Assembly: GCA_965112735.1 (NCBI GenBank)
Contig: OZ218953.1
Span: 620,001 to 684,000 of the forward strand
Reading direction: 5' to 3'
Length of the DNA stretch: 64,000 nt
Origin: Phaeosaccion multiseriatum
Taxonomy: Eukaryota > Protista > Ochrophyta, other classes
Numbering within the stretch: position 1 is the stretch's first letter; the number at the start of each line of letters is the position of its first letter. Both the position numbers and the translations under genes were made by a program. The notes under the pieces are model-generated. The model saw only the letters and a list, made by a program, of their open reading frames with translations. It did no database searches and was not told where the DNA came from. Below are positions 1 through 64,000 of this stretch, in pieces.

Positions 1-1680
1 CGCGAGACAGGGTCCGAAGGGGGGGAGATGGAGAAGGAGGCTTTCGTGCGCGTGCTGCAGAGCGACGGGGACGAGGCAAACCTCAGCGACTTGTTCGTGG
101 GGGATGAGTTTCAGTGCGCGGTGCTCGCAGAGGTGCTGCAGCAGGGCAATGTACACAAGTCTTCACTGGTGCTGCGAGGCAATCACATAAGGTAGGATAG
201 AGGAGATTCAGTGTCGGATGAAATAATGGTTGTGGATGGTGTGGCTATGATGGTTGCTGCCGTGGAGTCTGATGTGTGAGTATTCGTGGAAGAAAAGACA
301 AAAGACAAACCTCTCCTTCTTCCTCTCTCTGTCGCTTCCTTTCTCACCTTCATCTCTCTCTCGCTCCTCAGTTCGGACGGCATCGTGCGGCTATCGGACG
401 CGCTCAAAGGAGACCACATGATCTCGGAACTTTCCCTGGAGTGGAACAACATAGGTGCGTTCCCACCACATCGCCTTTGTTGTGCACCTCTAGGTGTGCC
501 TGCCAAGGCTCCAATGCAACAAGCCCTCACAGCGAACAATGCACGTGGGCCGGCCGCACGTTCGCAACTCGCTGGGCTATCTCCTTGACATACAATCGCC
601 CTGCATATCTTGTTCTCTTCTTGTCTTCGCTCGCCCGACGGGAGGCAGGCACCTTCGACCATGGGGTGGAGGCACTCGCGAACGTTCTGGAGGTGAACAG
701 GACGCTAGAGAAGCTCGACCTTCGCAACAACAGCGTCAGCGCCACGGGAGCCAAGGCCTTGGCCAGAGCGCTGCGGAGCAATAGCACGCTCAAGGCGCTC
801 GACCTGAGGTACTGAGGTGTGGAGGGAGCAACAGGGTTCGGGAGGAGGGAGGAGGGAGGAGGGGTGAGATCACCAATGTTCCTCCTGCCCCAGCAGAGAC
901 TCAAAGGACGACGGTTGCGGGGTGCTCAGCATGCGATGCCCTCCTCCTCGAGCTTTCGTGAAGGCTTGATGGAATTCTTTCCTCTCCCTTTTCGAGATGC
1001 TCATCTCCTCCTCCTCCTCCTCCTCCTCCTCCTCCTCCTCCTCCTCCTCCTCCTCCTCCTCCTCCTCCTCCTCCTCCTCCTCCTCCTCCTCCTCCTCCTC
1101 CTCCTCCTCCTCCTCCTCCTCCTCCTCCTCCTCCTCCTCCTCCTCCTCCTCCTCCTCCTCCTCCTCCTCCTCCTCCTCCTCCTCCTCCTCCTCCTCCTCC
1201 TCCTCCTCCTCCTCCTCCTCCTCCTCCTCCTCCTCCTCCTCCTCCTCCTCCTCCTCCTCCTCCTCCTCCTCCTCCTCCTCCTCCTCCTCCTCCTCCTCCT
1301 CCTCCTCCTCCTCCTCCTCCTCCTCCTCCTCCTCCTCCTCCTCCTCCTCTCCCTCCTCCTCCTCCGCTACCACCCGCCAGATGGAATGAAATCGGCACCG
1401 ACGGAGGCAGAGCCTTTAGGGATCTTCTGGACACCAACTCAACCCTCTCGGATCTCCAGCTATCTGGAAACCAGGCGAGTGTCTGAGTGTGAGATGTGAC
1501 TGGGGTTGCCTTCCTTCCTGACAAGCCAACCAACGAGGGCTTCTCTTCGGCCCTCCGGATAAGCACAGCGAGCACATCTCTCTCTGCCTCCCTTGTCTCT
1601 CTCTCTATCTGTCTCCCTTCTCGCTCTCTCTCTCTCTCTCTCTCTCTGTCTCCCTTGTCTCTCTCTCTATCTGTCTCCCT

Positions 1681-1716
<36 letters not shown>

Positions 1717-4424
1717 CCTTGTCTCTCTCTCTCTCTCTGTCTCCCTTCTCGCTCTCTCTCTCTCTCTCCCTCTGTCTCTCTCTCTCTCTCTCTATCTGTC
1801 TGTCTCTCTCTCCTCTGTACGGCTTCCCCCACCCATCGCCTCTCCCTCCATTGGCGGCTACCATACCGTATCGTCTAACACGGCCTAAACAAAACTGAAA
1901 CTTGAAACTTTCTGCAGGTGGAAGACGCCCTACTGGAGAACCTGGAGGCCGCTGTGGCGGACAGAGACTCTCGCCTCGCTGCCCATGTGTCTCTGAAGGA
2001 TGACTTGCACACGGCGAGAGAGAGGGCAGACACTCTCGAAGCGAGGTTGAGGAAGCAGATGCGGCAGGAGGAGGAACTACGGAGGGAGGAGAGCAGCGCG
2101 GAGCAGAAGTGGCAGCTGGAGCTCGCGGCCAGGAGGGAGGAGAGCATCGCGATCAAGGCGGAGAGCGACCGCCAGCTGCAGGGTGAGGGGGAGGGTTGAA
2201 ATAGAGTAGAGGAGAGGCGTATGGGCAGGGCAGAGGTGTATGGGCAGAGCAGAGGCGTTTGACAGAAATGAGCGAAGCAGAGTGATAGGATGGGGAAGAG
2301 GGTCGGACGGGAAGGGAAAGGGGCATGACAGGTGCGGCGGCGAAGGCCAGTGTCTCTGCCCTTCAGCAGCGAAGGCGACAGCATAGCCTAATTTCTTGGG
2401 CATGATCTCAACGATAGCCGTTCCCTCCCTCTCTCCCTCCTCCCCTCCCTCCGTCCCTTCCCCCGTCCCTCCCTCCCTTCCCTTATATTATGACTACTGC
2501 GAGGGTAGCTTCTGCCCAACAAGTGGCCCAAATGGAGGAGGAGGTGATTCACGAGAGAGCAAAGGTTGTGGACTTGACCGACAAGCTTGAAAAGTACGTG
2601 TGCATTACGTGTGCATTACGTGTGCATTGACTTTGGACCCGCTGTGACCCTCAAGCCTGTAGTCCCAAGACAGTGGTGGGGGCATTGGACGGTGTCACGG
2701 AAGCTTCTTTCATCTACTCTCTCTCTCTCTCGGTCTTGCACTCTCTCTTGCTCTCTCCCCCTCTCTCCGTCTCCCCTCCCCGCCCTCCCACCCTCTCTCT
2801 CTCCCTCCCCTCCCCTGCATCGCCCGTCTAAACTCTAAGTGTGCCGTGCCGTGCTGTGTTTTGTGCATTGTGCACTTGGGTACAGGGCTGTGGAGAAGGG
2901 CAAGGACCTTGCTGATAACTTGGAGAGGACAAAGGAGACAGCTATGGAGGTGCGGAACGGCCAGGCGTGGCACAGAAGAGCAGAGAGAGGGGGGAAGGGG
3001 AGAGGGAGAGGGAGAGGGAGAGGGAGAACGATAGAGGGTAGGGGAAGAGGGGGAGGAGAGAGAGGGAGAGTGAAGAGAGGGACAAAGAGAGAAGAGGGAG
3101 GAGAGGGAGAGAGAGGGATAGGAAGAAAGAGAGAGAGATGGAAAAGGAGAAAGAGAGAGGGGGGGAGAGAGAGGTAGGAGAGAGCGGGAGAGTGAAGAGG
3201 AGGGAGAGGGAGAAAGAAAGAGAGAGGAGAGGAAGAGAGAGAGGGACAGAGAGAAAGAGAGAGGGACGGAGGGAGGGAGAGGGAGAAAGAGGGATGCGAG
3301 AGAGGGAGTGTGAAGAAGGAGAGAGCGCGCCCATCATTCGCACCCCAACGCACCCCTCTGGTCCTCTGGTTTGTTCCTTCCCTCCTTTCTGCCCCTCCCC
3401 CCCCTCCACACCCCCTTTACTTCGTCTCTCTGGTGCCCTGTCACCCTTGCATCTTACACATCAGACTAAGCGAGAGCTCAGTCGCCAACTGGAGAAGCTG
3501 ACTCTGAGTGTGGACAGCGCCAATGAGGACAGAAGGACCACTCAGAGGGAACTTGAGCACATCCGGGAGGTGCTCGAGAAGGAGATTGAGGAGGTCAAGG
3601 TGAGAGGAGGGGCAGAGGGCAGGCGGAGAGTAGGGAGGGGAGAGGGGGGGCATTCATGGGCTTTTGGCTTGGGTATCCCATCGCCGAGCCCTCCGTCGCT
3701 CTCCCTCTCCTCTCTTTTTCTTTCTCTCTGTGTCGCTGTCTCTCTCTTTCCCTTCCCCTCTCACCTCCTCCCCCCCCCCCTTCTCGCTCCATGTACGACA
3801 TCACGACATCACAACCCGTTACGCCTGTGCACAGGAGGAGAATCGCAAGCTCAGTGTGGAGAACGACGCCCTCAAGCGAGCGGCACGGAGGGAGGCAGCC
3901 ATCCACGAGCAAGCCCACGCCAACTTGGAGACCTCAGCAGCGGAGGTGAGGGGCGGGGGAGGAGGGACGGGAGGAGGGAAGGGGAGAGGCAGGGAGGAGG
4001 GAGGGAGGGAGGGAGTGGTCGATTGGCGCAGGGAGAATCGCGGCTGTGTGATTCCAAAGCGAGGGTAGCGTAGACTAATACTGAGACCCCACACTTACAG
4101 TCACCACGACCCTTCCTGCTGCCTCTTCTACTCCCTCTCGGCCCTCTGTCTACCGCCCGCTGGGCGCTGGCCTCTACCTGGCCCATGGCGTGAATGACCA
4201 ACGTCCCTACTCACAGGTTCGGCTGCTGAAGGAGAGGATCGACGAGCACTCGGGGATGCTCAGCAAGGCTGCTGCGGACGGGAAGGCCCAGGTGGGTGGG
4301 TGGGTGGGTGGGGTGGGATGGGGCGGCGTAAACATTCCTTGTGCTTGATCTTCATGTCGACCCGCCCACCCGACCAATTGTGTGACCTCGAGCACTGACA
4401 CACTGTCTGTGGGGTGGCCTTGTC

Positions 4425-4460
<36 letters not shown>

Positions 4461-6839
4461 ATGTGTGTGTATGTGCGCGCATGTGTGTGTGTGTTGGCGC
4501 GTGTGTGTGCGTGCGTGCGCGTGCGTTTGTATGTGTGTGTGTCGTGCGTGTGTGTGTGGCTCCAGGTGGAGGACACTCGGCGGATGTACGAAGAGCGAAT
4601 CGAGGCTGTAAAGAGAGACTGCGACACTCGCATCAGAGCTGCAGACGAAAGGTAACGTAGAGACCAACAGGGGAGGGAGCTCAAACCCGAAGGGCACAGG
4701 CACAGGTGCTGCAGGGGAGAGAAGAAGAGCGGCAGCGGTGACGTTACCGTCGAAGCACTGAGTGATGAAACGAACACAAAGCAGAATGAGAGAGTTCCCT
4801 TCCAACCCGCTTCACCCCCTCTCTCTTGCAGGGCGAAGGAGTCGGAGTACGAGCGCCAGAGGGCAGAGACGTCGAGGCAGGCCGCCCACAGAGACCTCAC
4901 CAAGCTGCAGGTGAGCGGGTTGGTGATACGCCACACAGTGCAGGTCACCACGACTTGTGCCTTCCCTGCTGTAGCAATCGGCGCGGTGCGGCTGCTGGAT
5001 CTCCTACTGCCCAGCATGATGTCCATCTCTCTCATGATTCTCTCTCTGGATCTCCCCCTGCCTGCCATCTCCTGCCATCCCCTGCCATCCCCTTCCACCC
5101 CCGATCTTATTTCCTGCCTTCCCCCACACCACCCCCTGCCATCCCCTGCCATCCCCTGCCATCCCTCGGCAGGTGCACGTGGAGGACAAGCTCTCTGAGC
5201 ACGAGCGGAGAGCCGCAGGGGACGCACAGAAGAAGTTCGACTTGGAGCTGAGTGAGCTCAACGAGCGACTAGAGACGGTGCAGAAGGTAAGCGCGAGGAG
5301 GCGTACTTCATCTGTCTCGCTCGCTCTCTCTCACACACACACACGCTTTCTCTCTGACGCACTCTGTCTCTTTCTCTCTCTGGCATCTCATTCGTCCCCC
5401 AACTTTCTGAAAGCTTCCTCCCCCCTCCTCTCCCCTCCCTCTCCCCTTCTCCTCTCCCCTCTTCCCCTCTCCCCAGGCCCGCGACTTGCAAGCGACGGCT
5501 GTGAAGGACCAAATGGCGGTACTCGAAGACCTTCGCTCCTCCTCGGCCCTCGAGCTGAGGGAGTACGGCAACGAGCTAGGTGAGTGAGGCGAAGGGAGGG
5601 GAAGGACGCAGGGCGAGGGAAGGAGGAGAGTGTATGTAGGTGTGCGCCAGCGAAGGAGGGAGGGATGGAGGAAGGGGCGAGGGCTGAGGAGGAGGGCACG
5701 ACGAGGGACGGAGCTGTCTCCCGACTCTAAATGGGGCCAATACGCAACCACTGGAGCTGTTTCTTCCTTCTCTTCCGTAGCTTTACTCATGCCCCTCCTT
5801 GCTGACCGACGGACACTTGTTTCGCATTTCCCCTTCCTTCCTCTGGCGCCTCCCGGCCTCCCTCTCACCTTTTGCAGTGAAGCTCCGGGCCAGCCTCGAG
5901 AGCGCTCACGAAACGTCACGGCAGCACGAAGGTGAGTGCGTGTGTGTCTGCGTGCACATAGCCGTGTATGCGTGCGTGCGTGCGTGCGTGTGTGTGTGCG
6001 TATCATTTCCTCATCGTATCATCCCCAGCCCTCTCACTTGCTCCGCCCTAGCAGGGTGCAATAACTCTCCCCCCTCCCTCCCTCACTCACTCACTCACTC
6101 TCCCACTCACTCTCACACTCACTCCCTTCCTCCCTTTCTTCCCTCTCCAGGCCGTACATCAAGGCTGCAGACGGACTTGAACGTCGCCACACGCAAGTTC
6201 GAAAACGCACAGGCCAAAGTGGACGAGCTCGAGAGAGACCGTGCTCACATGGCCGACGTTCAGAGCACCAACATGGACAAGGTACGTGAGTGGAACGCCT
6301 TCTTCTTGTCTTGTTAGAGGTTGGAAGTCGATGGCCCTCATCGATGCGCAAAGAAGGAAGGCACTGCATGGCTGGCGCTCGACTTCAACAGCCTGGCGAC
6401 GGGCGGTGCCCTGCACTACCACGGTACCATATTACCAACGCGCTTGGGGATGTTGCTGATGCTTGAAAGTGAGATTGATCTCACTCTGCCTAACCCACCC
6501 CCCTCGCTCTCCTCCTCCCCCCCGTTTGGTGACCGTGCCATACGCCCTCTGCTATCACCACCCCCTGTCTACTGCCATCCCCTGCCTTCTTAGCTGCTGC
6601 TGCAACACTCTCTGGAACTCAAGGCCTCAGAGCGACAAGTGACAGAGACAAGGGCCTTAGTCGCCAAGTTGGAGAGCCAACTGCGAGAGAGGGAGGAGGA
6701 CCTCACCACGCAACGGCAGCAACACCAGCACTCACTCAACGCGTTGGAGAAGGGGGTCAGCGCCTCTCTCGCAGAGGCCTTCCACTCCGCCCGCAGCAGA
6801 GAGCAATTTGTAGTACAGCAGCAGGCGATGTCCTCGTGA
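1..6839 (+). CDS. LRRC45: LRRC45-like leucine-rich-repeat plus coiled-coil protein (5'-partial, about 17 exons)
   Basis: Phase-consistent exons <1-191, 372-454, 649-808, 1381-1474, 1918-2182, 2524-2593, 2886-2949, 3465-3599, 3835-3945, 4217-4291, 4566-4651, 4832-4910, 5173-5286, 5477-5579, 5878-5931, 6151-6281, 6594-6839 (TGA). RI-like LRRs ([50 protein letters not shown]) are followed by a long E/K/R-rich coiled coil. The LEWN/LDLRNN/LDLRWN series matches my recollection of LRRC45. Confidence 0.7.
1006..1364. repeat. (TCC)n microsatellite, about 120 units, intronic
   Basis: Nearly uninterrupted TCC run inside intron 809-1380, ending just before the acceptor. Confidence 0.97.
1577..1813. repeat. 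(CT)n-based compound microsatellite, intronic
   Basis: Repeated units such as tgtctcccttctcgctctctctc. Confidence 0.9.
2975..3325. repeat. GA-rich polypurine low-complexity tract, intronic
   Basis: Almost exclusively G/A. Confidence 0.85.
4426..4558. repeat. (TG)n/(TGCG)n microsatellite, intronic
   Basis: Directly visible. Confidence 0.9.
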
Positions 6840-6950
6840 CGAGAAGGGAGTGTGAAGCTCTGTCGTCGTCATTTCTACTTCCTTCCTTCAATCATCTCAC
6901 TGACTGAAGTACAATGGATTGATGGCCCGCGCCCCCACCACCACCACCAC

Positions 6951-6985
<35 letters not shown>

Positions 6986-7041
6986 CCGTCTGTTCCCTGA
7001 GTCAGTCAGTCAGTCAGTCCGTCCGTCCGTCAGCCAACCTC

Positions 7042-10000
7042 TTACCCCGCTCCCGCCCTCTCTGCTGCTCTCGCCGCGCCCTTCCTTCCCGTCGATCGGC
7101 CCATGGCCCTCCTTTGCGCCATCTCAAACTCAAACTGAGCAGCCTGTTTGGTGGCCTTGTCACTAGCGGTGCCCCTGGGCCTCGAATTGTAACTGTCATT
7201 GCCCTTGTCATGGTCAGTGCTATTTGCGCCCTCGCTCTCGCCTTCGCCCTCGCCCTTGCTTGTGGCGCCCCGTTGTGGTGGTCGATTCCTCTCCCTCAGC
7301 CAATTCTGAAACGCCGCCGCCAGCTCTGTCCACAGGTGCACCTTCCTGTGCTGCAAATACTTGACCTCTGCCTGCAGGGCCTTGAGCTCCCCAAACTTAG
7401 CTCTGTAACGCCGCTTGGCCTCCGTCAGTCTCCTTGCTGCTGTGTCTAGAGGCGTTGGTGGTACGGCACCCATCCCCTCTGTTGCCTCTCCCGGTTGTTC
7501 TACTACAGCGCCCCCCGCCTCGCTGTCGCCGCCTTCGCCTCCTCCGCCTTGCCCCCCCCCGTTGTCATTGTCGAGCTCCCCCATCTAACCACCACGTTGC
7601 ACACACATACCGCAAAGGCAAAAAGAGTGGGGAGCGGCCGAGGAGCGAGGGTTAGAGGTGACTCTTAAGGCCTTCAGACCAGTTCGACGACGCGGAAGAC
7701 GGGGCGGGGGGGGGGGTCAACCAGATTGGGGATGACTCACGCACGCACGCACGCACATACGCTCGCTCTCACCCACTCACGCACCAGCACGTCGATGTCG
7801 CTCTTAAGGACGTTGATGGTTTGTGCTAGGTCGTTGCTCGCCCTCTTCTGCCGCTTCAGGCAGGCTTTGCACTCGGCTAGCTCGGAGGATAAGTCCTTCC
7901 CTCCCGGCCCCTGCTTGAAGACCTCGAAGGCCGCCTACATGTGTGGTCGAGGAGAGGCAGGGAGAGGCCGAGGACAGGCAGGGAGGTAGACGAACATAGA
8001 CAACAGGCGACATGGGCAGGAGCAGCACAAGGTGAGAACATGCAGAAAGATAAGAGGTACACCGTTATGGGCAGGAACAAAGAAGCGTGAAGGGTCCAGT
8101 CGGGCCCAGTATAGAAAGCGCATATGTTAAGTCATAGGCCCGCAACACCGCGCCCTCACCTCCTGCTGCTTTGTTGAGAGAGCATCCCCTCTTGAGGCTT
8201 TCGTCGCAGCAACAGGAGCAGTTGGTGATACAGCAGCAGAGGGGTGCTGGTGCACGGGGCCAACGGGATCGGATCCACAGTGCGGAGCAACCATGTTTGT
8301 CGCTGCTGCCGGATCACCAATTGCTCCAGGGGATAAGGAAGGAGGTGGGTTTGGGAGGCGATGGCTTGAGGGCGCGTGAGGCGAGTCCTTCTGCTGCTGC
8401 GACGGCTGGCGATACGAGGATGGAGGTCAGAAGCAACACGAGTGGACGAATAAGCGGGAAAGTGGAAGGCTGCAGCACCAACACGCGAAGCTGGCAGCAT
8501 GTCGATATCGAAGGGATCGATACTGACCTGGGTCAATACACTCAAACTGGCACCTACCTTGGAGCCCTTCTGAGGTGCGCCAGACGCTTGCCGCAGTCGA
8601 TGCTGCTGACCAATGTGTTGCTGCCGTGGATGCTGCTTTTTACGGTCTTGCTGCTGTATCACGAACGGCTGTGGCTGCCGCTGCGGCGACCTCGCCTGCT
8701 GCTGCGCCACTGCTGCAGGCGACCCTGCTTCGTGTTCCTCATCATTATTGCTCGGCCTTGGCCTCTTTCCATTGGCACCCGCCTCCCTCCGAGCTCCAGA
8801 TGGCCTGTCGTGGCGCTCCTCCTCGCCCTCCCCCTCACCCTCGAAGAAGCCTAAGCTCAGGCCCAGGTCTCCTCCACTCTCCACCTCCCCGCCTGCAAAT
8901 ACCACGCCCCCCCCCCCCTCGGGGTAGTACTCGGTGTCAGAATAGTACTGCCCATAGGCCTCCATTGCCGCCGTCGGACCACCTGCTATATCACCAACAT
9001 GTTCATTCTTAGGCAAAGCTGTTTCGTCCTCAACTTGTGCTTCCCCTCGCTTGCTTCTCGCCTCCTCTTCTTCCCCTTGCTCTTGCTGCTGCGTCAACAA
9101 CGGCTTCGCTGGACTGGACATGTCTGCGTGCGGGACAGCGATTGTGAAGGTGGGAGGGGGGAAGCTCGCGACACCAGTGAGAGGCGGTGGAGCATATAGC
9201 ACCCCGCCTCCCGTGCAGTAGCCGGTCTCGCGAGCTACAAACTGCGCCATTTCACTCTTGGTCAGCAGCCCCTGCTGCTGCGGCTGCTGCTGCCCCGAGG
9301 GGGGCCTGTCCTTGCTCCTACCTGCCCCCGCTGCCGCTGCCCAGAGGAGCTCTCGCATGAGGCTGAAGACCTGCCGTACTTGGGTCACGCTCACGATACC
9401 CAACTCGACTCCCTCCCCCTCCTCCTCCTCCTCCTCCTCCTCCTCCTCCTCCTCCTCCTCCTCCTCCTGCTCCTCCTCCTCCTCCCCATGCCCTCTATTG
9501 GCACCACTGTGCTTGGGCTGATACTGCAAAAGATAGCGCCCTACTTCCTGCCTGAGCTTCTCCAGGTGCTCCCCAGAGGCAGGCTCGTAGGCGTGGGCGC
9601 GTGTGTGGGGGTCCCTTCCACACATGGCGTCGTGAAGCTCGAGCTCCTCCTTCAGCAGGGCTATGGTCCGCAGTGCCTGGTGTCAGGTGACGGGGTATCG
9701 AGTGTTGACAACAATCATCAAGCCAACACGTCAAGGAGAGAGAGAGAGAGAGAGAGAGAGAACAGCCCCATCAAGGAGGGGGAGCACATGGCCACAATAG
9801 AAAATCAATGCGTCGAGGAGACAGAGAAAGGAGACAGCATGAGGGTATCGAGGGGAATCGAGAGCGAGTGAGTGAGCGGCAAGTCACTCCGAGCCGGACT
9901 CCCCGCTTCGTTTCTTACTGCCGCGCAATCGAAGGGGCACATGCAGTATACAGAAGCATTGCACCACACAGTAGAGACAGATGTCTCAGTCTTGAGAAGT

Positions 10001-12638
10001 CCATCCACACGAATGCCAGGGGGGGGGGGTCACACCAATCATACCCAGTCACTGTCGGAGAACGCCCCTCCCGGCGAGTTCCCCCCCGGGTGAACGAGGA
10101 GCGCGCTCTCGAGGAGCCCTTCTCACCTTTGTGCATGCAGCCCCCCTTCCACTGCCATCCCCTCCCTTCTCACCTTTGCACTTGCCACCCCCCTTCCACT
10201 GCCATCCCCTCCCTTCTCACCTTTGTATATGCCTCCCCCCTTCCACTGCCATCCCCTCCCTCGATCTTGTTGAGCTTAGGCTTGGTGCTGATACACATCA
10301 TTCGCGAGGCGAATTTAAGGGTGGACAGCGTCTGCTGCAGGGAGTCGTCGCGGGGCCACACACACGCGATCATCAGCGTACTGCGCGCACAGATGGTGGT
10401 CGGAGATGGCAGTAGACAGCAGTAGCAGGGTCGAAGGAAAACGAGGTAAGCAGAGGGGTGTTGAGTAGCAAGTATGCACTTGCTCGACATGTGAGGGACG
10501 GTCCCACGCCCGCCCGCACGCACGCCCGCACGCACGCACGCACCGGCAGTTCCCCCCTAGGGAGTCTTGCAGAATGCGCGTGAGTTTGCTCTGCCGGAAG
10601 GGGATGTGGTCTCTTTTGCTGTCTGCGAGAGCCACGGTCACCTTTAGGCGAGACACACGGAGTGGGTGGGTAAAGATGGTGTTAAGGGTGGATGCAGAGG
10701 CGAACAGGCAGGCAGTCTGTCCCCCCCGGCCCCTCGCATCATAGCATCAGGCGCTCAGAGAGAAAGAGGGAGAGGGAGAGGGAGAGAGGGAGAGGTAGAG
10801 AGAGGGAGAGGTAGAGAGAGGGAGAGGGAGAGGGAGAGCGAGAGGGGGAGGGGCTCTCTCTCTCCTACCCCCCTCACAAGACCGGTCAGACGGAAAGGGC
10901 GAGAGGTCTCTTCCCCAACCCCTCTCTTCTTTGTCCTTCCCGTCTCACTTGCTCAAGGAAGGTGAGTGACTTGTTGATGTACGAGGCTTCCTTCTGCACC
11001 CTCCCCTCGGACTTGGTCATGGCGTTTCTCTCGCTCCCCGCTAAGTCAACGATGTTGAGCTTCGAAGTCATGGCTCCTCGGAAACCTCCACCGCCACCCC
11101 CACCAGAGGAGGAGGAGGAGGCCGTCTAAATGGAAGGGAAGAAGGAGAGGGGGGCGGGGGGTGAATGGAGACCAACGGATGAGGCTCGAGTCGAGCACCA
11201 AGAGCTTCCCTCACTCACCCCTCCTCTCGCCTGCCGCCACCACTCACCCTGCCCTCCCCTCGACTGCTGGTCTAACTCACCCCTCACATCCCCGCCCCTC
11301 TTCTCCCCTCCCCGGCTGCCTTCACTCACCCCTCCCCTCGACTGCTGCGTGATGTAGATGGTGTACACCACATGGCTGCGACTCGACGCTTGATTCATCT
11401 GATCACATGATGCACAGGTAGCAATGATACAGTGATGATGAGGCACAAGCCGAACAACAAGCAGGAGTGTACACATCACGCACAGATGGCACGGGGTTGA
11501 GAGGTCAGGAGAGGCAATCGACGGGGGGGGGGCGTTGATGGCTTCTGCAGCGCACTTCCTTCCTTCCTTCCCACACACGCACACACGCACGCATCCACAC
11601 ACTTACACGCACACACAGACCTGGTGCTCTGCGAGAGCTCTGCTCATCTCCGCCTCGAAGAAGAGAGACAAAGCCTCGTCCGCAGAGGAGGCAGCAGCCA
11701 TGGTGAGGCCCTGGGGAGATGTAGCCACGAGGGAGGGTGTCGAGTTTCAGTTTCGTAGACCTTGATCGGTGATCAATGGCAATAATCATATCGAGATATC
11801 GAATGCTCCGAATACTTAAGTGAATGCACTGCATGATTCTTCCTCACGAGAGACGACATGCACAAGTCCTGCCTTGCCTGCGTTGACAAAAAACCCTCCC
11901 ACACAGCCCACTTTACGTAACTTACGTACCTTTACATAGGTAGAGCCATCTGAATGCTCTCGAATCAGCAGGGGGTCCACCCCTGGGTAGGCCGGAGAGG
12001 GCCCGCGCTCCCCGTAGCTGGACCATCGGGGGCCGCCGCTCCCTCGCCGCCTCCCTCCTACAGCAGTTGGTGCTTCGACCCCCGCAGAGGAGCCCTCCTG
12101 CTGGTCGGCAGAGAAGTTGAGAAGGTCGAAGAGTTGCTCGTTGTACAGCTCAAGGGCGCTCATCTGCACGGTGATGGCGGCTTCAGGAGCCATGCGCGAA
12201 CTCTGAAGAAGGAACGGAAAGTGCACGTGTATCCACGGCAGGAGGGATGAGCGGGGGGGGGAGGGAGCGGAGGGGGGAGAGAGGGGTTGGGCGAAGGGAA
12301 GACGGATCACTAGGGCACAAGGGAACGAGAGAGGAACTTCATCCGTCGGACCGAAACTGATGCACTCGGTGGGAGGCACTGAGCATTTGGCGAATATCAA
12401 CTGGCACGACTACACCCACCTCCTGAAAGATGTACTCAATGGCCCGCGCACATATCCCACGATTCCGATAGGTCTGTTTCCTTCCTCCCGTGATGGTGTA
12501 CGTCTTCCCGCTACCCGTCTGCCCACGTGTGTGTGCGTGTAAGGGACAGCCGAGTGGGAGAGAGAGAGGGGCACAGGGTCGTCAGTTGGAGACGCTTGTC
12601 AAGCAGGGTAGGGCAAGCTTCACAAGGCAGTGGTAGAG

Positions 12639-12670
<32 letters not shown>

Positions 12671-13250
12671 AAGAGAGACAAAGGGAGGGGGAGAGAGAGT
12701 AGGTTGATTTTTGTCCGCCTCTGTATCATGAAGAGGCGAGCCATCGCGACTAGATTGACCGGCGCACTCCGAGATGGCAGCAAGAGCACAACCAGCTGCA
12801 TACCTGCCCATAGGCGAAGATCGTGCCGTTGTAGCCCTTCAGGGTGGAGTCCACAATACCTCTGGCTGCCTTATCAAAGATGTCTTGCTGGGAAGCTGTC
12901 TCGAAAACGTCGTCGAATGACCAGCTCCATTCCTCCTTCCCTCTCCCTCCTCCTGCGCCCCTCCCAGATCTGCCGTGCACCGGAGCTCCTACAGCTCCTG
13001 CGTCCCCTCCCGAGCTTCCTCTGCTGCTCTTCACTGCCTCAGCTCCACCTCCGGCAGCTGTGGCTCCTGGGAAAGCGACGGTCTTGTCTCCAACGTCAAG
13101 CCCACGGCTGCCTTGTCTCTGTTCCTCGTCCTCGCCAGGGACGTCGATGGGCCGCAGTCGGCACACAACCTGAATTCTCCTTCCCGCTTCCCCCCCCTCC
13201 TCCCCCCCCAACCCTCCCAGCGTCGCGGTTGAGGGTGGAGATGCCACCAT
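7042..13250 (-). CDS. KIF9: Kinesin-9 family motor (KIF9/KIF6-like), multi-exon
   Basis: Exons 13250-12804, 12518-12420, 12202-11930, 11710-11621, 11398-~11330, 11125-10949, 10641-10544, 10380-~10200, then 9676-~8160 and further exons down to the stop at 7042 (tail exon boundaries uncertain). Motifs: [20 protein letters not shown]|[12 protein letters not shown] (P-loop), [94 protein letters not shown] is KIF9-like. Confidence 0.8.
10141..10260. repeat. Short tandem repeat, about 3 copies of ccccttccactgccatcccctccc(ttctcacctttg)
   Basis: Directly visible, at an exon/intron boundary of the kinesin gene. Confidence 0.8.
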
Positions 13251-13465
13251 CGAGAAGAGCCAGAAGTGATTAACGGATGGTTGCGCGGTGGTGCTTCGCG
13301 ACTCACAGTTGGCTCGAGCTTGCCCAAAATCCCTCCCTCCTTCCTTCTCCCCCCCTCTCCTCTCCTTTCCCCCAGTCTCTTGCATTTTCCCCTCTATTCA
13401 ACCTGCATTGACCTAAGCGGAAGGTCCTTCACCGGGGCTGCGTCCCTTAAACCCCTAGTACGAAA

Positions 13466-13504
<39 letters not shown>

Positions 13505-13506
<2 letters not shown>

Positions 13507-13926
13507 GGAAGCATCGCCTTCATTAGAGGAACAAGAGGAAAGGCCAAATGCAGCCGAAACAGAGCGAAAAGTATCGCCTTTGCTGGAGGAACAAGAAGAA
13601 AGCCGAGTGGAAATGGGGAAGGAGGGAGATGCTAAGGGGCGGGGCGAGGTCATCGCTAGAGAGAGGGGGGGGGGTGGGGGGCAGCAGCAGCAGCAGCAGC
13701 AGCAGGGGCAGGAGGACGAGGACGAGGAAGGGGATCAGCAGCAGAAGGAGCAGCAGGAAGAGGACAGTGGGGAACGCTCAGATAGCGTAAGGATAATCGG
13801 AAGGGGGAGAGAGCCTTCAACCGGTGCTTTGGGGAGCGAGGTGACCGCTGCCGGAGACGGAAGGTCGGTAATTAATGGCAAGAATGAGGGTAACCGCTAC
13901 CATCGCCACGAGCAGCAGCAGCTACA

Positions 13927-13990
<64 letters not shown>

Positions 13991-14388
13991 CAGCAGCAGG
14001 AGCAACATCAGGAGGTGGAAGAGGAGGGAAAACAAGATGAGAACCGACGATGTGCTGGTGGTGCAGAGAGCGCAAAGAGTTTTGGGAGGGAGGGAAGTGC
14101 TTCTACCGCTGCTTGGGGGGGGCAGGTGACCGCTGCCGGAGTCGGAAGATCCGTAATGAATGGCGAGGACCAGGTGCAGCAGCAGCTGCAGCAGCGGCAG
14201 CACCACCACCAGCAGCAGCAGCTTCTGTTGCAGCAGCAGGAGCAGCAGGAGGTAGAGAATCTGCGAAGTGCTGAACGGACAGAGAGCGCAAAGAATAATA
14301 TCTGGAGGGAGGGAGGTGCTGCTGCTGTGAGGGGAGGCGAGGTGACAACTGCCGGAGTCGGAAGGTCGGTAATGAATGGCCAGGTTGA

Positions 14389-14424
<36 letters not shown>

Positions 14425-15352
14425 CCGCCACCAGCTCTACCATCTCCACCCACCGTACCACCAGCAGCAGCACCAGCAGCAGGAGCAGCAGGAAGAGGAC
14501 CTGCGAAGGGACGGCACTGGCGAGGGTGGGAGAGCAGCAGTGGGAGTGGCAGCAGCAGGGCAGGGCAACAATGGCAGCCTCCATCCACCTCAAGGTCTCG
14601 AGACAGTGGGAAGTGCTGCTGCTAATCTCCCTTACCTTTCTGCCCCACTTCCCATCCCTCATCCCAATCCCATGCAGCCTGTGGCGTCCAGCGGGCCTCA
14701 GGGGCTTGGGACGGTGGGAAGTACGGTTGCCACTCTACCTCCCTCCTCGATGCAGCTCCCCGTCCCCGACTCGATACCCAAGGCGGCAAGGGTCCAAACT
14801 GGAAAGCGGTGCAATGTGGACGGCTGTCAGAGCTTTGTGAAGCAGGGGGGGAAGTGCACGAGGCATGGGGCCTTGGTCAAGAGGAAGAAATGTTGCGTCG
14901 ACGGCTGCGAGAGCTTTGTGAAGCAGGGGGGCAAGTGCATGCGGCATGGTGCCTTGGTCAAGAGGAAGAAGTGCAGTGTGGAGGCCTGCGAAAGCTTTGT
15001 AAAGAAGGGCGGGCTCTGTATGCGCCACGGCGCCGACGTGACGCGCAAGAGGTGTCGCATTGAGGGGTGTGAGAGCTTTGTAAAGCAAGGCGGGGTGTGC
15101 ATGAAGCATGGAGCTGAAGTCAAGCGTAGGATGTGCATTGTTGAGGGATGTGAGCGGCTGCGCAAGAAGAGCTGTCTTTGCATGAAACACGGCGCCGACG
15201 TGAAGCGAAAGCGATGCTCGGAGGTGGAGTGCGAGAGCTTTGCCAAGCAGGGTGGGCTCTGTATGAGGCACGGAACGAAGCGTACTACTGAATCGGGTGA
15301 TGATACAAGTTTACAAGCGTCGACTTACGTTGGACCCTCCCTTACGGGGTGA
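13505..15352 (+). CDS. Intronless polyQ protein with six tandem WRKY-like (C-x4-C...GG-x-C-x2-HG) zinc-finger repeats; putative DNA-binding regulator
   Basis: 615-aa ORF. C-terminal repeats: CNVDGCQSFVKQGGKCTRHG, CCVDGCESFVKQGGKCMRHG, CSVEACESFVKKGGLCMRHG, CRIEGCESFVKQGGVCMKHG, CIVEGCERLRKKSCLCMKHG, CSEVECESFAKQGGLCMRHG. The N-terminus has CAG-encoded polyQ tracts. Confidence 0.85.
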
Positions 15353-15903
15353 CACGTTGCTCGATCCTGTGGCGTATGCGGTGTGTGAGCTGAGGCCGAG
15401 CCTCCTCTCCTCGCGACCCGTGAGTGGGGATCGTGAGTGGGGATCGATGCGGCATTCGACACCATTTACCATCATGCCAGCAGTCATGGGTCCGCGCAGC
15501 ACCACCTTACGAAGGAAGGGCCCCGTCTGCCAGCTTGCTTCTGGTGCACAGTCGCACAGCCTAGGCCGAGGGCAAGGAAGGTCGTGGCTGGGTACTCACA
15601 CAGATGAGGGCGTTAACCGACAGTCGAGGCGTAAAAAAAAAGAAGAAGAAAAAAAAGAGGTTTGTGAGGGCCCCGTCTATAAATACTACTGTATCTACTC
15701 TTGCATTCGTTGTGTGTACGTATGTGTGTGTATCCTACCGAGGGGAGGTGAATTTTCCCGGGGAGAGGGTATCCGTTAAAGGAAAAGAAGGATATGAGTG
15801 GTAAATAGAGAAGAGTAGTGCGTCGGCGGACGTACAGGACCTTCAGCAGCAGCAGAAGCAGCGGTAGCAGCAGCAGCAACAGCAGCAGCATCAGTCACTC
15901 AGA

Positions 15904-18900
15904 ATGAATGGCAGGAAGGATGAGATGGCAGACCTTCCAAGGCTGGTGATTAAACTCGGCAGTCAAGATTTGCTGGGGAGGGCGCACGAGGTTGTGGTCG
16001 AGCTCGGGGAGAAGCCCTTCGCCTTCTGGTACGATGGAAAGGGTAGAGAGGCGGAGCAGTACAGCTTCAGGCGCATGTGGGATGAGGTAAGAGGACGGGA
16101 GAGAAAGCCCGCCGCCAGCAGTGAGCCAGGCAGTGGCTGTACTCTAGGCGACATCACCCGAGGGGCGAGTGCAAACACCACGCAGTAGAGGGGGGGGGTG
16201 CCCTCCTTCTCGTCTTTCATCTATCTCTCTCCTCCTTCACTATACCCGCTCTCCTCGACTCGCACTATCGAACGCGGCCTTATGCCTGCTTCTCGCTCCT
16301 ACCCCTTCTTAGGCGGGCAAGATTGCCTACATGCTGCGGGGGGAGTGGGGTGTGCCCAAGGGAGCCATGGTGGTGCTGTGCTACGGGCCGGGCTTGCACT
16401 TCTTCGCTGCCTTCCTCGGCTGCTTCAGAGCGGGCGTGGTGGCGGTGATGGTGTACCCGCCCGCTCCTCCGCTGTCCAAGTCACTGCCCAAGATGAGCAA
16501 GATCGTTGCGGACTGTAAGCCCCTGCTGTGCCTCACTGACTCCACGATAGCAGCTGTGCGCAGAGTGGACAGAGCCAATCCACTCTCTGACTCGCGCAAG
16601 CTGTGGCCTGAGGACCTCGACTTTAAGGCTACGGATGGGGGGCTGCTTCCGAGCTTCTTCTCCTCCTCGTCAGACGCAGGGAGGAGCTTTGACGAGCCGA
16701 GCGTGGCCGAGGAGGACCTGGCGTTCCTGCAGTACACGAGCGGTTCTACCGGTGACCCCAAAGGCGTGATGGTGACCTTCGGTGCACTCATGGCCAACGT
16801 GTACCTCATCGGCTGCCACCCCGCTACGGGGATGTGCCGCATGTGGCCCTCGGACAAGGCTGGAGACTCCTCCTCAGACCAGCCGGAGGCGAGCAGCAGC
16901 GGTCCAGCCGAGAGGTCTGCACCAAGTGAGCGGCTGCACAACGTGCCAACGACAGGCTTCTCGTGGTTGCCCCAATATCATGTGAGTAATGTGAGCGAGC
17001 GAGGGAGTAGAGGATAGACAAGAGAGGAAGGGAGGCATATATGTGCGGCCCGCGGCCCGACACCCCTCTGCTCTGCTTTGCTTCTCGTCTTTGTCGCGCC
17101 CCACTTACTACCCTGCTGCCATTGACTAGTGAGTGGGCCTTTGTCTTGACGGCACCCACCTCGTTCTCCTTCTTGAGTAGGCCTGCCATGCATTGACCAT
17201 ACTCTCTCTGTGCTTCTCAGGACATGGGTCTCGTACTCGGCCTCCTCACCCCCTTCCTGACGGGCATGACAATGCACTACATGTCCCCCGTGACGTTCAT
17301 TAAGCGGCCCCTGCTCTGGCTGGAGCTCGTCTCTCGGCACCGCGTGGAGTGGTCCGTCGCCCCCGACTTCGCCTACGCTCTCTGCGCCCGCTACATGGCC
17401 AAGGTGCGCGGCACTCGTAAGGAGCCCAAGCTGGATCTGTCCTCCGTGGTCACGCTGACGTCGGGAGCTGAGCCCATTCGAACGGAGACGGTGGAGAGGT
17501 TCGAAGCGGCCTTCCTGCCTTTCGGTCTCCGGCAGGGGTGAGTGAGTGGGTGGTAGTCACTTTGACCTGCGCTTGAGCGCGAGAGATCTGTCACGGCATC
17601 CTCCCTGCTGCCCCCGTTTTTGGGCCGCTGAGTCCTTTCTAACCTTGTGCCACTCTCCCTTGTACGTACCTCTCTTTGACTTGTACACTGGCAGGTGGTT
17701 CTCGGCTGCGTACGGACTCGCTGAACACGTAGTGTCAGGTAAGAAGCCTTCACAGAAGGGGGGGCGGGTCGAGGAGGAGGGACAGGCGGTGGTGCATTTC
17801 CTTCTCTCCGGATAGGACTCGGCCCAAAGGCTCATACATTCGTCCTCTTGTCTTCCCACCGCTTTGCGTTCTTTCTCCAGTCTCCTGGGCCACTGTCCTC
17901 GATCGATCACCTTCTCGCCCCGACCTGACCAGCGTCGGTTCCCCGGGCGACAGGCTTGACTTTATGGACATTCGAATCGTCAATCCTGACACCAGGGTCG
18001 AGGTCAGCGAAGCAGCAGCCACGGGAGAGATTTGGATCTCCTCCCCCTCTGTCGCCGCCGGGTACTGGGGCAAGCCCGAGCTGTCCAAGGAGACGTTTGG
18101 TGCCACACTTGCACTCCCCAGAGGAGGAGCAGAGGGAAGCGATGACAGTGATGTCTCAAGTTGCAAGTACCTGCGGACGGGCGACGTGGGCTTTGTGGAG
18201 GAGGGGTTGCTGTACATCTGCGGTCGCATCAAGGACCTCATCATCTTCAACGGGGTCAACCACTACCCGCAGGACGTGGAGTTTGCTGTGCAAGAGGCCT
18301 CCAGTGCCGTTCGGCAGGGCTGCATTGCGGCCTTCTCCTCCGACGAGACGGGAGGGGACGGCGTACTGGAGGTGGTGTTCGAGATCCGGCAGGAGCGAGA
18401 GAGCGAGGCTCAGGCAGTGGTGGAGGCCGCTCAAGCCGCATTGTCGTCCTGTCTGGGCCTCCGAGCGGCCAGGGTGGTGGCCGTCAAGCAGAAGACCATC
18501 CCCAAGACCACGAGCGGTAAGATCCGACGGCGGGCGACAAGGCAGGCGCTTCACGCTGGCGAGCTGCACATGGTGCGCGAGCTCACCGAGGACACCGCGA
18601 GTGGGCAAGAAGGGAGGGCGGTTGCGATGTCACAGGTGTGAACGCGCGAGGGTGGAGGCCTCTTACCTATGTCATTCTTTCTTTACCTCTCTTTGTGGTC
18701 TGTCGTGCTTGCCCTTCGCAGACCTCTTGATCCTGCTCTGGTGCGGGGAAGCGTTGCTGAGGAAGTTGTTGTTGGTCTCACCCACCTGTTTTGCCCGTTT
18801 CCTCACACACACCGACAGGGCCCTCCTCTTGATGACCTTGCAAGCACGCGCTCAACTCCAGAGGACAGGCCTCGCTCCGTCGAAGGCGAGGTCCCGGAAA

Positions 18901-21256
18901 GAAGAGGAGAACGAGAGAGCAGTCTGGCCATTCATTCTATGGAGAGCCTCGGTAGGCAGGCAAGGGTGGCCATCATCTTGGAGGAGATCATAGGCTTTGC
19001 AGTGGAGGTGACGCACAATCGAGCTCTGACCGCCGATGACCGCTTCATGGAGGCGGGTATGACCTCGGTGATGATGGCGGAGCTGGCGGTGATGCTCGAG
19101 GACTTTCTGGGCAGCGAGAGAACGGAGGAGGAGGGGGACAAGGACTTTGAGCTTGGGGCCGAGGCCTTCTTCGACTATCCGACACCTGCTCTCTTGGCGG
19201 CTCACGTAGAGACGACCCTGTTTGGAGAGGGAGAGGGGGACGACGCTTCTGCTGACGGACTGCCTCCTCCTCTTCTTTCTGATAGTGGCAGCGACATTGC
19301 AGTCATTGGGATGGCCTGTCGCTTCCCCGGCGGATGCAACAGCCCGGAAGAGCTCTGGGCGAAGCTGTGCAATGAGGAAGACTGCGTCACCGATGCGCCC
19401 TCTGAGCGAGGCTTGGGAGCGGGAGTGAGAGGTACGCTATAAGTCTGCCTTGCTGCACACACATGATTGATTGCGGCATGCATCTCAGCCTGTGTAGCCT
19501 GTATTCTGCAGTGCTTCTTAGCACCCTCCTAAACATCTGCTCTTCCTCTCCCCTAATAATGCGATCAGGAGGCTTCATCGACACCGTGGAAGCGTTCGAC
19601 AACGCATTCTTTGGTATGTCCATCGCCGAGGCGGAGGCCCAGGACCCCAACCAGCGCATCATGCTCGAAGTGGCGTATGAGGCTCTGCATAGAGCCGGCT
19701 ACGAGGGCAGGCACAGGCTTGAAGGTCACCGAGTCGGCGTGTTTGTGGGCGCGGCAGGGAGTGACTGGTCCGCGGTGCTGCGTGATAGCGCGAGTGGTAG
19801 GTCTCCCAACGCGTACACCCTGGCAGGTGCAAGCCGGGCTTGCTTCGCGGGCCGTATTTCGCACACGCTGGGCCTTGTCGGGCCATGCGAAAGCGTAGAT
19901 GCAGCATGCTCATCGGCATTTGTGGCCCTGAACAACGCTTGCAACAGCCTAAGACTGAGGCAATGCAGCTCTGCCGTGGTTGGCGGGGTCAATCTGCTGC
20001 TCCACCACCAAGGCTTTGGCGGCCTGGCAAGTGCGGGGCTTCTGTCTAAAGAAGGGTGAGTAATTGCGCTTTTGCGACTCTCGCTCTTTGGAATGCGCTG
20101 TCTTCATGAAGTCGCCTTCGCTGACATTTGACGTTGTAGGAGTAAGTACTCGTCGTACGAAGAGGAGCCTCTCTGTGTTAGCTGGCTTGCCTGGAATCGA
20201 AGGTCTTGACCGGAGCTTTTGACTCACCTAACAAACGTGCCTCCACTCTTCCCCGGACTCCTCTCCTCCTGCTTCCACACCATGCCTGCCCTTCCATAGG
20301 CGCTGCAGGTCTTTTGACGTTCGTGGGGATGGATATGTGCGCAGCGAGGGCAGCGGGGCTGTCGTGCTGAAGCTCCTGTGCGAGGCCATCAAGGATGAAG
20401 ACAACGTCCTCGCCGTCATCAAGGCAGCGGCTGTCAACCACAGCGGCGTCAGCATTTCTCTGTCCGCCCCCAAGGGAGCCGCCCAAGAGAGATTGGCGAG
20501 GAGCGCCCTACGGCAGGCAGGGTACGAGGGGAGAGAAGTGAGCTACGTCGAGGCCCACGCCACGGGAACCGTCATGGGCGATGCCATCGAAATAGGTAGG
20601 TACAGATCGAGGAAAAGGGGGATGGAGTGATGTCGAAATAGGGCCCTTTTGTGTGTCGTGAGCTGGGCTGTTGCAAATGCTTTCACTGGGGAGGAGGGTG
20701 GCGAGAGATATCACACCAATCTCACGCATATTTTCCTCCTTTCCTTCCTTTCATTCTCCCCTCCTTCCTTCCTTCCTTCCTTCCTTCCTTCCTTCCTTCC
20801 TTCCTTCCTTCCTTCCTTCCTTCCTTCCTTCCTTCCTTCCTTCCTTCCTCCCTTCCTCCCTCCGCCCCCCCCCCCTTCCTCCTTCCATTCCCTTCCTTTC
20901 TTCCTTGCCCCTTTCCTTCCTTCCTTCCTCCCTTCCTCCCTCCCATCCTTCCGTTCCCTTCTTTCCTTCCTTCCTTCCTTCCTTCCTTCCTTCCTTCCTT
21001 CCTTCCTTCCTTCCTTCCTTCCTTCCTTCCTTCCTTCCTTCCTTCGTCCCTCCCTCCCTCCCTTCCTTCCTTCCTCCCTCCCTTCCTCCCTTCCTTCCTT
21101 CATTCATTCCTTCCTTCCCTCCTTCCTTCGTTCCTCCCTCCCACCATCCTTTCCTCCCTTCCTCCCTCCCTTCCTTCCTTTCATTCTTCCCTTCCTCCTT
21201 CCGTTCCCTTCCTCCCTCCCGTCCTTCCTTCTTTCTTCTTCCTTCCTTTCTTTCGT

Positions 21257-21326
<70 letters not shown>

Positions 21327-24300
21327 TTCCTTTCCTGTCTCCTTCCGTTCCCTTCCTCCCTCCCTTCCTTCATTCCTTCCGTCTTTCCTTCCTTCCTTCC
21401 TTCCTTCATTCCTGCCTCTCTTCCTTCCTTCCTTCCTTCCTTCCTTCCTTCCTTCCTTCCTTCCTTCCTTCCTTTCTATTTTCCCTTCCTCCTTCCGTTC
21501 CCTTCCTTCCCTCCTTCCTTCCTCCCTCCCTCCCTCCCTCCACTCCTTCCTTTCATTCTTCCCTTCCTCCTTCCGTTCCCTTCTTTCCTTAATTTCCATC
21601 CTTCGTTCCTTCTTTCCTCCCTCCCTCCCTCCCTCCCTCCCTCCCTCCCTCCCTTCCTTCCTTCTTTCTTTCCTTCCTCCCTTCCTCCCTTCCTCCCTTC
21701 CTTCCCTCCCTCCTTCCTTCGTTCCTCCCTCCCTCCCTCTCTCCCTTCCTTCCTTCCTTCCTTCCTTCCTTCCTTCCTTCCTGCCTTCCTTTCATTCTCA
21801 CCTTCCTCCTTCCGCCCCCCTCCTCCCTCCGTTCCTTCCTTCTTCCATTCTTCCTTTCTTTCTTTCGTTCTTTTCTTCCTTCCTTCCTTTCTTCCTTCCT
21901 TTCTTCGTCCTTCCTTCTTTCTTTCCTTCCGTTTCCCCTTCCGCCGCTCTCTTCCGTCACTCCTTTCCTTCAATCCCTTGTTTCGCTCCCACAGGCGCTC
22001 TCAAGGCGGCTTTCACCTCCAACAGGCCTGAGGCCTTCCCCCTTGTAGTGGGCACCGTCAAGACTTCCCTGGGCCACATGGAGGGGGCGTCGGGAATGGC
22101 TCAGCTCATCAAGGCCATCCTGGTACTGCAGCACCGAGAGGCCCCAGCCAACCTTCACCTCAAGGAGGTCAACCCCAAGCTTAAGCTGGAGGGCGTGCCC
22201 GTCACGCTGCCCACCCGAAGGACGCCACTTTCCTCCTACTGCTCCGACGGCTCGACGCTGCTCGCGGGTGTCAACTCCTACGGTGTTGGCGGAGTACACG
22301 CCCACGTCATCTTGGGCAGCTATGGCGACATGAGGCCCGAAGGCGCAGCAGAGGGGGCTGACACCCCTTGGCAGGGGTTTCCCTCGTCGCAGCGGTTCCC
22401 CCTCCCGAAGAGAGCCACACCAGCACACGATTGCGTGGGTCCTGCATCTGCTCCTCCCCCAGCGAGAGACGCCCTCTCACAGTTACGCGGGACTCTCTCT
22501 GTGCAGTCACCCGAGGATCGCCACGGGACTCTGTTGGAGCTCCTCAAGGCGGTTGTGCTCAAGTGTGTTGATGCAGACATGCCACCGCTGGACGACAATG
22601 TGCCCTTGATGGAGGCAGGCCTGGATTCGATGGCACTTGAGGAGGTGCGCAATCGCCTTCACACCGACTTGGGGGTGACAGTCACCACTGATGTGCTCTT
22701 TGAGCACCCAAGTATTGCGGCGCTCGCGGGCTGGCTGGATGGCGAGGTAATGGGAACAGGAGGCACCAGGGGCTTAGCGCGAGAGCTGAGCCCCACTTCA
22801 ACTTGGCCTCACTTGGCGGTGGTGGGCATGGCGTGCCGCTTTCCAGGAGGGGTGACTTCACCAGAGGGTTTCTGGAACATGCTTTGCACGGGATTGGACT
22901 GCATCTCTACGGCTCCAGCAGACAGGTGGGGAGGCGGCTCGAAGGAGTGGCGAGGAGGCTTCATAGAGGGCGTCCACCTCTTCGACAACACCTTCTTTGG
23001 CATTTCGTCAGCGGAAGCGCAGAGTATGGACCCCAACCAGCGCGTGCTGTTGGAGGTGGCGTTCGAGGCGCTGCACCGGGCAGGCTATGACAGGAGCAGT
23101 CTCCGCAAGAGCAAGACGGGGACCTTCATCGGGTGCGCTGGGAGCGATTGGCTGCAGGCTAGAGTGAACCAAGGAGCAGCCAGCGAAAGAGATGGCGTGT
23201 ACGCTGCGTCGGGGGCCTCCATGTCCAATTTGGCCAACCGAGTGTCTTACACGCTAGGGTTGAATGGGCCCAGCTCAACTGTGGACACGGCGTGCTCGTC
23301 CTCCCTAGTCGCCCTGGACAGTGCCAGCAACAGCCTCCGATTGGGCAAGTGTGACGCAGCTGTTGTCGGCGGAGTGAACCTCCTGCTGAGCGAGGCGCCT
23401 TTCAAGCTCCTTTCTTCAGGAGGGTTTCTGTCACTAGACGGGTAAGTAAGTGAATGAGTGAGTGAGTGAGTGAGTGAGTGAGTGAGTGAGTGAGGGGAGA
23501 GGAAGGGAGGGAAGGGAGGGAAGGGGGGAAGGCGGGAAGGAAGAAGGGAGTGAGTGAGTGAGCGGGGGAGGGAAGGAGGGAGAGGAAGAGGGACAAGGAG
23601 GGAGGGAGACGAAGAAAGAAAGTGAGGGAGTGAAGGAGCGGGAAGTAGGGAGGAAGGAAGGAAGGCAGAAGGGAAGGATGGAAGGAAGGAAGGAAGGAAG
23701 GAAGGAAGGAGGGAAGAAAGGCAGAAGGGAAGGAAGGAAGAAAGGAAGGAAGGAGTGAGGGAGTAAGCAAATGAGCATTGTGGCCCATCAGGTAGATATG
23801 TGTAGTGTCCACCTTGATTAGACCCACTGCTTCGTTCAGTACGGCAGAGTGAGAGCCTCAAATCTGCGCTTCTCCTCCAGTCTCCTTACCTAATTCTCCC
23901 CTGTTTGCCCCTTCCGCCCTCACTCCCCAGGCGCTGCAAAACATTCGACAAGTCGGCCAATGGCTACGTCAGAGGCGAGGGGTGCGGAGCAATCGTGCTG
24001 AAGCGTCTAGATGACGCCCTTGCCGACAACGATGAGGTGCTGGCTGTCCTGCGAGGCTCGGCTGTGAACCACAACGGGCCCAGCGTGCGGATGACGGCTC
24101 CGAACCCTGGTGCCCAAAAGGAGCTCATCGCAGACGCCTTGATCGACGCTGGGCTGTATCCGAACGACGTGAGTCTCATCGAGGCGCACGGCACAGGCAC
24201 GTCGCTCGGCGACCCCATCGAGATGAGCGCTCTCCGAGGAGTGTTTGCTCACGACCGCGATGAAGCAAAGCCTTTAATTGTAGGGGCGCTCAAGACAAAC

Positions 24301-27300
24301 ATTGGGCACTTGGAGGGTGCAGCAGGGATTGCCGGATTCATCAAAGCCGTGTTGATGGCGCAGCACAAGACCGCTCCACCAAATTTGCACCTCACGGAGC
24401 AGAATCCCGAACTTGACACCGAGGGGTTTGCAGTCGTACTCCCATCTTCCTTGACCCCCTTACCGACCAACTCCAACGGCTCTGTGGTGATCGGCGTCAG
24501 TTCCTTCGGATTCGGAGGTACCAATGCGCACGCAGTGCTCAGCAGCTACGAACCAAAGGCGGGTGAGGACGGCGGCGAGGGCTTGTTGCAGCAGCATGAG
24601 CACCAAAGCAACAAAATCGCTCCAGTGGCATTCTTGTTCACTGGTCAGGGGTCGCAGTACGTGGGCATGGGCAGGGAGCTGTACGAGAGGGAGGGCGTGT
24701 TCCGCGAGTGCGTGCAGCGGTGCAGCAGGCTGCTCATGGAGCGAGCTTGGCTGGACAAGTCTGTGGTGGAGCTCATGTACCCCGCGGTCGCTGAGGAGGA
24801 GGAGGAGGAAAGTGCACAAGCGCTGCTGAAGGAGACGCGTTACTGCCAGCCGTGTCTGTTTGTGCTGGAGTACGCCCTGTGCGAGCTGTGGAAATCGGAG
24901 GGCGTGGAGCCGTCGATGGTGATGGGCCACAGTCTGGGCGAGGTGGTGGCGGCGTGCGTGGCTGGCGTCATGTCGCTGGAGGACGGGCTGATGCTGTCCG
25001 CCAGGAGAGGAGCCATCATGCAGGCCTGCCCTGAGGGCGATGGAGTGATGTTCGCAGTGAAGGCAGGCCGCGTGGCCACCTTGGCAGGCATCGTGGCTGC
25101 GAGGCTGGCAGGCGAAGTGGTGCTGGCGTCGTCGAATGGACCGAGCGCGAGCGTGATCTCTGGAGCGCGCTGCGCTGTGGACAATGTGGTGGAGAAGCTC
25201 ACGGCAGATGGGGTGGGCTGCAAGGCCCTGGAGGTGTCGCACGCCTTCCACTCTCCTCTGATGGAGCCCGCTGTACGTGCACTGGAGGAGGTTCTGAGGC
25301 AGGTGTCATTCAGCGCCCCACGCATTCCCCTGGTGTCCAACGTGTCGGGTGAGGTGGTGAAAGCGGAGGAGATGACGCAGGCGACGTATTGGGTGCAACA
25401 CATGCTGTCGCCAGTACTGTTCGCAGAAGGCATCCACACGCTGGTGGGGCACTGGATGGGAGACGGGAGGGGGGCTAACCTGAGCATCGTTGAGGTGGGC
25501 CCCAACCCTGTGCTGAGCAGCATGGGAGCCAAGTGCGAGCGTCGCGAGGGGCTGGCGTGGATCTCTTCCCTCACGCGAGGGAAGAGCTCCGAGGATTCGT
25601 TTGGAGCTGCCCTGGGCAGAGTAGCAGGGCCGGAGCATCTTAAGCTGTATCCGACTCGCCGACCGTTTCCTTGGTACAAGCCTCCGCTGGCTTTTATGCC
25701 GAATGGTGAGATGGTCCAGGAGGGAGACGGAAAGAGGCTTGCAAGCCCTTTCTCCCCTCACCTCAAGGACCTTCTCAAGGACCATGCCGTCAACAATGTG
25801 GTGATCATTCCGGGGGTGACGTACATTGAAGTGGGCGTCGTCGCTGCTCTAGGAGGAAGACAGATCGGGGTAGAGCAGCAGGTAGTCCTGCAAGGAGCCA
25901 GCTTTGTGGTTCCACTGGAGATTGAGGGTTTCCAACAGGCCGGCACGGACCAAGTGCAAAGCCGCCATACAATGATCTGTGCCGGGATGAGCGCCCTTCA
26001 CGCGGCAGATGGATGCATGCAGTTCTTCGGAGGTGCCACGGGCGACAAGGGCACCACGGCAAGAATGAAGTACGTGTCTGTCATGGAGAGAAGCACGCCG
26101 CGTGCTTCGCTGCACGTGGAATCCATTCGAGCTAGAGTTGGCGAGCAGGACGTATCGAGTGAGCTCTACAAGCATTTCGCAGACGCCGGCTTCCAGTACG
26201 GCCCCCGCTTTCAGCGGACCCGCCACATGTACGGAGGGGACGGAGAGGTTCTGTCGGTCGTGTGTGCCATGGATGAGGAGCTGTGCGAACCGTGGGAAAT
26301 GAAGGGCTTTGCTCTGCACCCCGCGGTGCTGGACAATGCTACCCATTCCATTATGCAAGCGCTGCCAAGGAAGCTGCTCAAGGAGGGGGGGGGCTCTCCA
26401 TTCCTACCTGCTGGCTTTGACGAGGTGGTCGTTTCCGCCTCCATGACGGGAAAGAGCGTGTGGGTGCACACGAAGCTGAGTGAGGTCCAGTCAGTGGCGG
26501 ACAGCGTCAAGTTTGACATCCGCATTGCAGACTTCGACAGCAAGGAGGTGCTCGTGGAGATGCGGGGCTTCCGCGTGCAGCGGGCGAAGGGCTTTGTGCG
26601 TGTCAGCCCCGTTCGTCGTGCAGTGTACGCATTGGAGTGGCAGGCCGCTGAACCGTCTTCACAGGAGGAGGCCCCTAATAGTGATACTGACTCTACTGAG
26701 GCGGCGGCGCCACAGAAGTGGCTAGTGCTTATTCCACAGGATGAGGGGGGGGAGGGAGAGACTGCAGTCATTGCTGTGATACGGCGCTGTGTTCCGGAGA
26801 ACGTGGACGTGCACTCTCGATATGGGGGCATGGACGCCTCCTGGGATGATGGTGCTCTTCTTCTTGGAGAGGATGAGTGGGCTCGCGTCTTGTACGTGCT
26901 GATACCCCGAGCTGGCGAAGCAGGCGCAGAAGGGGGCCAGCAAGCACGAGCGGCCTACGCCCTGATGGCTCTACTCAGGAGCCTGTCCACTGCGTCGAGT
27001 GTGCCGCTGACGGTTTTGACGAGAGGCGTCCAAAGCGGCGAGGACTGGCGTCACAGCTGGGTCACAGGTCTGGTGCGGACTGCGAGGATGGAGTGCCCTT
27101 CCATGCGGATTGGTGTGGTGGACCTGAACGACAAGGAGTCCCTAGACAGCGAGCTTGCCTTAGGCTTGGCCTTCCCTCCTTCCACAGAAGATGTGTGGGT
27201 ACGGGATGAACAGTGCTGGACGCCTCAGCTTGCACACCCAGCTTTGACTCTTCCGTTTTCCCTGGAGCTTAAGGCAAGAGGTAGTATAGCCAATGCCTTT

Positions 27301-30300
27301 CTCCTTCGCGATGATGTTATTGTTGGCAAACATCGGCCTCTCCACCCGACCGGCAGCTATGTGGAGGTGGGAGTGAGGGCTGTTGGCCTTAACTTCCGAG
27401 ACGTGCTGAATGTGCTGGACATGTACCCTGGCGATCCTGGAGATCCTTGCTCCGAGTTCGCCGGGCAGGTGATCAGTGTGGGAGGAAGCTCGCGCTTCCG
27501 TGTCGGTGACGCTGTGTTTGGCTTTGCGGACGGCGGATGTTTGCGCAGTCATATGACGACGAGTGATGTGTGTCTGGCCGCGATGCCGGCCGTGCTGAGC
27601 TTCGAGCAGGCCGCTGCACTTCCCACCGTGTTCCTCACCGTGATGAAGGCTCTTGACGGCCTCAAGGCTGGAGAGAAGGTACTGATTCACGCCGCGTCCG
27701 GTGGTGTGGGCCTTGCCGCCGTGCAGTATGCTCAGCGGGTCGGTGCAGAGGTGTACGCTACTGCCGGTGCTGCTGTGAAGCATGACTTCCTCCGGAGCTT
27801 GGGAGTGGAGCACATTACGTCATCGCGAGACGCAGAGGCGTTCAAGCAGTCCATGGGTGAGGTGAAGGTCGATGTGGTGCTCAACTCTCTGAGCGAGGAT
27901 TACATTCCCTTCTCATTGGACATGCTAAGCGAGGGCGGTATATTCGTCGAGCTTGGCAAGCGAGGCGTGTGGAGTCACGAGCAGATGCGCTCCGCCCGGC
28001 CCGGTGTGAGGTATGAGCTACTGGCACTGGATAGCACGGTTGAGTCTGACTTCGTAGCTTGTGAGCCGGGCTGGATCAGTGGCGGGCTGCAGCGTCTTGC
28101 TGATGACTGCATGTTTGGCAATGTGAAGCCATTACCGACCATACCCTTTGACATGAGGGGAGATACTCAGAAGGCCATGGTATACATGAGCAAAGCGAAG
28201 CACATTGGCAAGGTGGTGCTGACCAACCCCTCGTACGGTGTGCCAGTGGCGTCTGATGGCACGTACGTCATCAGCGGCGGTCTCGGCGCTCTCGGCCTCG
28301 TGACGGCCCAGCACCTCGCGTCGAGGGGCGCTCGTCACCTTGTGCTGCTGTCGAGGAGTGGGAAGGCCGCCGAGAGCATGACAGAACAGTGGCAGCAGCT
28401 TCAGAAGATATTGGACTTAAGTATCCACACTCCTACTTGTGATGTTGCTGACGCCGAAGCGCTTCGGGCTTGCCTCGGGGCCGTTTTGCCTCATCTTCCC
28501 CCCGTGCGTGGTGTGGTGCATGCTGCCGGAGTGTTGGACGACAAGCTGCTGGGAGAGCAGACGGCGGAGAGCGTGATGAAGGTATTCCGACCCAAGGCAC
28601 AGGGGGCGGTCAACCTGCATGAGCTTGCTTTGGCTTGGGCGAGGGAGGAGGAGCGCGCTTCCAGTCTTGATTTCTTTGTGTGCTTCACATCCATGGCCGG
28701 TGTGTTAGGCAATGCTGGACAGGCCAACTACGCTGCAGCGAATGCGGCGGTGGACGGGCTGATGCGGCACAGGCGACGCCTCGGGCTGGTAGGGACGTCA
28801 TTGCAGTGGGGCCCGTGGGCTGATGTGGGTATGGCTGCCCAGCTCGACATCGTTCAAAAACAGTTGGAGCTTGCGGGTGTGGGCATGGTGTCAACTGAGC
28901 TGGGCATGTCAGCCTTCGATGCCGTGACAATGCCGTCAGCGTCTTTGGGCGATGTGGCCGTCCTGCCTGGCATGGACTGGGGCAAGTTTGCCGACAGCCT
29001 GGGTGCGTCCCACTGTCCGTCTCTACTGTCAGGGCTTGTCTCAGCAGCCGCAGCAGCGGCAGCAGGCGCGTCGGACAACACCGCACTCAGCAATGAAGTG
29101 CGCGAGGAGCTGTTGGGGCTGTCCGCTGGAGACAGAAAACGCGTGGTGAGCCTTGCGGTGATGGAGATCGCAAAGGAATGCATCGGCGAGGGTGCCGAAG
29201 AGCTGAACGACACCACCCCGCTGATGGAGGCGGGCCTTGACTCTTTGGCAACGGTGGAGATGCGTACTCGGCTGCAGTCTCGCTTTGGAGTGGATGTGAC
29301 CAGCGACGTGCTCTTCTCGTATCCAACGGTGGCAACATTGGCGGCATGGGTCGAAGATGAAGTGCTGTCTCACGGAGTTGCTGGGCATGATGGCAACAGA
29401 GAAGGGGCACCGCAGCAGTCAGTCCATGCGGGGCTCGAAGAGGAGCAGTCTCTCCACCAAACGCGAGGAGCTCACACGGCAGAGAGCCAACGGCGCCGTC
29501 GTGGGCTGGCGGTGGTGGGCATGGCTTGTCGCTTCCCGGGGGGGGCAGACGACCCGGCCGCGTTCTGGGGGAATATCGTTGATAGAGTGGACTGTGCCTC
29601 TCGGCTCCCCTTCCAGGGGTGGGGCGAGGAGACCTCCGGGCTGCACGGGGGCTTATTGGACGACGTGGAAAGTTTCGACAATGTACTCTTTGGCATTTCC
29701 TCCGGCGAGGCCAGCAGCATGGACCCGAATCAGCGTTTGATGCTCCAAGTAGCGTACGAAGCACTTGCAGAGGCGGGCTTTGCAGGCTTTGCGCGAGGGG
29801 ACGCCGAGAGGGAGAAGTATGACGGCAAAAGACAGGACAAGTATGCCATGAAGGGTTCAGACACGGGCGTATTCATCGGTGTATCCGGCAGTGACTGGGC
29901 GACCGTACAGACGGACAGTGCACAGAAGCCCGATGCCTACACCCTCGGGGGAACGAGTGCCTCTCTGGTGGCCGGACGCATCAGCAATCGGCTTGGACTC
30001 GTGGGGCCAAGCTTGACGCTGGACACTGCGTGCTCGAGCTCACTTGTTGCGCTGGAGGCCGCGTGCGACAAGCTCAGACTGGGCAAGTGCAAGACAGCCG
30101 TGGTGGGGGGGGTGAACTTACTTCTTCACCCCCAAGGCTTTGTTACCCTCCGGAAGGCCGGTCTGCTCTCTAAGAAAGGGTAAGTACAGCGGAGAGCTGA
30201 AGCTTTGTGGCGCATATGATTGATTCCTTGGTTGCGTCGCCCAGCTTTGTGGCGCATATGATTGATTCCTTGGTTGCGTCGCCGCCTTCGACGGTCTGTC

Positions 30301-33300
30301 TAATTGCTTCCTTTTGTCTTTCCCCCATCAATTCCTATCCATCTCAGACGCACGGCCTCGTTTGCTGCCGGAGCCGATGGTTATGTCCGAGCGGAAGGCT
30401 GCGGCGCTCTCGTTTTGAAGCGTCTCTCGGACGCGGAAGCGGACCATGACAACATCCTGGCAGTCATTGAAGGATGCGCAGTCAACCACAACGGGCAAAG
30501 CGCTCAGATGACGGCCCCCAATGGCGTGGCACAGCGAGAGGTGATGAGGAGGGCATTGAGAGACGCAAATCGCCTCGCCTGTGAAGTGGGATACGTGGAG
30601 GCGCACGGAACAGGCACGTTGCTGGGCGACAGCATTGAGATGGGCGCTCTGCACGGGGTCTACGCTGAGGAGGACCAACGCGATAATGGGGAGCGGATAT
30701 ATCCACTCTGCGTGGGTGCGGTGAAGACCAGCGTGGGGCATATGGAGGGTGCGTCGGGACTGGGGCAGCTCATTAAGGCAATTTTGGTACTTCAGCACCA
30801 GCAGACACCGCCAAATCTGCATGGAGAGCACTTGTCCCCAGAGCTCGGCTACATTGAGCAGTCGCGCATTGCCCTCTGCTCGCAGCTCACTACTTTCAAG
30901 ACTCCTGTGGACTGGAAGGGCAGCAGCAGCAGCAGCGAGGATGGAGGTGGAGCGCGAGCTCGGGCAGGCACGCTCATCGCAGCGGTGCACTCCTATGGCG
31001 TGGGCGGAACGAATGCTCACATTATCTTGAGTAATTGGGGAGCATTGGCAATGGCGACAACGGGGGGAAGTGCAGGTGAAGGCAGAACTGGAGGGAAGAA
31101 GACAACTGCAAGGCCGCCGTTGGTATTCATGTGCTCTGCTCGCTATCAGCCGAGGGACTCTCCGCACAGGGGTCGAATGGTGATCGAGAGCGAAGAAGAC
31201 ATGCATGAGAAGGCGGTGGATGCCTGCCTGGAGATTGCAGGTATTTTCCAGATGGAGAGGCAGCAGCAGCAGCAGATGAGAGAAGGGAGGGCTGTCTCTC
31301 CTCTGGAGGAGGCGGACCTCGAGGCCCAGCTCCAAGCTGTTGGCATGGATACGAGTATCAGCAGGACTACCTCCTTCCTGGAGCTGGGTATGGACTCTCT
31401 GGCCTTGGTGCAGCTGGTCAACACGCTCCAGGACCAGTTTGAGCTGCAGGAGGAGCTGCCGCTGGCGGAGGTGCTTCAGAACCCCACCGCAGAGGGCCTC
31501 GCCACACTGGTGGTGGAGCAGCGGCATCGAGACCTCATTCCCGGAGGAGGAAAGGGAAAGCAGAGCCATGGCGAAGGGGCGGCTGCTCACGAGGGCGTGA
31601 TAGAGGAGAAGGAGCCGCTGCTGTGCGCAAAGATGATGTCCTCTGTGGGCTTCAAGGTGACGCAAGTGGTTCTCATTGCAGTGCTCTTGGCGCAGGTCTT
31701 CGCCTGCATGATTCCAGCTTACCGCTACCTCCGCTGGCTCGAGGCGGACCCTGACATCGAGACTTCGGTGTGGGTGGGGAAGGACTTGAGTCATCTCGCC
31801 AATCCAGAGTCCTCTTACGCCTCTCCAGGGGGGGTTGTGGGTTGGGGCCCTCTGGTCTCCTTCAGCATCATCCTGTGGTTCCTGACGTACTCCGCTTCCA
31901 TCGTGTGCGTCAAGTGGCTTGTCATGGGGAAGTACTTTGAGGCAACCGTTCCGATTCACGCGTCGTACTATCACCGCTGGTGGTATGTGAATGCGTGTAT
32001 CAATGTGTGGGAAGTGGGTGGCGGCTTTCTTACCCTCGGCACACCCGGCATAACTATGTTCTACAAGCTGCTGGGTGCCGACGTCTCCTGGCGCTGCTCC
32101 ATCTCCACCTTTCTCCGAGAGTTTGACCTCATCACGATTGGGGCCGGCGCTTCGGTGACTGGCTCGCTGTGTCCTCGCTCCTTCACGCCGTCAAGCATGG
32201 TCTTTCGCAGCATTGTTGTGGGCGCGGGCGCAGAGGTGGAGGCGGGGGTTGTGGTGTACGGCGGTGTGAAGGTGGGCGAGGGCACACGGATCGCTCGCCT
32301 GTCCGTTGTATACCCCCTGACGCGCATTCCTTCTGGTGATGGCGTGTGGGAGGGCAACCCGGCGCAGAGGAAACAGAGCTGCCGCAGCGCCGAGGAGGAG
32401 GATGAACGAGCTGTGATGACCGACACAGAGAGAGACTTTGCGAAGGGCAGTGGCGGATGGGCGAAGGAAGCCCTCCAACTCCTGCAAGGCGTGGCGCGTA
32501 TGGTGCTGATTATGGCTTCTGTCATGCTCGCGGCCTTCTTTAGCTGGATGCCCGCCGTTGCGTACACCTTCATCGGTGTGTCAAGAGACTTTCGATACGC
32601 AGGAGTCATGAGCACGGTGTTTGGAGTGTATGGGGCTCTCCTGACTCTTGCCCTGTACCTGGTCCTGCTCAAGTGGGTCATTGCGCCGAGCTGCCTCCTT
32701 CGACCCGGCGTGTACACCGACAACTTTGGAAGGGCGCTTCGTCGATGGTACCTCGGCAAGCTTCACAGCCAGGTGTCGGGCTACGTGCTCGTGTTCGCCC
32801 GCTGGCGCCTGTTCGACTGGTGGGGCAAGGCTCTGGGTGTGCGCCTGGGAAGGGGGGCTATCAACTCGAGTGATGGCGCGTACAATCCCGAGACGGCCCA
32901 CCTCATTACGCTTGGTAAGAAGGGAGGACAGGTCTAGCGGAGTGTATGTGGGAGGAGGGGGGATGCTTGGTACCAGCCGCGTTTTGCCACCATGGCTATT
33001 CGCCATGCTATGCGTTGCTTAGAGCGAAGGGCCTTTTTTCTCTCATCCCTTGTCTCTACTGAATGGTCTTTTACCACATACCCCAATAAATCCACAGGAG
33101 ATGATGCTTTTGCTTCGTATGCCGCATTCACTACCGATGAACCGCTGAGGAGGGGCAGTGCCAACATTGGTAGTGCCACTGCAGGCAGCGCCGGGGGGGC
33201 AACACGTGTGCGAGGGACCTGCACCGTTGGGGACGGAGCGCTCCTCGGGTACATGTGCGTCATGGGGCCTGGTGCTGCCATTCCGGCACAGCAAGGCGTT

Positions 33301-34218
33301 GAAATGTTCACGGCTGTAGCAGCTGGGGACACAGTCGTGTCGACATCGTGGGGGCAGGGCGCAGTAGTGGGGGGAGGGAGGGAGGATGCGGCCTCATCTG
33401 CAGCGCTCTCGGGACCCGGCGCACTCACAAACGGAGACATCGAGCGTTGGGCCGCCTTTGTCGCCAGAGAGACATGGGGCACGCTGCTGTGGCTGGCGAC
33501 CCATGTTGGGAGTCTGGTGGTGGTGGTGGAGGTGGGGAGGCACCTAAACCAAAGCGTGGGGAAGAAGCGCGGCATGAGCTTCGAGGCCATGCTGCCCCTG
33601 TACGGGGCCGTGTGCGGGTGTGCAGGAGCCCTTGCCCTCACTCTTCTCTTGGTGGCTTCCAAGTGGCTGCTCGTCGGCGACTTCAGCCGTGGTGCGGACC
33701 CTATCACGGGAGCGTGCATGTCCTCACAGAATATTTCTCGGAGCGCGCGGACGCAGTACTTCCGCCTTCTGACCAGGATGCGTCTCTTCTTTCTGCTTTA
33801 CATTCTGACGCCTTTATTCAGCGGTACATGGCTGTACAATCTGTACGTTCGAGCGTCGTGTGCGCGGCCCAAGGATATCTCGCTCGAGGCATTGGTGTTG
33901 GGGGCAGATGTGCATGACTTTGACTTTCTCACCTTGGAGGCGGGTGCCATACTTGACATGGGTAGTATAGTCTGGGGTCACGTGCTTCGCCCAGGAGCTG
34001 CTGGTGCTGACAGTACTACCGGGCTGCTGATCATGTCCCCCTGTAGAGTGAAGGCAGGGGCAGTCCTTCACCCCTACGCCTGTGTCACCCACGGCACCGT
34101 CGGCAGTCGGGCCGAGCTCTTCGCCTACAGTCCGCCGCTCATGGGGCAGGGGCTGCGCGATGGAGGCAAGTACGGTGGCCGCGGAGTGCCAGGATTGCTC
34201 AAGAGCAAGCTATCGTGA
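15904..34218 (+). CDS. Gene A: FAAL(a)-ACP-KS(x)-ACP-KS-AT-DH-ER-KR-ACP-KS-ACP-Pls/PosA-like membrane terminal domain (type T1); type I PKS hybrid, about 4915 aa
   Basis: Twelve phase-consistent GT-AG exons: 15904-16086, 16313-16981, 17221-17537, 17695-17738, 17881-18635, 18819-19431, 19569-20055, 20300-20595, 21995-23441, 23931-30179, 30348-32914, 33098-34218 (14748 nt). FAAL motifs LAFLQYTSGSTGDPKG, WLPQYHDMGL, YGLAE, YLRTGD, PKTTSGK. KS motifs DAACSS/DTACSS, HATGT/HGTGT, GHMEG/GHLEG. AT GHSLG and HAFH. DH HAVNNVVIIPG and HPAVLD. ER GLNFRD and HAASGGVG. KR GGLGALG, LDD, YAAAN. ACPs GMTS, GLDS, GLDS, GMDS. Confidence 0.9.
20735..21985. repeat. (TTCC)n/(CCCT)n/(TTTC)n polypyrimidine tract filling a 1.4-kb intron of gene A
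   Basis: Intron 20596-21994 is almost purely C/T. Confidence 0.95.
23445..23765. repeat. (GTGA)n plus (GGAA)n polypurine tract, intronic in gene A
   Basis: Directly visible inside intron 23442-23930. Confidence 0.9.
30201..30283. repeat. 42-bp tandem duplication in a gene A intron
   Basis: agctttgtggcgcatatgattgattccttggttgcgtcgcc occurs at 30201 and 30243. Confidence 0.9.
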
Positions 34219-37200
34219 GACTGCTGGAGCGAGGACTCGACTATTGTATCGCTCAGAGTGCAAGCCGCTCTGTTGTATGTAGCACAGCTCTTAGTTCAAG
34301 GTTTGCAAGGGAGGGGCCTTCCATATCATGGAAATAGTGAAGAGACTCGATCGGAGGAAGAGAGGGAGGGAAGGAAGTAAAGCAGTGTATTATGTACTTA
34401 ATAGCCCGTAGAGGAGCGTCGGGTGTCTCTCCAGACAACACATCAGTCATCAAGACGCAAATGTCGCGAGGCATCTCCCCCTAACAACAAGAGACAGACA
34501 AATACCCACAGGCTCTTGAGAATACTTTACTCTTTCTACTACGCCTCGACTGTCAGTAAACGCCCTCATCTGTGTGAGTACACAAGGCCTTCATCTCTCT
34601 CTCTCTCTCCCTGGGCTGTGCACAAGGAGGTGCCGCAAAGAGTCACCGTGTGTCGTTGATGGTTGTGCTGCAGCACGCACGGCACTCAGAGGAGTCCTGC
34701 TCGCTGTAGCAGGGGGCACACGCCTCCTTCGCCTGAAACCTTCTCCCAGTCAGCACAACTCTGCTCTTCCTCTCAGACCACGCGGGCGCTGCTTCGCGCT
34801 CCCAGTGTCAGCTCGTACCCCTTCGCTCCCATCTTGCTCACATCCAGTGTCGCGCCCTCACCCAGCACGAAGCCGGGAAGGGTCAGCGAGCGAGCGTTCA
34901 GCCTCGCCCCCTTGCCGACGCGCACGCTCTCAACATACATTACCCCACCGTGCTCCAGAATGTGGCACTGGGGCATGGCGTGCCTCTCCACCACAACGTC
35001 ATCCTCCAGGGTGAGCAGGTCGGGGTCTGGAACGAAACGGCAGTCAATGTGCACATTCGATCCGGCTCTCAGTCCCAGCAGGCGCAGATACCACGGAAGG
35101 AGGGGTGAGCCCGCGAGCAGCTCGACGACAGTTCCCATGGCGAGAGTCTGGCAGGCTGTGGCAGAGGTCCAGCGAACGTACTCCAAAGACGATCGTGTAA
35201 AGGAGTGCGCCTTCCTCCGGGTGGGCATCACGGCCCACTTCAGTGCAGCAGAAGTCACCGCCACCAGCGCGAGGAACAAGAGCAACCACAGCGGTAGCGT
35301 CACGAGGATGCTCTTGTCACCCAGCTGCAGCACGACTTTACTGATGGCGAGACTCACTAACGCTGCCAACGTGTACAGATGGAGAGCAAGTACACACGGC
35401 TGCAGCACCGGCATGAGCAGCATGGCGAATACCTGCAATGCACTGAGCTTCTCCGTCGACGCGCTGCCGGTTGCAATTTGCAGCAAAGGGCTGCCTCCAA
35501 TCTGCCCCACCGCCGTACTGGCCAGACTCGTTTGCAGCCTGCGGTCGCTCATGCTTCGTCGGGGTTCGTCCACTCTGACGGGTTGCCCGCCAGGAGCATT
35601 CACCCTGGAAATGATATCCACGGGAGGGGGCAGGGAAGACACCCCTCCCTGTCCTCCGAGGCAGGTGGACCGTGCTTGGAGCTCGTCGCTCTCTCGCACA
35701 ACACTCAAAGCTCCAACCTCACAGTCCGCTGGAATGCTCGCGCCGGGCAGCGCCACGCAGAAGGCTCCGAGTAGCGCGTTGTCACCGATTCGCACTGTGC
35801 CCGTTACGTAGCGTTGCCTGCCTTTCGCGTCGACCTTAAACATGCCCGTGATGGGGGCGGACGGAATGCCTAGATGAGACTGCGTCCCGACGGAGAGCAA
35901 CTCCGGCTCGTACGGGTACTCTGCGAAACTCGTCACACCCAGGCCAAAGCGAGCCCCCATGCTGGCCAGCCAAGCGTTCTCTGCCTGTGTCGCTACTGTG
36001 AAGGGCATCACCGTGCGAGACGTAAATGCCATCAGGTCGGCCACCAAAGCCCTACGAAGAGCCTCGAATGAGGAGACTGGCGTCGTTCGGGGCTTGCGCG
36101 GTAGCAACATGGCCCACTTGATGAGAGCCACAATGGTGCACATTGCAGCTGTGTACACCACCCACGTCAGTGCTCCAGGCCACAGCGCCCCAAACAAGTA
36201 GTGTTGCTTCAGCACCCGCATCAGGACGAGGTTCACAAGGCCCCGGTTGATGCCCGGGAAGACGGCGAAGAAGGGGATAGACAGCGGGCCCGCCAGATTC
36301 CATGCCATCAACAGAGCGAGTGTCGCTGAAGAGCCTTCTAGACCAGATGCGAAACCCAGTGCTCTCGTTTCGTCTGTGGGGTAGATGCCGCCAACGCTCA
36401 GAAGCTTGAAGAGGGCCCTCGAGGCAATGAAGGTCCCCACTGCCACCACAAGCACCACGAAGTACAGCCTCAGGACAGTCCATAGGATGTCCTCCACCGC
36501 AGATGAAGTACGTGCCGACAGTGACGCTTCATTCACACCCATTCCGCCCTTCGGGCGGCCCCGTACTTCTGCGAGCGCTCCCGCTGCGTGCTCGCTTGGT
36601 AACCTTCCTCCCTGATTCACTACCACCCACGGCTCCACACTGCAGCGGGCATCGACAGAAGCTGTGCCAAAGGAGACGTCTCTGATGCCCACAATGTGCG
36701 TTCTGAAGATCACTCCCTTGTTCACCACAGAGTTGTCGCCGATTACTACCCACTCTGGGTCGTACAGCTCCGTGGTGTCCAAAATCACGTTGCAACCAAT
36801 CGTGGCTCCCAGGGCCCGGTAGTACAACACCAGCAGAGGGGAGCGACGCAGGAGGAAGCTGTGGTTACTGGCAGTCCAGCCCATGAGCCGCTGCATCGTC
36901 CACCAAGCGATGAACTGAGCAGAGCGCCTCTGAATCTTATCCGCTGTACATCCAGCCCTCACTGGTGGCACAAGGAGGCGCTTCGAGAGGATGACAACTG
37001 CCATCTGGAGGAGGAGGTAGGTGAGCCATCCAGCCGGTACTACGACCCCTCCAGCGAATAGCAGCGACCGGTCCTGTGCGTACTTGAACACACATCTGAC
37101 GAAGCCGTACATGGGTAGGAGGATTGCCCAGGACAGGTAGGCGAAAGCACATACCCACAGCAGCGCCAGGAGCCACTGGGGAGTGTCTTGGACTCGATCC

Positions 37201-37221
37201 TTGGCCGAACCTTCCGTCGCC
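31369..37221 (+). repeat. Direct segmental duplication, copy 1 (~5.85 kb: ACP-T1, intergenic spacer, T2)
   Basis: Near-identical to 48848-54691 (offset about 17.47 kb). Many six-frame ORF translations of the two copies are identical, e.g. 34663..35811 and 52133..53281. Confidence 0.95.
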
Positions 37222-40200
37222 GCATGTCCACCCCCAAGGGCGTGACTATCCCCACCACTTTGCTTCTCATTCCCCTTCTCGCCCAATGGAGCCGCCACTC
37301 GGGAGCATAAGTACGAGAAGAAAGCAGAGAAGGACGGATGCGCGAAGACATCCCCTGGTCGGATGGCCGGGTCGAGCTGCAAGGCTTTCGTGAGCTGGGC
37401 ACACATCTCTGCAACTGAAAGAGAATCCAGGGCCTTATCGAGGAGCAGTTCTTCGCTCGAGCGCAGCTCTTCCAAAGTGCGCGGGAAAATCCAGTCGTCC
37501 TCCTCCCCTGCTGCAATGTTGTTGTACACATCCGTGAATGCACGAAACGTCTGCTCTTCCCTCGTCTGTGCGCTGGACTCTCCGGCAGGGGGAGGGGTAG
37601 GTGCAGGGCTCTCGCCATCGTGTGTTGGTGTTGCTATCTTCGGGAGGGGAAACTTTCGCGACGAGGGGAAGCCCCGCCAAGGGGTGTCAACTCGCTCTGC
37701 TGCACCTTGGGGCCGTACGCCGCCGTAGCTACTCAAGATGACGTGGGCGTTGAAACCGCCAACACCATAGGAATTGACGGCTGCGAGGAGCGTCGAGCTG
37801 TCGGAGCAGTAGGAGGAGAGCGGCGTCCTTCGGGTGGGCAGCGTAATGGGCACGCCCTCCAGTTTCAGGTTGGGGTTGACCTCCTCCAGGTGTAGGTTGA
37901 CTGGAGCTACTTGGTGCTGCATCACTAAGACGGCCTTGATGAGCTGAGCCATCCCCGACGCCCCCTCCATGTGGCCCAGGGTAGTCTTCACTGTGCCCAC
38001 CACCAGCGGGGAGGCCTCAGGCCTGTTGGAGGTGAAAGCCGCTCTGAGAGCGCCTGAGGAAGAAGGGGTGGACATGAATGAGCTTTTCTTGATCTGTCTC
38101 ACCACAGCATCTTTCTTCGAGCTTAGAGGAGAGAAGGAGCTCACGATGATGGCCCAACACAAACACGCGCCTCCTTCTACGTACCCATATCGATGGCATC
38201 GCCCATGACGGTTCCCGTGGCGTGGGCCTCGACGTAGCTCACTTCTCTCCCCTCGTACCCTGCCTGCCGTAGGGCGCTCCTCGCCAATCTCTCTTGGGCG
38301 GCTCCCTTGGGGGCGGACAGAGAACTGCTGACGCCGCTGTGGTTGACCGCCGCTGCCTTGATGACGGCGAGGACGTTGTCTTCATCCTTGACGGCCTCGC
38401 ACAGGAGCTTCAGCACGACGGCCCCGCTGCCCTCGCTGCGCACATATCCATCCCCACGAACGTCAAAAGACCTGCAGCGCCTATGGAAGGGGATGCATGG
38501 TATGGAAGCAGGAGGAGAGGAGTCCGGGGAAGAGTGGAGGCACGTTTGTTAGGTGAGTCAAAAGCTCCGGTCAAGACCTTCGACTCCAGGCAAGCCAGCC
38601 AACACAGAGAGGCTCCTCTTCGTACGACCAGTACTTACTCCTACAACGTCAAATGTCAGCGAAGGCGACTTCATGAAGACAGTGCATTCCAAAAAGCGCG
38701 AGTCGCAAAAGCGCAGTTACTCACCCTTCTTTAGACAGAAGCCCCGCACTGGCCAGGCCGCCAAAGCCTTGGTGGTGGAGCAGCAGGTTAACCCCGCCAA
38801 CCACGGCAGAGCTGCATTGCCTCAGTCTTAGGCTGTTGCAAGCGTTGTTCAGGGCCACAAATGCGGATGAGCATGCTGCATCTACGCTTTCGCACGGCCC
38901 GGCAAGGCCCAGCGCGTGCGAAATACGGCCCGCGAAGCAAGCTCGGCTTGCACCTGCCAGGGTGTAAGCGTTGAGAGACGTACCACTCGCGCTATCACGC
39001 AGCACCGCGGACCAGTCACTCCCTGCCGCGCCCACAAACACGCCGACTCGGTGCCCTTCAAGCCTGTGCCTGCCCTCGTAGCCGGCTCTATACAGAGCCT
39101 CATACGCCACTTCGAGCATGATGCGCTGGTTGGGATCTTGGGCCTCCGCCTCGGCGATGGAGATACCAAAGAATGCGTTGTCGAACGCTTCCACGGTGTC
39201 GATGAAGCCTCCTGATCGCATAAATAGGGGAGAGGAAGAGTGTTCACAGGATTAGTGGGCGTCAAGAAGCACTGCAGACAAGGCGCGGGGATATTGGTTG
39301 AGACGCACACTACAACTACAATTCCGTGTGCAACATGACGCAAACGCACCGCGCACTCCCGCTCCCAAGCCTCGTTCAAGGGGTGCATCGGTGACGCAGT
39401 CCTCCTCATTACACAGCTTCGCCCAGAGCTCTTCCGGGCTGTTGCAGCCACCGGGGAAGCGACAGGCCATCCCAATGACTGCAATGTCGCCGCCACCGTC
39501 GGAGAGGATACCTCCCTCACCAGCGACGGACGGGGGCAGTCCTTCGTCTCCATCTCCCTCTCCAAACACGGTCGCCTCTACGTGAGCTGCCAGGAGAGCA
39601 GGTGTCGGATAGTCGAAGAAGGCCTCAGACCCAAGCTCGAAGTCCTTGTCCCCCTCCGCCTCCGCCCTCTTGCTGCCCAGAAAGTCCTCGAGCATCACCT
39701 CCAGCTCCGCCATCATCACCGAGGTCATGCCCGCCTCCATGAAGCGGTCATCGGCGGTTAGAGCTCGATTGTGTGTCACCTCCGCGGCAAAGCCTATGAT
39801 CTCCTCCAAGATGATGGCCACCCTTGCCTGCCTACCGAGGCTCTCCATAGAATGAATGGCCAGACTGCTGTCTCGTTCTCCTCTTCTTTCCGGGACCTCG
39901 CCTTCGACGGAGCGAGGCCTGTCCTCTGGAGTTGAGCGCGTGCTTGCAAGGTCATCAAGAGGAGGGCCCTGTAGGTGTGTGTGAGGAAACGGGCAAAACA
40001 GGTGGGTGAGACCAACAACAACTTCCTCCGCAGACGTTTCCCCCGCACCAGAGCAGGATCAAGAGGTCTGCGAAGAGCAAGAGAGGGCCAAGGAAGAATG
40101 GCATGGGCAAGAGCCCTCCACTCTCGCGCGTTCGCACCTGTGACCTCCCTTCTTGCCCACTCGCGGTGTCCTCGGTGAGCTCGCGCACCATGTGCAGCTC

Positions 40201-42850
40201 GCCAGCGTGAAGCGCCTTCCTTGTCGCCCGCCGTCGGATCTTGCCGCTCGTGGTCTTGGGGATGGTCTTCTGCTTGACGGCCACCACCCTGGCCGCTCGG
40301 AGGCCCAGACAGGACGACAATGCGGCTTGGGCGGCCTCCACCACTGCCTGAGCCTCGCTCTCTCGCTCCTGCCGGATCTCGAACACCACCTCCAGTACGC
40401 CGTCCCCTCCCGTCTCGTCGGAGGAGAAGGCCGCAATGCAGCCCTGCCGGACGGCGCTGGAGGCCTCTTGCACAGCGAACTCCACGTCCTGCGGGTAGTG
40501 GTTGACCCCGTTGAAGATGATAAGGTCCTTGATGCGACCGCAGATGTACAGTAACCCCTCCTCCACAAAGCCCACGTCGCCCGTCCGCAGGTACTTGTGA
40601 CTTGAGACATCACTGTCATCGCTTCCTCCCGTTCCTTTGGGGAGTGCGAGTGTGGCACCAAACGTCTCCTTCGACAGCTCGGGCTTGCCCCAGTACCCGG
40701 CGGTGATACAGGGAGAGGAGACCCAAATCTCTCCCGTGGCTGCTGCTTCGCTGACCTCGACCATGGTGTCAGGATTGACGATTCGAAAGTGCGCAAAGTC
40801 CGCTCCCGTGCCCGCGTACCCTACGCTGATGAGCTCCGGCCTAGAGGTGGAGCAGCGCACAGAGTCGAGGGAGCAAGCTGCTCCCATTGAAGGTAAGAGC
40901 AGAGCAGAGCGGCGAGGTTCAGCCAGGCAAAGAGAGGTTAGACCATGGTAGTGCAGCAAGCCAAGGCAAGCGAAGGGAACAATCTTCACGCACCTGATGC
41001 CACATGCTCAGCCAAGCCGTAAGCCGACGTGAACCACCTGCGCAGCACAGGAAGAGAGTCAGCGATAGCAAGAATTGCTCTGAGTGAGAAACGAAGCTAA
41101 ACACTTCGCGGTAGCTCTCCCCCTGAGAGCTACAGCAGGTTGTAAAAGCGCAGTAGCTACAACCAACCCACAGCTGAGCGCAGATCACACTGCACAATAG
41201 AATTAGTGGGTCGCTGCTTCACCGCGTCTTCTCACATACCCGTCTGGGAGGCCGTGGGGGCGGAAGGCTTCTTCGAACCTCGCAATGGTCTCTCTCCGAA
41301 TCGGCTCTGCTGAGTTGATGAGTGACAGCACGCTGGACAAGTCCAAAGTGGGCTCATTGCGAGTGCCGCGCACCTTGGCCATGCAGCGGGCGCAGAGAGC
41401 GTAGGCGAAGTCGGGGGCGACGGACCACTCCGCGCGGTACCGAGAGAAGAGCTCCAGCCAGAGCAGGGGCCGCTTAATGAACGTCACGGGGGACATGTAG
41501 TGCATTGTCATGCCCGTCAGGAAGGGGCCCACAAGGCCCACCACCAGGCCCATGTCCTGCGGTGAAGGTGGGAGGGGTGAGGGGAGGCAGTAAGTACGGG
41601 CACAGCCACAGCGCCGAGATTGGGCCTGCTGCATGCTTTTCACTATGACCAGATGCTGCCCGTCCCATGGGAGGGTACGGAGAGAACCCACAGCCAGAGA
41701 CGTTAGCGTGGCATGCAAGTCACACTCATGAGCACTCATCACTCACTCACATGGTATTGAGGCAGCCACGAGCAGCCCGTCAGCGGCAAGGTGACCACTT
41801 GCAGACCGGCGTCTCCTCCTCCGGGAGCCCCCTCCATCTTGAGAGACAGTTCCTCTCCTCGATGAGAATCCTCCTTCGCTCGCCGCAACCACACCAACGC
41901 CGTTCCGTGGCGGATCAGAAGGGACACATTGGCCAAGAGCGCACCGAAGGTCACCATCACGCCTTTGGGGTCGCCGGTGGAACCGCTGGTGTACTGCAGA
42001 AACGCCAGGTCCTCTTCGGCCACGCTCGGCTCGTCAAAGCTCCTCCTCCCTGCGCCTGACGAGGAGGAGAATAAGCTCGGAAGCAGCCCCCCATCCGTAG
42101 CCTTGAAGTCGAGGTCGGCAGGCCACAGCTTGCGCGAGTCAGAGAGTGGATTGGCCCTGTCCACTCTACGCACAGTTGCTATGGTGGAGTCGGTGAGGCA
42201 CAGCAGGGGCTTACAGTCCGCCACGATCTTGCTCATCTTGGGCAGTGACTTGGACAGCGGAGGAGCGGGCGGGTACACCATCACCGCCACCACGCCCGCT
42301 CTCAGGCATCCCAGGAAGGCCGCGAAGAAGTGCATGCCCGGCCCGTAGCACAGCACCACCATGGCTCCCTTGGGCACACCCCACTCCTCCCGCAGCATGT
42401 AGGCAATGTTTCCCGCCTAAGAAGAAGGGCACCAGGGGAAGCAAGCATACCGGCCGGCCGGGCCCCTCAGGTTCTCCTCGTTATTAGATGATAAGCGACA
42501 CATTAATCGCACCCGACTAGTCGAGGAGGGCGGGGAGTGAAAGGAGGAGAGGAGAAAGGCGGGGAGGAGCGAGGGCACCCACGCACCCCCTCTCCTACGG
42601 AATGTTTCCACTCGCTCTCGCACTCCTCCCCTCGAGTGGTGTCGTCTAGGCAGTGTACACTGCCTGACCCACTGGACTGCTTGCGTCGGGCACTCTCCCC
42701 TCCTCTTACCTCATCCCACATGCGCTTGAAGCTGTACTGCTCCACCTCTCTTCCCTTTGCATCGTACCAGAAGGCGAAGGGCTTCTCCCCGCGCTCGGCC
42801 ACAACCTCGTGGGCCCTCCCCAGCAAATCTTGACTGCCGGGTTTCGTCAT
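34773..42850 (-). CDS. Gene B: FAAL(b)-ACP-KS(x)-ACP-Pls/PosA-like terminal domain (type T2); AT-less, about 2197 aa
   Basis: Exons 42850-42710, 42416-41751, 41556-41240, 41037-40994, 40880-40138, 39968-39350, 39211-38725, 38480-38185, 38053-34773 (6594 nt, in frame). Same FAAL and KS motifs as gene A; second ACP ALDSL; T2 with YRALGATIG..DPEWVVIG and YLRLLGLRAG..DPDLLTL..QCHILE. Confidence 0.88.
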
Positions 42851-45800
42851 CAGCCTTGGAAAGTCTGCGGGCTCCTGCTGCTGCTGCTGCTGCTCATGCT
42901 TTGCTGCTGCTGCTGCTGCTGCAGGTCCTATACGTCTGAGAATTTAGTACCCCCAGATCCCCAATCCGCATGTCGGCCCACCGTCAGACCCGGTTCTGTC
43001 CGACGGAACCTTCCCCTTTTTGCCAAGCGGGAGACAAAAAAGAACTTCTTTCTTTTTATGTTTTTCTTTTTGTATACACTCCATCATCCTTTCACTCACC
43101 ACCTAAATTTTGGCGCTTTGCAAATGCGTTCTGGCCTGGTTCTCTCGCTGTGTCCCACAGGGCAGGTTCCGTCGGACAGAATCGAAACTGGCTAGTATCT
43201 AAGTTTCAAAAAAGAGAAGCGGCGCGGTCTGAAATACCCAACCGATCACCCTTGACATATAGTTGTACGATCGTTTAGTACATCCGACGGCGAGGCCTGA
43301 ACATGCAGATACATGTGGACTCGTACACTCGGCTGACGTGTAATAGACCTGCAGCATGAGCAGCAGCAGCAGCAGCAGCAGGAGCCCGCGCGCTTTCCAA
43401 GGCTGATTGTGGACGAGCCCGCAGACTTTCCAAGGCTGATGAAACCCGGCAGTCAAGATTTGCTGGGGAGGGCCCACGAGGTTGTGGCCGAGCTCGGGGA
43501 GAAGCCCTTCGCCTTCTGGTACGATGCAAAGGGAAGAGAGGTGGAGCAGTACAGCTTCAGGCGCATGTGGGATGAGGTAAGAGGAGGGGAGAGAATGCCC
43601 GCCGCAAGCAGTCGTGGGTCAGTGTACACTGCCTAGACGACACCACTCGAGGGGAGGAGTGCGAGAGCGAGTGGAAACGTTCCATTAGCTAAAAAAGGGG
43701 GTGCCCTCGCTCCTCCTCGTCTTTCTTCTCCTCTCCTCCTTTCACTCCCCGCCCTCCTCGACTAGTCGTGTGCGATTAATATGGCGCTTATCATCTAACG
43801 AGGAGACCCTGAGGGGCCCGGTATGCTTCCCCTGCTCTGGTGCCCGCCTTCTTGACTCCTTGCTTAGGCGGGCAAGATTGCCTACATGCTGCGGGGGGAG
43901 TGGGGTGTGCCCAAGGGAGCCATGGTGGTGCTGTGCTACGGGCCGGGCATGCACTTCTTCGCGGCCTTCCTGGGATGCCTGAGAGCGGGCGTGGTGGCGG
44001 TGATGGTGTACCCGCCCGCTCCTCCGTTGTCCAAGTCACTGCCCAAGATGAGCAAGATCGTGGCGGACTGTAAGCCCCTGCTGTGCCTCACCGACTCCAC
44101 CATAGCAACTGTGCGTAGAGTGGACAGGGCCAATCCACTCTCTGACTCGCGCAAGCTGTGGCCTGCGGACCTCGACTTTAAGGCTACGGATGGGGGGCTG
44201 CTTCCGAGCTTCTTCTCCTCCTCGTCAGGCGCAGGGAGCAGGAGGAGCTTTGTTGCCGAGCCGAGCGTGGCCGAACAGGACCTGGCGTTTCTGCAGTACA
44301 CCAGCGGTTCCACCGGCGAGCCCAAAGGCGTCATGGTGACCTTCGGTGCGCTCATGGCCAATGTGTCCCTCTCGCAACACCTGATCCGCCACGGAACGGG
44401 GTTAGTGAGGGTGCGGCGAGCGAAGGAGGATGCACATCGAGGTGAGGAACTGTCTCTCAAGATGGGGAGGGCTCCCGGAGTAGAACAAGACGCCGGTCTG
44501 CAAATGGTCACCTTGCCGCTGACGGGCTGCTCGTGGCTGCCTCAATACCATGTGAGTGAGTGATGAGTGCTCATGAGTGCGACTTGCATGCCACGCCAAC
44601 GTCTCTGGCTGTGGGTTCTCTCCGTACCCTCCCAATGGGATGGGCAGCATCTGGTCATAGTGAATAGTATACAGCAATCTTGGCGCTGTGTGCCCGTACT
44701 TACTGCCTCCCTCCCTCACTCCTCCCACCTTCACCGCAGGACATGGGCCTGGTGGTGGGCCTTGTGGGCCCCTTCCTGACGGGCATGACAATGCACTACA
44801 TGTCCCCCGTGACGTTCATTAAGCGGCCCCTGCTCTGGCTGGAGCTCGTCTCTCGGTATCGCGTGGAGTGGTCCGTCGCCCCCGACTTCGCCTACGCTCT
44901 CTGCGCCCGCTGCATGGCCAAGGTGCGCGGCACTCGCAAGGAGCCCGCCTTGGACTTGTCCAGCGTGCTGTCACTCATCAACTCAGCAGAGCCGATTCGG
45001 AGAGAGACCATTGCGAGGTTCGAAGAAGCCTTCCGCCCCCACGGCCTCCCAGACGGGTATGTGAGAAGACGCGGTGAAGCAGTGACCCACTAATTCTATT
45101 GTGCAGTGTGATCTGCGCTCAGCTGTGGGTTGGTTGTAGCTACTGCGCTTTTACAACCTGCTGTAGCTCTCAGGGGGAGAGCTATCGCAAGTGTTTAGCT
45201 TCGTTCCTCGCTCAGATGCAATTCTTGCTCTCGTTGATTCTCTTCCTGTGCTGCGCAGGTGGTTCACGTCGGCTTACGGCTTGGCTGAGCATGTGGCATC
45301 AGGTGCGTAAACGTATGGTTCGCCTGAGATGCTTGCTGCCTTTGCTTGCTGCACTACCATGGCCTAACCTCTCTTTTCCTGGCTGAACCTCGCCGCTCTG
45401 CTCTGCTCTTACCTTCAATGGGAGCAGCTTGCTCCCTCGACTCTGTGCGCTGCTCCACCTCTAGGCCGGAGCTCATCAGCGTAGGGTACGCGGGCACGGG
45501 AGCGGACTTTGCGCACTTTCGAATCGTCAACCCTGACACCATGGTCGAGGTCAGCGAAGCAGCAGCCACGGGAGAGATTTGGGTCTCCTCTCCCTGTATC
45601 ACCGCCGGGTACTGGGGCAAGCCCCAGCTGTCGACGGAGACGTTTGGTGCCACACTCACACTCCCCAAAGGAACGGGGGGAAGCGATGACAGTGATGTCT
45701 CAAGTCACAAGTACCTGCGGACGGGCGACGTGGGCTTTGTGGAGGAGGGGTTACTGTACATCTGCGGTCGCATCAAGGACCTCATCATCTTCAACGGGGT

Positions 45801-46500
45801 CAACCACTACCCGCAGGACGTGGAGTTCGCTGTGCAAGAGGCCTCCAGTGCCGTTCGGCAGGGCTGCATTGCGGCCTTCTCCTCCGACGAGACGGGAGGG
45901 GACGGCGTGCTGGAGGTGGTGTTCGAGATCCGGCAGGAGCGAGAGAGCGAGGCTCAGGCAGTGGTGGAGGCCGCCCAAGCCGCATTGTCGTCCTGTCTGG
46001 GCCTCCGTGCGGCCAGGATGGTGGCCGTCAAGCAGAAGACCATCCCCAAGACCACGAGCGGCAAGATCCGACGGCGGGCGACAAGGCAGGCGCTTCACGC
46101 TGGCGAGCTGCACATGGTGCGCGAGCTCACCGAGGACACCGCGAGTGGGCAAGAAGGGAGGGCGGCTGCGATGTCACAGGTGCGAACGCGCGAGAGTGGA
46201 GGCTTCTTGCTCATGCCATTCTTGCTTTGCCCTCTCTTTGTGGTCTGTCGTGTTTGCCCTTCGCAGACCTCTTGATCCTGCTCTGGTGCGGGGAAGCGTT
46301 GCTGAGGAAGTTGTTGTTGGTCTCACCCACCTGTTCTGCCCGCTTCCTCACACACACACACACACCGACAGGACCCTCCTCTTGATGACCTTGCAAGCAC
46401 GCGCCCGACTCCGGAGGACAGGCCTCGCTCCGTCGAAGGCGAGGTCCCGGAAAGAAGAGGAGAACGAGAGAGCAGTCTGGCCATTCATTCTATGGAGAGC
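39850..46500. repeat. Large inverted duplication: 5' halves of genes B and C, centred near 43.1 kb
   Basis: FAAL exons and introns of B (about 39850-42925) are near-identical reverse complements of those of C (about 43350-46500). Confidence 0.9.
42851..43438. promoter_or_regulatory. Putative bidirectional promoter between divergent genes B and C
   Basis: About 590 bp between head-to-head ATGs, with a T-rich core, a perfect 18-bp inverted repeat (42994-43011 / 43164-43181) and (CAG)n leaders on both sides. Confidence 0.6.
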
Positions 46501-49500
46501 CTCGGTAGGCAGGCAAGGGTGGCCATCATCTTGGAGGAGATCATAGGCTTTGCAGTGGAGGTGACGCACAATCGAGCTCTGACCGCCGATGACCGCTTCA
46601 TGGAGGCGGGTATGACCTCGGTGATGATGGCGGAGCTGGCGGTGATGGTCGAGGACTTTCTGGGCAGCAAGAGGGCGGAGGAGGAGGGGGACAAGGACGT
46701 TGAGCTTGGAGCCGAGGCCTTCTTCAACTTTCCGACACCTGCTCTCTTGGCGGCTCACGTAGAGACGACCCTGTTTGGAGAGGGAGAGGGGGACGACGCT
46801 TCTGCTGACGGACTGCTTCCTCCTCTTCTTTCTGATAGTGGCGGCGACATCGCAGTCATTGGGATGGCCTGTCGCTTCCCCGGCGGATGCAGCAGCCCGG
46901 AAGAGCTCTGGGCGAAGCTGTGCAATGAGGAAGACTGCGTCACCGATGCGCCCTCTGAGCGAGGCTTGGGAGCGGGAGTAAGAGGTGCGCTATGAGTTAT
47001 CTACCTTACTGCACACACATGATTGATTGCGGCATGCATCTCAGCCTGTGTAGCCTGTACTCTGCAGTGCTTCTTAGCGCCTTGCTAAACATCTGCTCTT
47101 CCTCTCCCCTGATTATGCGATCAGGAGGCTTCATCGACACCGTGGAAGCGTTCGACAATGCATTCTTCGGTATGTCCATCGCCGAGGCGGAGGCCCAAGA
47201 CCCCAATCAGCGCATCATGCTCGAAGTGGCGTATGAGGCTCTGCATAGAGCCGGCTACGAGGGCAGGCACAGGCTTGAAGGGCACCGAGTCGGCGTGTTT
47301 GTGGGCGTGGGAGGGAGTGACTGGCCTACTCTTCTCTACGAGAACCCACAACTCACCAAGGGAAACCCGTACGTGCTGGCGGGGGCAAGCCGAGCTTGCA
47401 TCGCTACCCGCATCTCGCACACACTCGGCCTTGAAGGTCCATGCGAAAGCGTAGATACAGCATGCTCGTCGGCAATAGTGGCCCTGAACAACGCGTGCAA
47501 AAGCCTGAGACTCAGGGAGAGCCGCTCTGCGATCGTTGGCGGTGTCAACCTGCTGCTCCACCACCAAGCCTTTGGCGGCCTGGCCGATGCGCGGCTTCTA
47601 TCTAAAGAAGGGTGAGTGTGTTTTTAATGGGGCGCCTTTGGGTTGGCTTACGGTTTCGAGAGAAAGTCGGGAGAGACACGGGAGAAACAGTCATTGAGCA
47701 CACACCCCTCCTTGCTATGTCCCCTCTCGTACTTCAGATGTTGCAAGTCCTTTGACGCTCGTGGGGATGGATATGTGCGCAGCGAGGGCAGCGGGGCCGT
47801 CGTGCTGAAGCTCCTGCCTGAGGCCATCAAGGACGGGGACCGCATCCTCGCCGTCATCAAGGCAGCGGCTGTCAGCCACAGCGGCGTCAGCAGCTCTCTA
47901 TCCGCCCCCAAGGGAACCGCCCAGGAGAGCTTAGTGAGAAGGGCACTACGGCAGGCAGGGTGCGAGGGGAGAGAAGTGAGCTACGTTGAAGCGCACGCCA
48001 CAGGAACCGTTATGGGCGATGCCGTCGAAATGGGTAAGCTATGACGGCCACGAAGGGCGGAGAGGTGGCAACAAGAGGCATCGTAAACTCTCTCTCTTGT
48101 GAGCTCGAAGAATGTGAGATGGCGTTGAGAGAGGTTAAACCAAGGCTCATTCATGTCCTCCCTCCCTCCCCCCTTACCATCGTGTGATGCATCTTAGGCG
48201 CTCTCAAGGCCGCTTTCACCTCCAACAGGCCTGAGGCCTCCCCCCTTGTAGTGGGCACCGTCAAGACCACCCTCGGCCACATGGAGGGGTCATCGGGAAT
48301 GGCTCAGCTCATCAAGGCCATCCTGGTACTGCAGCACCGAGAGGCCCCAGCCAACCTTCACCTCAAGGAGGTCAACCCCAAGCTGAAGCTGGAGGGCGTG
48401 CCCATCGCGCTGCCCACCCGAAGGACGCCACTTTCCTCTTACTGCTCCGACGGCTCAACGCTGCTCGCGGGTGTCAACTCCTACGGGGTTGGCGGAGTAA
48501 TCGCCCACGTCATCTTGGGCAGCTACGGCGGCTGTACAATGGAAACCCAAGGCGTTGATGCTACATGGCAGGGGTTCCCTTCGTCGAGAACCTTTTCCAT
48601 CCCGAGGGGTGCCGCGCGTGAGCTGCAAGACTCCACACCGAGCGTGGAGTCAAGGGGTATGACTGGACTTGTGATGGAGACGGACGAAGACTTGCACGAC
48701 AAGGCGGTGGAAGCCTGCATACAGGAAGCGGCGCGTTTCTTAGAGGATGGGAGGCAGCAGCAGTCGCAGCCGCAGCGAGAGAAGGGTAAGGTCCACCCCC
48801 CAAGGGAGCTCGACGATCTCGAGGCCCCACAACCTGTGGACGCACGCACCTCCTTCCTGGAGCTGGGTATGGACTCTTTGGCCGTGGTGCAGCTGGTCAA
48901 CACGCTCCAGGACCAGTTTGAGCTGCAGGAGGAGCTTCCGCTGGCGGAGGTGCTTCAGAACCCCACTGCAGAGGGCCTCGCCATACTGGTGGTGGAGCGC
49001 CGGCATCGAGACCTCGTTCCCGGTGGGGGAAAGAGAAAGCAGAGCCATGGCGAAGGGGCGGCTGCTCACGAGGGCGTGATAGAGGAGAAGGAGCCACTGC
49101 TGTGCGCAAAGATGATGTCCTCTGTGGGCTTCAAGGTGACGCAAGTGGTGCTCATTGCAGTGCTCTTGGCGCAGGTCTTCGCCTGCATGATTCCAGCTTA
49201 CCGCTACCTCCGCTGGCTCCAGACGGACTCTGACATCGAGACTTCGGTGTGGGTGGGGAAGGACTTGAGTCATCTCGCCAATCCAGAGTCCTCTTACGCC
49301 TCTCCAGGGGGTGTTGTGGGTTGGGGCCCTCTGGTCTCCTTCAGCATCGTCCTGTGGTTCCTGACGTACTCCGCTTCCATCGTGTGCGTCAAGTGGCTTG
49401 TCGTGGGGGCGTACTTTGAGGCAACCGTTCCGATTCACGCGTCGTACTATCACCGCTGGTGGTACGTGAATGCGTGTATCAACGTGTGGGAAGTGGGTGG

Positions 49501-51703
49501 CGGCTTTCTTACCCTCGGCACACCCGGCATCACTTTGTTCTACAAGCTGCTGGGTGCCGACGTCTCCTGGCGCTGCTCCATTTCCACCTTTCTCCGAGAG
49601 TTTGACCTCATCACGATTGGGGCCGGCGCTTCGGTGACTGGCTCGCTGTGTCCTCGCTCCTTCACGCCGTCAAGCATGGTCTTTCGCAGCATTGTTGTGG
49701 GTATGGGCGCAGAGGTGGAGGCGGGGGCTGTGGTGTACGGTGGGGTGAAGGTGGGCGAGGGCACACAGGTCGCTCGCCTGTCCGTTGTATACCCCCTGAC
49801 GCGCATTCCTGCTGGTGATGGCGTGTGGGAGGGCAACCCGGCGCAGAGGAAACAGAGCCGCCGCAGCGCCGAGGAGGGGGGTGGACGAGCTAGGATGACC
49901 GACAGAGAGAGACACTTGGCAAAGGGCAGTGACGGATGGGCGAATGAAGCCCTCCAACTCCTGCAAGGCGTGGTGCGTATGGTGCTAATTACGGCTTCTG
50001 TCATGCTCGCAGCCTTCTTTAGCTGGATGCCCGCCGTTGCGTACACCTTCATCGGTGTGTCAAGAGACTTTCGATACGCAGGAGTCATGAGCACGGTGTT
50101 TGGAGTGTATGGGGCTCTCCTGACTCTTGCCCTGTACCTGGTCCTGCTCAAGTGGGTCATTGCGCCGAGCTGCCTCCTTCGACCCGGCGTGTACACCGAC
50201 AACTTTGGAAGGGCGCTTCGTCGATGGTACCTCGGCAAGCTTCACAGCCAGGTGTCGGGCTACGTGCTCGTGTTCGCCCGCTGGCGCCTGTTCGACTGGT
50301 GGGGCAAGGCTCTGGGTGTGCGCATGGGAAGGGGGGCTATCAACTCGAGTGATGGCGCGTACAATCCCGAGACGGCCCACCTCATTACGTTTGGTAAGAA
50401 GGGAGGACAGGTCTAGCGGAGTGTATGTGGGAGGAGGGGGGATGCTTGGTACCAGCCGCGTTTTGCCACCATGGCTATTCGCCATGCTATGCGTTGCTTA
50501 GAGCGAAGGGCCTTTTTTCTCTCATCCCTTGTCTCTACTGAACGGTCTTTTACCACATACCCCAATAAATCCACAGGAGATGATGCTTTTGCTTCGTATG
50601 CCGCATTCACTACCGATGAACCGCTGGGGAGGGGCAGTGCCAACATTGGTAGTGCCACTGGAGGCAGCGCCGGGGGGGCAACACGTGTGCGAGGGACCTG
50701 CACCGTTGGGGACGGAGCGCTCCTCGGGTACATGTGCGTCATGGGGCCTGGTGCTGCCATTCCGGCACAGCAAGGCGTTGAAATGTTCACGGCTGTAGCA
50801 GCTGGGGACACAGTCGTGTCGACATCGTGGGGCCAGGGCGCAGTAGTGAAGGGAGGGAGGGAGGATGCCGCCTCATCTGCAGCGCTCTCGGGACCCGGCG
50901 CACTCACAAACGGAGACATCGAGCGTTGGGCCGCCTTTGTCGCCAGAGAGACATGGGGCACGCTGCTGTGGCTGGCGACCCATGTGGGGAGTCTGGTGGT
51001 GGTGGTGGAGGTGGGGAGGCACCTAAACCAAAGCGTGGGGAAGAAGCGCGGCATGAGCTTTGAGGCCATGCTGCCCCTGTACGGGGCCGTGTGCGGGTGT
51101 GCAGGAGCCCTTGCCCTCACTCTTCTCTTGGTGGCTTCCAAGTGGCTGCTCGTCGGTGACTTCAGCCGTGGTGCGGACCCAATCACGGGAGCGTGCATGT
51201 CCTCACAGAATGTTTCTCGGAGCGCGCGGACGCAGTACTTCCGCCTTCTGACCAGGATGCGTCTCTTCTTTCTGCTTTACATTCTGACGCCTTTATTCAG
51301 CGGTACATGGCTGTACAATCTGTACGTTCGAGCGTCGTGTGCGCGGCCCAAGGATATCTCGCTCGAGGCGTTGGTGTTGGGGGTGGATGTGTTCGACTTT
51401 GACTTTCTCACCTTGGAAGCAGGTGCCATACTTGACATGGGCAGTGAAGTCAAGGGTCACGTGCTTCGCCAAAGAGCTGCTGGTGCTGGGGGAGACGGCA
51501 CTACCGGGCTGCTGGTCATGTCCCCCTGTAGAGTGAAGGCAGGGGCAGTCCTTCACCCCTACGCCTTTGTCACCCACGGCACCGTCGGCAGTCGGGCCGA
51601 GCTCTTCGCCTACAGTCCGCCGCTCATGGGGCAGGGGCTGCGCGATGGAGGCAAGTACGGTGGCCGCGGAGTGCCAGGATTGCTCAAGAGCAAGCTATCG
51701 TGA
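43439..51703 (+). CDS. Gene C: FAAL(b)-ACP-KS(y)-ACP-Pls/PosA-like terminal domain (type T1); AT-less, about 2218 aa
   Basis: Exons 43439-43576, 43868-44551, 44740-45056, 45259-45302, 45425-46179, 46372-46984, 47125-47611, 47738-48033, 48198-50393, 50577-51703 (6657 nt, in frame). KS DTACSS/HATGT/GHMEG; ACP GMDS. Confidence 0.88.
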
Positions 51704-54691
51704 GACTGCTGGAGCGAGGGCTCGACTATTGTATCGCTCAATTTGTATGTAGTACAGCTCTTAGTTCAAGGTTTGCAAGGGAGGGCCCTTCCATATCATG
51801 AAAATAGTCAAGAGACTCGGTCGGAGGAAGAGAGGGAGGGAAGGAAGTAAAGCAGTGTATTATGTACTTAATAGCCCGTAGAGGAGCGTCGGGTGTCTCT
51901 CCAGACAACACATCAGTCCTCAAGACGCAAATGTCGCGAGGCATCTCCCCCTAACAACAAGAGACAGCCAAATACCCACAGGCTCTTGAGAATACTTTAC
52001 TCTTTCTACTACGCCTCGACTGTCAGTAAACGCCCTCATCTGTGTGAGTACACAAGGCCTTCATCTCTCTCTCTCTCTCCCTGGGCTGTGCACAAGGAGG
52101 TGCCGCAAAGAGTCACCGTGTGTCGTTGATGGTTGTGCTGCAGCACGCACGGCACTCAGAGGAGTCCTGCTCGCTGTAGCAGGGGGCACACGCCTCCTTC
52201 GCCTGAAACCTTCTCCCAGTCAGCACAACTCTGCTCTTCCTCTCAGACCACGCGGGCGCTGCTTCGCGCTCCCAGTGTCAGCTCGTACCCCTTCGCTCCC
52301 ATCTTGCTCACATCCAGTGTCGCGCCCTCACCCAGCACGAAGCCGGGAAGGGTCAGCGAGCGAGCGTTCAGCCTCGCCCCCTTGCCGACGCGCACGCTCT
52401 CAACATACATTACCCCACCGTGCTCCAGAATGTGGCACTGGGGCATGGCGTGCCTCTCCACCACAACGTCATCCTCCAGGGTGAGCAGGTCGGGGTCTGG
52501 AACGAAACGGCAGTCAATGTGCACATTCGATCCGGCTCTCAGTCCCAGCAGGCGCAGATACCACGGAAGGAGGGGTGAGCCCGCGAGCAGCTCGACGACA
52601 GTTCCCATGGCGAGAGTCTGGCAGGCTGTGGCAGAGGTCCAGCGAACGTACTCCAAAGACGATCGTGTAAAGGAGTGCGCCTTCCTCCGGGTGGGCATCA
52701 CGGCCCACTTCAGTGCAGCAGAAGTCACCGCCACCAGCGCGAGGAACAAGAGCAACCACAGCGGTAGCGTCACGAGGATGCTCTTGTCACCCAGCTGCAG
52801 CACGACTTTACTGATGGCGAGACTCACTAACGCTGCCAACGTGTACAGATGGAGAGCAAGTACACACGGCTGCAGCACCGGCATGAGCAGCATGGCGAAT
52901 ACCTGCAATGCACTGAGCTTCTCCGTCGACGCGCTGCCGGTTGCAATTTGCAGCAAAGGGCTGCCTCCAATCTGCCCCACCGCCGTACTGGCCAGACTCG
53001 TTTGCAGCCTGCGGTCGCTCATGCTTCGTCGGGGTTCGTCCACTCTGACGGGTTGCCCGCCAGGAGCATTCACCCTGGAAATGATATCCACGGGAGGGGG
53101 CAGGGAAGACACCCCTCCCTGTCCTCCGAGGCAGGTGGACCGTGCTTGGAGCTCGTCGCTCTCTCGCACAACACTCAAAGCTCCAACCTCACAGTCCGCT
53201 GGAATGCTCGCGCCGGGCAGCGCCACGCAGAAGGCTCCGAGTAGCGCGTTGTCACCGATTCGCACTGTGCCCGTTACGTAGCGTTGCCTGCCTTTCGCGT
53301 CGACCTTAAACATGCCCGTGATGGGGGCGGACGGAATGCCTAGATGAGACTGCGTCCCGACGGAGAGCAACTCCGGCTCGTACGGGTACTCTGCGAAACT
53401 CGTCACACCCAGGCCAAAGCGAGCCCCCATGCTGGCCAGCCAAGCGTTCTCTGCCTGTGTCGCTACTGTGAAGGGCATCACCGTGCGAGACGTAAATGCC
53501 ATCAGGTCGGCCACCAAAGCCCTACGAAGAGCCTCGAATGAGGAGACTGGCGTCGTTCGGGGCTTGCGCGGTAGCAACATGGCCCACTTGATGAGAGCCA
53601 CAATGGTGCACATTGCAGCTGTGTACACCACCCACGTCAGTGCTCCAGGCCACAGCGCCCCAAACAAGTAGTGTTGCTTCAGCACCCGCATCAGGACGAG
53701 GTTCACAAGGCCCCGGTTGATGCCCGGGAAGACGGCGAAGAAGGGGATAGACAGCGGGCCCGCCAGATTCCATGCCATCAACAGAGCGAGTGTCGCTGAA
53801 GAGCCTTCTAGACCAGATGCGAAACCCAGTGCTCTCGTTTCGTCTGTGGGGTAGATGCCGCCAACGCTCAGAAGCTTGAAGAGGGCCCTCGAGGCAATGA
53901 AGGTCCCCACTGCCACCACAAGCACCACGAAGTACAGCCTCAGGACAGTCCATAGGATGTCCTCCACCGCAGATGAAGTACGTGCCGACAGTGACGCTTC
54001 ATTCACACCCATTCCGCCCTTCGGGCGGCCCCGTACTTCTGCGAGCGCTCCCGCTGCGTGCTCGCTTGGTAACCTTCCTCCCTGATTCACTACCACCCAC
54101 GGCTCCACACTGCAGCGGGCATCGACAGAAGCTGTGCCAAAGGAGACGTCTCTGATGCCCACAATGTGCGTTCTGAAGATCACTCCCTTGTTCACCACAG
54201 AGTTGTCGCCGATTACTACCCACTCTGGGTCGTACAGCTCCGTGGTGTCCAAAATCACGTTGCAACCAATCGTGGCTCCCAGGGCCCGGTAGTACAACAC
54301 CAGCAGAGGGGAGCGACGCAGGAGGAAGCTGTGGTTACTGGCAGTCCAGCCCATGAGCCGCTGCATCGTCCACCAAGCGATGAACTGAGCAGAGCGCCTC
54401 TGAATCTTATCCGCTGTACATCCAGCCCTCACTGGTGGCACAAGGAGGCGCTTCGAGAGGATGACAACTGCCATCTGGAGGAGGAGGTAGGTGAGCCATC
54501 CAGCCGGTACTACGACCCCTCCAGCGAATAGCAGCGACCGGTCCTGTGCGTACTTGAACACACATCTGACGAAGCCGTACATGGGTAGGAGGATTGCCCA
54601 GGACAGGTAGGCGAAAGCACATACCCACAGCAGCGCCAGGAGCCACTGGGGAGCGTCTTGGACTCGATCCTTGGCCGAACCTTCCGTCGCC
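48848..54691 (+). repeat. Direct segmental duplication, copy 2
   Basis: Near-identical to 31369-37221. Confidence 0.95.
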
Positions 54692-57600
54692 ACTGCCGCG
54701 CGTCCGCGTTGGCCAGCCTCAGGGCTGCTGCTACCAAGCGAAGTAGTACGATTACTACTTGTACCAACGCCCCGACCACCCCGGCCCCTGCCGCCTTCCT
54801 TCTCCTCTCCTTCTTCGCTCACGGTAGCAGGAGGAGTCGCCACGCGGGAGCACAAGTGGGAGAATAACCTCGAGAAAGACGGATGAGAATATATGTCCGT
54901 TGGTCTGACGGCCGCGTCGAGCTGCAAAGCCTTGGTGAGCTGGGCACACAAGCCCACAGTTGAAAGGGAACCTGACAGCCTGTCCAGGAGAAGCTCCTTA
55001 CTCGAGCGTAGCTCTTCCAAAGTGGGCGGGAACGTCCAGTCGTCCTCCTTTCCTGCTGCCATTCTGTTGTACACGTCCGTGAATACACGAAAGATGTGCT
55101 CCTCCCTCGCCTGCACGCGAAAGCGTTGCTGCCAAGCGAGCTCGCCAGGCCCTACAGAGCCTGCTGGGGAAGGTGGGCTAAAGGTGTCTCCGAACTTTTT
55201 GACCCAGTCCTTGGCAGGCAGGAGGGCCACGTCAGCCAAAGGAGCAGGCCGCATCGCAGCGGCATCAGAGAGGACGTCTCCCGCTGGGGGAGGAGGAGAT
55301 GTAGGACCCTTGCCATCATGTGTTGGTGCTGCTCTCTGCGGGAGGGGAAACTCTCGCGACGAGGGGAACCCTTGCCAAGGGGTATCACCTCGCTCTGCTG
55401 CGCCTTCGGGCCTCATGTCGCCATAGCTGCCCAAGATGACGTGGGCGTTTACTCCGCCAACCCCGTAGGAGTTGACACCTGCGAGCAGCGTTGAGCCGTC
55501 GGAGCAACAGGAGGAAAGGGGCGTCCTTCGGGTGGGCAGCGTGACGGGCACGCCCTCCAGCTTAAGCTTGGGGTTGACCTCCTCCTGGTGAAGGTTGGCT
55601 GGGGCCTCTCGGTGCTGCAGTACCAGGATGGCCTTGATGAGCTGAGCCATTCCCGACGCCCCCTCCATGTGGCCCAGGGTAGTCTTGACGGTGCCCACTA
55701 CAAGGGGGGAGGCCTCAGGCCTGTTGGAGGTGAAAACGGCCTTGAGAGCGCCTAAGATGCATCACACGATGGTAAGGGGGGAGGGAGGGAGGACATGAAT
55801 GAGCCTTGGTTTAACCTCTCTCAACGCCATCTCACATTCTTCGAGCTCACAAGAGAGAGAGTTTACGATGCCTCTTGTTGCCACCTCTCCGCCCTTTGCG
55901 GCCTTCACAACTTACCCATTTCGATGGAGTCACCAATAACGGTTCCTGTGGCGTGGGCTTCAACGTAGCTCACTTCTCTCCCCTCGCACCCTGCCTGCCG
56001 TAGTGCCCTTCTCACTAAGCTCTCCTGGGCGGTTCCCTTGGGGGCGGATAGAGAACTGCTGACGCCGCTGTGGCTGACAGCCGCTGCCTTGATGACGGCG
56101 AGGATGCGGTCCCCGTCCTTGATGGCCTCAGGCAGGAGCTTCAGCACGACGGCCCCGCTGCCCTCGCTGCGCACATATCCATCCCCACGAGCGTCAAAGG
56201 ACTTGCAACATCTGAAGTACGAGAGGGGACATAGCAAGGAGAGGTGTGTGCTCAATGACTGTTTCTCCCGTGTCTCTCCCGACTTTCTCTCGAAACCGTA
56301 AGCCAACCCAAAGGCGCCCCATTAAAAACACACTCACCCTTCTTTAGATAGAAGCCGCGCATCGGCCAGGCCGCCAAAGGCTTGGTGGTGGAGCAGCAGG
56401 TTCACACCGCCAACGATCGCAGAGCGGCTCTCCCTGAGTCTCAGGCTTTTGCACGCGTTGTTCAGAGCCACTATTGCCGACGAGCATGCTGTATCTACGC
56501 TTTCGCATGGACCTTCAAGGCCGAGTGTGTGCGAGATGCGGGTAGCGATGCAAGCTCGGCTTGCCCCCGCCAGCACGTACGGGTTTCCCTTGGTGAGTTG
56601 TGGGTTCTCGTAGAGAAGAGTAGGCCAGTCACTCCCTGCCACGCCCACAAACACGCCGACTCGGTGCCCTTCAAGCCTGTGCCTGCCCTCGTAGCCGGCT
56701 CTATGCAGAGCCTCATACGCCACTTCGAGCATGATGCGCTGGTTGGGGTCTTGGGCCTCCGCCTCGGGGATGGACATACCGAAGAATGCGTTGTCGAACG
56801 CTTCCACGGTGTCGATGAAGCCTCCTGATCGCATAATTAGGGGAGAGGAAGAGCAGATGTTTAGGAGGGTGCTAAGAAGTACTGCAGAATACAGGCTACT
56901 CAGGTTGAGCTGCATGCCGCAATCAATCATGTGTGTGCAGCAAGGCAGACTTATAGCGTACCTCTCACTCCCGCTCCCAAGCCTCGCTCAGAGGGCGCAT
57001 CGGTGACACAGTCTTCCTCATTGCACAGCTTCGCCCAGAGCTCTTCCGGGCTGTTGCAGCCAGCGGGGAAGCGACAGGCCATCCCAATGACTGCAATGTC
57101 GCTGCCACTATCAGAAAGAAGAGAAGGAGGCAGTCCGTCAGCAGAAGCGTCGTCCCCCTCTCCCTCTCCAAACAGGGTCGTCTCTACGTGAGCCGCCAAG
57201 AGAGCAGGTGTCGGATAGTCGAAGAAGGCCTCGGCCCCAAGCTCAAAGTCCTTGTCCCCCTCCTCCTCCGTTCTCTCGCTGCCCAGAAAGTTCTCGAGCA
57301 TCACCGCCAGCTCCGCCATCATCACCGAGGTCATGCCCGCCTCCATGAAGCGGTCGTCGGCGGTCAGAGCTCGATTGTGCGTCACCTCCACTGCAAAGCC
57401 TATGATCTCCTCCAAGATGATGGCCACCCTTGCCTGCCTACCGAGGCTCTCCATAGAATGAATGGCCAGACTGCTCTCTCGTTCTCCTCTTCTTTCCGGG
57501 ACCTCGCCTTCGACGGAGCGAGGCCTGTCCTCCGGAGTCGGGCGCGTGCTTGCAAGGTCATCAAGAGGAGGGTCCTGTCGGTGTGTGTGGGTGAGGAAAC

Positions 57601-60545
57601 GGGCAAAACAGGTGGGCGAGACCAAAAACAACTTCCTCAGCAGACGCGTTCCCGCACCAGAGCAGGATGAAGAGGTTATTCGCACCTGTGACATCGCAAC
57701 CGCCCTCCCTCCCTGCCCACTCGCGGTGTCCTCGGTGAGCTCGCGCACCATGTGCAGCTCGCCAGCGTGAAGCGCCTGCCTTGTCGCCCGCCGTCGGATC
57801 TTGCCGCTCGTGGTCTTGGGGATGGTCTTCTGCTTGACGGCCACCACCCTGGCCGCTCGGAGGCCCAGACAGGACGACAATGCGGCTTGGGCGGCCTCCA
57901 CCACTGCCTGAGCCTCGCTCTCTCGCTCCTGCCGGATCTCGAACACCACCTCCAGTACGCCGTCCCCTCCCGTCTCGTCGGAGGAGAAGGCCGCAATGCA
58001 GCCCTGCCGAACGGCACTGGAGGCCTCTTGCACAGCAAACTCCACGTCCTGCGGGTAGTGGTTGACCCCGTTGAAGATGATGAGGTCCTTGATGCGGCCG
58101 CAGATGTACAGCAACCCCTCCTCCACAAAGCCCACGTCGCCCGTCCGCAGGTACTTGTGACTTGAGACATCACTGTCATCGCTTCCCTCTGCTCCTCCTT
58201 TGGGGAGTGCGAGTGTGGCACCAAACGTCTCCTTGGACAGCTCGGGCTTGCCCCAGTACCCGGCGGCGACAGAGGGGGAGGAGATCCAAATCTCTCCCGT
58301 GGCTGCTGCTTCGCTGACCTCGACCCTGGTGTCAAGATTGACGATTCGAATGTCCATAAAGTCAAGTCTGTCGCCCGGGGAGCCGACGCTGGTGAGGTCG
58401 GTGCGAGAAGGTGATCGATCGAGGACAGTGGCCCAGGAGACTGGAGAAAGAACGCAAAGCGGTGGGAAGACAAGAGGACGAATGTATGAGCCTTTGGGCC
58501 GAGTCCTATCCGGAGAGAAGGAAATGCACCACCGCCTGTCCCTCCTCCTCGACCCGCCCCCCCTTCTGTGAAGGCTTCTTACCTGACACCACGTGTTCAG
58601 CGAGTCCGTACGCAGCCGAGAACCACCTGCCAGTGTACAAGTCAAAGAGAGGTACGTACAAGGGAGAGTGGCACAAGGTTAGAAAGGACTCAGCGGCCCA
58701 AAAACGGGGGCAGCAGGGAGGATGCCGTGACAGATCTCTCGCGCTCAAGCGCAGGTCAAAGTGACTACCACCCACTCACTCACCCCTGCCGGAGACCGAA
58801 AGGCAGGAAGGCCGCTTCGAACCTCTCCACCGTCTCCGTTCGAATGGGCTCAGCTCCCGACGTCAGCGTGACCACGGAGGACAGATCCAGCTTGGGCTCC
58901 TTGCGAGTGCCGCGCACCTTGGCCATGTAGCGGGCGCAGAGAGCGTAGGCGAAGTCGGGGGCGACGGACCACTCCACGCGGTGCCGAGAGACGAGCTCCA
59001 GCCAGAGCAGGGGCCGCTTAATGAACGTCACGGGGGACATGTAGTGCATTGTCATGCCCGTCAGGAAGGGGGTGAGGAGGCCGAGTACGAGACCCATGTC
59101 CTGAGAAGCACAGAGAGAGTATGGTCAATGGCAGGCCTACTCAAGAAGGAGAACGAGGGGGGGGGGGTTAAGACAAAAGGCCCACTCACAAGTCGATGGC
59201 AGCAGGGTAGTGAGTGGGGCGCGAGGGAGCAACAGCAAAGACGAGCGAGAAGCAAAGCAGAGCAGAGGGGTGTGGCTGGCCGCACATTATTGCCTCCCTT
59301 CCTCACGCTTGGGGCTTCATTCCTTGTCATCTGTTTCCCTGTTTCTCCTCCCCTCTATCCTCTACTCTCGACCCTGGACAAGATTACAGTGTGCGCCGGC
59401 CGTAATCAGTAATCAGCCCCCGGCTGGCGCATAACCAGTAATCAGGCCGGCTGGTCACCGCTGTTTCTCTCTCTAACTCACATGATATTGGGGCAACCAC
59501 GAGAAGCCCGTCGTTGGCACGTGGTGCAGCCGCTGACTTGGCGCAGGCCTCTCGCCTGGACCGCTGCTGCTCGCCTCGGGCTGGTCTGAGGAGGAGTCTC
59601 CAGCCTTGTCCGAGGGCCACATGCGGCACATCCCCGTGGCAGGGTGGCAGCCGATGAGGTACACGTTGGCCATGAGTGCACCGAAGGTCACCATGACGCC
59701 TTTGGGGTCGCCGGTAGAACCACTCGTGTACTGCAGGAACGCCAGGTCCTCCTCGGTCACGCTCGGCTCGTCAAAGCTCCTCAATGCGTCTGACGAGGAG
59801 GAGGAGGAGAAGAAGCTCGGAAGCAGCCCCCCATCCGTAGCCTTAAAGTCGAGGTCCTCAGGCCACAGCTTGCGCGAGTCAGAGAGTGGATTGGCTCTGT
59901 CCACTCTACGCACAGCTGCTATCGTGGTGTCGGTGAGGCACAGCAGGGGCTTACAGTCCACCACTATCTTGCTCATCTTGGGCAGTGACTTGGACAACGG
60001 AGGAGCGGGCGGGTACACCATCACCGCCACCACGCCCGCTCTCAGGCAGCCCAGGAAGGCCGCGAAGAAGTGCATGCCCGGCCCGTAGCACAGTACCACC
60101 ATGGCTCCCTTGGGCACACCCCACTCCTCCCGCAGCATGTAGGCAATCTTGCCCGCCTAAGAAGAAGGGGCAGGAGAAGCTTAGCTAAGCAAGGCCGCGT
60201 GAGATAGAGTCGTGGAGAGCGGGGGAGTGAAGGAGGAGAGAAGAAAGACGAGGAGGAGGTCACCCCCCCCCTCTACTACGTAGTGTTTGCACTCGCCCCT
60301 CGAGTGATGTCGTCTAGGGACACATCGGTGGCGGCGGGCTTTCTCTTCCCTCTTACCTCAGCCCACGTGCGCCTGAAGCTGTACTGCTCCGCCAGTCTAC
60401 CCTTTCCATCGTACCAGAAGGCGAAGGGCTTCTCCACGAGCTCGGCCACAACCTCGTGCGCTCTCCCTAGCAAACTTTGTTGCCCTGCCCTTTCTTGCCT
60501 GCCGGGTCCCCGCAGCCTTGGAAAGTCTGGAGGCTCGTCCATCAT
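52243..60545 (-). CDS. Gene D: FAAL(a)-ACP-KS(y)-degenerate ACP-Pls/PosA-like terminal domain (type T2); AT-less, about 2294 aa
   Basis: Exons 60545-60357, 60156-59482, 59100-58784, 58626-58583, 58440-57686, 57574-56962, 56824-56338, 56211-55916, 55751-52243 (6885 nt, in frame). Exon lengths 317/44/487/296 are shared with A, B and C. Confidence 0.88.
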
Positions 60546-60555
60546 ACCATTCCGG

Positions 60556-60577
60556 CTGCTGCAGGCTGCTGCTGCTG

Positions 60578-60635
<58 letters not shown>

Positions 60636-60654
60636 CTGCTGCTGCTGCTGCTGC
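60556..60654. repeat. (CTG)n / (CAG)n microsatellite upstream of gene D
   Basis: Directly visible. Confidence 0.9.
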
Positions 60655-60931
60655 GAGATGGCCTTTGTTTGAGCAGCTGCATCCGGCGACGTGCTTCTCT
60701 TCTATTCGTTCGAAAGAAATCCGACGGTGGGGGCGGAACATGCGGATGTAACGGGCAAACAAGACACTATCAAACGTCAGATGCTTCCTACAACTACAAC
60801 ATGTGTGATGGGTACGAGTACTTTTTATCTTTCTTATGAGGAGGGGACACTGCTGGGGTGAAGGAGGTCCAATGCCGCCATCGCTTCCCCCAGCTAAGAG
60901 GAGGAAGAAGAGGCCCAACTCCCCCCCCCCC

Positions 60932-63900
60932 CTACCCCCTCCTGCCCACCTCGTTGAACACCAGGTAGGGTGTACTTGCCTTCCCTGAGTAACCAGCAGC
61001 CACCCGCTCCCCTCCTCCTCCTCCTCCTCCTTCTCCTCCTCCTCCTCCTCCTCCTCCTCCTCCTCCTCCCCCTCCTCCTCCCCCTCCCGCCCCGTTGACC
61101 GCATGCTCATAGATGCTCGCCATGCTGCCCACCTCCCCTCCCACGCGGAGAGAGGCGCTGTACAAGTCCCGATTCCCGTAGCCATGCCTACCCCCCGCCG
61201 TCGCATCTGCCCCGTACCCGTACGTCTCTCTGACAGAAGCGTCTTCTTCACGGCCTTCGTCGGAGCCCTCCTCCCACACCTCCGCCTCCTCTCCCTCCTC
61301 CCACGCCCCATCCTCCTCCTCCTCCTCCTCCTTCTCCTCCTCCTCCTCCTCCTCCTTCTCCTTCTCCTCCTCCTTCTCCTCCTCCTCCCCCTCCTCCTCC
61401 TCTTCCTCCTTCTCACTCCGCTCACCTTCCTCCTCACTCTCCTCGTCCTCCCCCTCCTCCTCCTCCTCCTCCTCCTCCTCCTCCTCCTCCTCCTCCTCCT
61501 CCTCCTCCTCCTCCTCACTCTCCTCCTCCTCCCCCTCCTCCCACTCCTCCTCTTCGCCTTCCTCCTCCTCGTCGTCCTCCCACTCCTCCTCTCCGACTGC
61601 TGCTCCCGCAGCCCCGCCTCCGCCTCCTCTCCCCTGCAAGTCGCCATCGCCCTCCCATGTGTCCATGTCGTGCATGTGCATGGGCAGATGCCGATCATAG
61701 TAACGGTCGAAGAAGCTGCAGTAGAGAGCCACCGTCTCCTTGGTGGTGGTGTTACTGGTCACAGCACTAAGCGAGCCTTGCTGCAGCAAGGCAGACGCCT
61801 CCTTCTCCGCCCGGCCCATACGCTGTTGATGTGTATGGCATTACATCACGACCCGATGCCACCCCCAAGGTGACACACAGAGCAATTGCAGGAGAGAGAG
61901 CGAGAGAGAGAGCGAGAGAGAGAGAGTGAGAGAGCGAGAGAGAGAGGGGGGGGGGGGAGAAAGAGGGGGGGGGGGGGGAGCGGGCACGCAGCAGAGCGAG
62001 TGTGTGTAAAGCAAATCACAAACATAATCAACCAATCAACCAACCAACCAGCCAACCAATAGACTGCGAGAAACCACCCCCCCCCTCTCTTGTTGGTCGT
62101 TCGTGTCCGTGCAAAAGCCTTCTCCTATCCACTGTCCTCGTCACGATACCCACCCACCCACGCCACGTACCCACCTGAAAGCCCTCCTCAATCTGTCCGC
62201 GCACCCCCGGCCCGTCGAGGCCCAACTCTGCCAAGGCGGGCCCAATCCCGAGCTCCTCCTCCTCCTGCCCGACAGCCACGCCACTCGTGTCCACGCCTCG
62301 CTCGGCCGCCGCAGTAAGTCTCTCGAGCTGGGCAAACACGGCTGCCGAGACAGCGAAGGCAGACACATCTTGCTGCACGCCGCGATAACGCCCCGTGGTG
62401 AGCGTGGGAGAGTAGAAGGCCCCCCTAGACAGCCGCTGAAGTTGCCGCATCATGGCTTTCACGTTCCTGCGAACGACCTCTTCGGACGGCGCGTGTGGGG
62501 AGCCCCTGTTCTCCGCTTCATCAGTTGGTGATACGCCACCACCACCACCAGCAGCAGCACCGGCGGCAGTCTTTCCTCTTCCAGGGGTTGAGTGAGCGCC
62601 AGGAGTTGCTGCTGCTGCTCCTGAACGCGGGTTCACCCTTCGCGGCGTGACAGGTGGTGCTGCCCCGTCCCCGTTACCCCAGCGAGTTACTGCTGTGGAT
62701 GTTTGTGCTCCACCACTGGCACTGGTGTTCGACCAGTTGGTTGACCAGCTGTTACCACCCACTCCTGCCCGTCTCCCGATACCCACCCCGCCCGCTATTG
62801 CACTCTCTTTCGCAGCAGCTTCCTGCATGCCTGCTCCTCCTCCCCCCTCTTGTGGTGGTGGTTGGGGTGTCTTCTCCTTCCTCTGGCCCCTTCTTCGAGG
62901 CAGCAAACCCTCTACCTCGGTGTCCACTAGGAAGGGTTGCATGTAAGCCTACCAAGACCAAGACACAGATGACAACATCGTGAGTGAGCTGATGACAACA
63001 TTGTGAGTGAGTGAGTGGACTAGAGCTAGAGAGCCTAGACGAGGAAGAAGACAGACACAGACCACAGCATCGCATCCTGACTGAGTGAACAGAGCTACTC
63101 TACTATACTCTACCCTACCCTACCCTACCCTACCCTACCCTACCCTACCCTGCCCTACCCTGCCCTACCCTGCCCTACCCTGCCCTACCCTACTCTACTC
63201 TACCCTATACCCTATCACGCAGCCACGCTGCTCCAAACACTCTCTATCCCTAGACCTCTTCCCTCAGAGTAATCAGTCAAGTTCCGCTTGAGAGTTCGAG
63301 ATGGGAAGTGCCCAGTGTGTCAAAGTCAGTCGAGTCGATCGAGTGAGATTCAGTGAGAAGGAACAGCCGAGTCAACCGAGGAGGTGAGATTCGTGGCACG
63401 CACCTCGAACTCCCTCCTGGCGTCTCCCCGCTCCTCTTCCAGCAGCGTGCTCGGCACTGCAAAGGCCTGCGCAGTTCTGTAAAACTCCTCCGGCACGCCA
63501 CTCCCGTCTGCTGCCATCTGCTGCTGCTCCCCGATGAACGGCACACCTCCCCCAAAGCCGTCTAGACCGTCCCTCCACTTCCCTCTCCGATGGCTTCCCC
63601 CTCCCATGCCTCCGGTGCTCCCCCTAACACCCCGTCCGTACCGGAGGCCCATGGCCGCCTCTTGAAGGAGGCCGACCGTCGCGGCATCGTCCTCCTCCTC
63701 ATCCTCCGGGCCATTCTCCACCTCGTCCCAAGGGCCCAGTCGGCCGAGAACGTTCCTCGCTCTCGAAGACAAGACCCGTACGTATCTTCGCAGCGGAGTG
63801 CCGTGACCACCAGCACCACCACCATCCGCGCCATCAACGCGGCTGCTTCGAAAGGGAGACGCGGAGGCAGCGTTAGAGTTGGTTCTACTCATCATACTCG

Positions 63901-64000
63901 GGGTGATGGGAGCTGTGCTGCCCTTGCTGCTGCTGCTGCTGCTGCCGTCCCTGCTGCTACTGGCCCCGCCGAAGCCGTGGAAGGACAGCGCCTTCCCCAT
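60932..64000 (-). CDS. Uncharacterised multi-exon protein with a long poly-Glu tract and Gly-rich regions (5' end at or beyond the window edge)
   Basis: Phase-0 joined exons 64000-63404, 62948-62175 and 61822-60932 read RREFE|AYMQPFL...GFQ|RMGRAEK. No domain recognised; the 3' end is uncertain. Confidence 0.55.
63095..63215. repeat. (TACCC)n/(TGCCC)n pentanucleotide microsatellite, intronic
   Basis: Directly visible. Confidence 0.9.

Follow-up and report, generated by a model that had tools for sequence, protein, structure and literature searches.

Four neighbouring FAAL-PKS genes of Phaeosaccion multiseriatum ending in two types of Pls/PosA-related membrane domain

The window, i.e., the whole 64-kb stretch of DNA that was analysed, contains four neighbouring, intron-bearing PKS genes, here called A to D, in the orientation A+ B- C+ D-; Pfam and NCBIfam scans of the ORFs confirmed the sequence-only reading of the region as a FAAL-PKS cluster with terminal membrane domains. 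The order common to each gene is an AMP-binding domain with a DIP2-like (FAAL-type) C-subdomain, a PP-binding domain, KS_N/KS_C, a second carrier region, and a hydrophobic C-terminus of ~830 aa, of which two types, T1 and T2, are distinguished below. Gene A (15904..34218, plus strand; Pfam, exon borders partly resolved) reads FAAL-ACP-KS-ACP-KS-AT-DH-ER-KR-ACP-KS-ACP-T1, and gene C (43439..51703, plus strand; about 2200 aa, inferred) reads FAAL-ACP-KS-ACP-T1. Genes B (34773..42850) and D (52243..60545; about 2300 aa, inferred), both on the minus strand, read FAAL-ACP-KS-(weak ACP)-T2; the GT..AG model of gene B predicts eight exons and about 2141 aa. The borders earlier given to the cluster, 15904 and 60545, coincide with the inferred start codons of the outer genes A and D, the former being the ATG of gene A exon 1. 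All four copies keep long open frames and canonical GT..AG splice sites, the only two features by which the genes were judged intact. Tblastn with P0005, a metagenomic protein of 2855 aa with the related architecture FAAL-ACP-KS-AT-KR-terminal, gave collinear blocks in all four genes. The public sequencing runs that contain this region look genomic.

In B and D, the terminal domain is part of the PKS gene itself. In gene B, one ORF in the last exon (38053-34773) encodes the C-terminal part of the KS, the carrier region, and T2, and because a single uninterrupted ORF runs from the KS C-terminus through the terminal domain in both B (34773-38162) and D (52243-55698), the fusion is considered real. 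As had been proposed, no TE, reductase, or condensation domain was matched in any ORF by the Pfam/NCBIfam scans. No release enzyme is encoded within the 64-kb window, and its flanks hold no readable acceptor, product, or accessory gene.

The best solved matches of the FAAL domains were a PKS-embedded FAAL domain (7r7e-g), 3kxw, and FadD23/32/28, with CoA ligases and NRPS A domains ranking behind; the adenylation domain also matches PF23024. The catalytic Cys and the two His residues (HGTGT/HATGT and GH) are kept in all six KS domains. The best solved KS match was 7zma, which we take to be a trans-AT PKS bimodule, at 160 bits, the next-best matches, cis-AT module KS domains among them, reaching 112 bits; by sequence, the KS domains of B, C, and D look trans-AT-like. 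Since these three genes also carry no AT, their malonyl units would be supplied in trans. The extra modules described earlier for gene A were found by Pfam and by motifs in a 2092-aa ORF (23905..30183, plus strand) that encodes KS(C-terminal part)-AT-DH-ER-KR-ACP-KS(N-terminal part), and which holds the sole AT and the sole reducing loop of the cluster; with the motifs GHSLG and HAFH, this AT is probably of the malonyl type. The proposal that all four genes share a FAAL-ACP-KS-ACP-terminal layout held for the domain order but less well for the second ACP: the carrier before T2 in B is weak (PP-binding E 0.0024, 18.5 bits, under the 20.8 cut-off), and in D no PP-binding domain was detected and DSL reads GSL.

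Hydropathy shows three transmembrane-helix pairs in T1 and in T2, and the AF2 model of the gene B T2 (pLDDT 82.8, pTM 0.87) likewise has three units of two long helices plus a beta-helix, in agreement with the predicted three-repeat membrane C-terminus. The C-terminus matches Hexapep and TIGR02353. The TIGR02353 match to the B and D ORFs (E 1.1e-47, three stretches) scored 163 bits, far under the curated cut-off of 423 bits; T1 matched in pieces, with E 4e-21 in A (repeats 1-2) and 2e-20 in C, plus a weak second piece. The predicted fold of PosA aligned with the entire B model (E 2e-30, TM 0.64), and single repeats structurally matched maltose, galactoside, and serine O-acetyltransferases and NodL. 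The Pls terminal domain, for which the same TM/beta-helix layout has been defined, performs acyl transfer from a carrier-bound donor to a free acceptor (PMC10522769). The claimed kinship to Pls/TIGR02353 therefore stands on profile, fold, and layout, but at the superfamily level and below the family cut-off; at that level, profile and model both identify the terminal domain as a Pls/PosA homologue.

A single type of terminal domain had been assumed for the four genes, but by sequence there are two. T2 comprises 830 aa in gene B (34776..37265, minus strand), with a left-handed beta-helix after each of its three TM-helix pairs, and the gene D copy (52246..54691, minus strand) differs by 1 aa in 815 (99.96% by blastn). 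T1 is 829 aa in gene A (31621..34215, plus strand) after removal of the inferred intron 32915-33022; the gene C copy (49103..51700, plus strand) is likewise interrupted by an inferred 108-nt intron (50394-50501), and differs from the A copy by 43 aa, with neither stop codons nor frameshifts among the changes. T1 is most similar to bacterial A-domain Pls/PosA proteins, whereas T2 groups in a eukaryotic FAAL/PKS-linked clade that includes Nannochloropsis and other ochrophytes as well as land plants, and to which none of the A-domain polymerase-type proteins belongs. In the T2 clade, each of the three repeats has a conserved His; T1 has the bacterial Pls pattern, with a His in repeat 3 only (WGHVL; codon 33979..33981, plus strand, in gene A). 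In T2, the repeat-3 residue His768, in an HxxE motif, is invariant in Pls/PosA-type proteins (minus-strand codons 34962..34964 in B and 52432-52434 in D). His190 of repeat 1 (36696..36698 and 54166-54168) is at the equivalent position but conserved only in the FAAL/PKS-linked clade, and His464 of repeat 2 (35874..35876 and 53344-53346) is specific to that clade, being Phe in Pls-type proteins. Both types keep the repeat-3 His/Asp residues of the family, but only T2 retains the HxxE Glu; T1 lacks it, along with several family-invariant glycines, and may thus be catalytically altered or inactive. Because P0005 carries Gln in place of the repeat-3 His, this His may be dispensable in the FAAL/PKS-linked clade. 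A catalytic role of these His residues is putative, in Pls as well.

Self-blastn revealed how the four genes are related. The segment 31369..37221, made up of the 3' halves of the convergent genes A and B and the spacer between them, is copied at 48848-54691 (98.05% over 5859 nt), and the 5' half of B (38719..42874) forms an inverted repeat with that of C (47617-43415; 90.4%), these two genes lying head to head. Between B and D, identity is 99.96% in T2 but only 85-96% in other parts of the two genes. The boundary of the swap lies directly after the KS, and T1 and T2 were each exchanged along with their own ACP.

Full-text literature searches found no characterised enzyme with the FAAL-ACP-KS-ACP-Pls-like architecture, in keeping with the sequence-only reading. 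The closest characterised systems are only partly comparable. Cyanobacterial Ols, the CurM-type FAAL-ACP-KS-AT-KR-ACP-ST-TE, and mycobacterial FadD32/Pks13 share a FAAL that loads an ACP and a KS that condenses once, and product release by Pks13 is a transfer to a trehalose acceptor at the membrane instead of a hydrolysis; Ols/CurM and Pks13, however, release via a sulfotransferase-thioesterase or a thioesterase, both have a cis AT, and neither has a beta-helix membrane domain. Each terminal-domain repeat matches the fold of the trimeric hexapeptide acyltransferases (maltose/galactoside O-acetyltransferase, NodL, serine acetyltransferase, LpxA/LpxD), which use a pantetheine thioester donor (acyl-ACP for LpxA and LpxD) and His-assisted OH/NH2 attack, but these are soluble homotrimers rather than three diverged repeats in one chain with six TM helices. 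Pls (Streptomyces albulus, epsilon-poly-L-lysine) and PosA (Acinetobacter baumannii, delta-poly-L-ornithine) of TIGR02353 likewise carry, directly after the carrier, a ~730-830 aa C-terminal domain whose six TM helices form three pairs with a left-handed beta-helix repeat behind each, together with the repeat-3 His/Asp motif, and lack TE and condensation domains. They differ from the present genes, beyond the low family score and the separate clade and extra repeat-1 and repeat-2 His of T2, in loading by an amino-acid A domain rather than by FAAL and KS; the host here is eukaryotic, the genes have introns, and the putative donor is a lipid chain rather than a cationic amino acid.

Uncharacterised relatives in Nannochloropsis/Microchloropsis and other ochrophytes, as well as in land plants, show that the architecture is not confined to this locus. 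Closest to T2 among full-length relatives (same clade, 26-28% identity) are P0005 and the PKSs of the ochrophytes Nannochloropsis/Microchloropsis (N. salina NSK_004922, 6656 aa; 'PKS-Clade II', Balzano et al. 2019), which also run FAAL-ACP-KS...-T2-type terminal domain but, unlike B, C, and D, carry AT plus KR or several full modules. Neither the minimal AT-less form nor T1 on the same chassis was seen among these PKSs, none of which has been characterised and whose Pls-like C-terminus, as far as we found, is not recognised in the literature. In land-plant proteins (Marchantia MpACOS18; Selaginella, fern, Cryptomeria, Eucalyptus; Patil et al. 2021), FAAL and ACP feed a three-His T2-type domain, but there is no KS, and HemY/amine-oxidase (FAD-oxidase) and catalase-like domains are added, the latter placed after the first terminal-domain repeats.

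The reading we favour, and think somewhat better than even, is a membrane-anchored assembly line in which the FAAL-KS chain is released by acyl transfer, catalysed by the terminal domain, to a nucleophile at the membrane side. The FAAL would adenylate a fatty acid and load it onto the first ACP, and the KS of B, C, and D would condense it with the malonyl unit to give a 3-oxoacyl chain on the second ACP; in gene A, the full reducing module and the further KS would first lengthen the chain. At the terminal domain, a His-containing site at the beta-helix interface would activate an amine or hydroxyl for attack on the carrier-bound thioester, as in the hexapeptide acyltransferases and Pls, and what is released would be not a free acid but the chain bound, as an amide or ester, to an acceptor located at or in the membrane.

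We consider polymerisation possible, though less likely than such release. The terminal domain would then be an iterative Pls-like polymerase: the FAAL would load a bifunctional monomer, for example a hydroxy- or amino-fatty acid, and the terminal domain would add carrier-bound units one after another to a free chain, the aliphatic polyester or polyamide being threaded through the membrane into an algaenan- or cutin-like wall polymer. All characterised members of the superfamily are polymerases (PMC10522769), T1 has the Pls-type residue pattern and best matches, and relatives are present in land plants and in algaenan-producing Nannochloropsis, whose PKS-Clade II (AMP-PPT-KAS-AT-KAR with transmembrane helices) is the proposed source of hydroxy-fatty acid precursors for wall-bound diols (PMC6872974). 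However, a FAAL-KS without KR should yield a 3-oxoacyl chain with no obvious nucleophile, there is no sign that the FAAL accepts a bifunctional substrate, and T2 differs from the polymerases in clade and His pattern; we judge this reading rather unlikely.

We give still less weight to a non-catalytic terminal domain that serves as membrane anchor or export conduit, while release would fall to a separate enzyme (thioesterase, acyltransferase, or reductase) whose gene lies elsewhere. The residues missing from T1, the P0005 substitution, and the degenerate carrier upstream of T2 would fit it, but T2 retains its His/Asp/Glu motif and its near-identity between B and D amid more divergent sequence, the beta-helix repeats are modelled at very high confidence and conserved from algae to plants, and the window supplies no release enzyme. 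That the cluster, in whole or in part, is a functionless array of young duplicates that are decaying or not expressed, or else arose because the assembly collapsed or expanded paralogues, seems very improbable. The copies are indeed very recent (98% over 5.9 kb), their mosaic identity is what gene conversion would give, and short-read contigs of public runs fragment across the region; against this, open frames, KS triads, and splice sites are intact in all four copies, the differences between the T1 copies are non-disruptive, and contigs from four runs show similar depth and few differences over the region.

Under the favoured acyl-transfer release, one chassis would be combined with two off-loading units, the three-His T2 of the eukaryotic FAAL/PKS type and the one-His, bacterial Pls-like T1, which suggests that one and the same acyl chain has two destinations, differing in acceptor or fate. 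A Pls-related membrane domain in place of the normal release domain points to an uncharacterised handover of lipid chains to a membrane acceptor.

The four large FAAL-PKS genes lie within 15904-60545 in the order A (15904-34218, +), B (34773-42850, -), C (43439-51703, +), and D (52243-60545, -), in a window of eukaryotic DNA with ~60% G+C. Scanned with Pfam and NCBIfam, the long ORFs showed a common domain order: AMP-binding with a DIP2-like (FAAL-type) C-subdomain, PP-binding, KS N- and C-domains, a second carrier region, and a hydrophobic C-terminus of ~830 aa that matches both Hexapep and TIGR02353. With P0005, a metagenomic FAAL-ACP-KS-AT-KR-terminal protein, as the tblastn query, collinear blocks were found in all four genes. 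Scans and blocks together bear out the sequence-only reading, which had described a four-gene FAAL-ACP-KS-ACP-terminal cluster; its proposed borders, 15904 and 60545, coincide with the inferred start codons of A (~15904) and D (~60545), the N-terminus being taken from a conserved first exon. Gene A also carries an ACP-KS-AT-DH-ER-KR-ACP-KS insert, the AT-to-KR portion of which (Pfam) is encoded by one 2092-aa ORF at 23905-30183. As had been claimed, thioesterase, reductase, and condensation domains were absent, with zero matches in Pfam/NCBIfam scans of the long ORFs.

The flanking ORFs on both sides yielded no trans-AT, PPTase, transporter, or tailoring enzyme, and their matches were limited to a WRKY19-type zinc finger and a KIF9-like kinesin fragment. 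In the 615-aa ORF directly upstream of gene A (13505-15352), a WRKY19-type zinc-finger motif occurs four times (PF24906, E 2.9e-20). Tandem repeats of short period form an array at 1005-1365, close to the left end of the window, whose self-matches are spaced by multiples of 6 nt; an array like it, with 85-89% identity, is found on the far side of the cluster at 61267-61635, inside ORF 60397-61698.

Inferred GT..AG models of B, C, and D predict proteins of ~2141 aa for B and ~2300 aa for D, and of 1804 aa for C to the first stop after its unmodelled terminal-domain intron (~2200 aa by extrapolation); because several automatically chosen junctions have close alternatives (runner-up sites B 41847/41636, C 47544/47660, and D 56405/56283), these exon borders and protein lengths are approximate. 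A single uninterrupted ORF in each of B (34773-38162, 1129 aa) and D (52243-55698, 1151 aa) runs from the last part of the KS through its C-terminal extension and the carrier region to the complete terminal membrane domain (type T2). The terminal domain is thus not a separate gene, and the fusion to the PKS that was read from the sequence stands. The other terminal type, T1, is interrupted by a putative 108-nt intron (GTAAGA...TTAG) at 32915-33022 in A and 50394-50501 in C, removal of which leaves a continuous domain of 829-830 aa. In public runs carrying cluster DNA, putative introns were covered at exon depth and no splice joints were seen (34700-40600; one sample, library type unstated); these runs therefore look like genomic DNA.

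Introns elsewhere in the cluster differ in size and presence. One in gene A (20603-21990), which separates the first KS exons, has been swollen to ~1.4 kb by CT-rich degenerate tandem repeats (GC skew -0.52, AT skew -0.62, self-matches 76-81%); the introns at the same position in its paralogues are short. In gene D, the FAAL C-terminus, ACP1 (the first carrier), and the KS start form one continuous exon (56962-58388), at a site where B (39926-40160) and C (46117-46371) have an intron of ~235-255 nt; intron presence thus varies among recent paralogues.

The top PDB matches of the loading domain were 7r7e-g (a PKS-embedded FAAL domain), 3kxw, FadD23, FadD32, and FadD28, all closer than acyl-CoA ligases or NRPS A domains, and the FAAL/DIP2-type C-subdomain PF23024 was matched at E 7e-7 and 1e-6; judged by these relatives, the loader is of FAAL type. 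The six KS domains are all catalytically complete, each with a Cys-His-His triad (D(A/T)ACSS, H(G/A)TGT, and K-x-x-x-GH). Against these six stands a single AT, in gene A; B, C, and D have none, and the cluster thus departs from the one-AT-per-module organization of cis-AT modular PKSs. The gene A AT has the motifs GHSLG and HAFH, an established malonyl signature. The best solved match to the KS of B, C, and D was 7zma, a trans-AT PKS bimodule, at 160 bits; the next-best matches, which include cis-AT KS domains, reached 112 bits.

The carriers that precede the terminal domains are uneven. Ahead of T1, PP-binding is matched clearly (E 1.7e-10 for A and 1.5e-10 for C). The carrier before T2 in B is divergent and below threshold (E 0.0024) and aligns with a Nannochloropsis ACP with its Ser in register; in D, the DSL motif has become GSL, and no PP-binding match was reported. 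The Ser motif reads LDSLS in B (37400-37450) versus SGSLS in D (54900-55000), and the carrier linkers of D contain insertions of ~50 and ~20 residues relative to B. The D carrier may be impaired.

The relationship of the terminal domain to Pls and PosA was assessed by profile, topology, and fold. The ORFs of B and D matched TIGR02353 (NRPS_term_dom) at 162.9 bits (E 1.1e-47) over three stretches, and T1, scanned as two separate ORF pieces, at 74.9 + 18.1 bits in A and 73.1 + 19.0 bits in C (E 4e-21 and 2e-20 for the respective first pieces); all these scores are far under the curated cut-off of 423.1 bits, and the homology, though significant, stops short of the equivalog level. Hydropathy placed the transmembrane pairs of T2 at ~30-56/67-102, 256-291/364-388, and 607-646/648-681, and T1 likewise has three transmembrane-helix pairs. 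An AlphaFold (AF2) model of T2, built from a 60-sequence alignment (mean pLDDT 82.8, pTM 0.87), consists of three units, each with two long helices (30-63/68-98, 256-291/341-386, and 602-648/652-679), short helices, and a beta-helix ladder; the strands of all three ladders have pLDDT >90. In Foldseek, residues 26-828 of the model aligned with PosA (AlphaFold model, residues 612-1318; E 2.2e-30, TM 0.64), and AFDB cluster models gave TM 0.62-0.74. The remaining Swiss-Prot and PDB fold matches each covered one repeat of the domain and were to maltose/galactoside O-acetyltransferase, NodL, and serine acetyltransferase, all hexapeptide acyltransferases. When T2 was searched by sequence against the PDB, weak single-repeat matches to hexapeptide acetyltransferases were returned and nothing else, and Foldseek of the model against the PDB (best E 1.6e-3) found no solved structure of this domain type.

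The Pls/PosA terminal domain has been described as ~730 residues long; its six transmembrane helices form three pairs, set apart by segments of ~180 aa, and its three left-handed beta-helices pack like a trimeric sugar-nucleotide acyltransferase (PMC10522769). The same layout of six helices in three pairs is present in T1 and T2 by hydropathy and, for T2, in the AF2 model, which also predicts the three left-handed beta-helix repeats of the pseudo-threefold Pls/PosA domain. Pls and PosA are fed by an amino-acid A domain and a thiolation domain; here the loader is FAAL-type and is separated from the last carrier by a KS. Within the Pls/PosA superfamily, the terminal domain is a relative that falls below the profile cut-off and lacks the amino-acid A-T feed. 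Kinship to Pls/TIGR02353 had been proposed from the sequence, with transmembrane prediction and an AlphaFold comparison suggested as checks, and the TIGR02353 match, the three helix pairs, and the PosA alignment all agree with it. The observation is real, and its interpretation holds at the level at which it was stated, the function of the terminal domain being one that we infer.

T1 and T2 are two unrelated terminal types on one chassis, a feature added by this cluster. T2 of B and D is 99.96% identical in DNA, with one residue different, and T1 of A and C is 96.9% identical, with 43 differences in ~830 residues; in the T1 copies, substitutions cluster near the repeat-3 His (T1 positions 747-764; A 33900-34010, C ~51400-51500), where there is also an indel of two residues. 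T1 and T2 share only short stretches at 21-36% protein identity. With T2 as the query, an exhaustive profile search turned up 918 relatives, only seven of them below E 1e-30 and the best 41% identical; the high-scoring relatives are eukaryotic and lie behind FAAL or PKS domains, and in phmmer, all 14 top matches were on the FAAL/PKS-linked side. A quick ML tree with long branches placed T2 in an eight-row set (SH-aLRT 97) that takes in every FAAL/PKS-linked row and is separate from the 43 A-type rows, i.e., terminal domains behind an amino-acid A domain. T1 fell outside that set on a branch of 4.45 changes per column, too long to place. Its affinity was taken from the phmmer ranking and residue patterns rather than from the tree; its best matches, in a large database and among fetched proteins, were bacterial proteins annotated as 'Pls/PosA family non-ribosomal peptide synthetase'.

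Residue patterns separate the two types further. The near-invariant repeat-3 motif of the family, E/D-x-D ... H-x-x-E (consensus TEFDL...QTHLFEDR), is complete in T2 (D747, D749, H768, and E771); T1 keeps both Asp residues and the His, has Arg for the Glu, and is without several invariant glycines and a proline of the family (G518, G537, G731, G735, and P623). The position of H768 is His in 17 of 20 members of the FAAL/PKS clade and in all 43 A-type domains. Its repeat-1 equivalent, H190, is His in 18/20 FAAL/PKS-clade members versus 6/43 A-type domains, and H464, in repeat 2, is His in 18/20 versus 1/43, with Phe in 36/43 A-type domains. Across the three repeats, T2 thus reads H/H/H and T1 reads F/F/H, which is the Pls pattern. 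We know of no earlier description of this distinction between the clades. The three-His signature sets the T2 type apart from the T1/Pls type in sequence, as an observation and not as a demonstrated mechanism.

A 5.9-kb block comprising the convergent 3' halves of A and B and their spacer (31369-37221) is duplicated at 98% identity at 48848-54691, and B and C, which lie head to head, have 5' halves that are inverted repeats of each other (90%). The FAAL-ACP-KS parts of A-D are 85-97% identical in a mosaic that suggests gene conversion. Similarity between T1-type and T2-type genes ends just past the KS (C 48530 / D 55419); each terminal domain was thus swapped along with its own carrier domain.

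Relatives of T2 include PKS fragments of Nannochloropsis gaditana, the multimodular N. salina NSK_004922 (6656 aa), Marchantia MpACOS18, and proteins of Chrysophaeum and Phaeothamnion. P0005 (2855 aa) is another, from a eukaryote-like metagenomic contig; its intron-free 8.5-kb gene (L001 10001-18568) shares the contig with annexin, Nramp, and hybrid histidine-kinase genes, and the contig probably comes from a eukaryotic alga. The relatives in Adiantum, Selaginella, Cryptomeria, and Eucalyptus have a FAD amine-oxidase/HemY-like domain at the N-terminus as well as a catalase-like insert, parts that hint at oxidized fatty-acid substrates in the plant branch. In four land-plant relatives (P0004, P0007, P0018, and P0024), the catalase-like segment comes after the first terminal-domain repeats.

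Published accounts leave the nearest sequences uncharacterized. The Nannochloropsis 'PKS-Clade II' was drawn as AMP-PPT-KAS-AT-KAR plus transmembrane helices, with 3-hydroxy fatty acid formation proposed (Balzano et al. 2019, PMC6872974); its likeness to A-D is that of the published domain drawing. Plant FAAL-like domains between HemY and catalase domains were left without an assigned function (Patil et al. 2021, PMC8460268), a 2026 FAAL survey contains eukaryotic FAAL-PKS and plant 'NRPS-like' clusters (PMC12820801), and in a 2026 Symbiodiniaceae preprint, NRPS_term_dom is still of "unknown function". Nowhere in the searchable text of these four sources is the C-terminus tied to Pls. Literature searches found no characterized PKS with a TIGR02353/Pls-like or beta-helix release domain. 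The A-D cluster is one member of a widespread, uncharacterized eukaryotic family of FAAL-primed PKSs ending in a Pls/PosA-superfamily domain.

The front end of A-D, FAAL plus KS where Pls and PosA have an amino-acid A domain, resembles the logic of olefin synthase (Ols) and of FadD32-Pks13. A fatty acid would be adenylated by the FAAL and loaded on ACP1. Its condensation by the KS with a malonyl unit supplied in trans would leave a 3-oxoacyl chain on ACP2, the carrier before the terminal domain. The beta-helix domain would then release the chain by transfer to an amine or hydroxyl of a membrane acceptor, by analogy with hexapeptide acyltransferase/Pls chemistry; in the Pls precedent, the terminal domain couples the donor on its carrier to an acceptor that is free. 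The helices would provide a path into or across the membrane and, with a cytosolic carrier and hairpin helices, the catalytic repeats should face the cytosol.

We consider release by acyl transfer to an acceptor the probable role of the domain. To our knowledge, the only characterized relatives of the triple beta-helix terminal domain polymerize cationic amino acids, and true polymerization by A-D would follow that precedent; it seems unlikely. We think it very improbable that the domain has no catalytic role and serves as an anchor or conduit, and an inactive or artefactual gene array is scarcely credible.

The polyketide and fatty-acid megasynthases known so far release their products via thioesterase, reductase, condensation, or similar soluble domains. 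In A-D, the release position is occupied instead by a membrane-embedded triple beta-helix domain, and if this domain is indeed catalytic, it would represent a new PKS release logic in which chain completion is coupled to acceptor transfer at or across the membrane. The cluster is a natural experiment, pairing a near-identical loading and extension chassis with two very different ACP-terminal units, and it supplies precise mutagenesis targets in His190, His464, and His768. A bolder proposal, quite unlikely on present evidence, is that A-D and their plant and eustigmatophyte relatives are the long-sought membrane polymerases or ligases that build or anchor a resistant, aliphatic wall material of algaenan-, cutin-, or sporopollenin-like kind, made at the membrane by joining carrier-bound oxo- or hydroxy-fatty acyl units, the three-His domain being an unrecognized PKS release/export class common to algae and land plants. 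The T2 type is common to uncharacterized proteins of Nannochloropsis, pelagophytes, Phaeothamnion, and land plants from liverworts to Eucalyptus; because it is so widely distributed, the function of one member would annotate a broad unexplained family, and could bear on the making of resistant aliphatic wall polymers or unusual membrane lipids.

Follow-up and report, generated by a model that had tools for sequence, protein, structure and literature searches.

Four neighbouring genes within a 64,000-nt window of the Phaeosaccion multiseriatum genome (GenBank assembly GCA_965112735.1, contig OZ218953.1, forward strand, 620,001 to 684,000; all positions below are counted within this window) form a patchwork in which each pair has a different segment in common. 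The mosaic probably arose (at roughly 0.75 by our estimate) through repeated, tract-limited, non-reciprocal gene conversion among four old clustered paralogues, which were homogenised piece by piece.

Gene organization and repeat layout

Matches to the Pfam AMP-binding, PP-binding and ketoacyl-synt families located FAAL, ACP and KS domains in all four genes, and the DxACSS, EAHATGT and GHMEG motifs, which hold the KS Cys-His-His residues, are present in each of the local models. These features place the genes, as judged from sequence, in the FAAL-primed type I PKS class, with an AMP-binding domain predicted to be FAAL-like. Gene A (15904-34218, + strand), annotated with Pfam on ORF pieces and with NCBIfam TIGR02353 on the tail, reads FAAL(a)-ACP-KS(alpha start / x core / alpha C-term)-ACP-KS-AT-DH-ER-KR-ACP-KS-ACP-T1, and an ab initio model, itself approximate, with GT-AG introns and no internal stops gives it a product of about 4,860 aa. 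Gene B (34773-42850, - strand) reads FAAL(b)-ACP-KS(x)-ACP-like-T2, Gene C (43439-51703, + strand) FAAL(b)-ACP-KS(y)-ACP-T1 and Gene D (52243-60545, - strand) FAAL(a)-ACP-KS(y)-ACP-like-T2. Open GT-AG models were obtained for all four, although these are approximate and overlooked one 44-bp microexon. Spliced RNA-like contigs from sequencing run X5 supplied the Gene C introns 44552-44739, 45057-45258 and 45303-45427; these b-type FAAL contigs with GT..AG skips, from a run of a different sample, probably represent spliced transcripts. Gene A also contains an insert on the + strand (22331-31368; ACP-KS-AT-DH-ER-KR-ACP-KS plus linker by Pfam), 9 kb comprising two additional modules that had been overlooked in the original prediction and that have no counterpart in Gene C by BLASTN/TBLASTX. 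In the same comparison a 318-bp linker of Gene C (48530-48848) was collinear with the linker following the third KS of Gene A, at ∼74% nucleotide identity.

Self-BLASTN recovered the nested repeats that had been proposed for the locus, namely an outer inverted repeat between A and D, an inner one between B and C, and further inverted repeats between A and B and between C and D. The inner repeat has a spacer of ∼0.5 kb and is centred on the B-C head-to-head spacer (42851-43438); together with the alignment, self-BLASTN put the end of the outer similarity at 15844/60616 and of the inner similarity at 42874/43415. The A/B repeat (2.7 kb, 91% identity, 96.7% in its core) lies on either side of ∼18 kb, and the C/D repeat (2.3 kb, 96% identity, 98.6% in its core) on either side of ∼8 kb. 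Long, highly identical inverted repeats around a unique segment, the arrangement of an NAHR-prone locus, are thus present.

Block-by-block trees

A four-way alignment of the heads and KS regions, with self-BLASTN for the tails, gave three mutually exclusive groupings: AD|BC in the head, AB|CD in the KS core and AC|BD in the tails. Block I, the promoter-proximal region plus FAAL (A 15850-18200 on the + strand, B 42915-40561, C 43358-45744, D 60613-58121), groups AD|BC at 422 informative sites versus 2 and 3 for the other two trees, both of which were rejected by the AU test (delta lnL 1098). Identity is 93.6% for A and D and 95.4% for B and C, and ∼74-75% for the remaining pairs. The type a FAAL motifs lie, as predicted, in A (16811, 17452) and D (59652, 58869), and those of type b in B (41885, 41322) and C (44414, 44974). 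Block III, the part of the KS that carries the active-site Cys and one intron (A 19641-20600 on the + strand, B 39139-38180, C 47197-48038, D 56752-55911), groups AB|CD at 155 informative sites versus 0 and 0, and the alternative trees were again rejected (AU test, delta lnL 494); here A and B are 96.7% and C and D 98.6% identical, with ∼79% between types. The motifs used to define KS type x, DAACSS and WSAVLRDSASG, were found where expected in A (19898, 19766) and B (38882, 39014), and those of type y, DTACSS and WPTLLYENPQLTKG, in C and D. The single consistent gene topology that the original prediction had named as evidence against a mosaic was contradicted by these trees and AU tests.

Two further blocks, not remarked on earlier, behave differently. 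Block II, which spans the C-terminal part of FAAL, a linker, the ACP and the KS start (A 18201-19640 on the + strand, B 40560-39140, C 45745-47196, D 58120-56753), favours no single grouping; within the trio A, C and D identity is 96-98%, against ∼92% to B, and B carries 75 singletons versus 4, 19 and 18 for the others. In Block IV, the KS C-terminal subdomain (A 21993-22330 on the + strand, B 38055-37718, C 48196-48539, D 55753-55416), A, C and D are mutually 94-96% identical and 85-86% identical to B, which has 35 singletons versus 3, 7 and 4. B is the outlier ('beta') copy across the head and KS blocks, and D is of 'alpha' type throughout head and KS. The claim that each pair shares exactly one module holds only for pairs that include B, but A, C and D are also alike in Blocks II and IV (94-98%); similarly, the x and y types describe the KS core and not the rest of the domain. 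Along the KS of Gene A the order is alpha, then an x patch, then alpha again. The switch from head to core falls between 19523 and 19612 of A (Fisher p = 5e-139), and the 3′ edge of the B-like patch lies within the KS intron 20596-21994. This intron, 130-164 bp long in B, C and D, is enlarged in A by a (TTCC)n microsatellite of ∼298 units (20733-21930, + strand; TRF, alignment and skew scan).

Introns follow the same pattern, as had been claimed. The A intron 20056-20299 is 95.9% identical to that of B (38481-38724) and 36.5% identical to the 126-bp intron of C, the C intron 48034-48197 is 97.0% identical to that of D (55752-55915), and the A FAAL intron 17538-17932 is 99.2% identical to its counterpart in D versus 54% for C. 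Overall, intron identity is 96-99% within types and 36-57% between types, and the Block III intron measures 244 bp in A and B and 126 bp in C and D. Synonymous divergence (dS) ranges from 0.01 to 0.15 among copies of one type and from 0.27 to 0.72 across types. The between-type values are similar from block to block, at 0.38-0.72 for a versus b in the type-specific exons of Block I, 0.27-0.42 for x versus y and 0.40-0.50 for B versus A, C and D in Block IV. No sign of positive selection was seen (omega 0.3-0.6). Since introns and synonymous sites share the mosaic pattern, its source is exchange of DNA rather than convergence or selection.

The tail block

The termini T1 and T2 are distributed AC|BD, as originally described, with the qualification that both are putative Pls/PosA-type termini by matches to TIGR02353, weak ones of 162.9 bits for T2 and 74.9 plus 18 bits for T1 against a cut-off of 423.1. 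By BLASTP the tails are 25-32% identical to a Pls/PosA protein, and the two terminus types share only patches of about 25-40% identity with each other. The tails lie in a direct repeat of 5.86 kb with 98% identity by self-BLASTN. In one copy (31369-37221) A supplies the ACP and T1 tail and B the T2 tail, on either side of the 3′ intergenic spacer; in the other (48848-54691) the same parts, around the corresponding spacer, come from C and D. The T1 part is ∼97% identical with more diverged patches and the T2 part ∼100% identical, with a run of 2,686 bp, overlooked earlier, that is identical base for base (34498-37184, - strand, equal to 51968-54654) and takes in almost all of the T2 coding sequence in both B and D. 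The stretches flanking this run in the two genes are only 74-81% alike. The edges of the block are sharp, with flanks of ∼74% identity on the A/C side and 74-85% on the B/D side, and the left edge at 48848 is spanned without mismatches by DNA contigs from two runs (X2 and X4).

Assembly or polishing could account in part for a 2.7-kb T2 stretch without a single difference.

Origin of the mosaic

Discordant trees with sharp breakpoints, a concordant signal in introns and synonymous sites, unequal representation of the types and internal patches, the hallmarks of gene conversion, were all found. The starting point would have been four old clustered paralogues in +,-,+,- orientation, each encoding a FAAL-ACP-KS-ACP megasynthase that ends in a putative Pls-type membrane domain, and conversion would have acted between inverted as well as direct copies. 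Two head/KS lineages, about dS 0.4 apart, may be distinguished, alpha (a, II, y, IV) and beta (b, II', x, IV'). B would be pure beta, and the head and KS of D pure alpha; A would be alpha with a roughly 1-kb beta patch on its KS core, probably received from its convergent neighbour B, and C alpha with a head replaced by that of B, its divergent neighbour. A, C and D would thus have a common alpha backbone with one B-type segment apiece, and three such copies, each with a different B-shared segment, leave every pair with one type-specific segment in common, the 'Latin square' of the original prediction. T1 and T2 are probably two very old Pls-type termini, and the two T1/T2 tail units would have been homogenised last, T2 most recently. 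The choice of B as donor is a parsimony argument on four sequences with no outgroup, and other paralogues of the genome could have been donors; the older layer of the history, that of the two T1/T2 tail units whose flanks are 15-26% diverged, can be drawn only as a tentative sketch. The y block, or the arrangement of the locus, may also owe something to crossovers or inversions.

The original prediction attributed the mosaic to tandem duplication of a convergent pair followed by inversions or gene conversion. A history in which such a pair (a/x/T1 and b/y/T2) was duplicated, tandemly or invertedly, and heads, KS and tails were then re-assorted by reciprocal inversions that might still be active appears unlikely. 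Inverted repeats of 0.9-4.2 kb with 90-100% identity do surround both tail units and the B-C spacer, one duplication and two reciprocal exchanges yield the four combinations on paper, and flipping either interior would give the four absent ones. However, reciprocal exchange preserves a 2:2 ratio in each segment, whereas Blocks II and IV are 3:1, and A resumes the A/C/D type past its x patch, as expected of a conversion patch and not of a crossover; non-reciprocal gene conversion is therefore needed, and reciprocal inversions fail as the sole cause. The idea that a convergent pair was duplicated in tandem once and recently also fails against the tail block (98-100% identity), whose edges are sharp and whose flanks, 15-26% diverged, make any duplication of the pair far older than the shared blocks. 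The suggestion of an ongoing, shufflon-like generator gained no support from Pfam, which detected no integrase, recombinase or transposase domain in the PKS ORFs or in ten scanned flanking ORFs of 200 aa or more, a scan in which spliced or small genes could be missed. What stands of that interpretation is that nested repeats, both inverted and direct, recombined at the DNA level and that FAAL, KS-core and terminal segments were re-associated in this way.

One large palindromic duplication about position 43.15 kb (A to D, B to C), with a later inversion at the C/D KS repeats that swapped the tails, is improbable. It would account for heads that group AD|BC up to the promoter regions, with similarity ending at the outer and inner limits given above, and for the tail unit as the sole directly oriented element. 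Yet it predicts AD|BC in Blocks II and IV, where C instead joins A and D, and for x and y, which group AB|CD, so at least three extra conversions would be required; the tail flanks are also old. Long inverted repeats could mediate inversions via homologous recombination, but it is very improbable that both tail units are flipped at measurable frequency by such recombination between the KS inverted repeats; were this so, a population or culture would hold all eight FAAL/KS/terminus combinations, and a eukaryote would have a locus at which recombination drives combinatorial biosynthesis. That chimeric joins, retained haplotigs or repeat-homogenising polishing made part of the mosaic, especially the T2 run, is very unlikely. 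In its favour, 2.7 kb of perfect identity is unusual beside 74-85% flanks, and the DNA runs come from one sample, perhaps the assembly's own, as k-mer contigs (Logan) that break at repeats. Against it, divergence in the blocks is 1-6% among copies of one type and 20-50% across types, and each type has its own intron lengths, unlike collapse or palindromic artefacts; the unique junction at 48848 is spanned by error-free contigs, and the reading frames are open in all four genes.

Discussion

The proposed gene conversion among the four paralogues has parallels elsewhere. In bacterial assembly-line PKS genes, homologous recombination and gene conversion are both described (Jenke-Kodama et al. 2006, PMC1592344; Nivina et al. 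2021, PMC8256042), and Jenke-Kodama et al. report that KS domains were never exchanged from one pathway to another. As in those systems, paralogous segments have been exchanged or homogenised with breakpoints in domains and linkers, a natural 'biocombinatorics'. Unlike them, the genes here are eukaryotic and spliced, with introns carried along, the partners are four separate genes in nested inverted and direct arrangement rather than modules of one cluster, and what was exchanged is the FAAL, the core of the KS and a putative Pls-type terminus. A scan in 150-bp windows found no skewed coding repeats of the GRINS type; GC and TA skews both exceeded 0.35 only in intronic (TTCC)n and (GGAA)-like microsatellites and in one isolated window at 59101-59251.

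In the palindromes of primate Y chromosomes, gene conversion acts from arm to arm and the same repeats can mediate inversions. The present locus likewise has inverted paralogous arms that are 96-100% identical in tracts through non-reciprocal transfer, but homogenisation is block-limited and the partners differ by block, giving a mosaic rather than uniform arms. Shufflons, such as R64 Rci/sfx, are site-specific invertible cassettes; they resemble this locus in having inverted repeats around segments whose inversion would alter the C-terminal part of a protein, and differ from it in that here the scanned ORFs yielded no recombinase, the homologies are kilobases long and the host is a eukaryote. 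T1 and T2 weakly match the membrane-embedded terminal domain, with hexapeptide-repeat units, of Pls/PosA synthetases (epsilon-poly-L-lysine synthetase type; TIGR02353), at 75 and 163 bits respectively, far below the family cut-off of 423, and are fused to FAAL-ACP-KS-ACP and not to an A-T didomain.

The locus is best explained as a new example of a known process, gene conversion among clustered paralogues, and not as a dedicated shuffling device. It provides a clean and statistically clear-cut example, from a eukaryote, of megasynthase genes whose domains were re-assorted naturally, including a chimeric KS core, and, for genome biology, a well-resolved case of block-wise concerted evolution within nested inverted repeats. 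The mosaic may also point to junctions that are tolerated in nature. The four natural enzymes form a half-factorial set, with the starter domain, the KS core and the predicted membrane terminus each in two versions, which could tie product differences to single segments of this uncharacterised FAAL-PKS-Pls enzyme class.

Results

The window has a G+C content of ~60% and contains introns; its 15.9-60.5 kb interval holds four paralogous megasynthase genes, FAAL-primed PKSs, arranged A(+), B(-), C(+), D(-). Pfam searches of ORF pieces gave A the domain order FAAL-ACP-KS-ACP-KS-AT-DH-ER-KR-ACP-KS-ACP plus a terminus, and gave B, C and D FAAL-ACP-KS plus a terminus; in local alignments of the gene models, post-KS ACP-like DSL motifs were also found in B and C, the D model being unreliable there. 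Gene models were built with a simple GT-AG finder trained on long exons, which overlooked a 44-bp microexon seen in RNA-like contigs, and an uninterrupted but approximate model was obtained for each of A, B, C and D (approximately 4,860, 2,160, 2,180 and 2,290 aa, respectively). The extra modules of A span ~9 kb (22331-31368) and are lacking in C, whose 318-bp linker is collinear with the post-KS3 linker of A (~74%). AT, DH, ER and KR are confined to A (AT at 24620-25620). Since B, C and D read FAAL-ACP-KS-ACP-terminus with no AT, their extenders would be loaded in trans, or their KS would have a role other than standard elongation. The terminal domains T1 (A and C) and T2 (B and D) both match the Pls/PosA terminal domain TIGR02353, with scores well under its cut-off, and both resemble bacterial Pls/PosA proteins, which were the only matches in the T2 search; T1 is no more than a distant relative of T2.

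Self-BLASTN revealed nested repeats at the locus. The gene heads were aligned four ways (A 15700-22700, B 37350-43150 reversed, C 43200-48750 and D 55050-60750 reversed) and all variable columns were sorted by class, giving four successive blocks. Block I (A 15850-18200), which holds the promoter-proximal region and the FAAL, groups AD/BC at 422 sites, against 2 for AB/CD and 3 for AC/BD. Block II (A 18201-19640), with the C-terminal part of the FAAL, the ACP and the start of the KS, favours no tree and is marked by B-only differences (75, against 4 for A, 19 for C and 18 for D). Block III (A 19641-20600), the KS core with its active-site Cys and one intron, groups AB/CD at 155 sites against 0 and 0, and block IV (A 21993-22330), the C-terminal subdomain of the KS, again favours no tree, with 35 differences confined to B (A, 3; C, 7; D, 4). 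Both other trees were rejected by AU tests for block I (delta lnL 1098) and block III (delta lnL 494), and the best single breakpoint fell at A 19523 to 19612 (Fisher p = 5e-139). The tails (31369-37221 and 48848-54691, direct orientation) group AC/BD, and introns track their flanking exons, lengths included.

Every motif quoted in the original prediction was found in the expected gene at the expected coordinates, and its mosaic stands, the single consistent topology that would have refuted it not having been obtained. The statement that each pair shares exactly one module holds for pairs that include B, but pairs among A, C and D also share blocks II and IV. Similarly, the distinction between KS types x (A and B) and y (C and D) is real but covers the KS core rather than the whole KS, so that the KS of A is itself chimeric.

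The predicted sharing of T1 and T2 tails was borne out as AC/BD, but the tail block is uneven: its T1 part is ~97% identical, with some patches more diverged, and T2 together with part of the spacer is ~100% identical. Within T1 tails otherwise 96-100% identical, patches of 88-91% lie at A 32368-32468 and 33868-34062, corresponding to C 49847-49947 and 51347-51541. A perfect run of 2,686 bp (34498-37184 and 51968-54654, a direct repeat) spans almost the entire T2 coding sequence in B and D. Identity falls abruptly at both edges of the tail block, to ~74% at the A/C edge and to 74-85% at the B/D edge; flanks this old indicate that the shared blocks are far younger than the two T1/T2 tail units, and probably than the two gene pairs as well.

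Between types, dS was 0.38-0.72 for FAAL a (A and D) versus b (B and C), 0.27-0.42 for x versus y, and 0.40-0.50 for B versus A, C and D in block IV, and was thus of similar size in all type-specific blocks; within types it was 0.01-0.15. Positive selection on the type-specific segments was unsupported (omega between types 0.3-0.6). Convergence as the origin of the shared blocks was ruled out, since introns and synonymous sites follow the same pattern.

Reads were consulted as Logan k-mer contigs from three runs of one sample (X1, X2 and X4) and one run of another (X5), in which blocks could not be linked across repeats. X1, X2 and X4 behaved as DNA and fully covered the 5.9-kb stretch compared. 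The contigs bear out the sequence locally, as well as three introns and the 48848 junction. X5 contigs skip 44552-44739, 45057-45258 and 45303-45427, each bounded by GT..AG, and so look like RNA, which suggests expression of a b-type FAAL gene. The X5 b-type allele (44300-45631) shares a 3-nt deletion at 44484 and certain other sites with B, and elsewhere matches neither B nor C; this mixture points to another allele or strain, and to a cluster that varies between strains.

Several simple repeats accompany the genes. A (TTCC)n microsatellite of ~298 units lies in the KS intron of A (20733-21930), and purine-rich (GGAA/GAGG)-like repeats complementary to it lie on the same strand in the following intron (23445-23754); the two tracts form an inverted, extreme-skew pair around the exon at 21995-23441, the exact place where A ceases to resemble C and D. 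Purine-rich simple repeats delimit the PKS repeats on their outer and inner sides (13905-14014, 15844-15894, 42871-42932 and 60550-60654). A short-period, trinucleotide-phased repeat of 84-97% identity, probably a low-complexity coding or satellite motif, occurs at 999-1371, 9412-9487 and 61000-61633. Outside the PKS genes, a 615-aa ORF at 13505-15349 (+) encodes four WRKY19-type zinc fingers, with internal tandem repeats at 13681-14497; its best relative and only cross-species match is a protein of the diatom Skeletonema dohrnii (46% identity), and the host is probably a stramenopile alga. An ORF fragment at 12753-13385 (-) matches a kinesin motor domain (E = 4.5e-10) and is a piece of a neighbouring spliced gene.

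No recombinase-like domain was detected by Pfam in the PKS ORFs and ten flanking ORFs of at least 200 aa, and a skew scan found no GRINS-type skewed repeats. Scanning metagenomes with the KS exon returned only distant relatives (38-53% identity), with no sequence of a related strain among them. The 53% match, on a 25-kb metagenome contig (L004:8001-8617), takes 617 nt to cover 156 residues and therefore probably contains an intron; it may be a related eukaryotic gene. In the literature searched, no paper describing algal FAAL-PKS-Pls fusions was found.

Discussion

The mosaic is best read as the product of gene conversion among clustered paralogues, to which we give a probability of roughly three in four; the details of the lineages involved stand at about even odds. 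The similar dS across type-specific blocks fits two old head/KS lineages, alpha and beta. Because B is the outlier in blocks II and IV and carries both b and x, beta would be b-II'-x-IV', and D, which has a, II, y and IV, would represent alpha. Gene A would then be alpha with a ~1-kb beta patch across the KS core, both edges of which lie in or near introns, the 3' edge inside the intron inflated by (TTCC)~298. Gene C would be alpha with a beta head reaching as far as ~18.2-18.5 kb (A coordinates); C and B stand head-to-head, 0.5 kb apart. With three copies on an alpha backbone that each have a different segment in common with B (the KS core, the head or the T2 tail), the predicted "Latin square" follows necessarily. 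The tail units would have been homogenised late, T2 last. Donor directions are the most parsimonious for four sequences with no outgroup.

For the T2 tails, the perfect 2,686-bp run may reflect either very recent conversion or polishing, and an assembly artefact is a possible source of that identity. The original prediction had invoked duplication followed by inversions or gene conversion. Its version with inversions explains part of the layout; the sharing itself does require copying, by duplication or by non-reciprocal transfer. Reciprocal inversions only re-associate segments and keep every segment at 2:2, and extra conversions are needed for blocks II to IV. A palindromic duplication with one tail flip likewise accounts for part of the layout and needs further conversions for the same blocks. 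Given the 3:1 blocks II and IV, neither history is sufficient, and these blocks, together with the return to alpha in A after the patch, argue for gene conversion without crossover. Inversions may still have contributed, and the repeats have sufficient length. An artefact behind the mosaic as a whole is unlikely in view of the 1-6% divergence within types, the type-specific intron lengths, the open reading frames and the error-free contigs that span the 48848 junction.

Conversion between the arms of inverted repeats is well known. This locus is an unusually tidy new case of a known process. In bacteria, PKS genes are known to diversify through homologous recombination and gene conversion (PMC1592344, PMC8256042); the present case is eukaryotic, with introns carried along, and re-assorts three functional segments, one of them a KS core, across four genes. 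In practical terms, the four genes are a natural half-factorial set with which to dissect an uncharacterised enzyme class.
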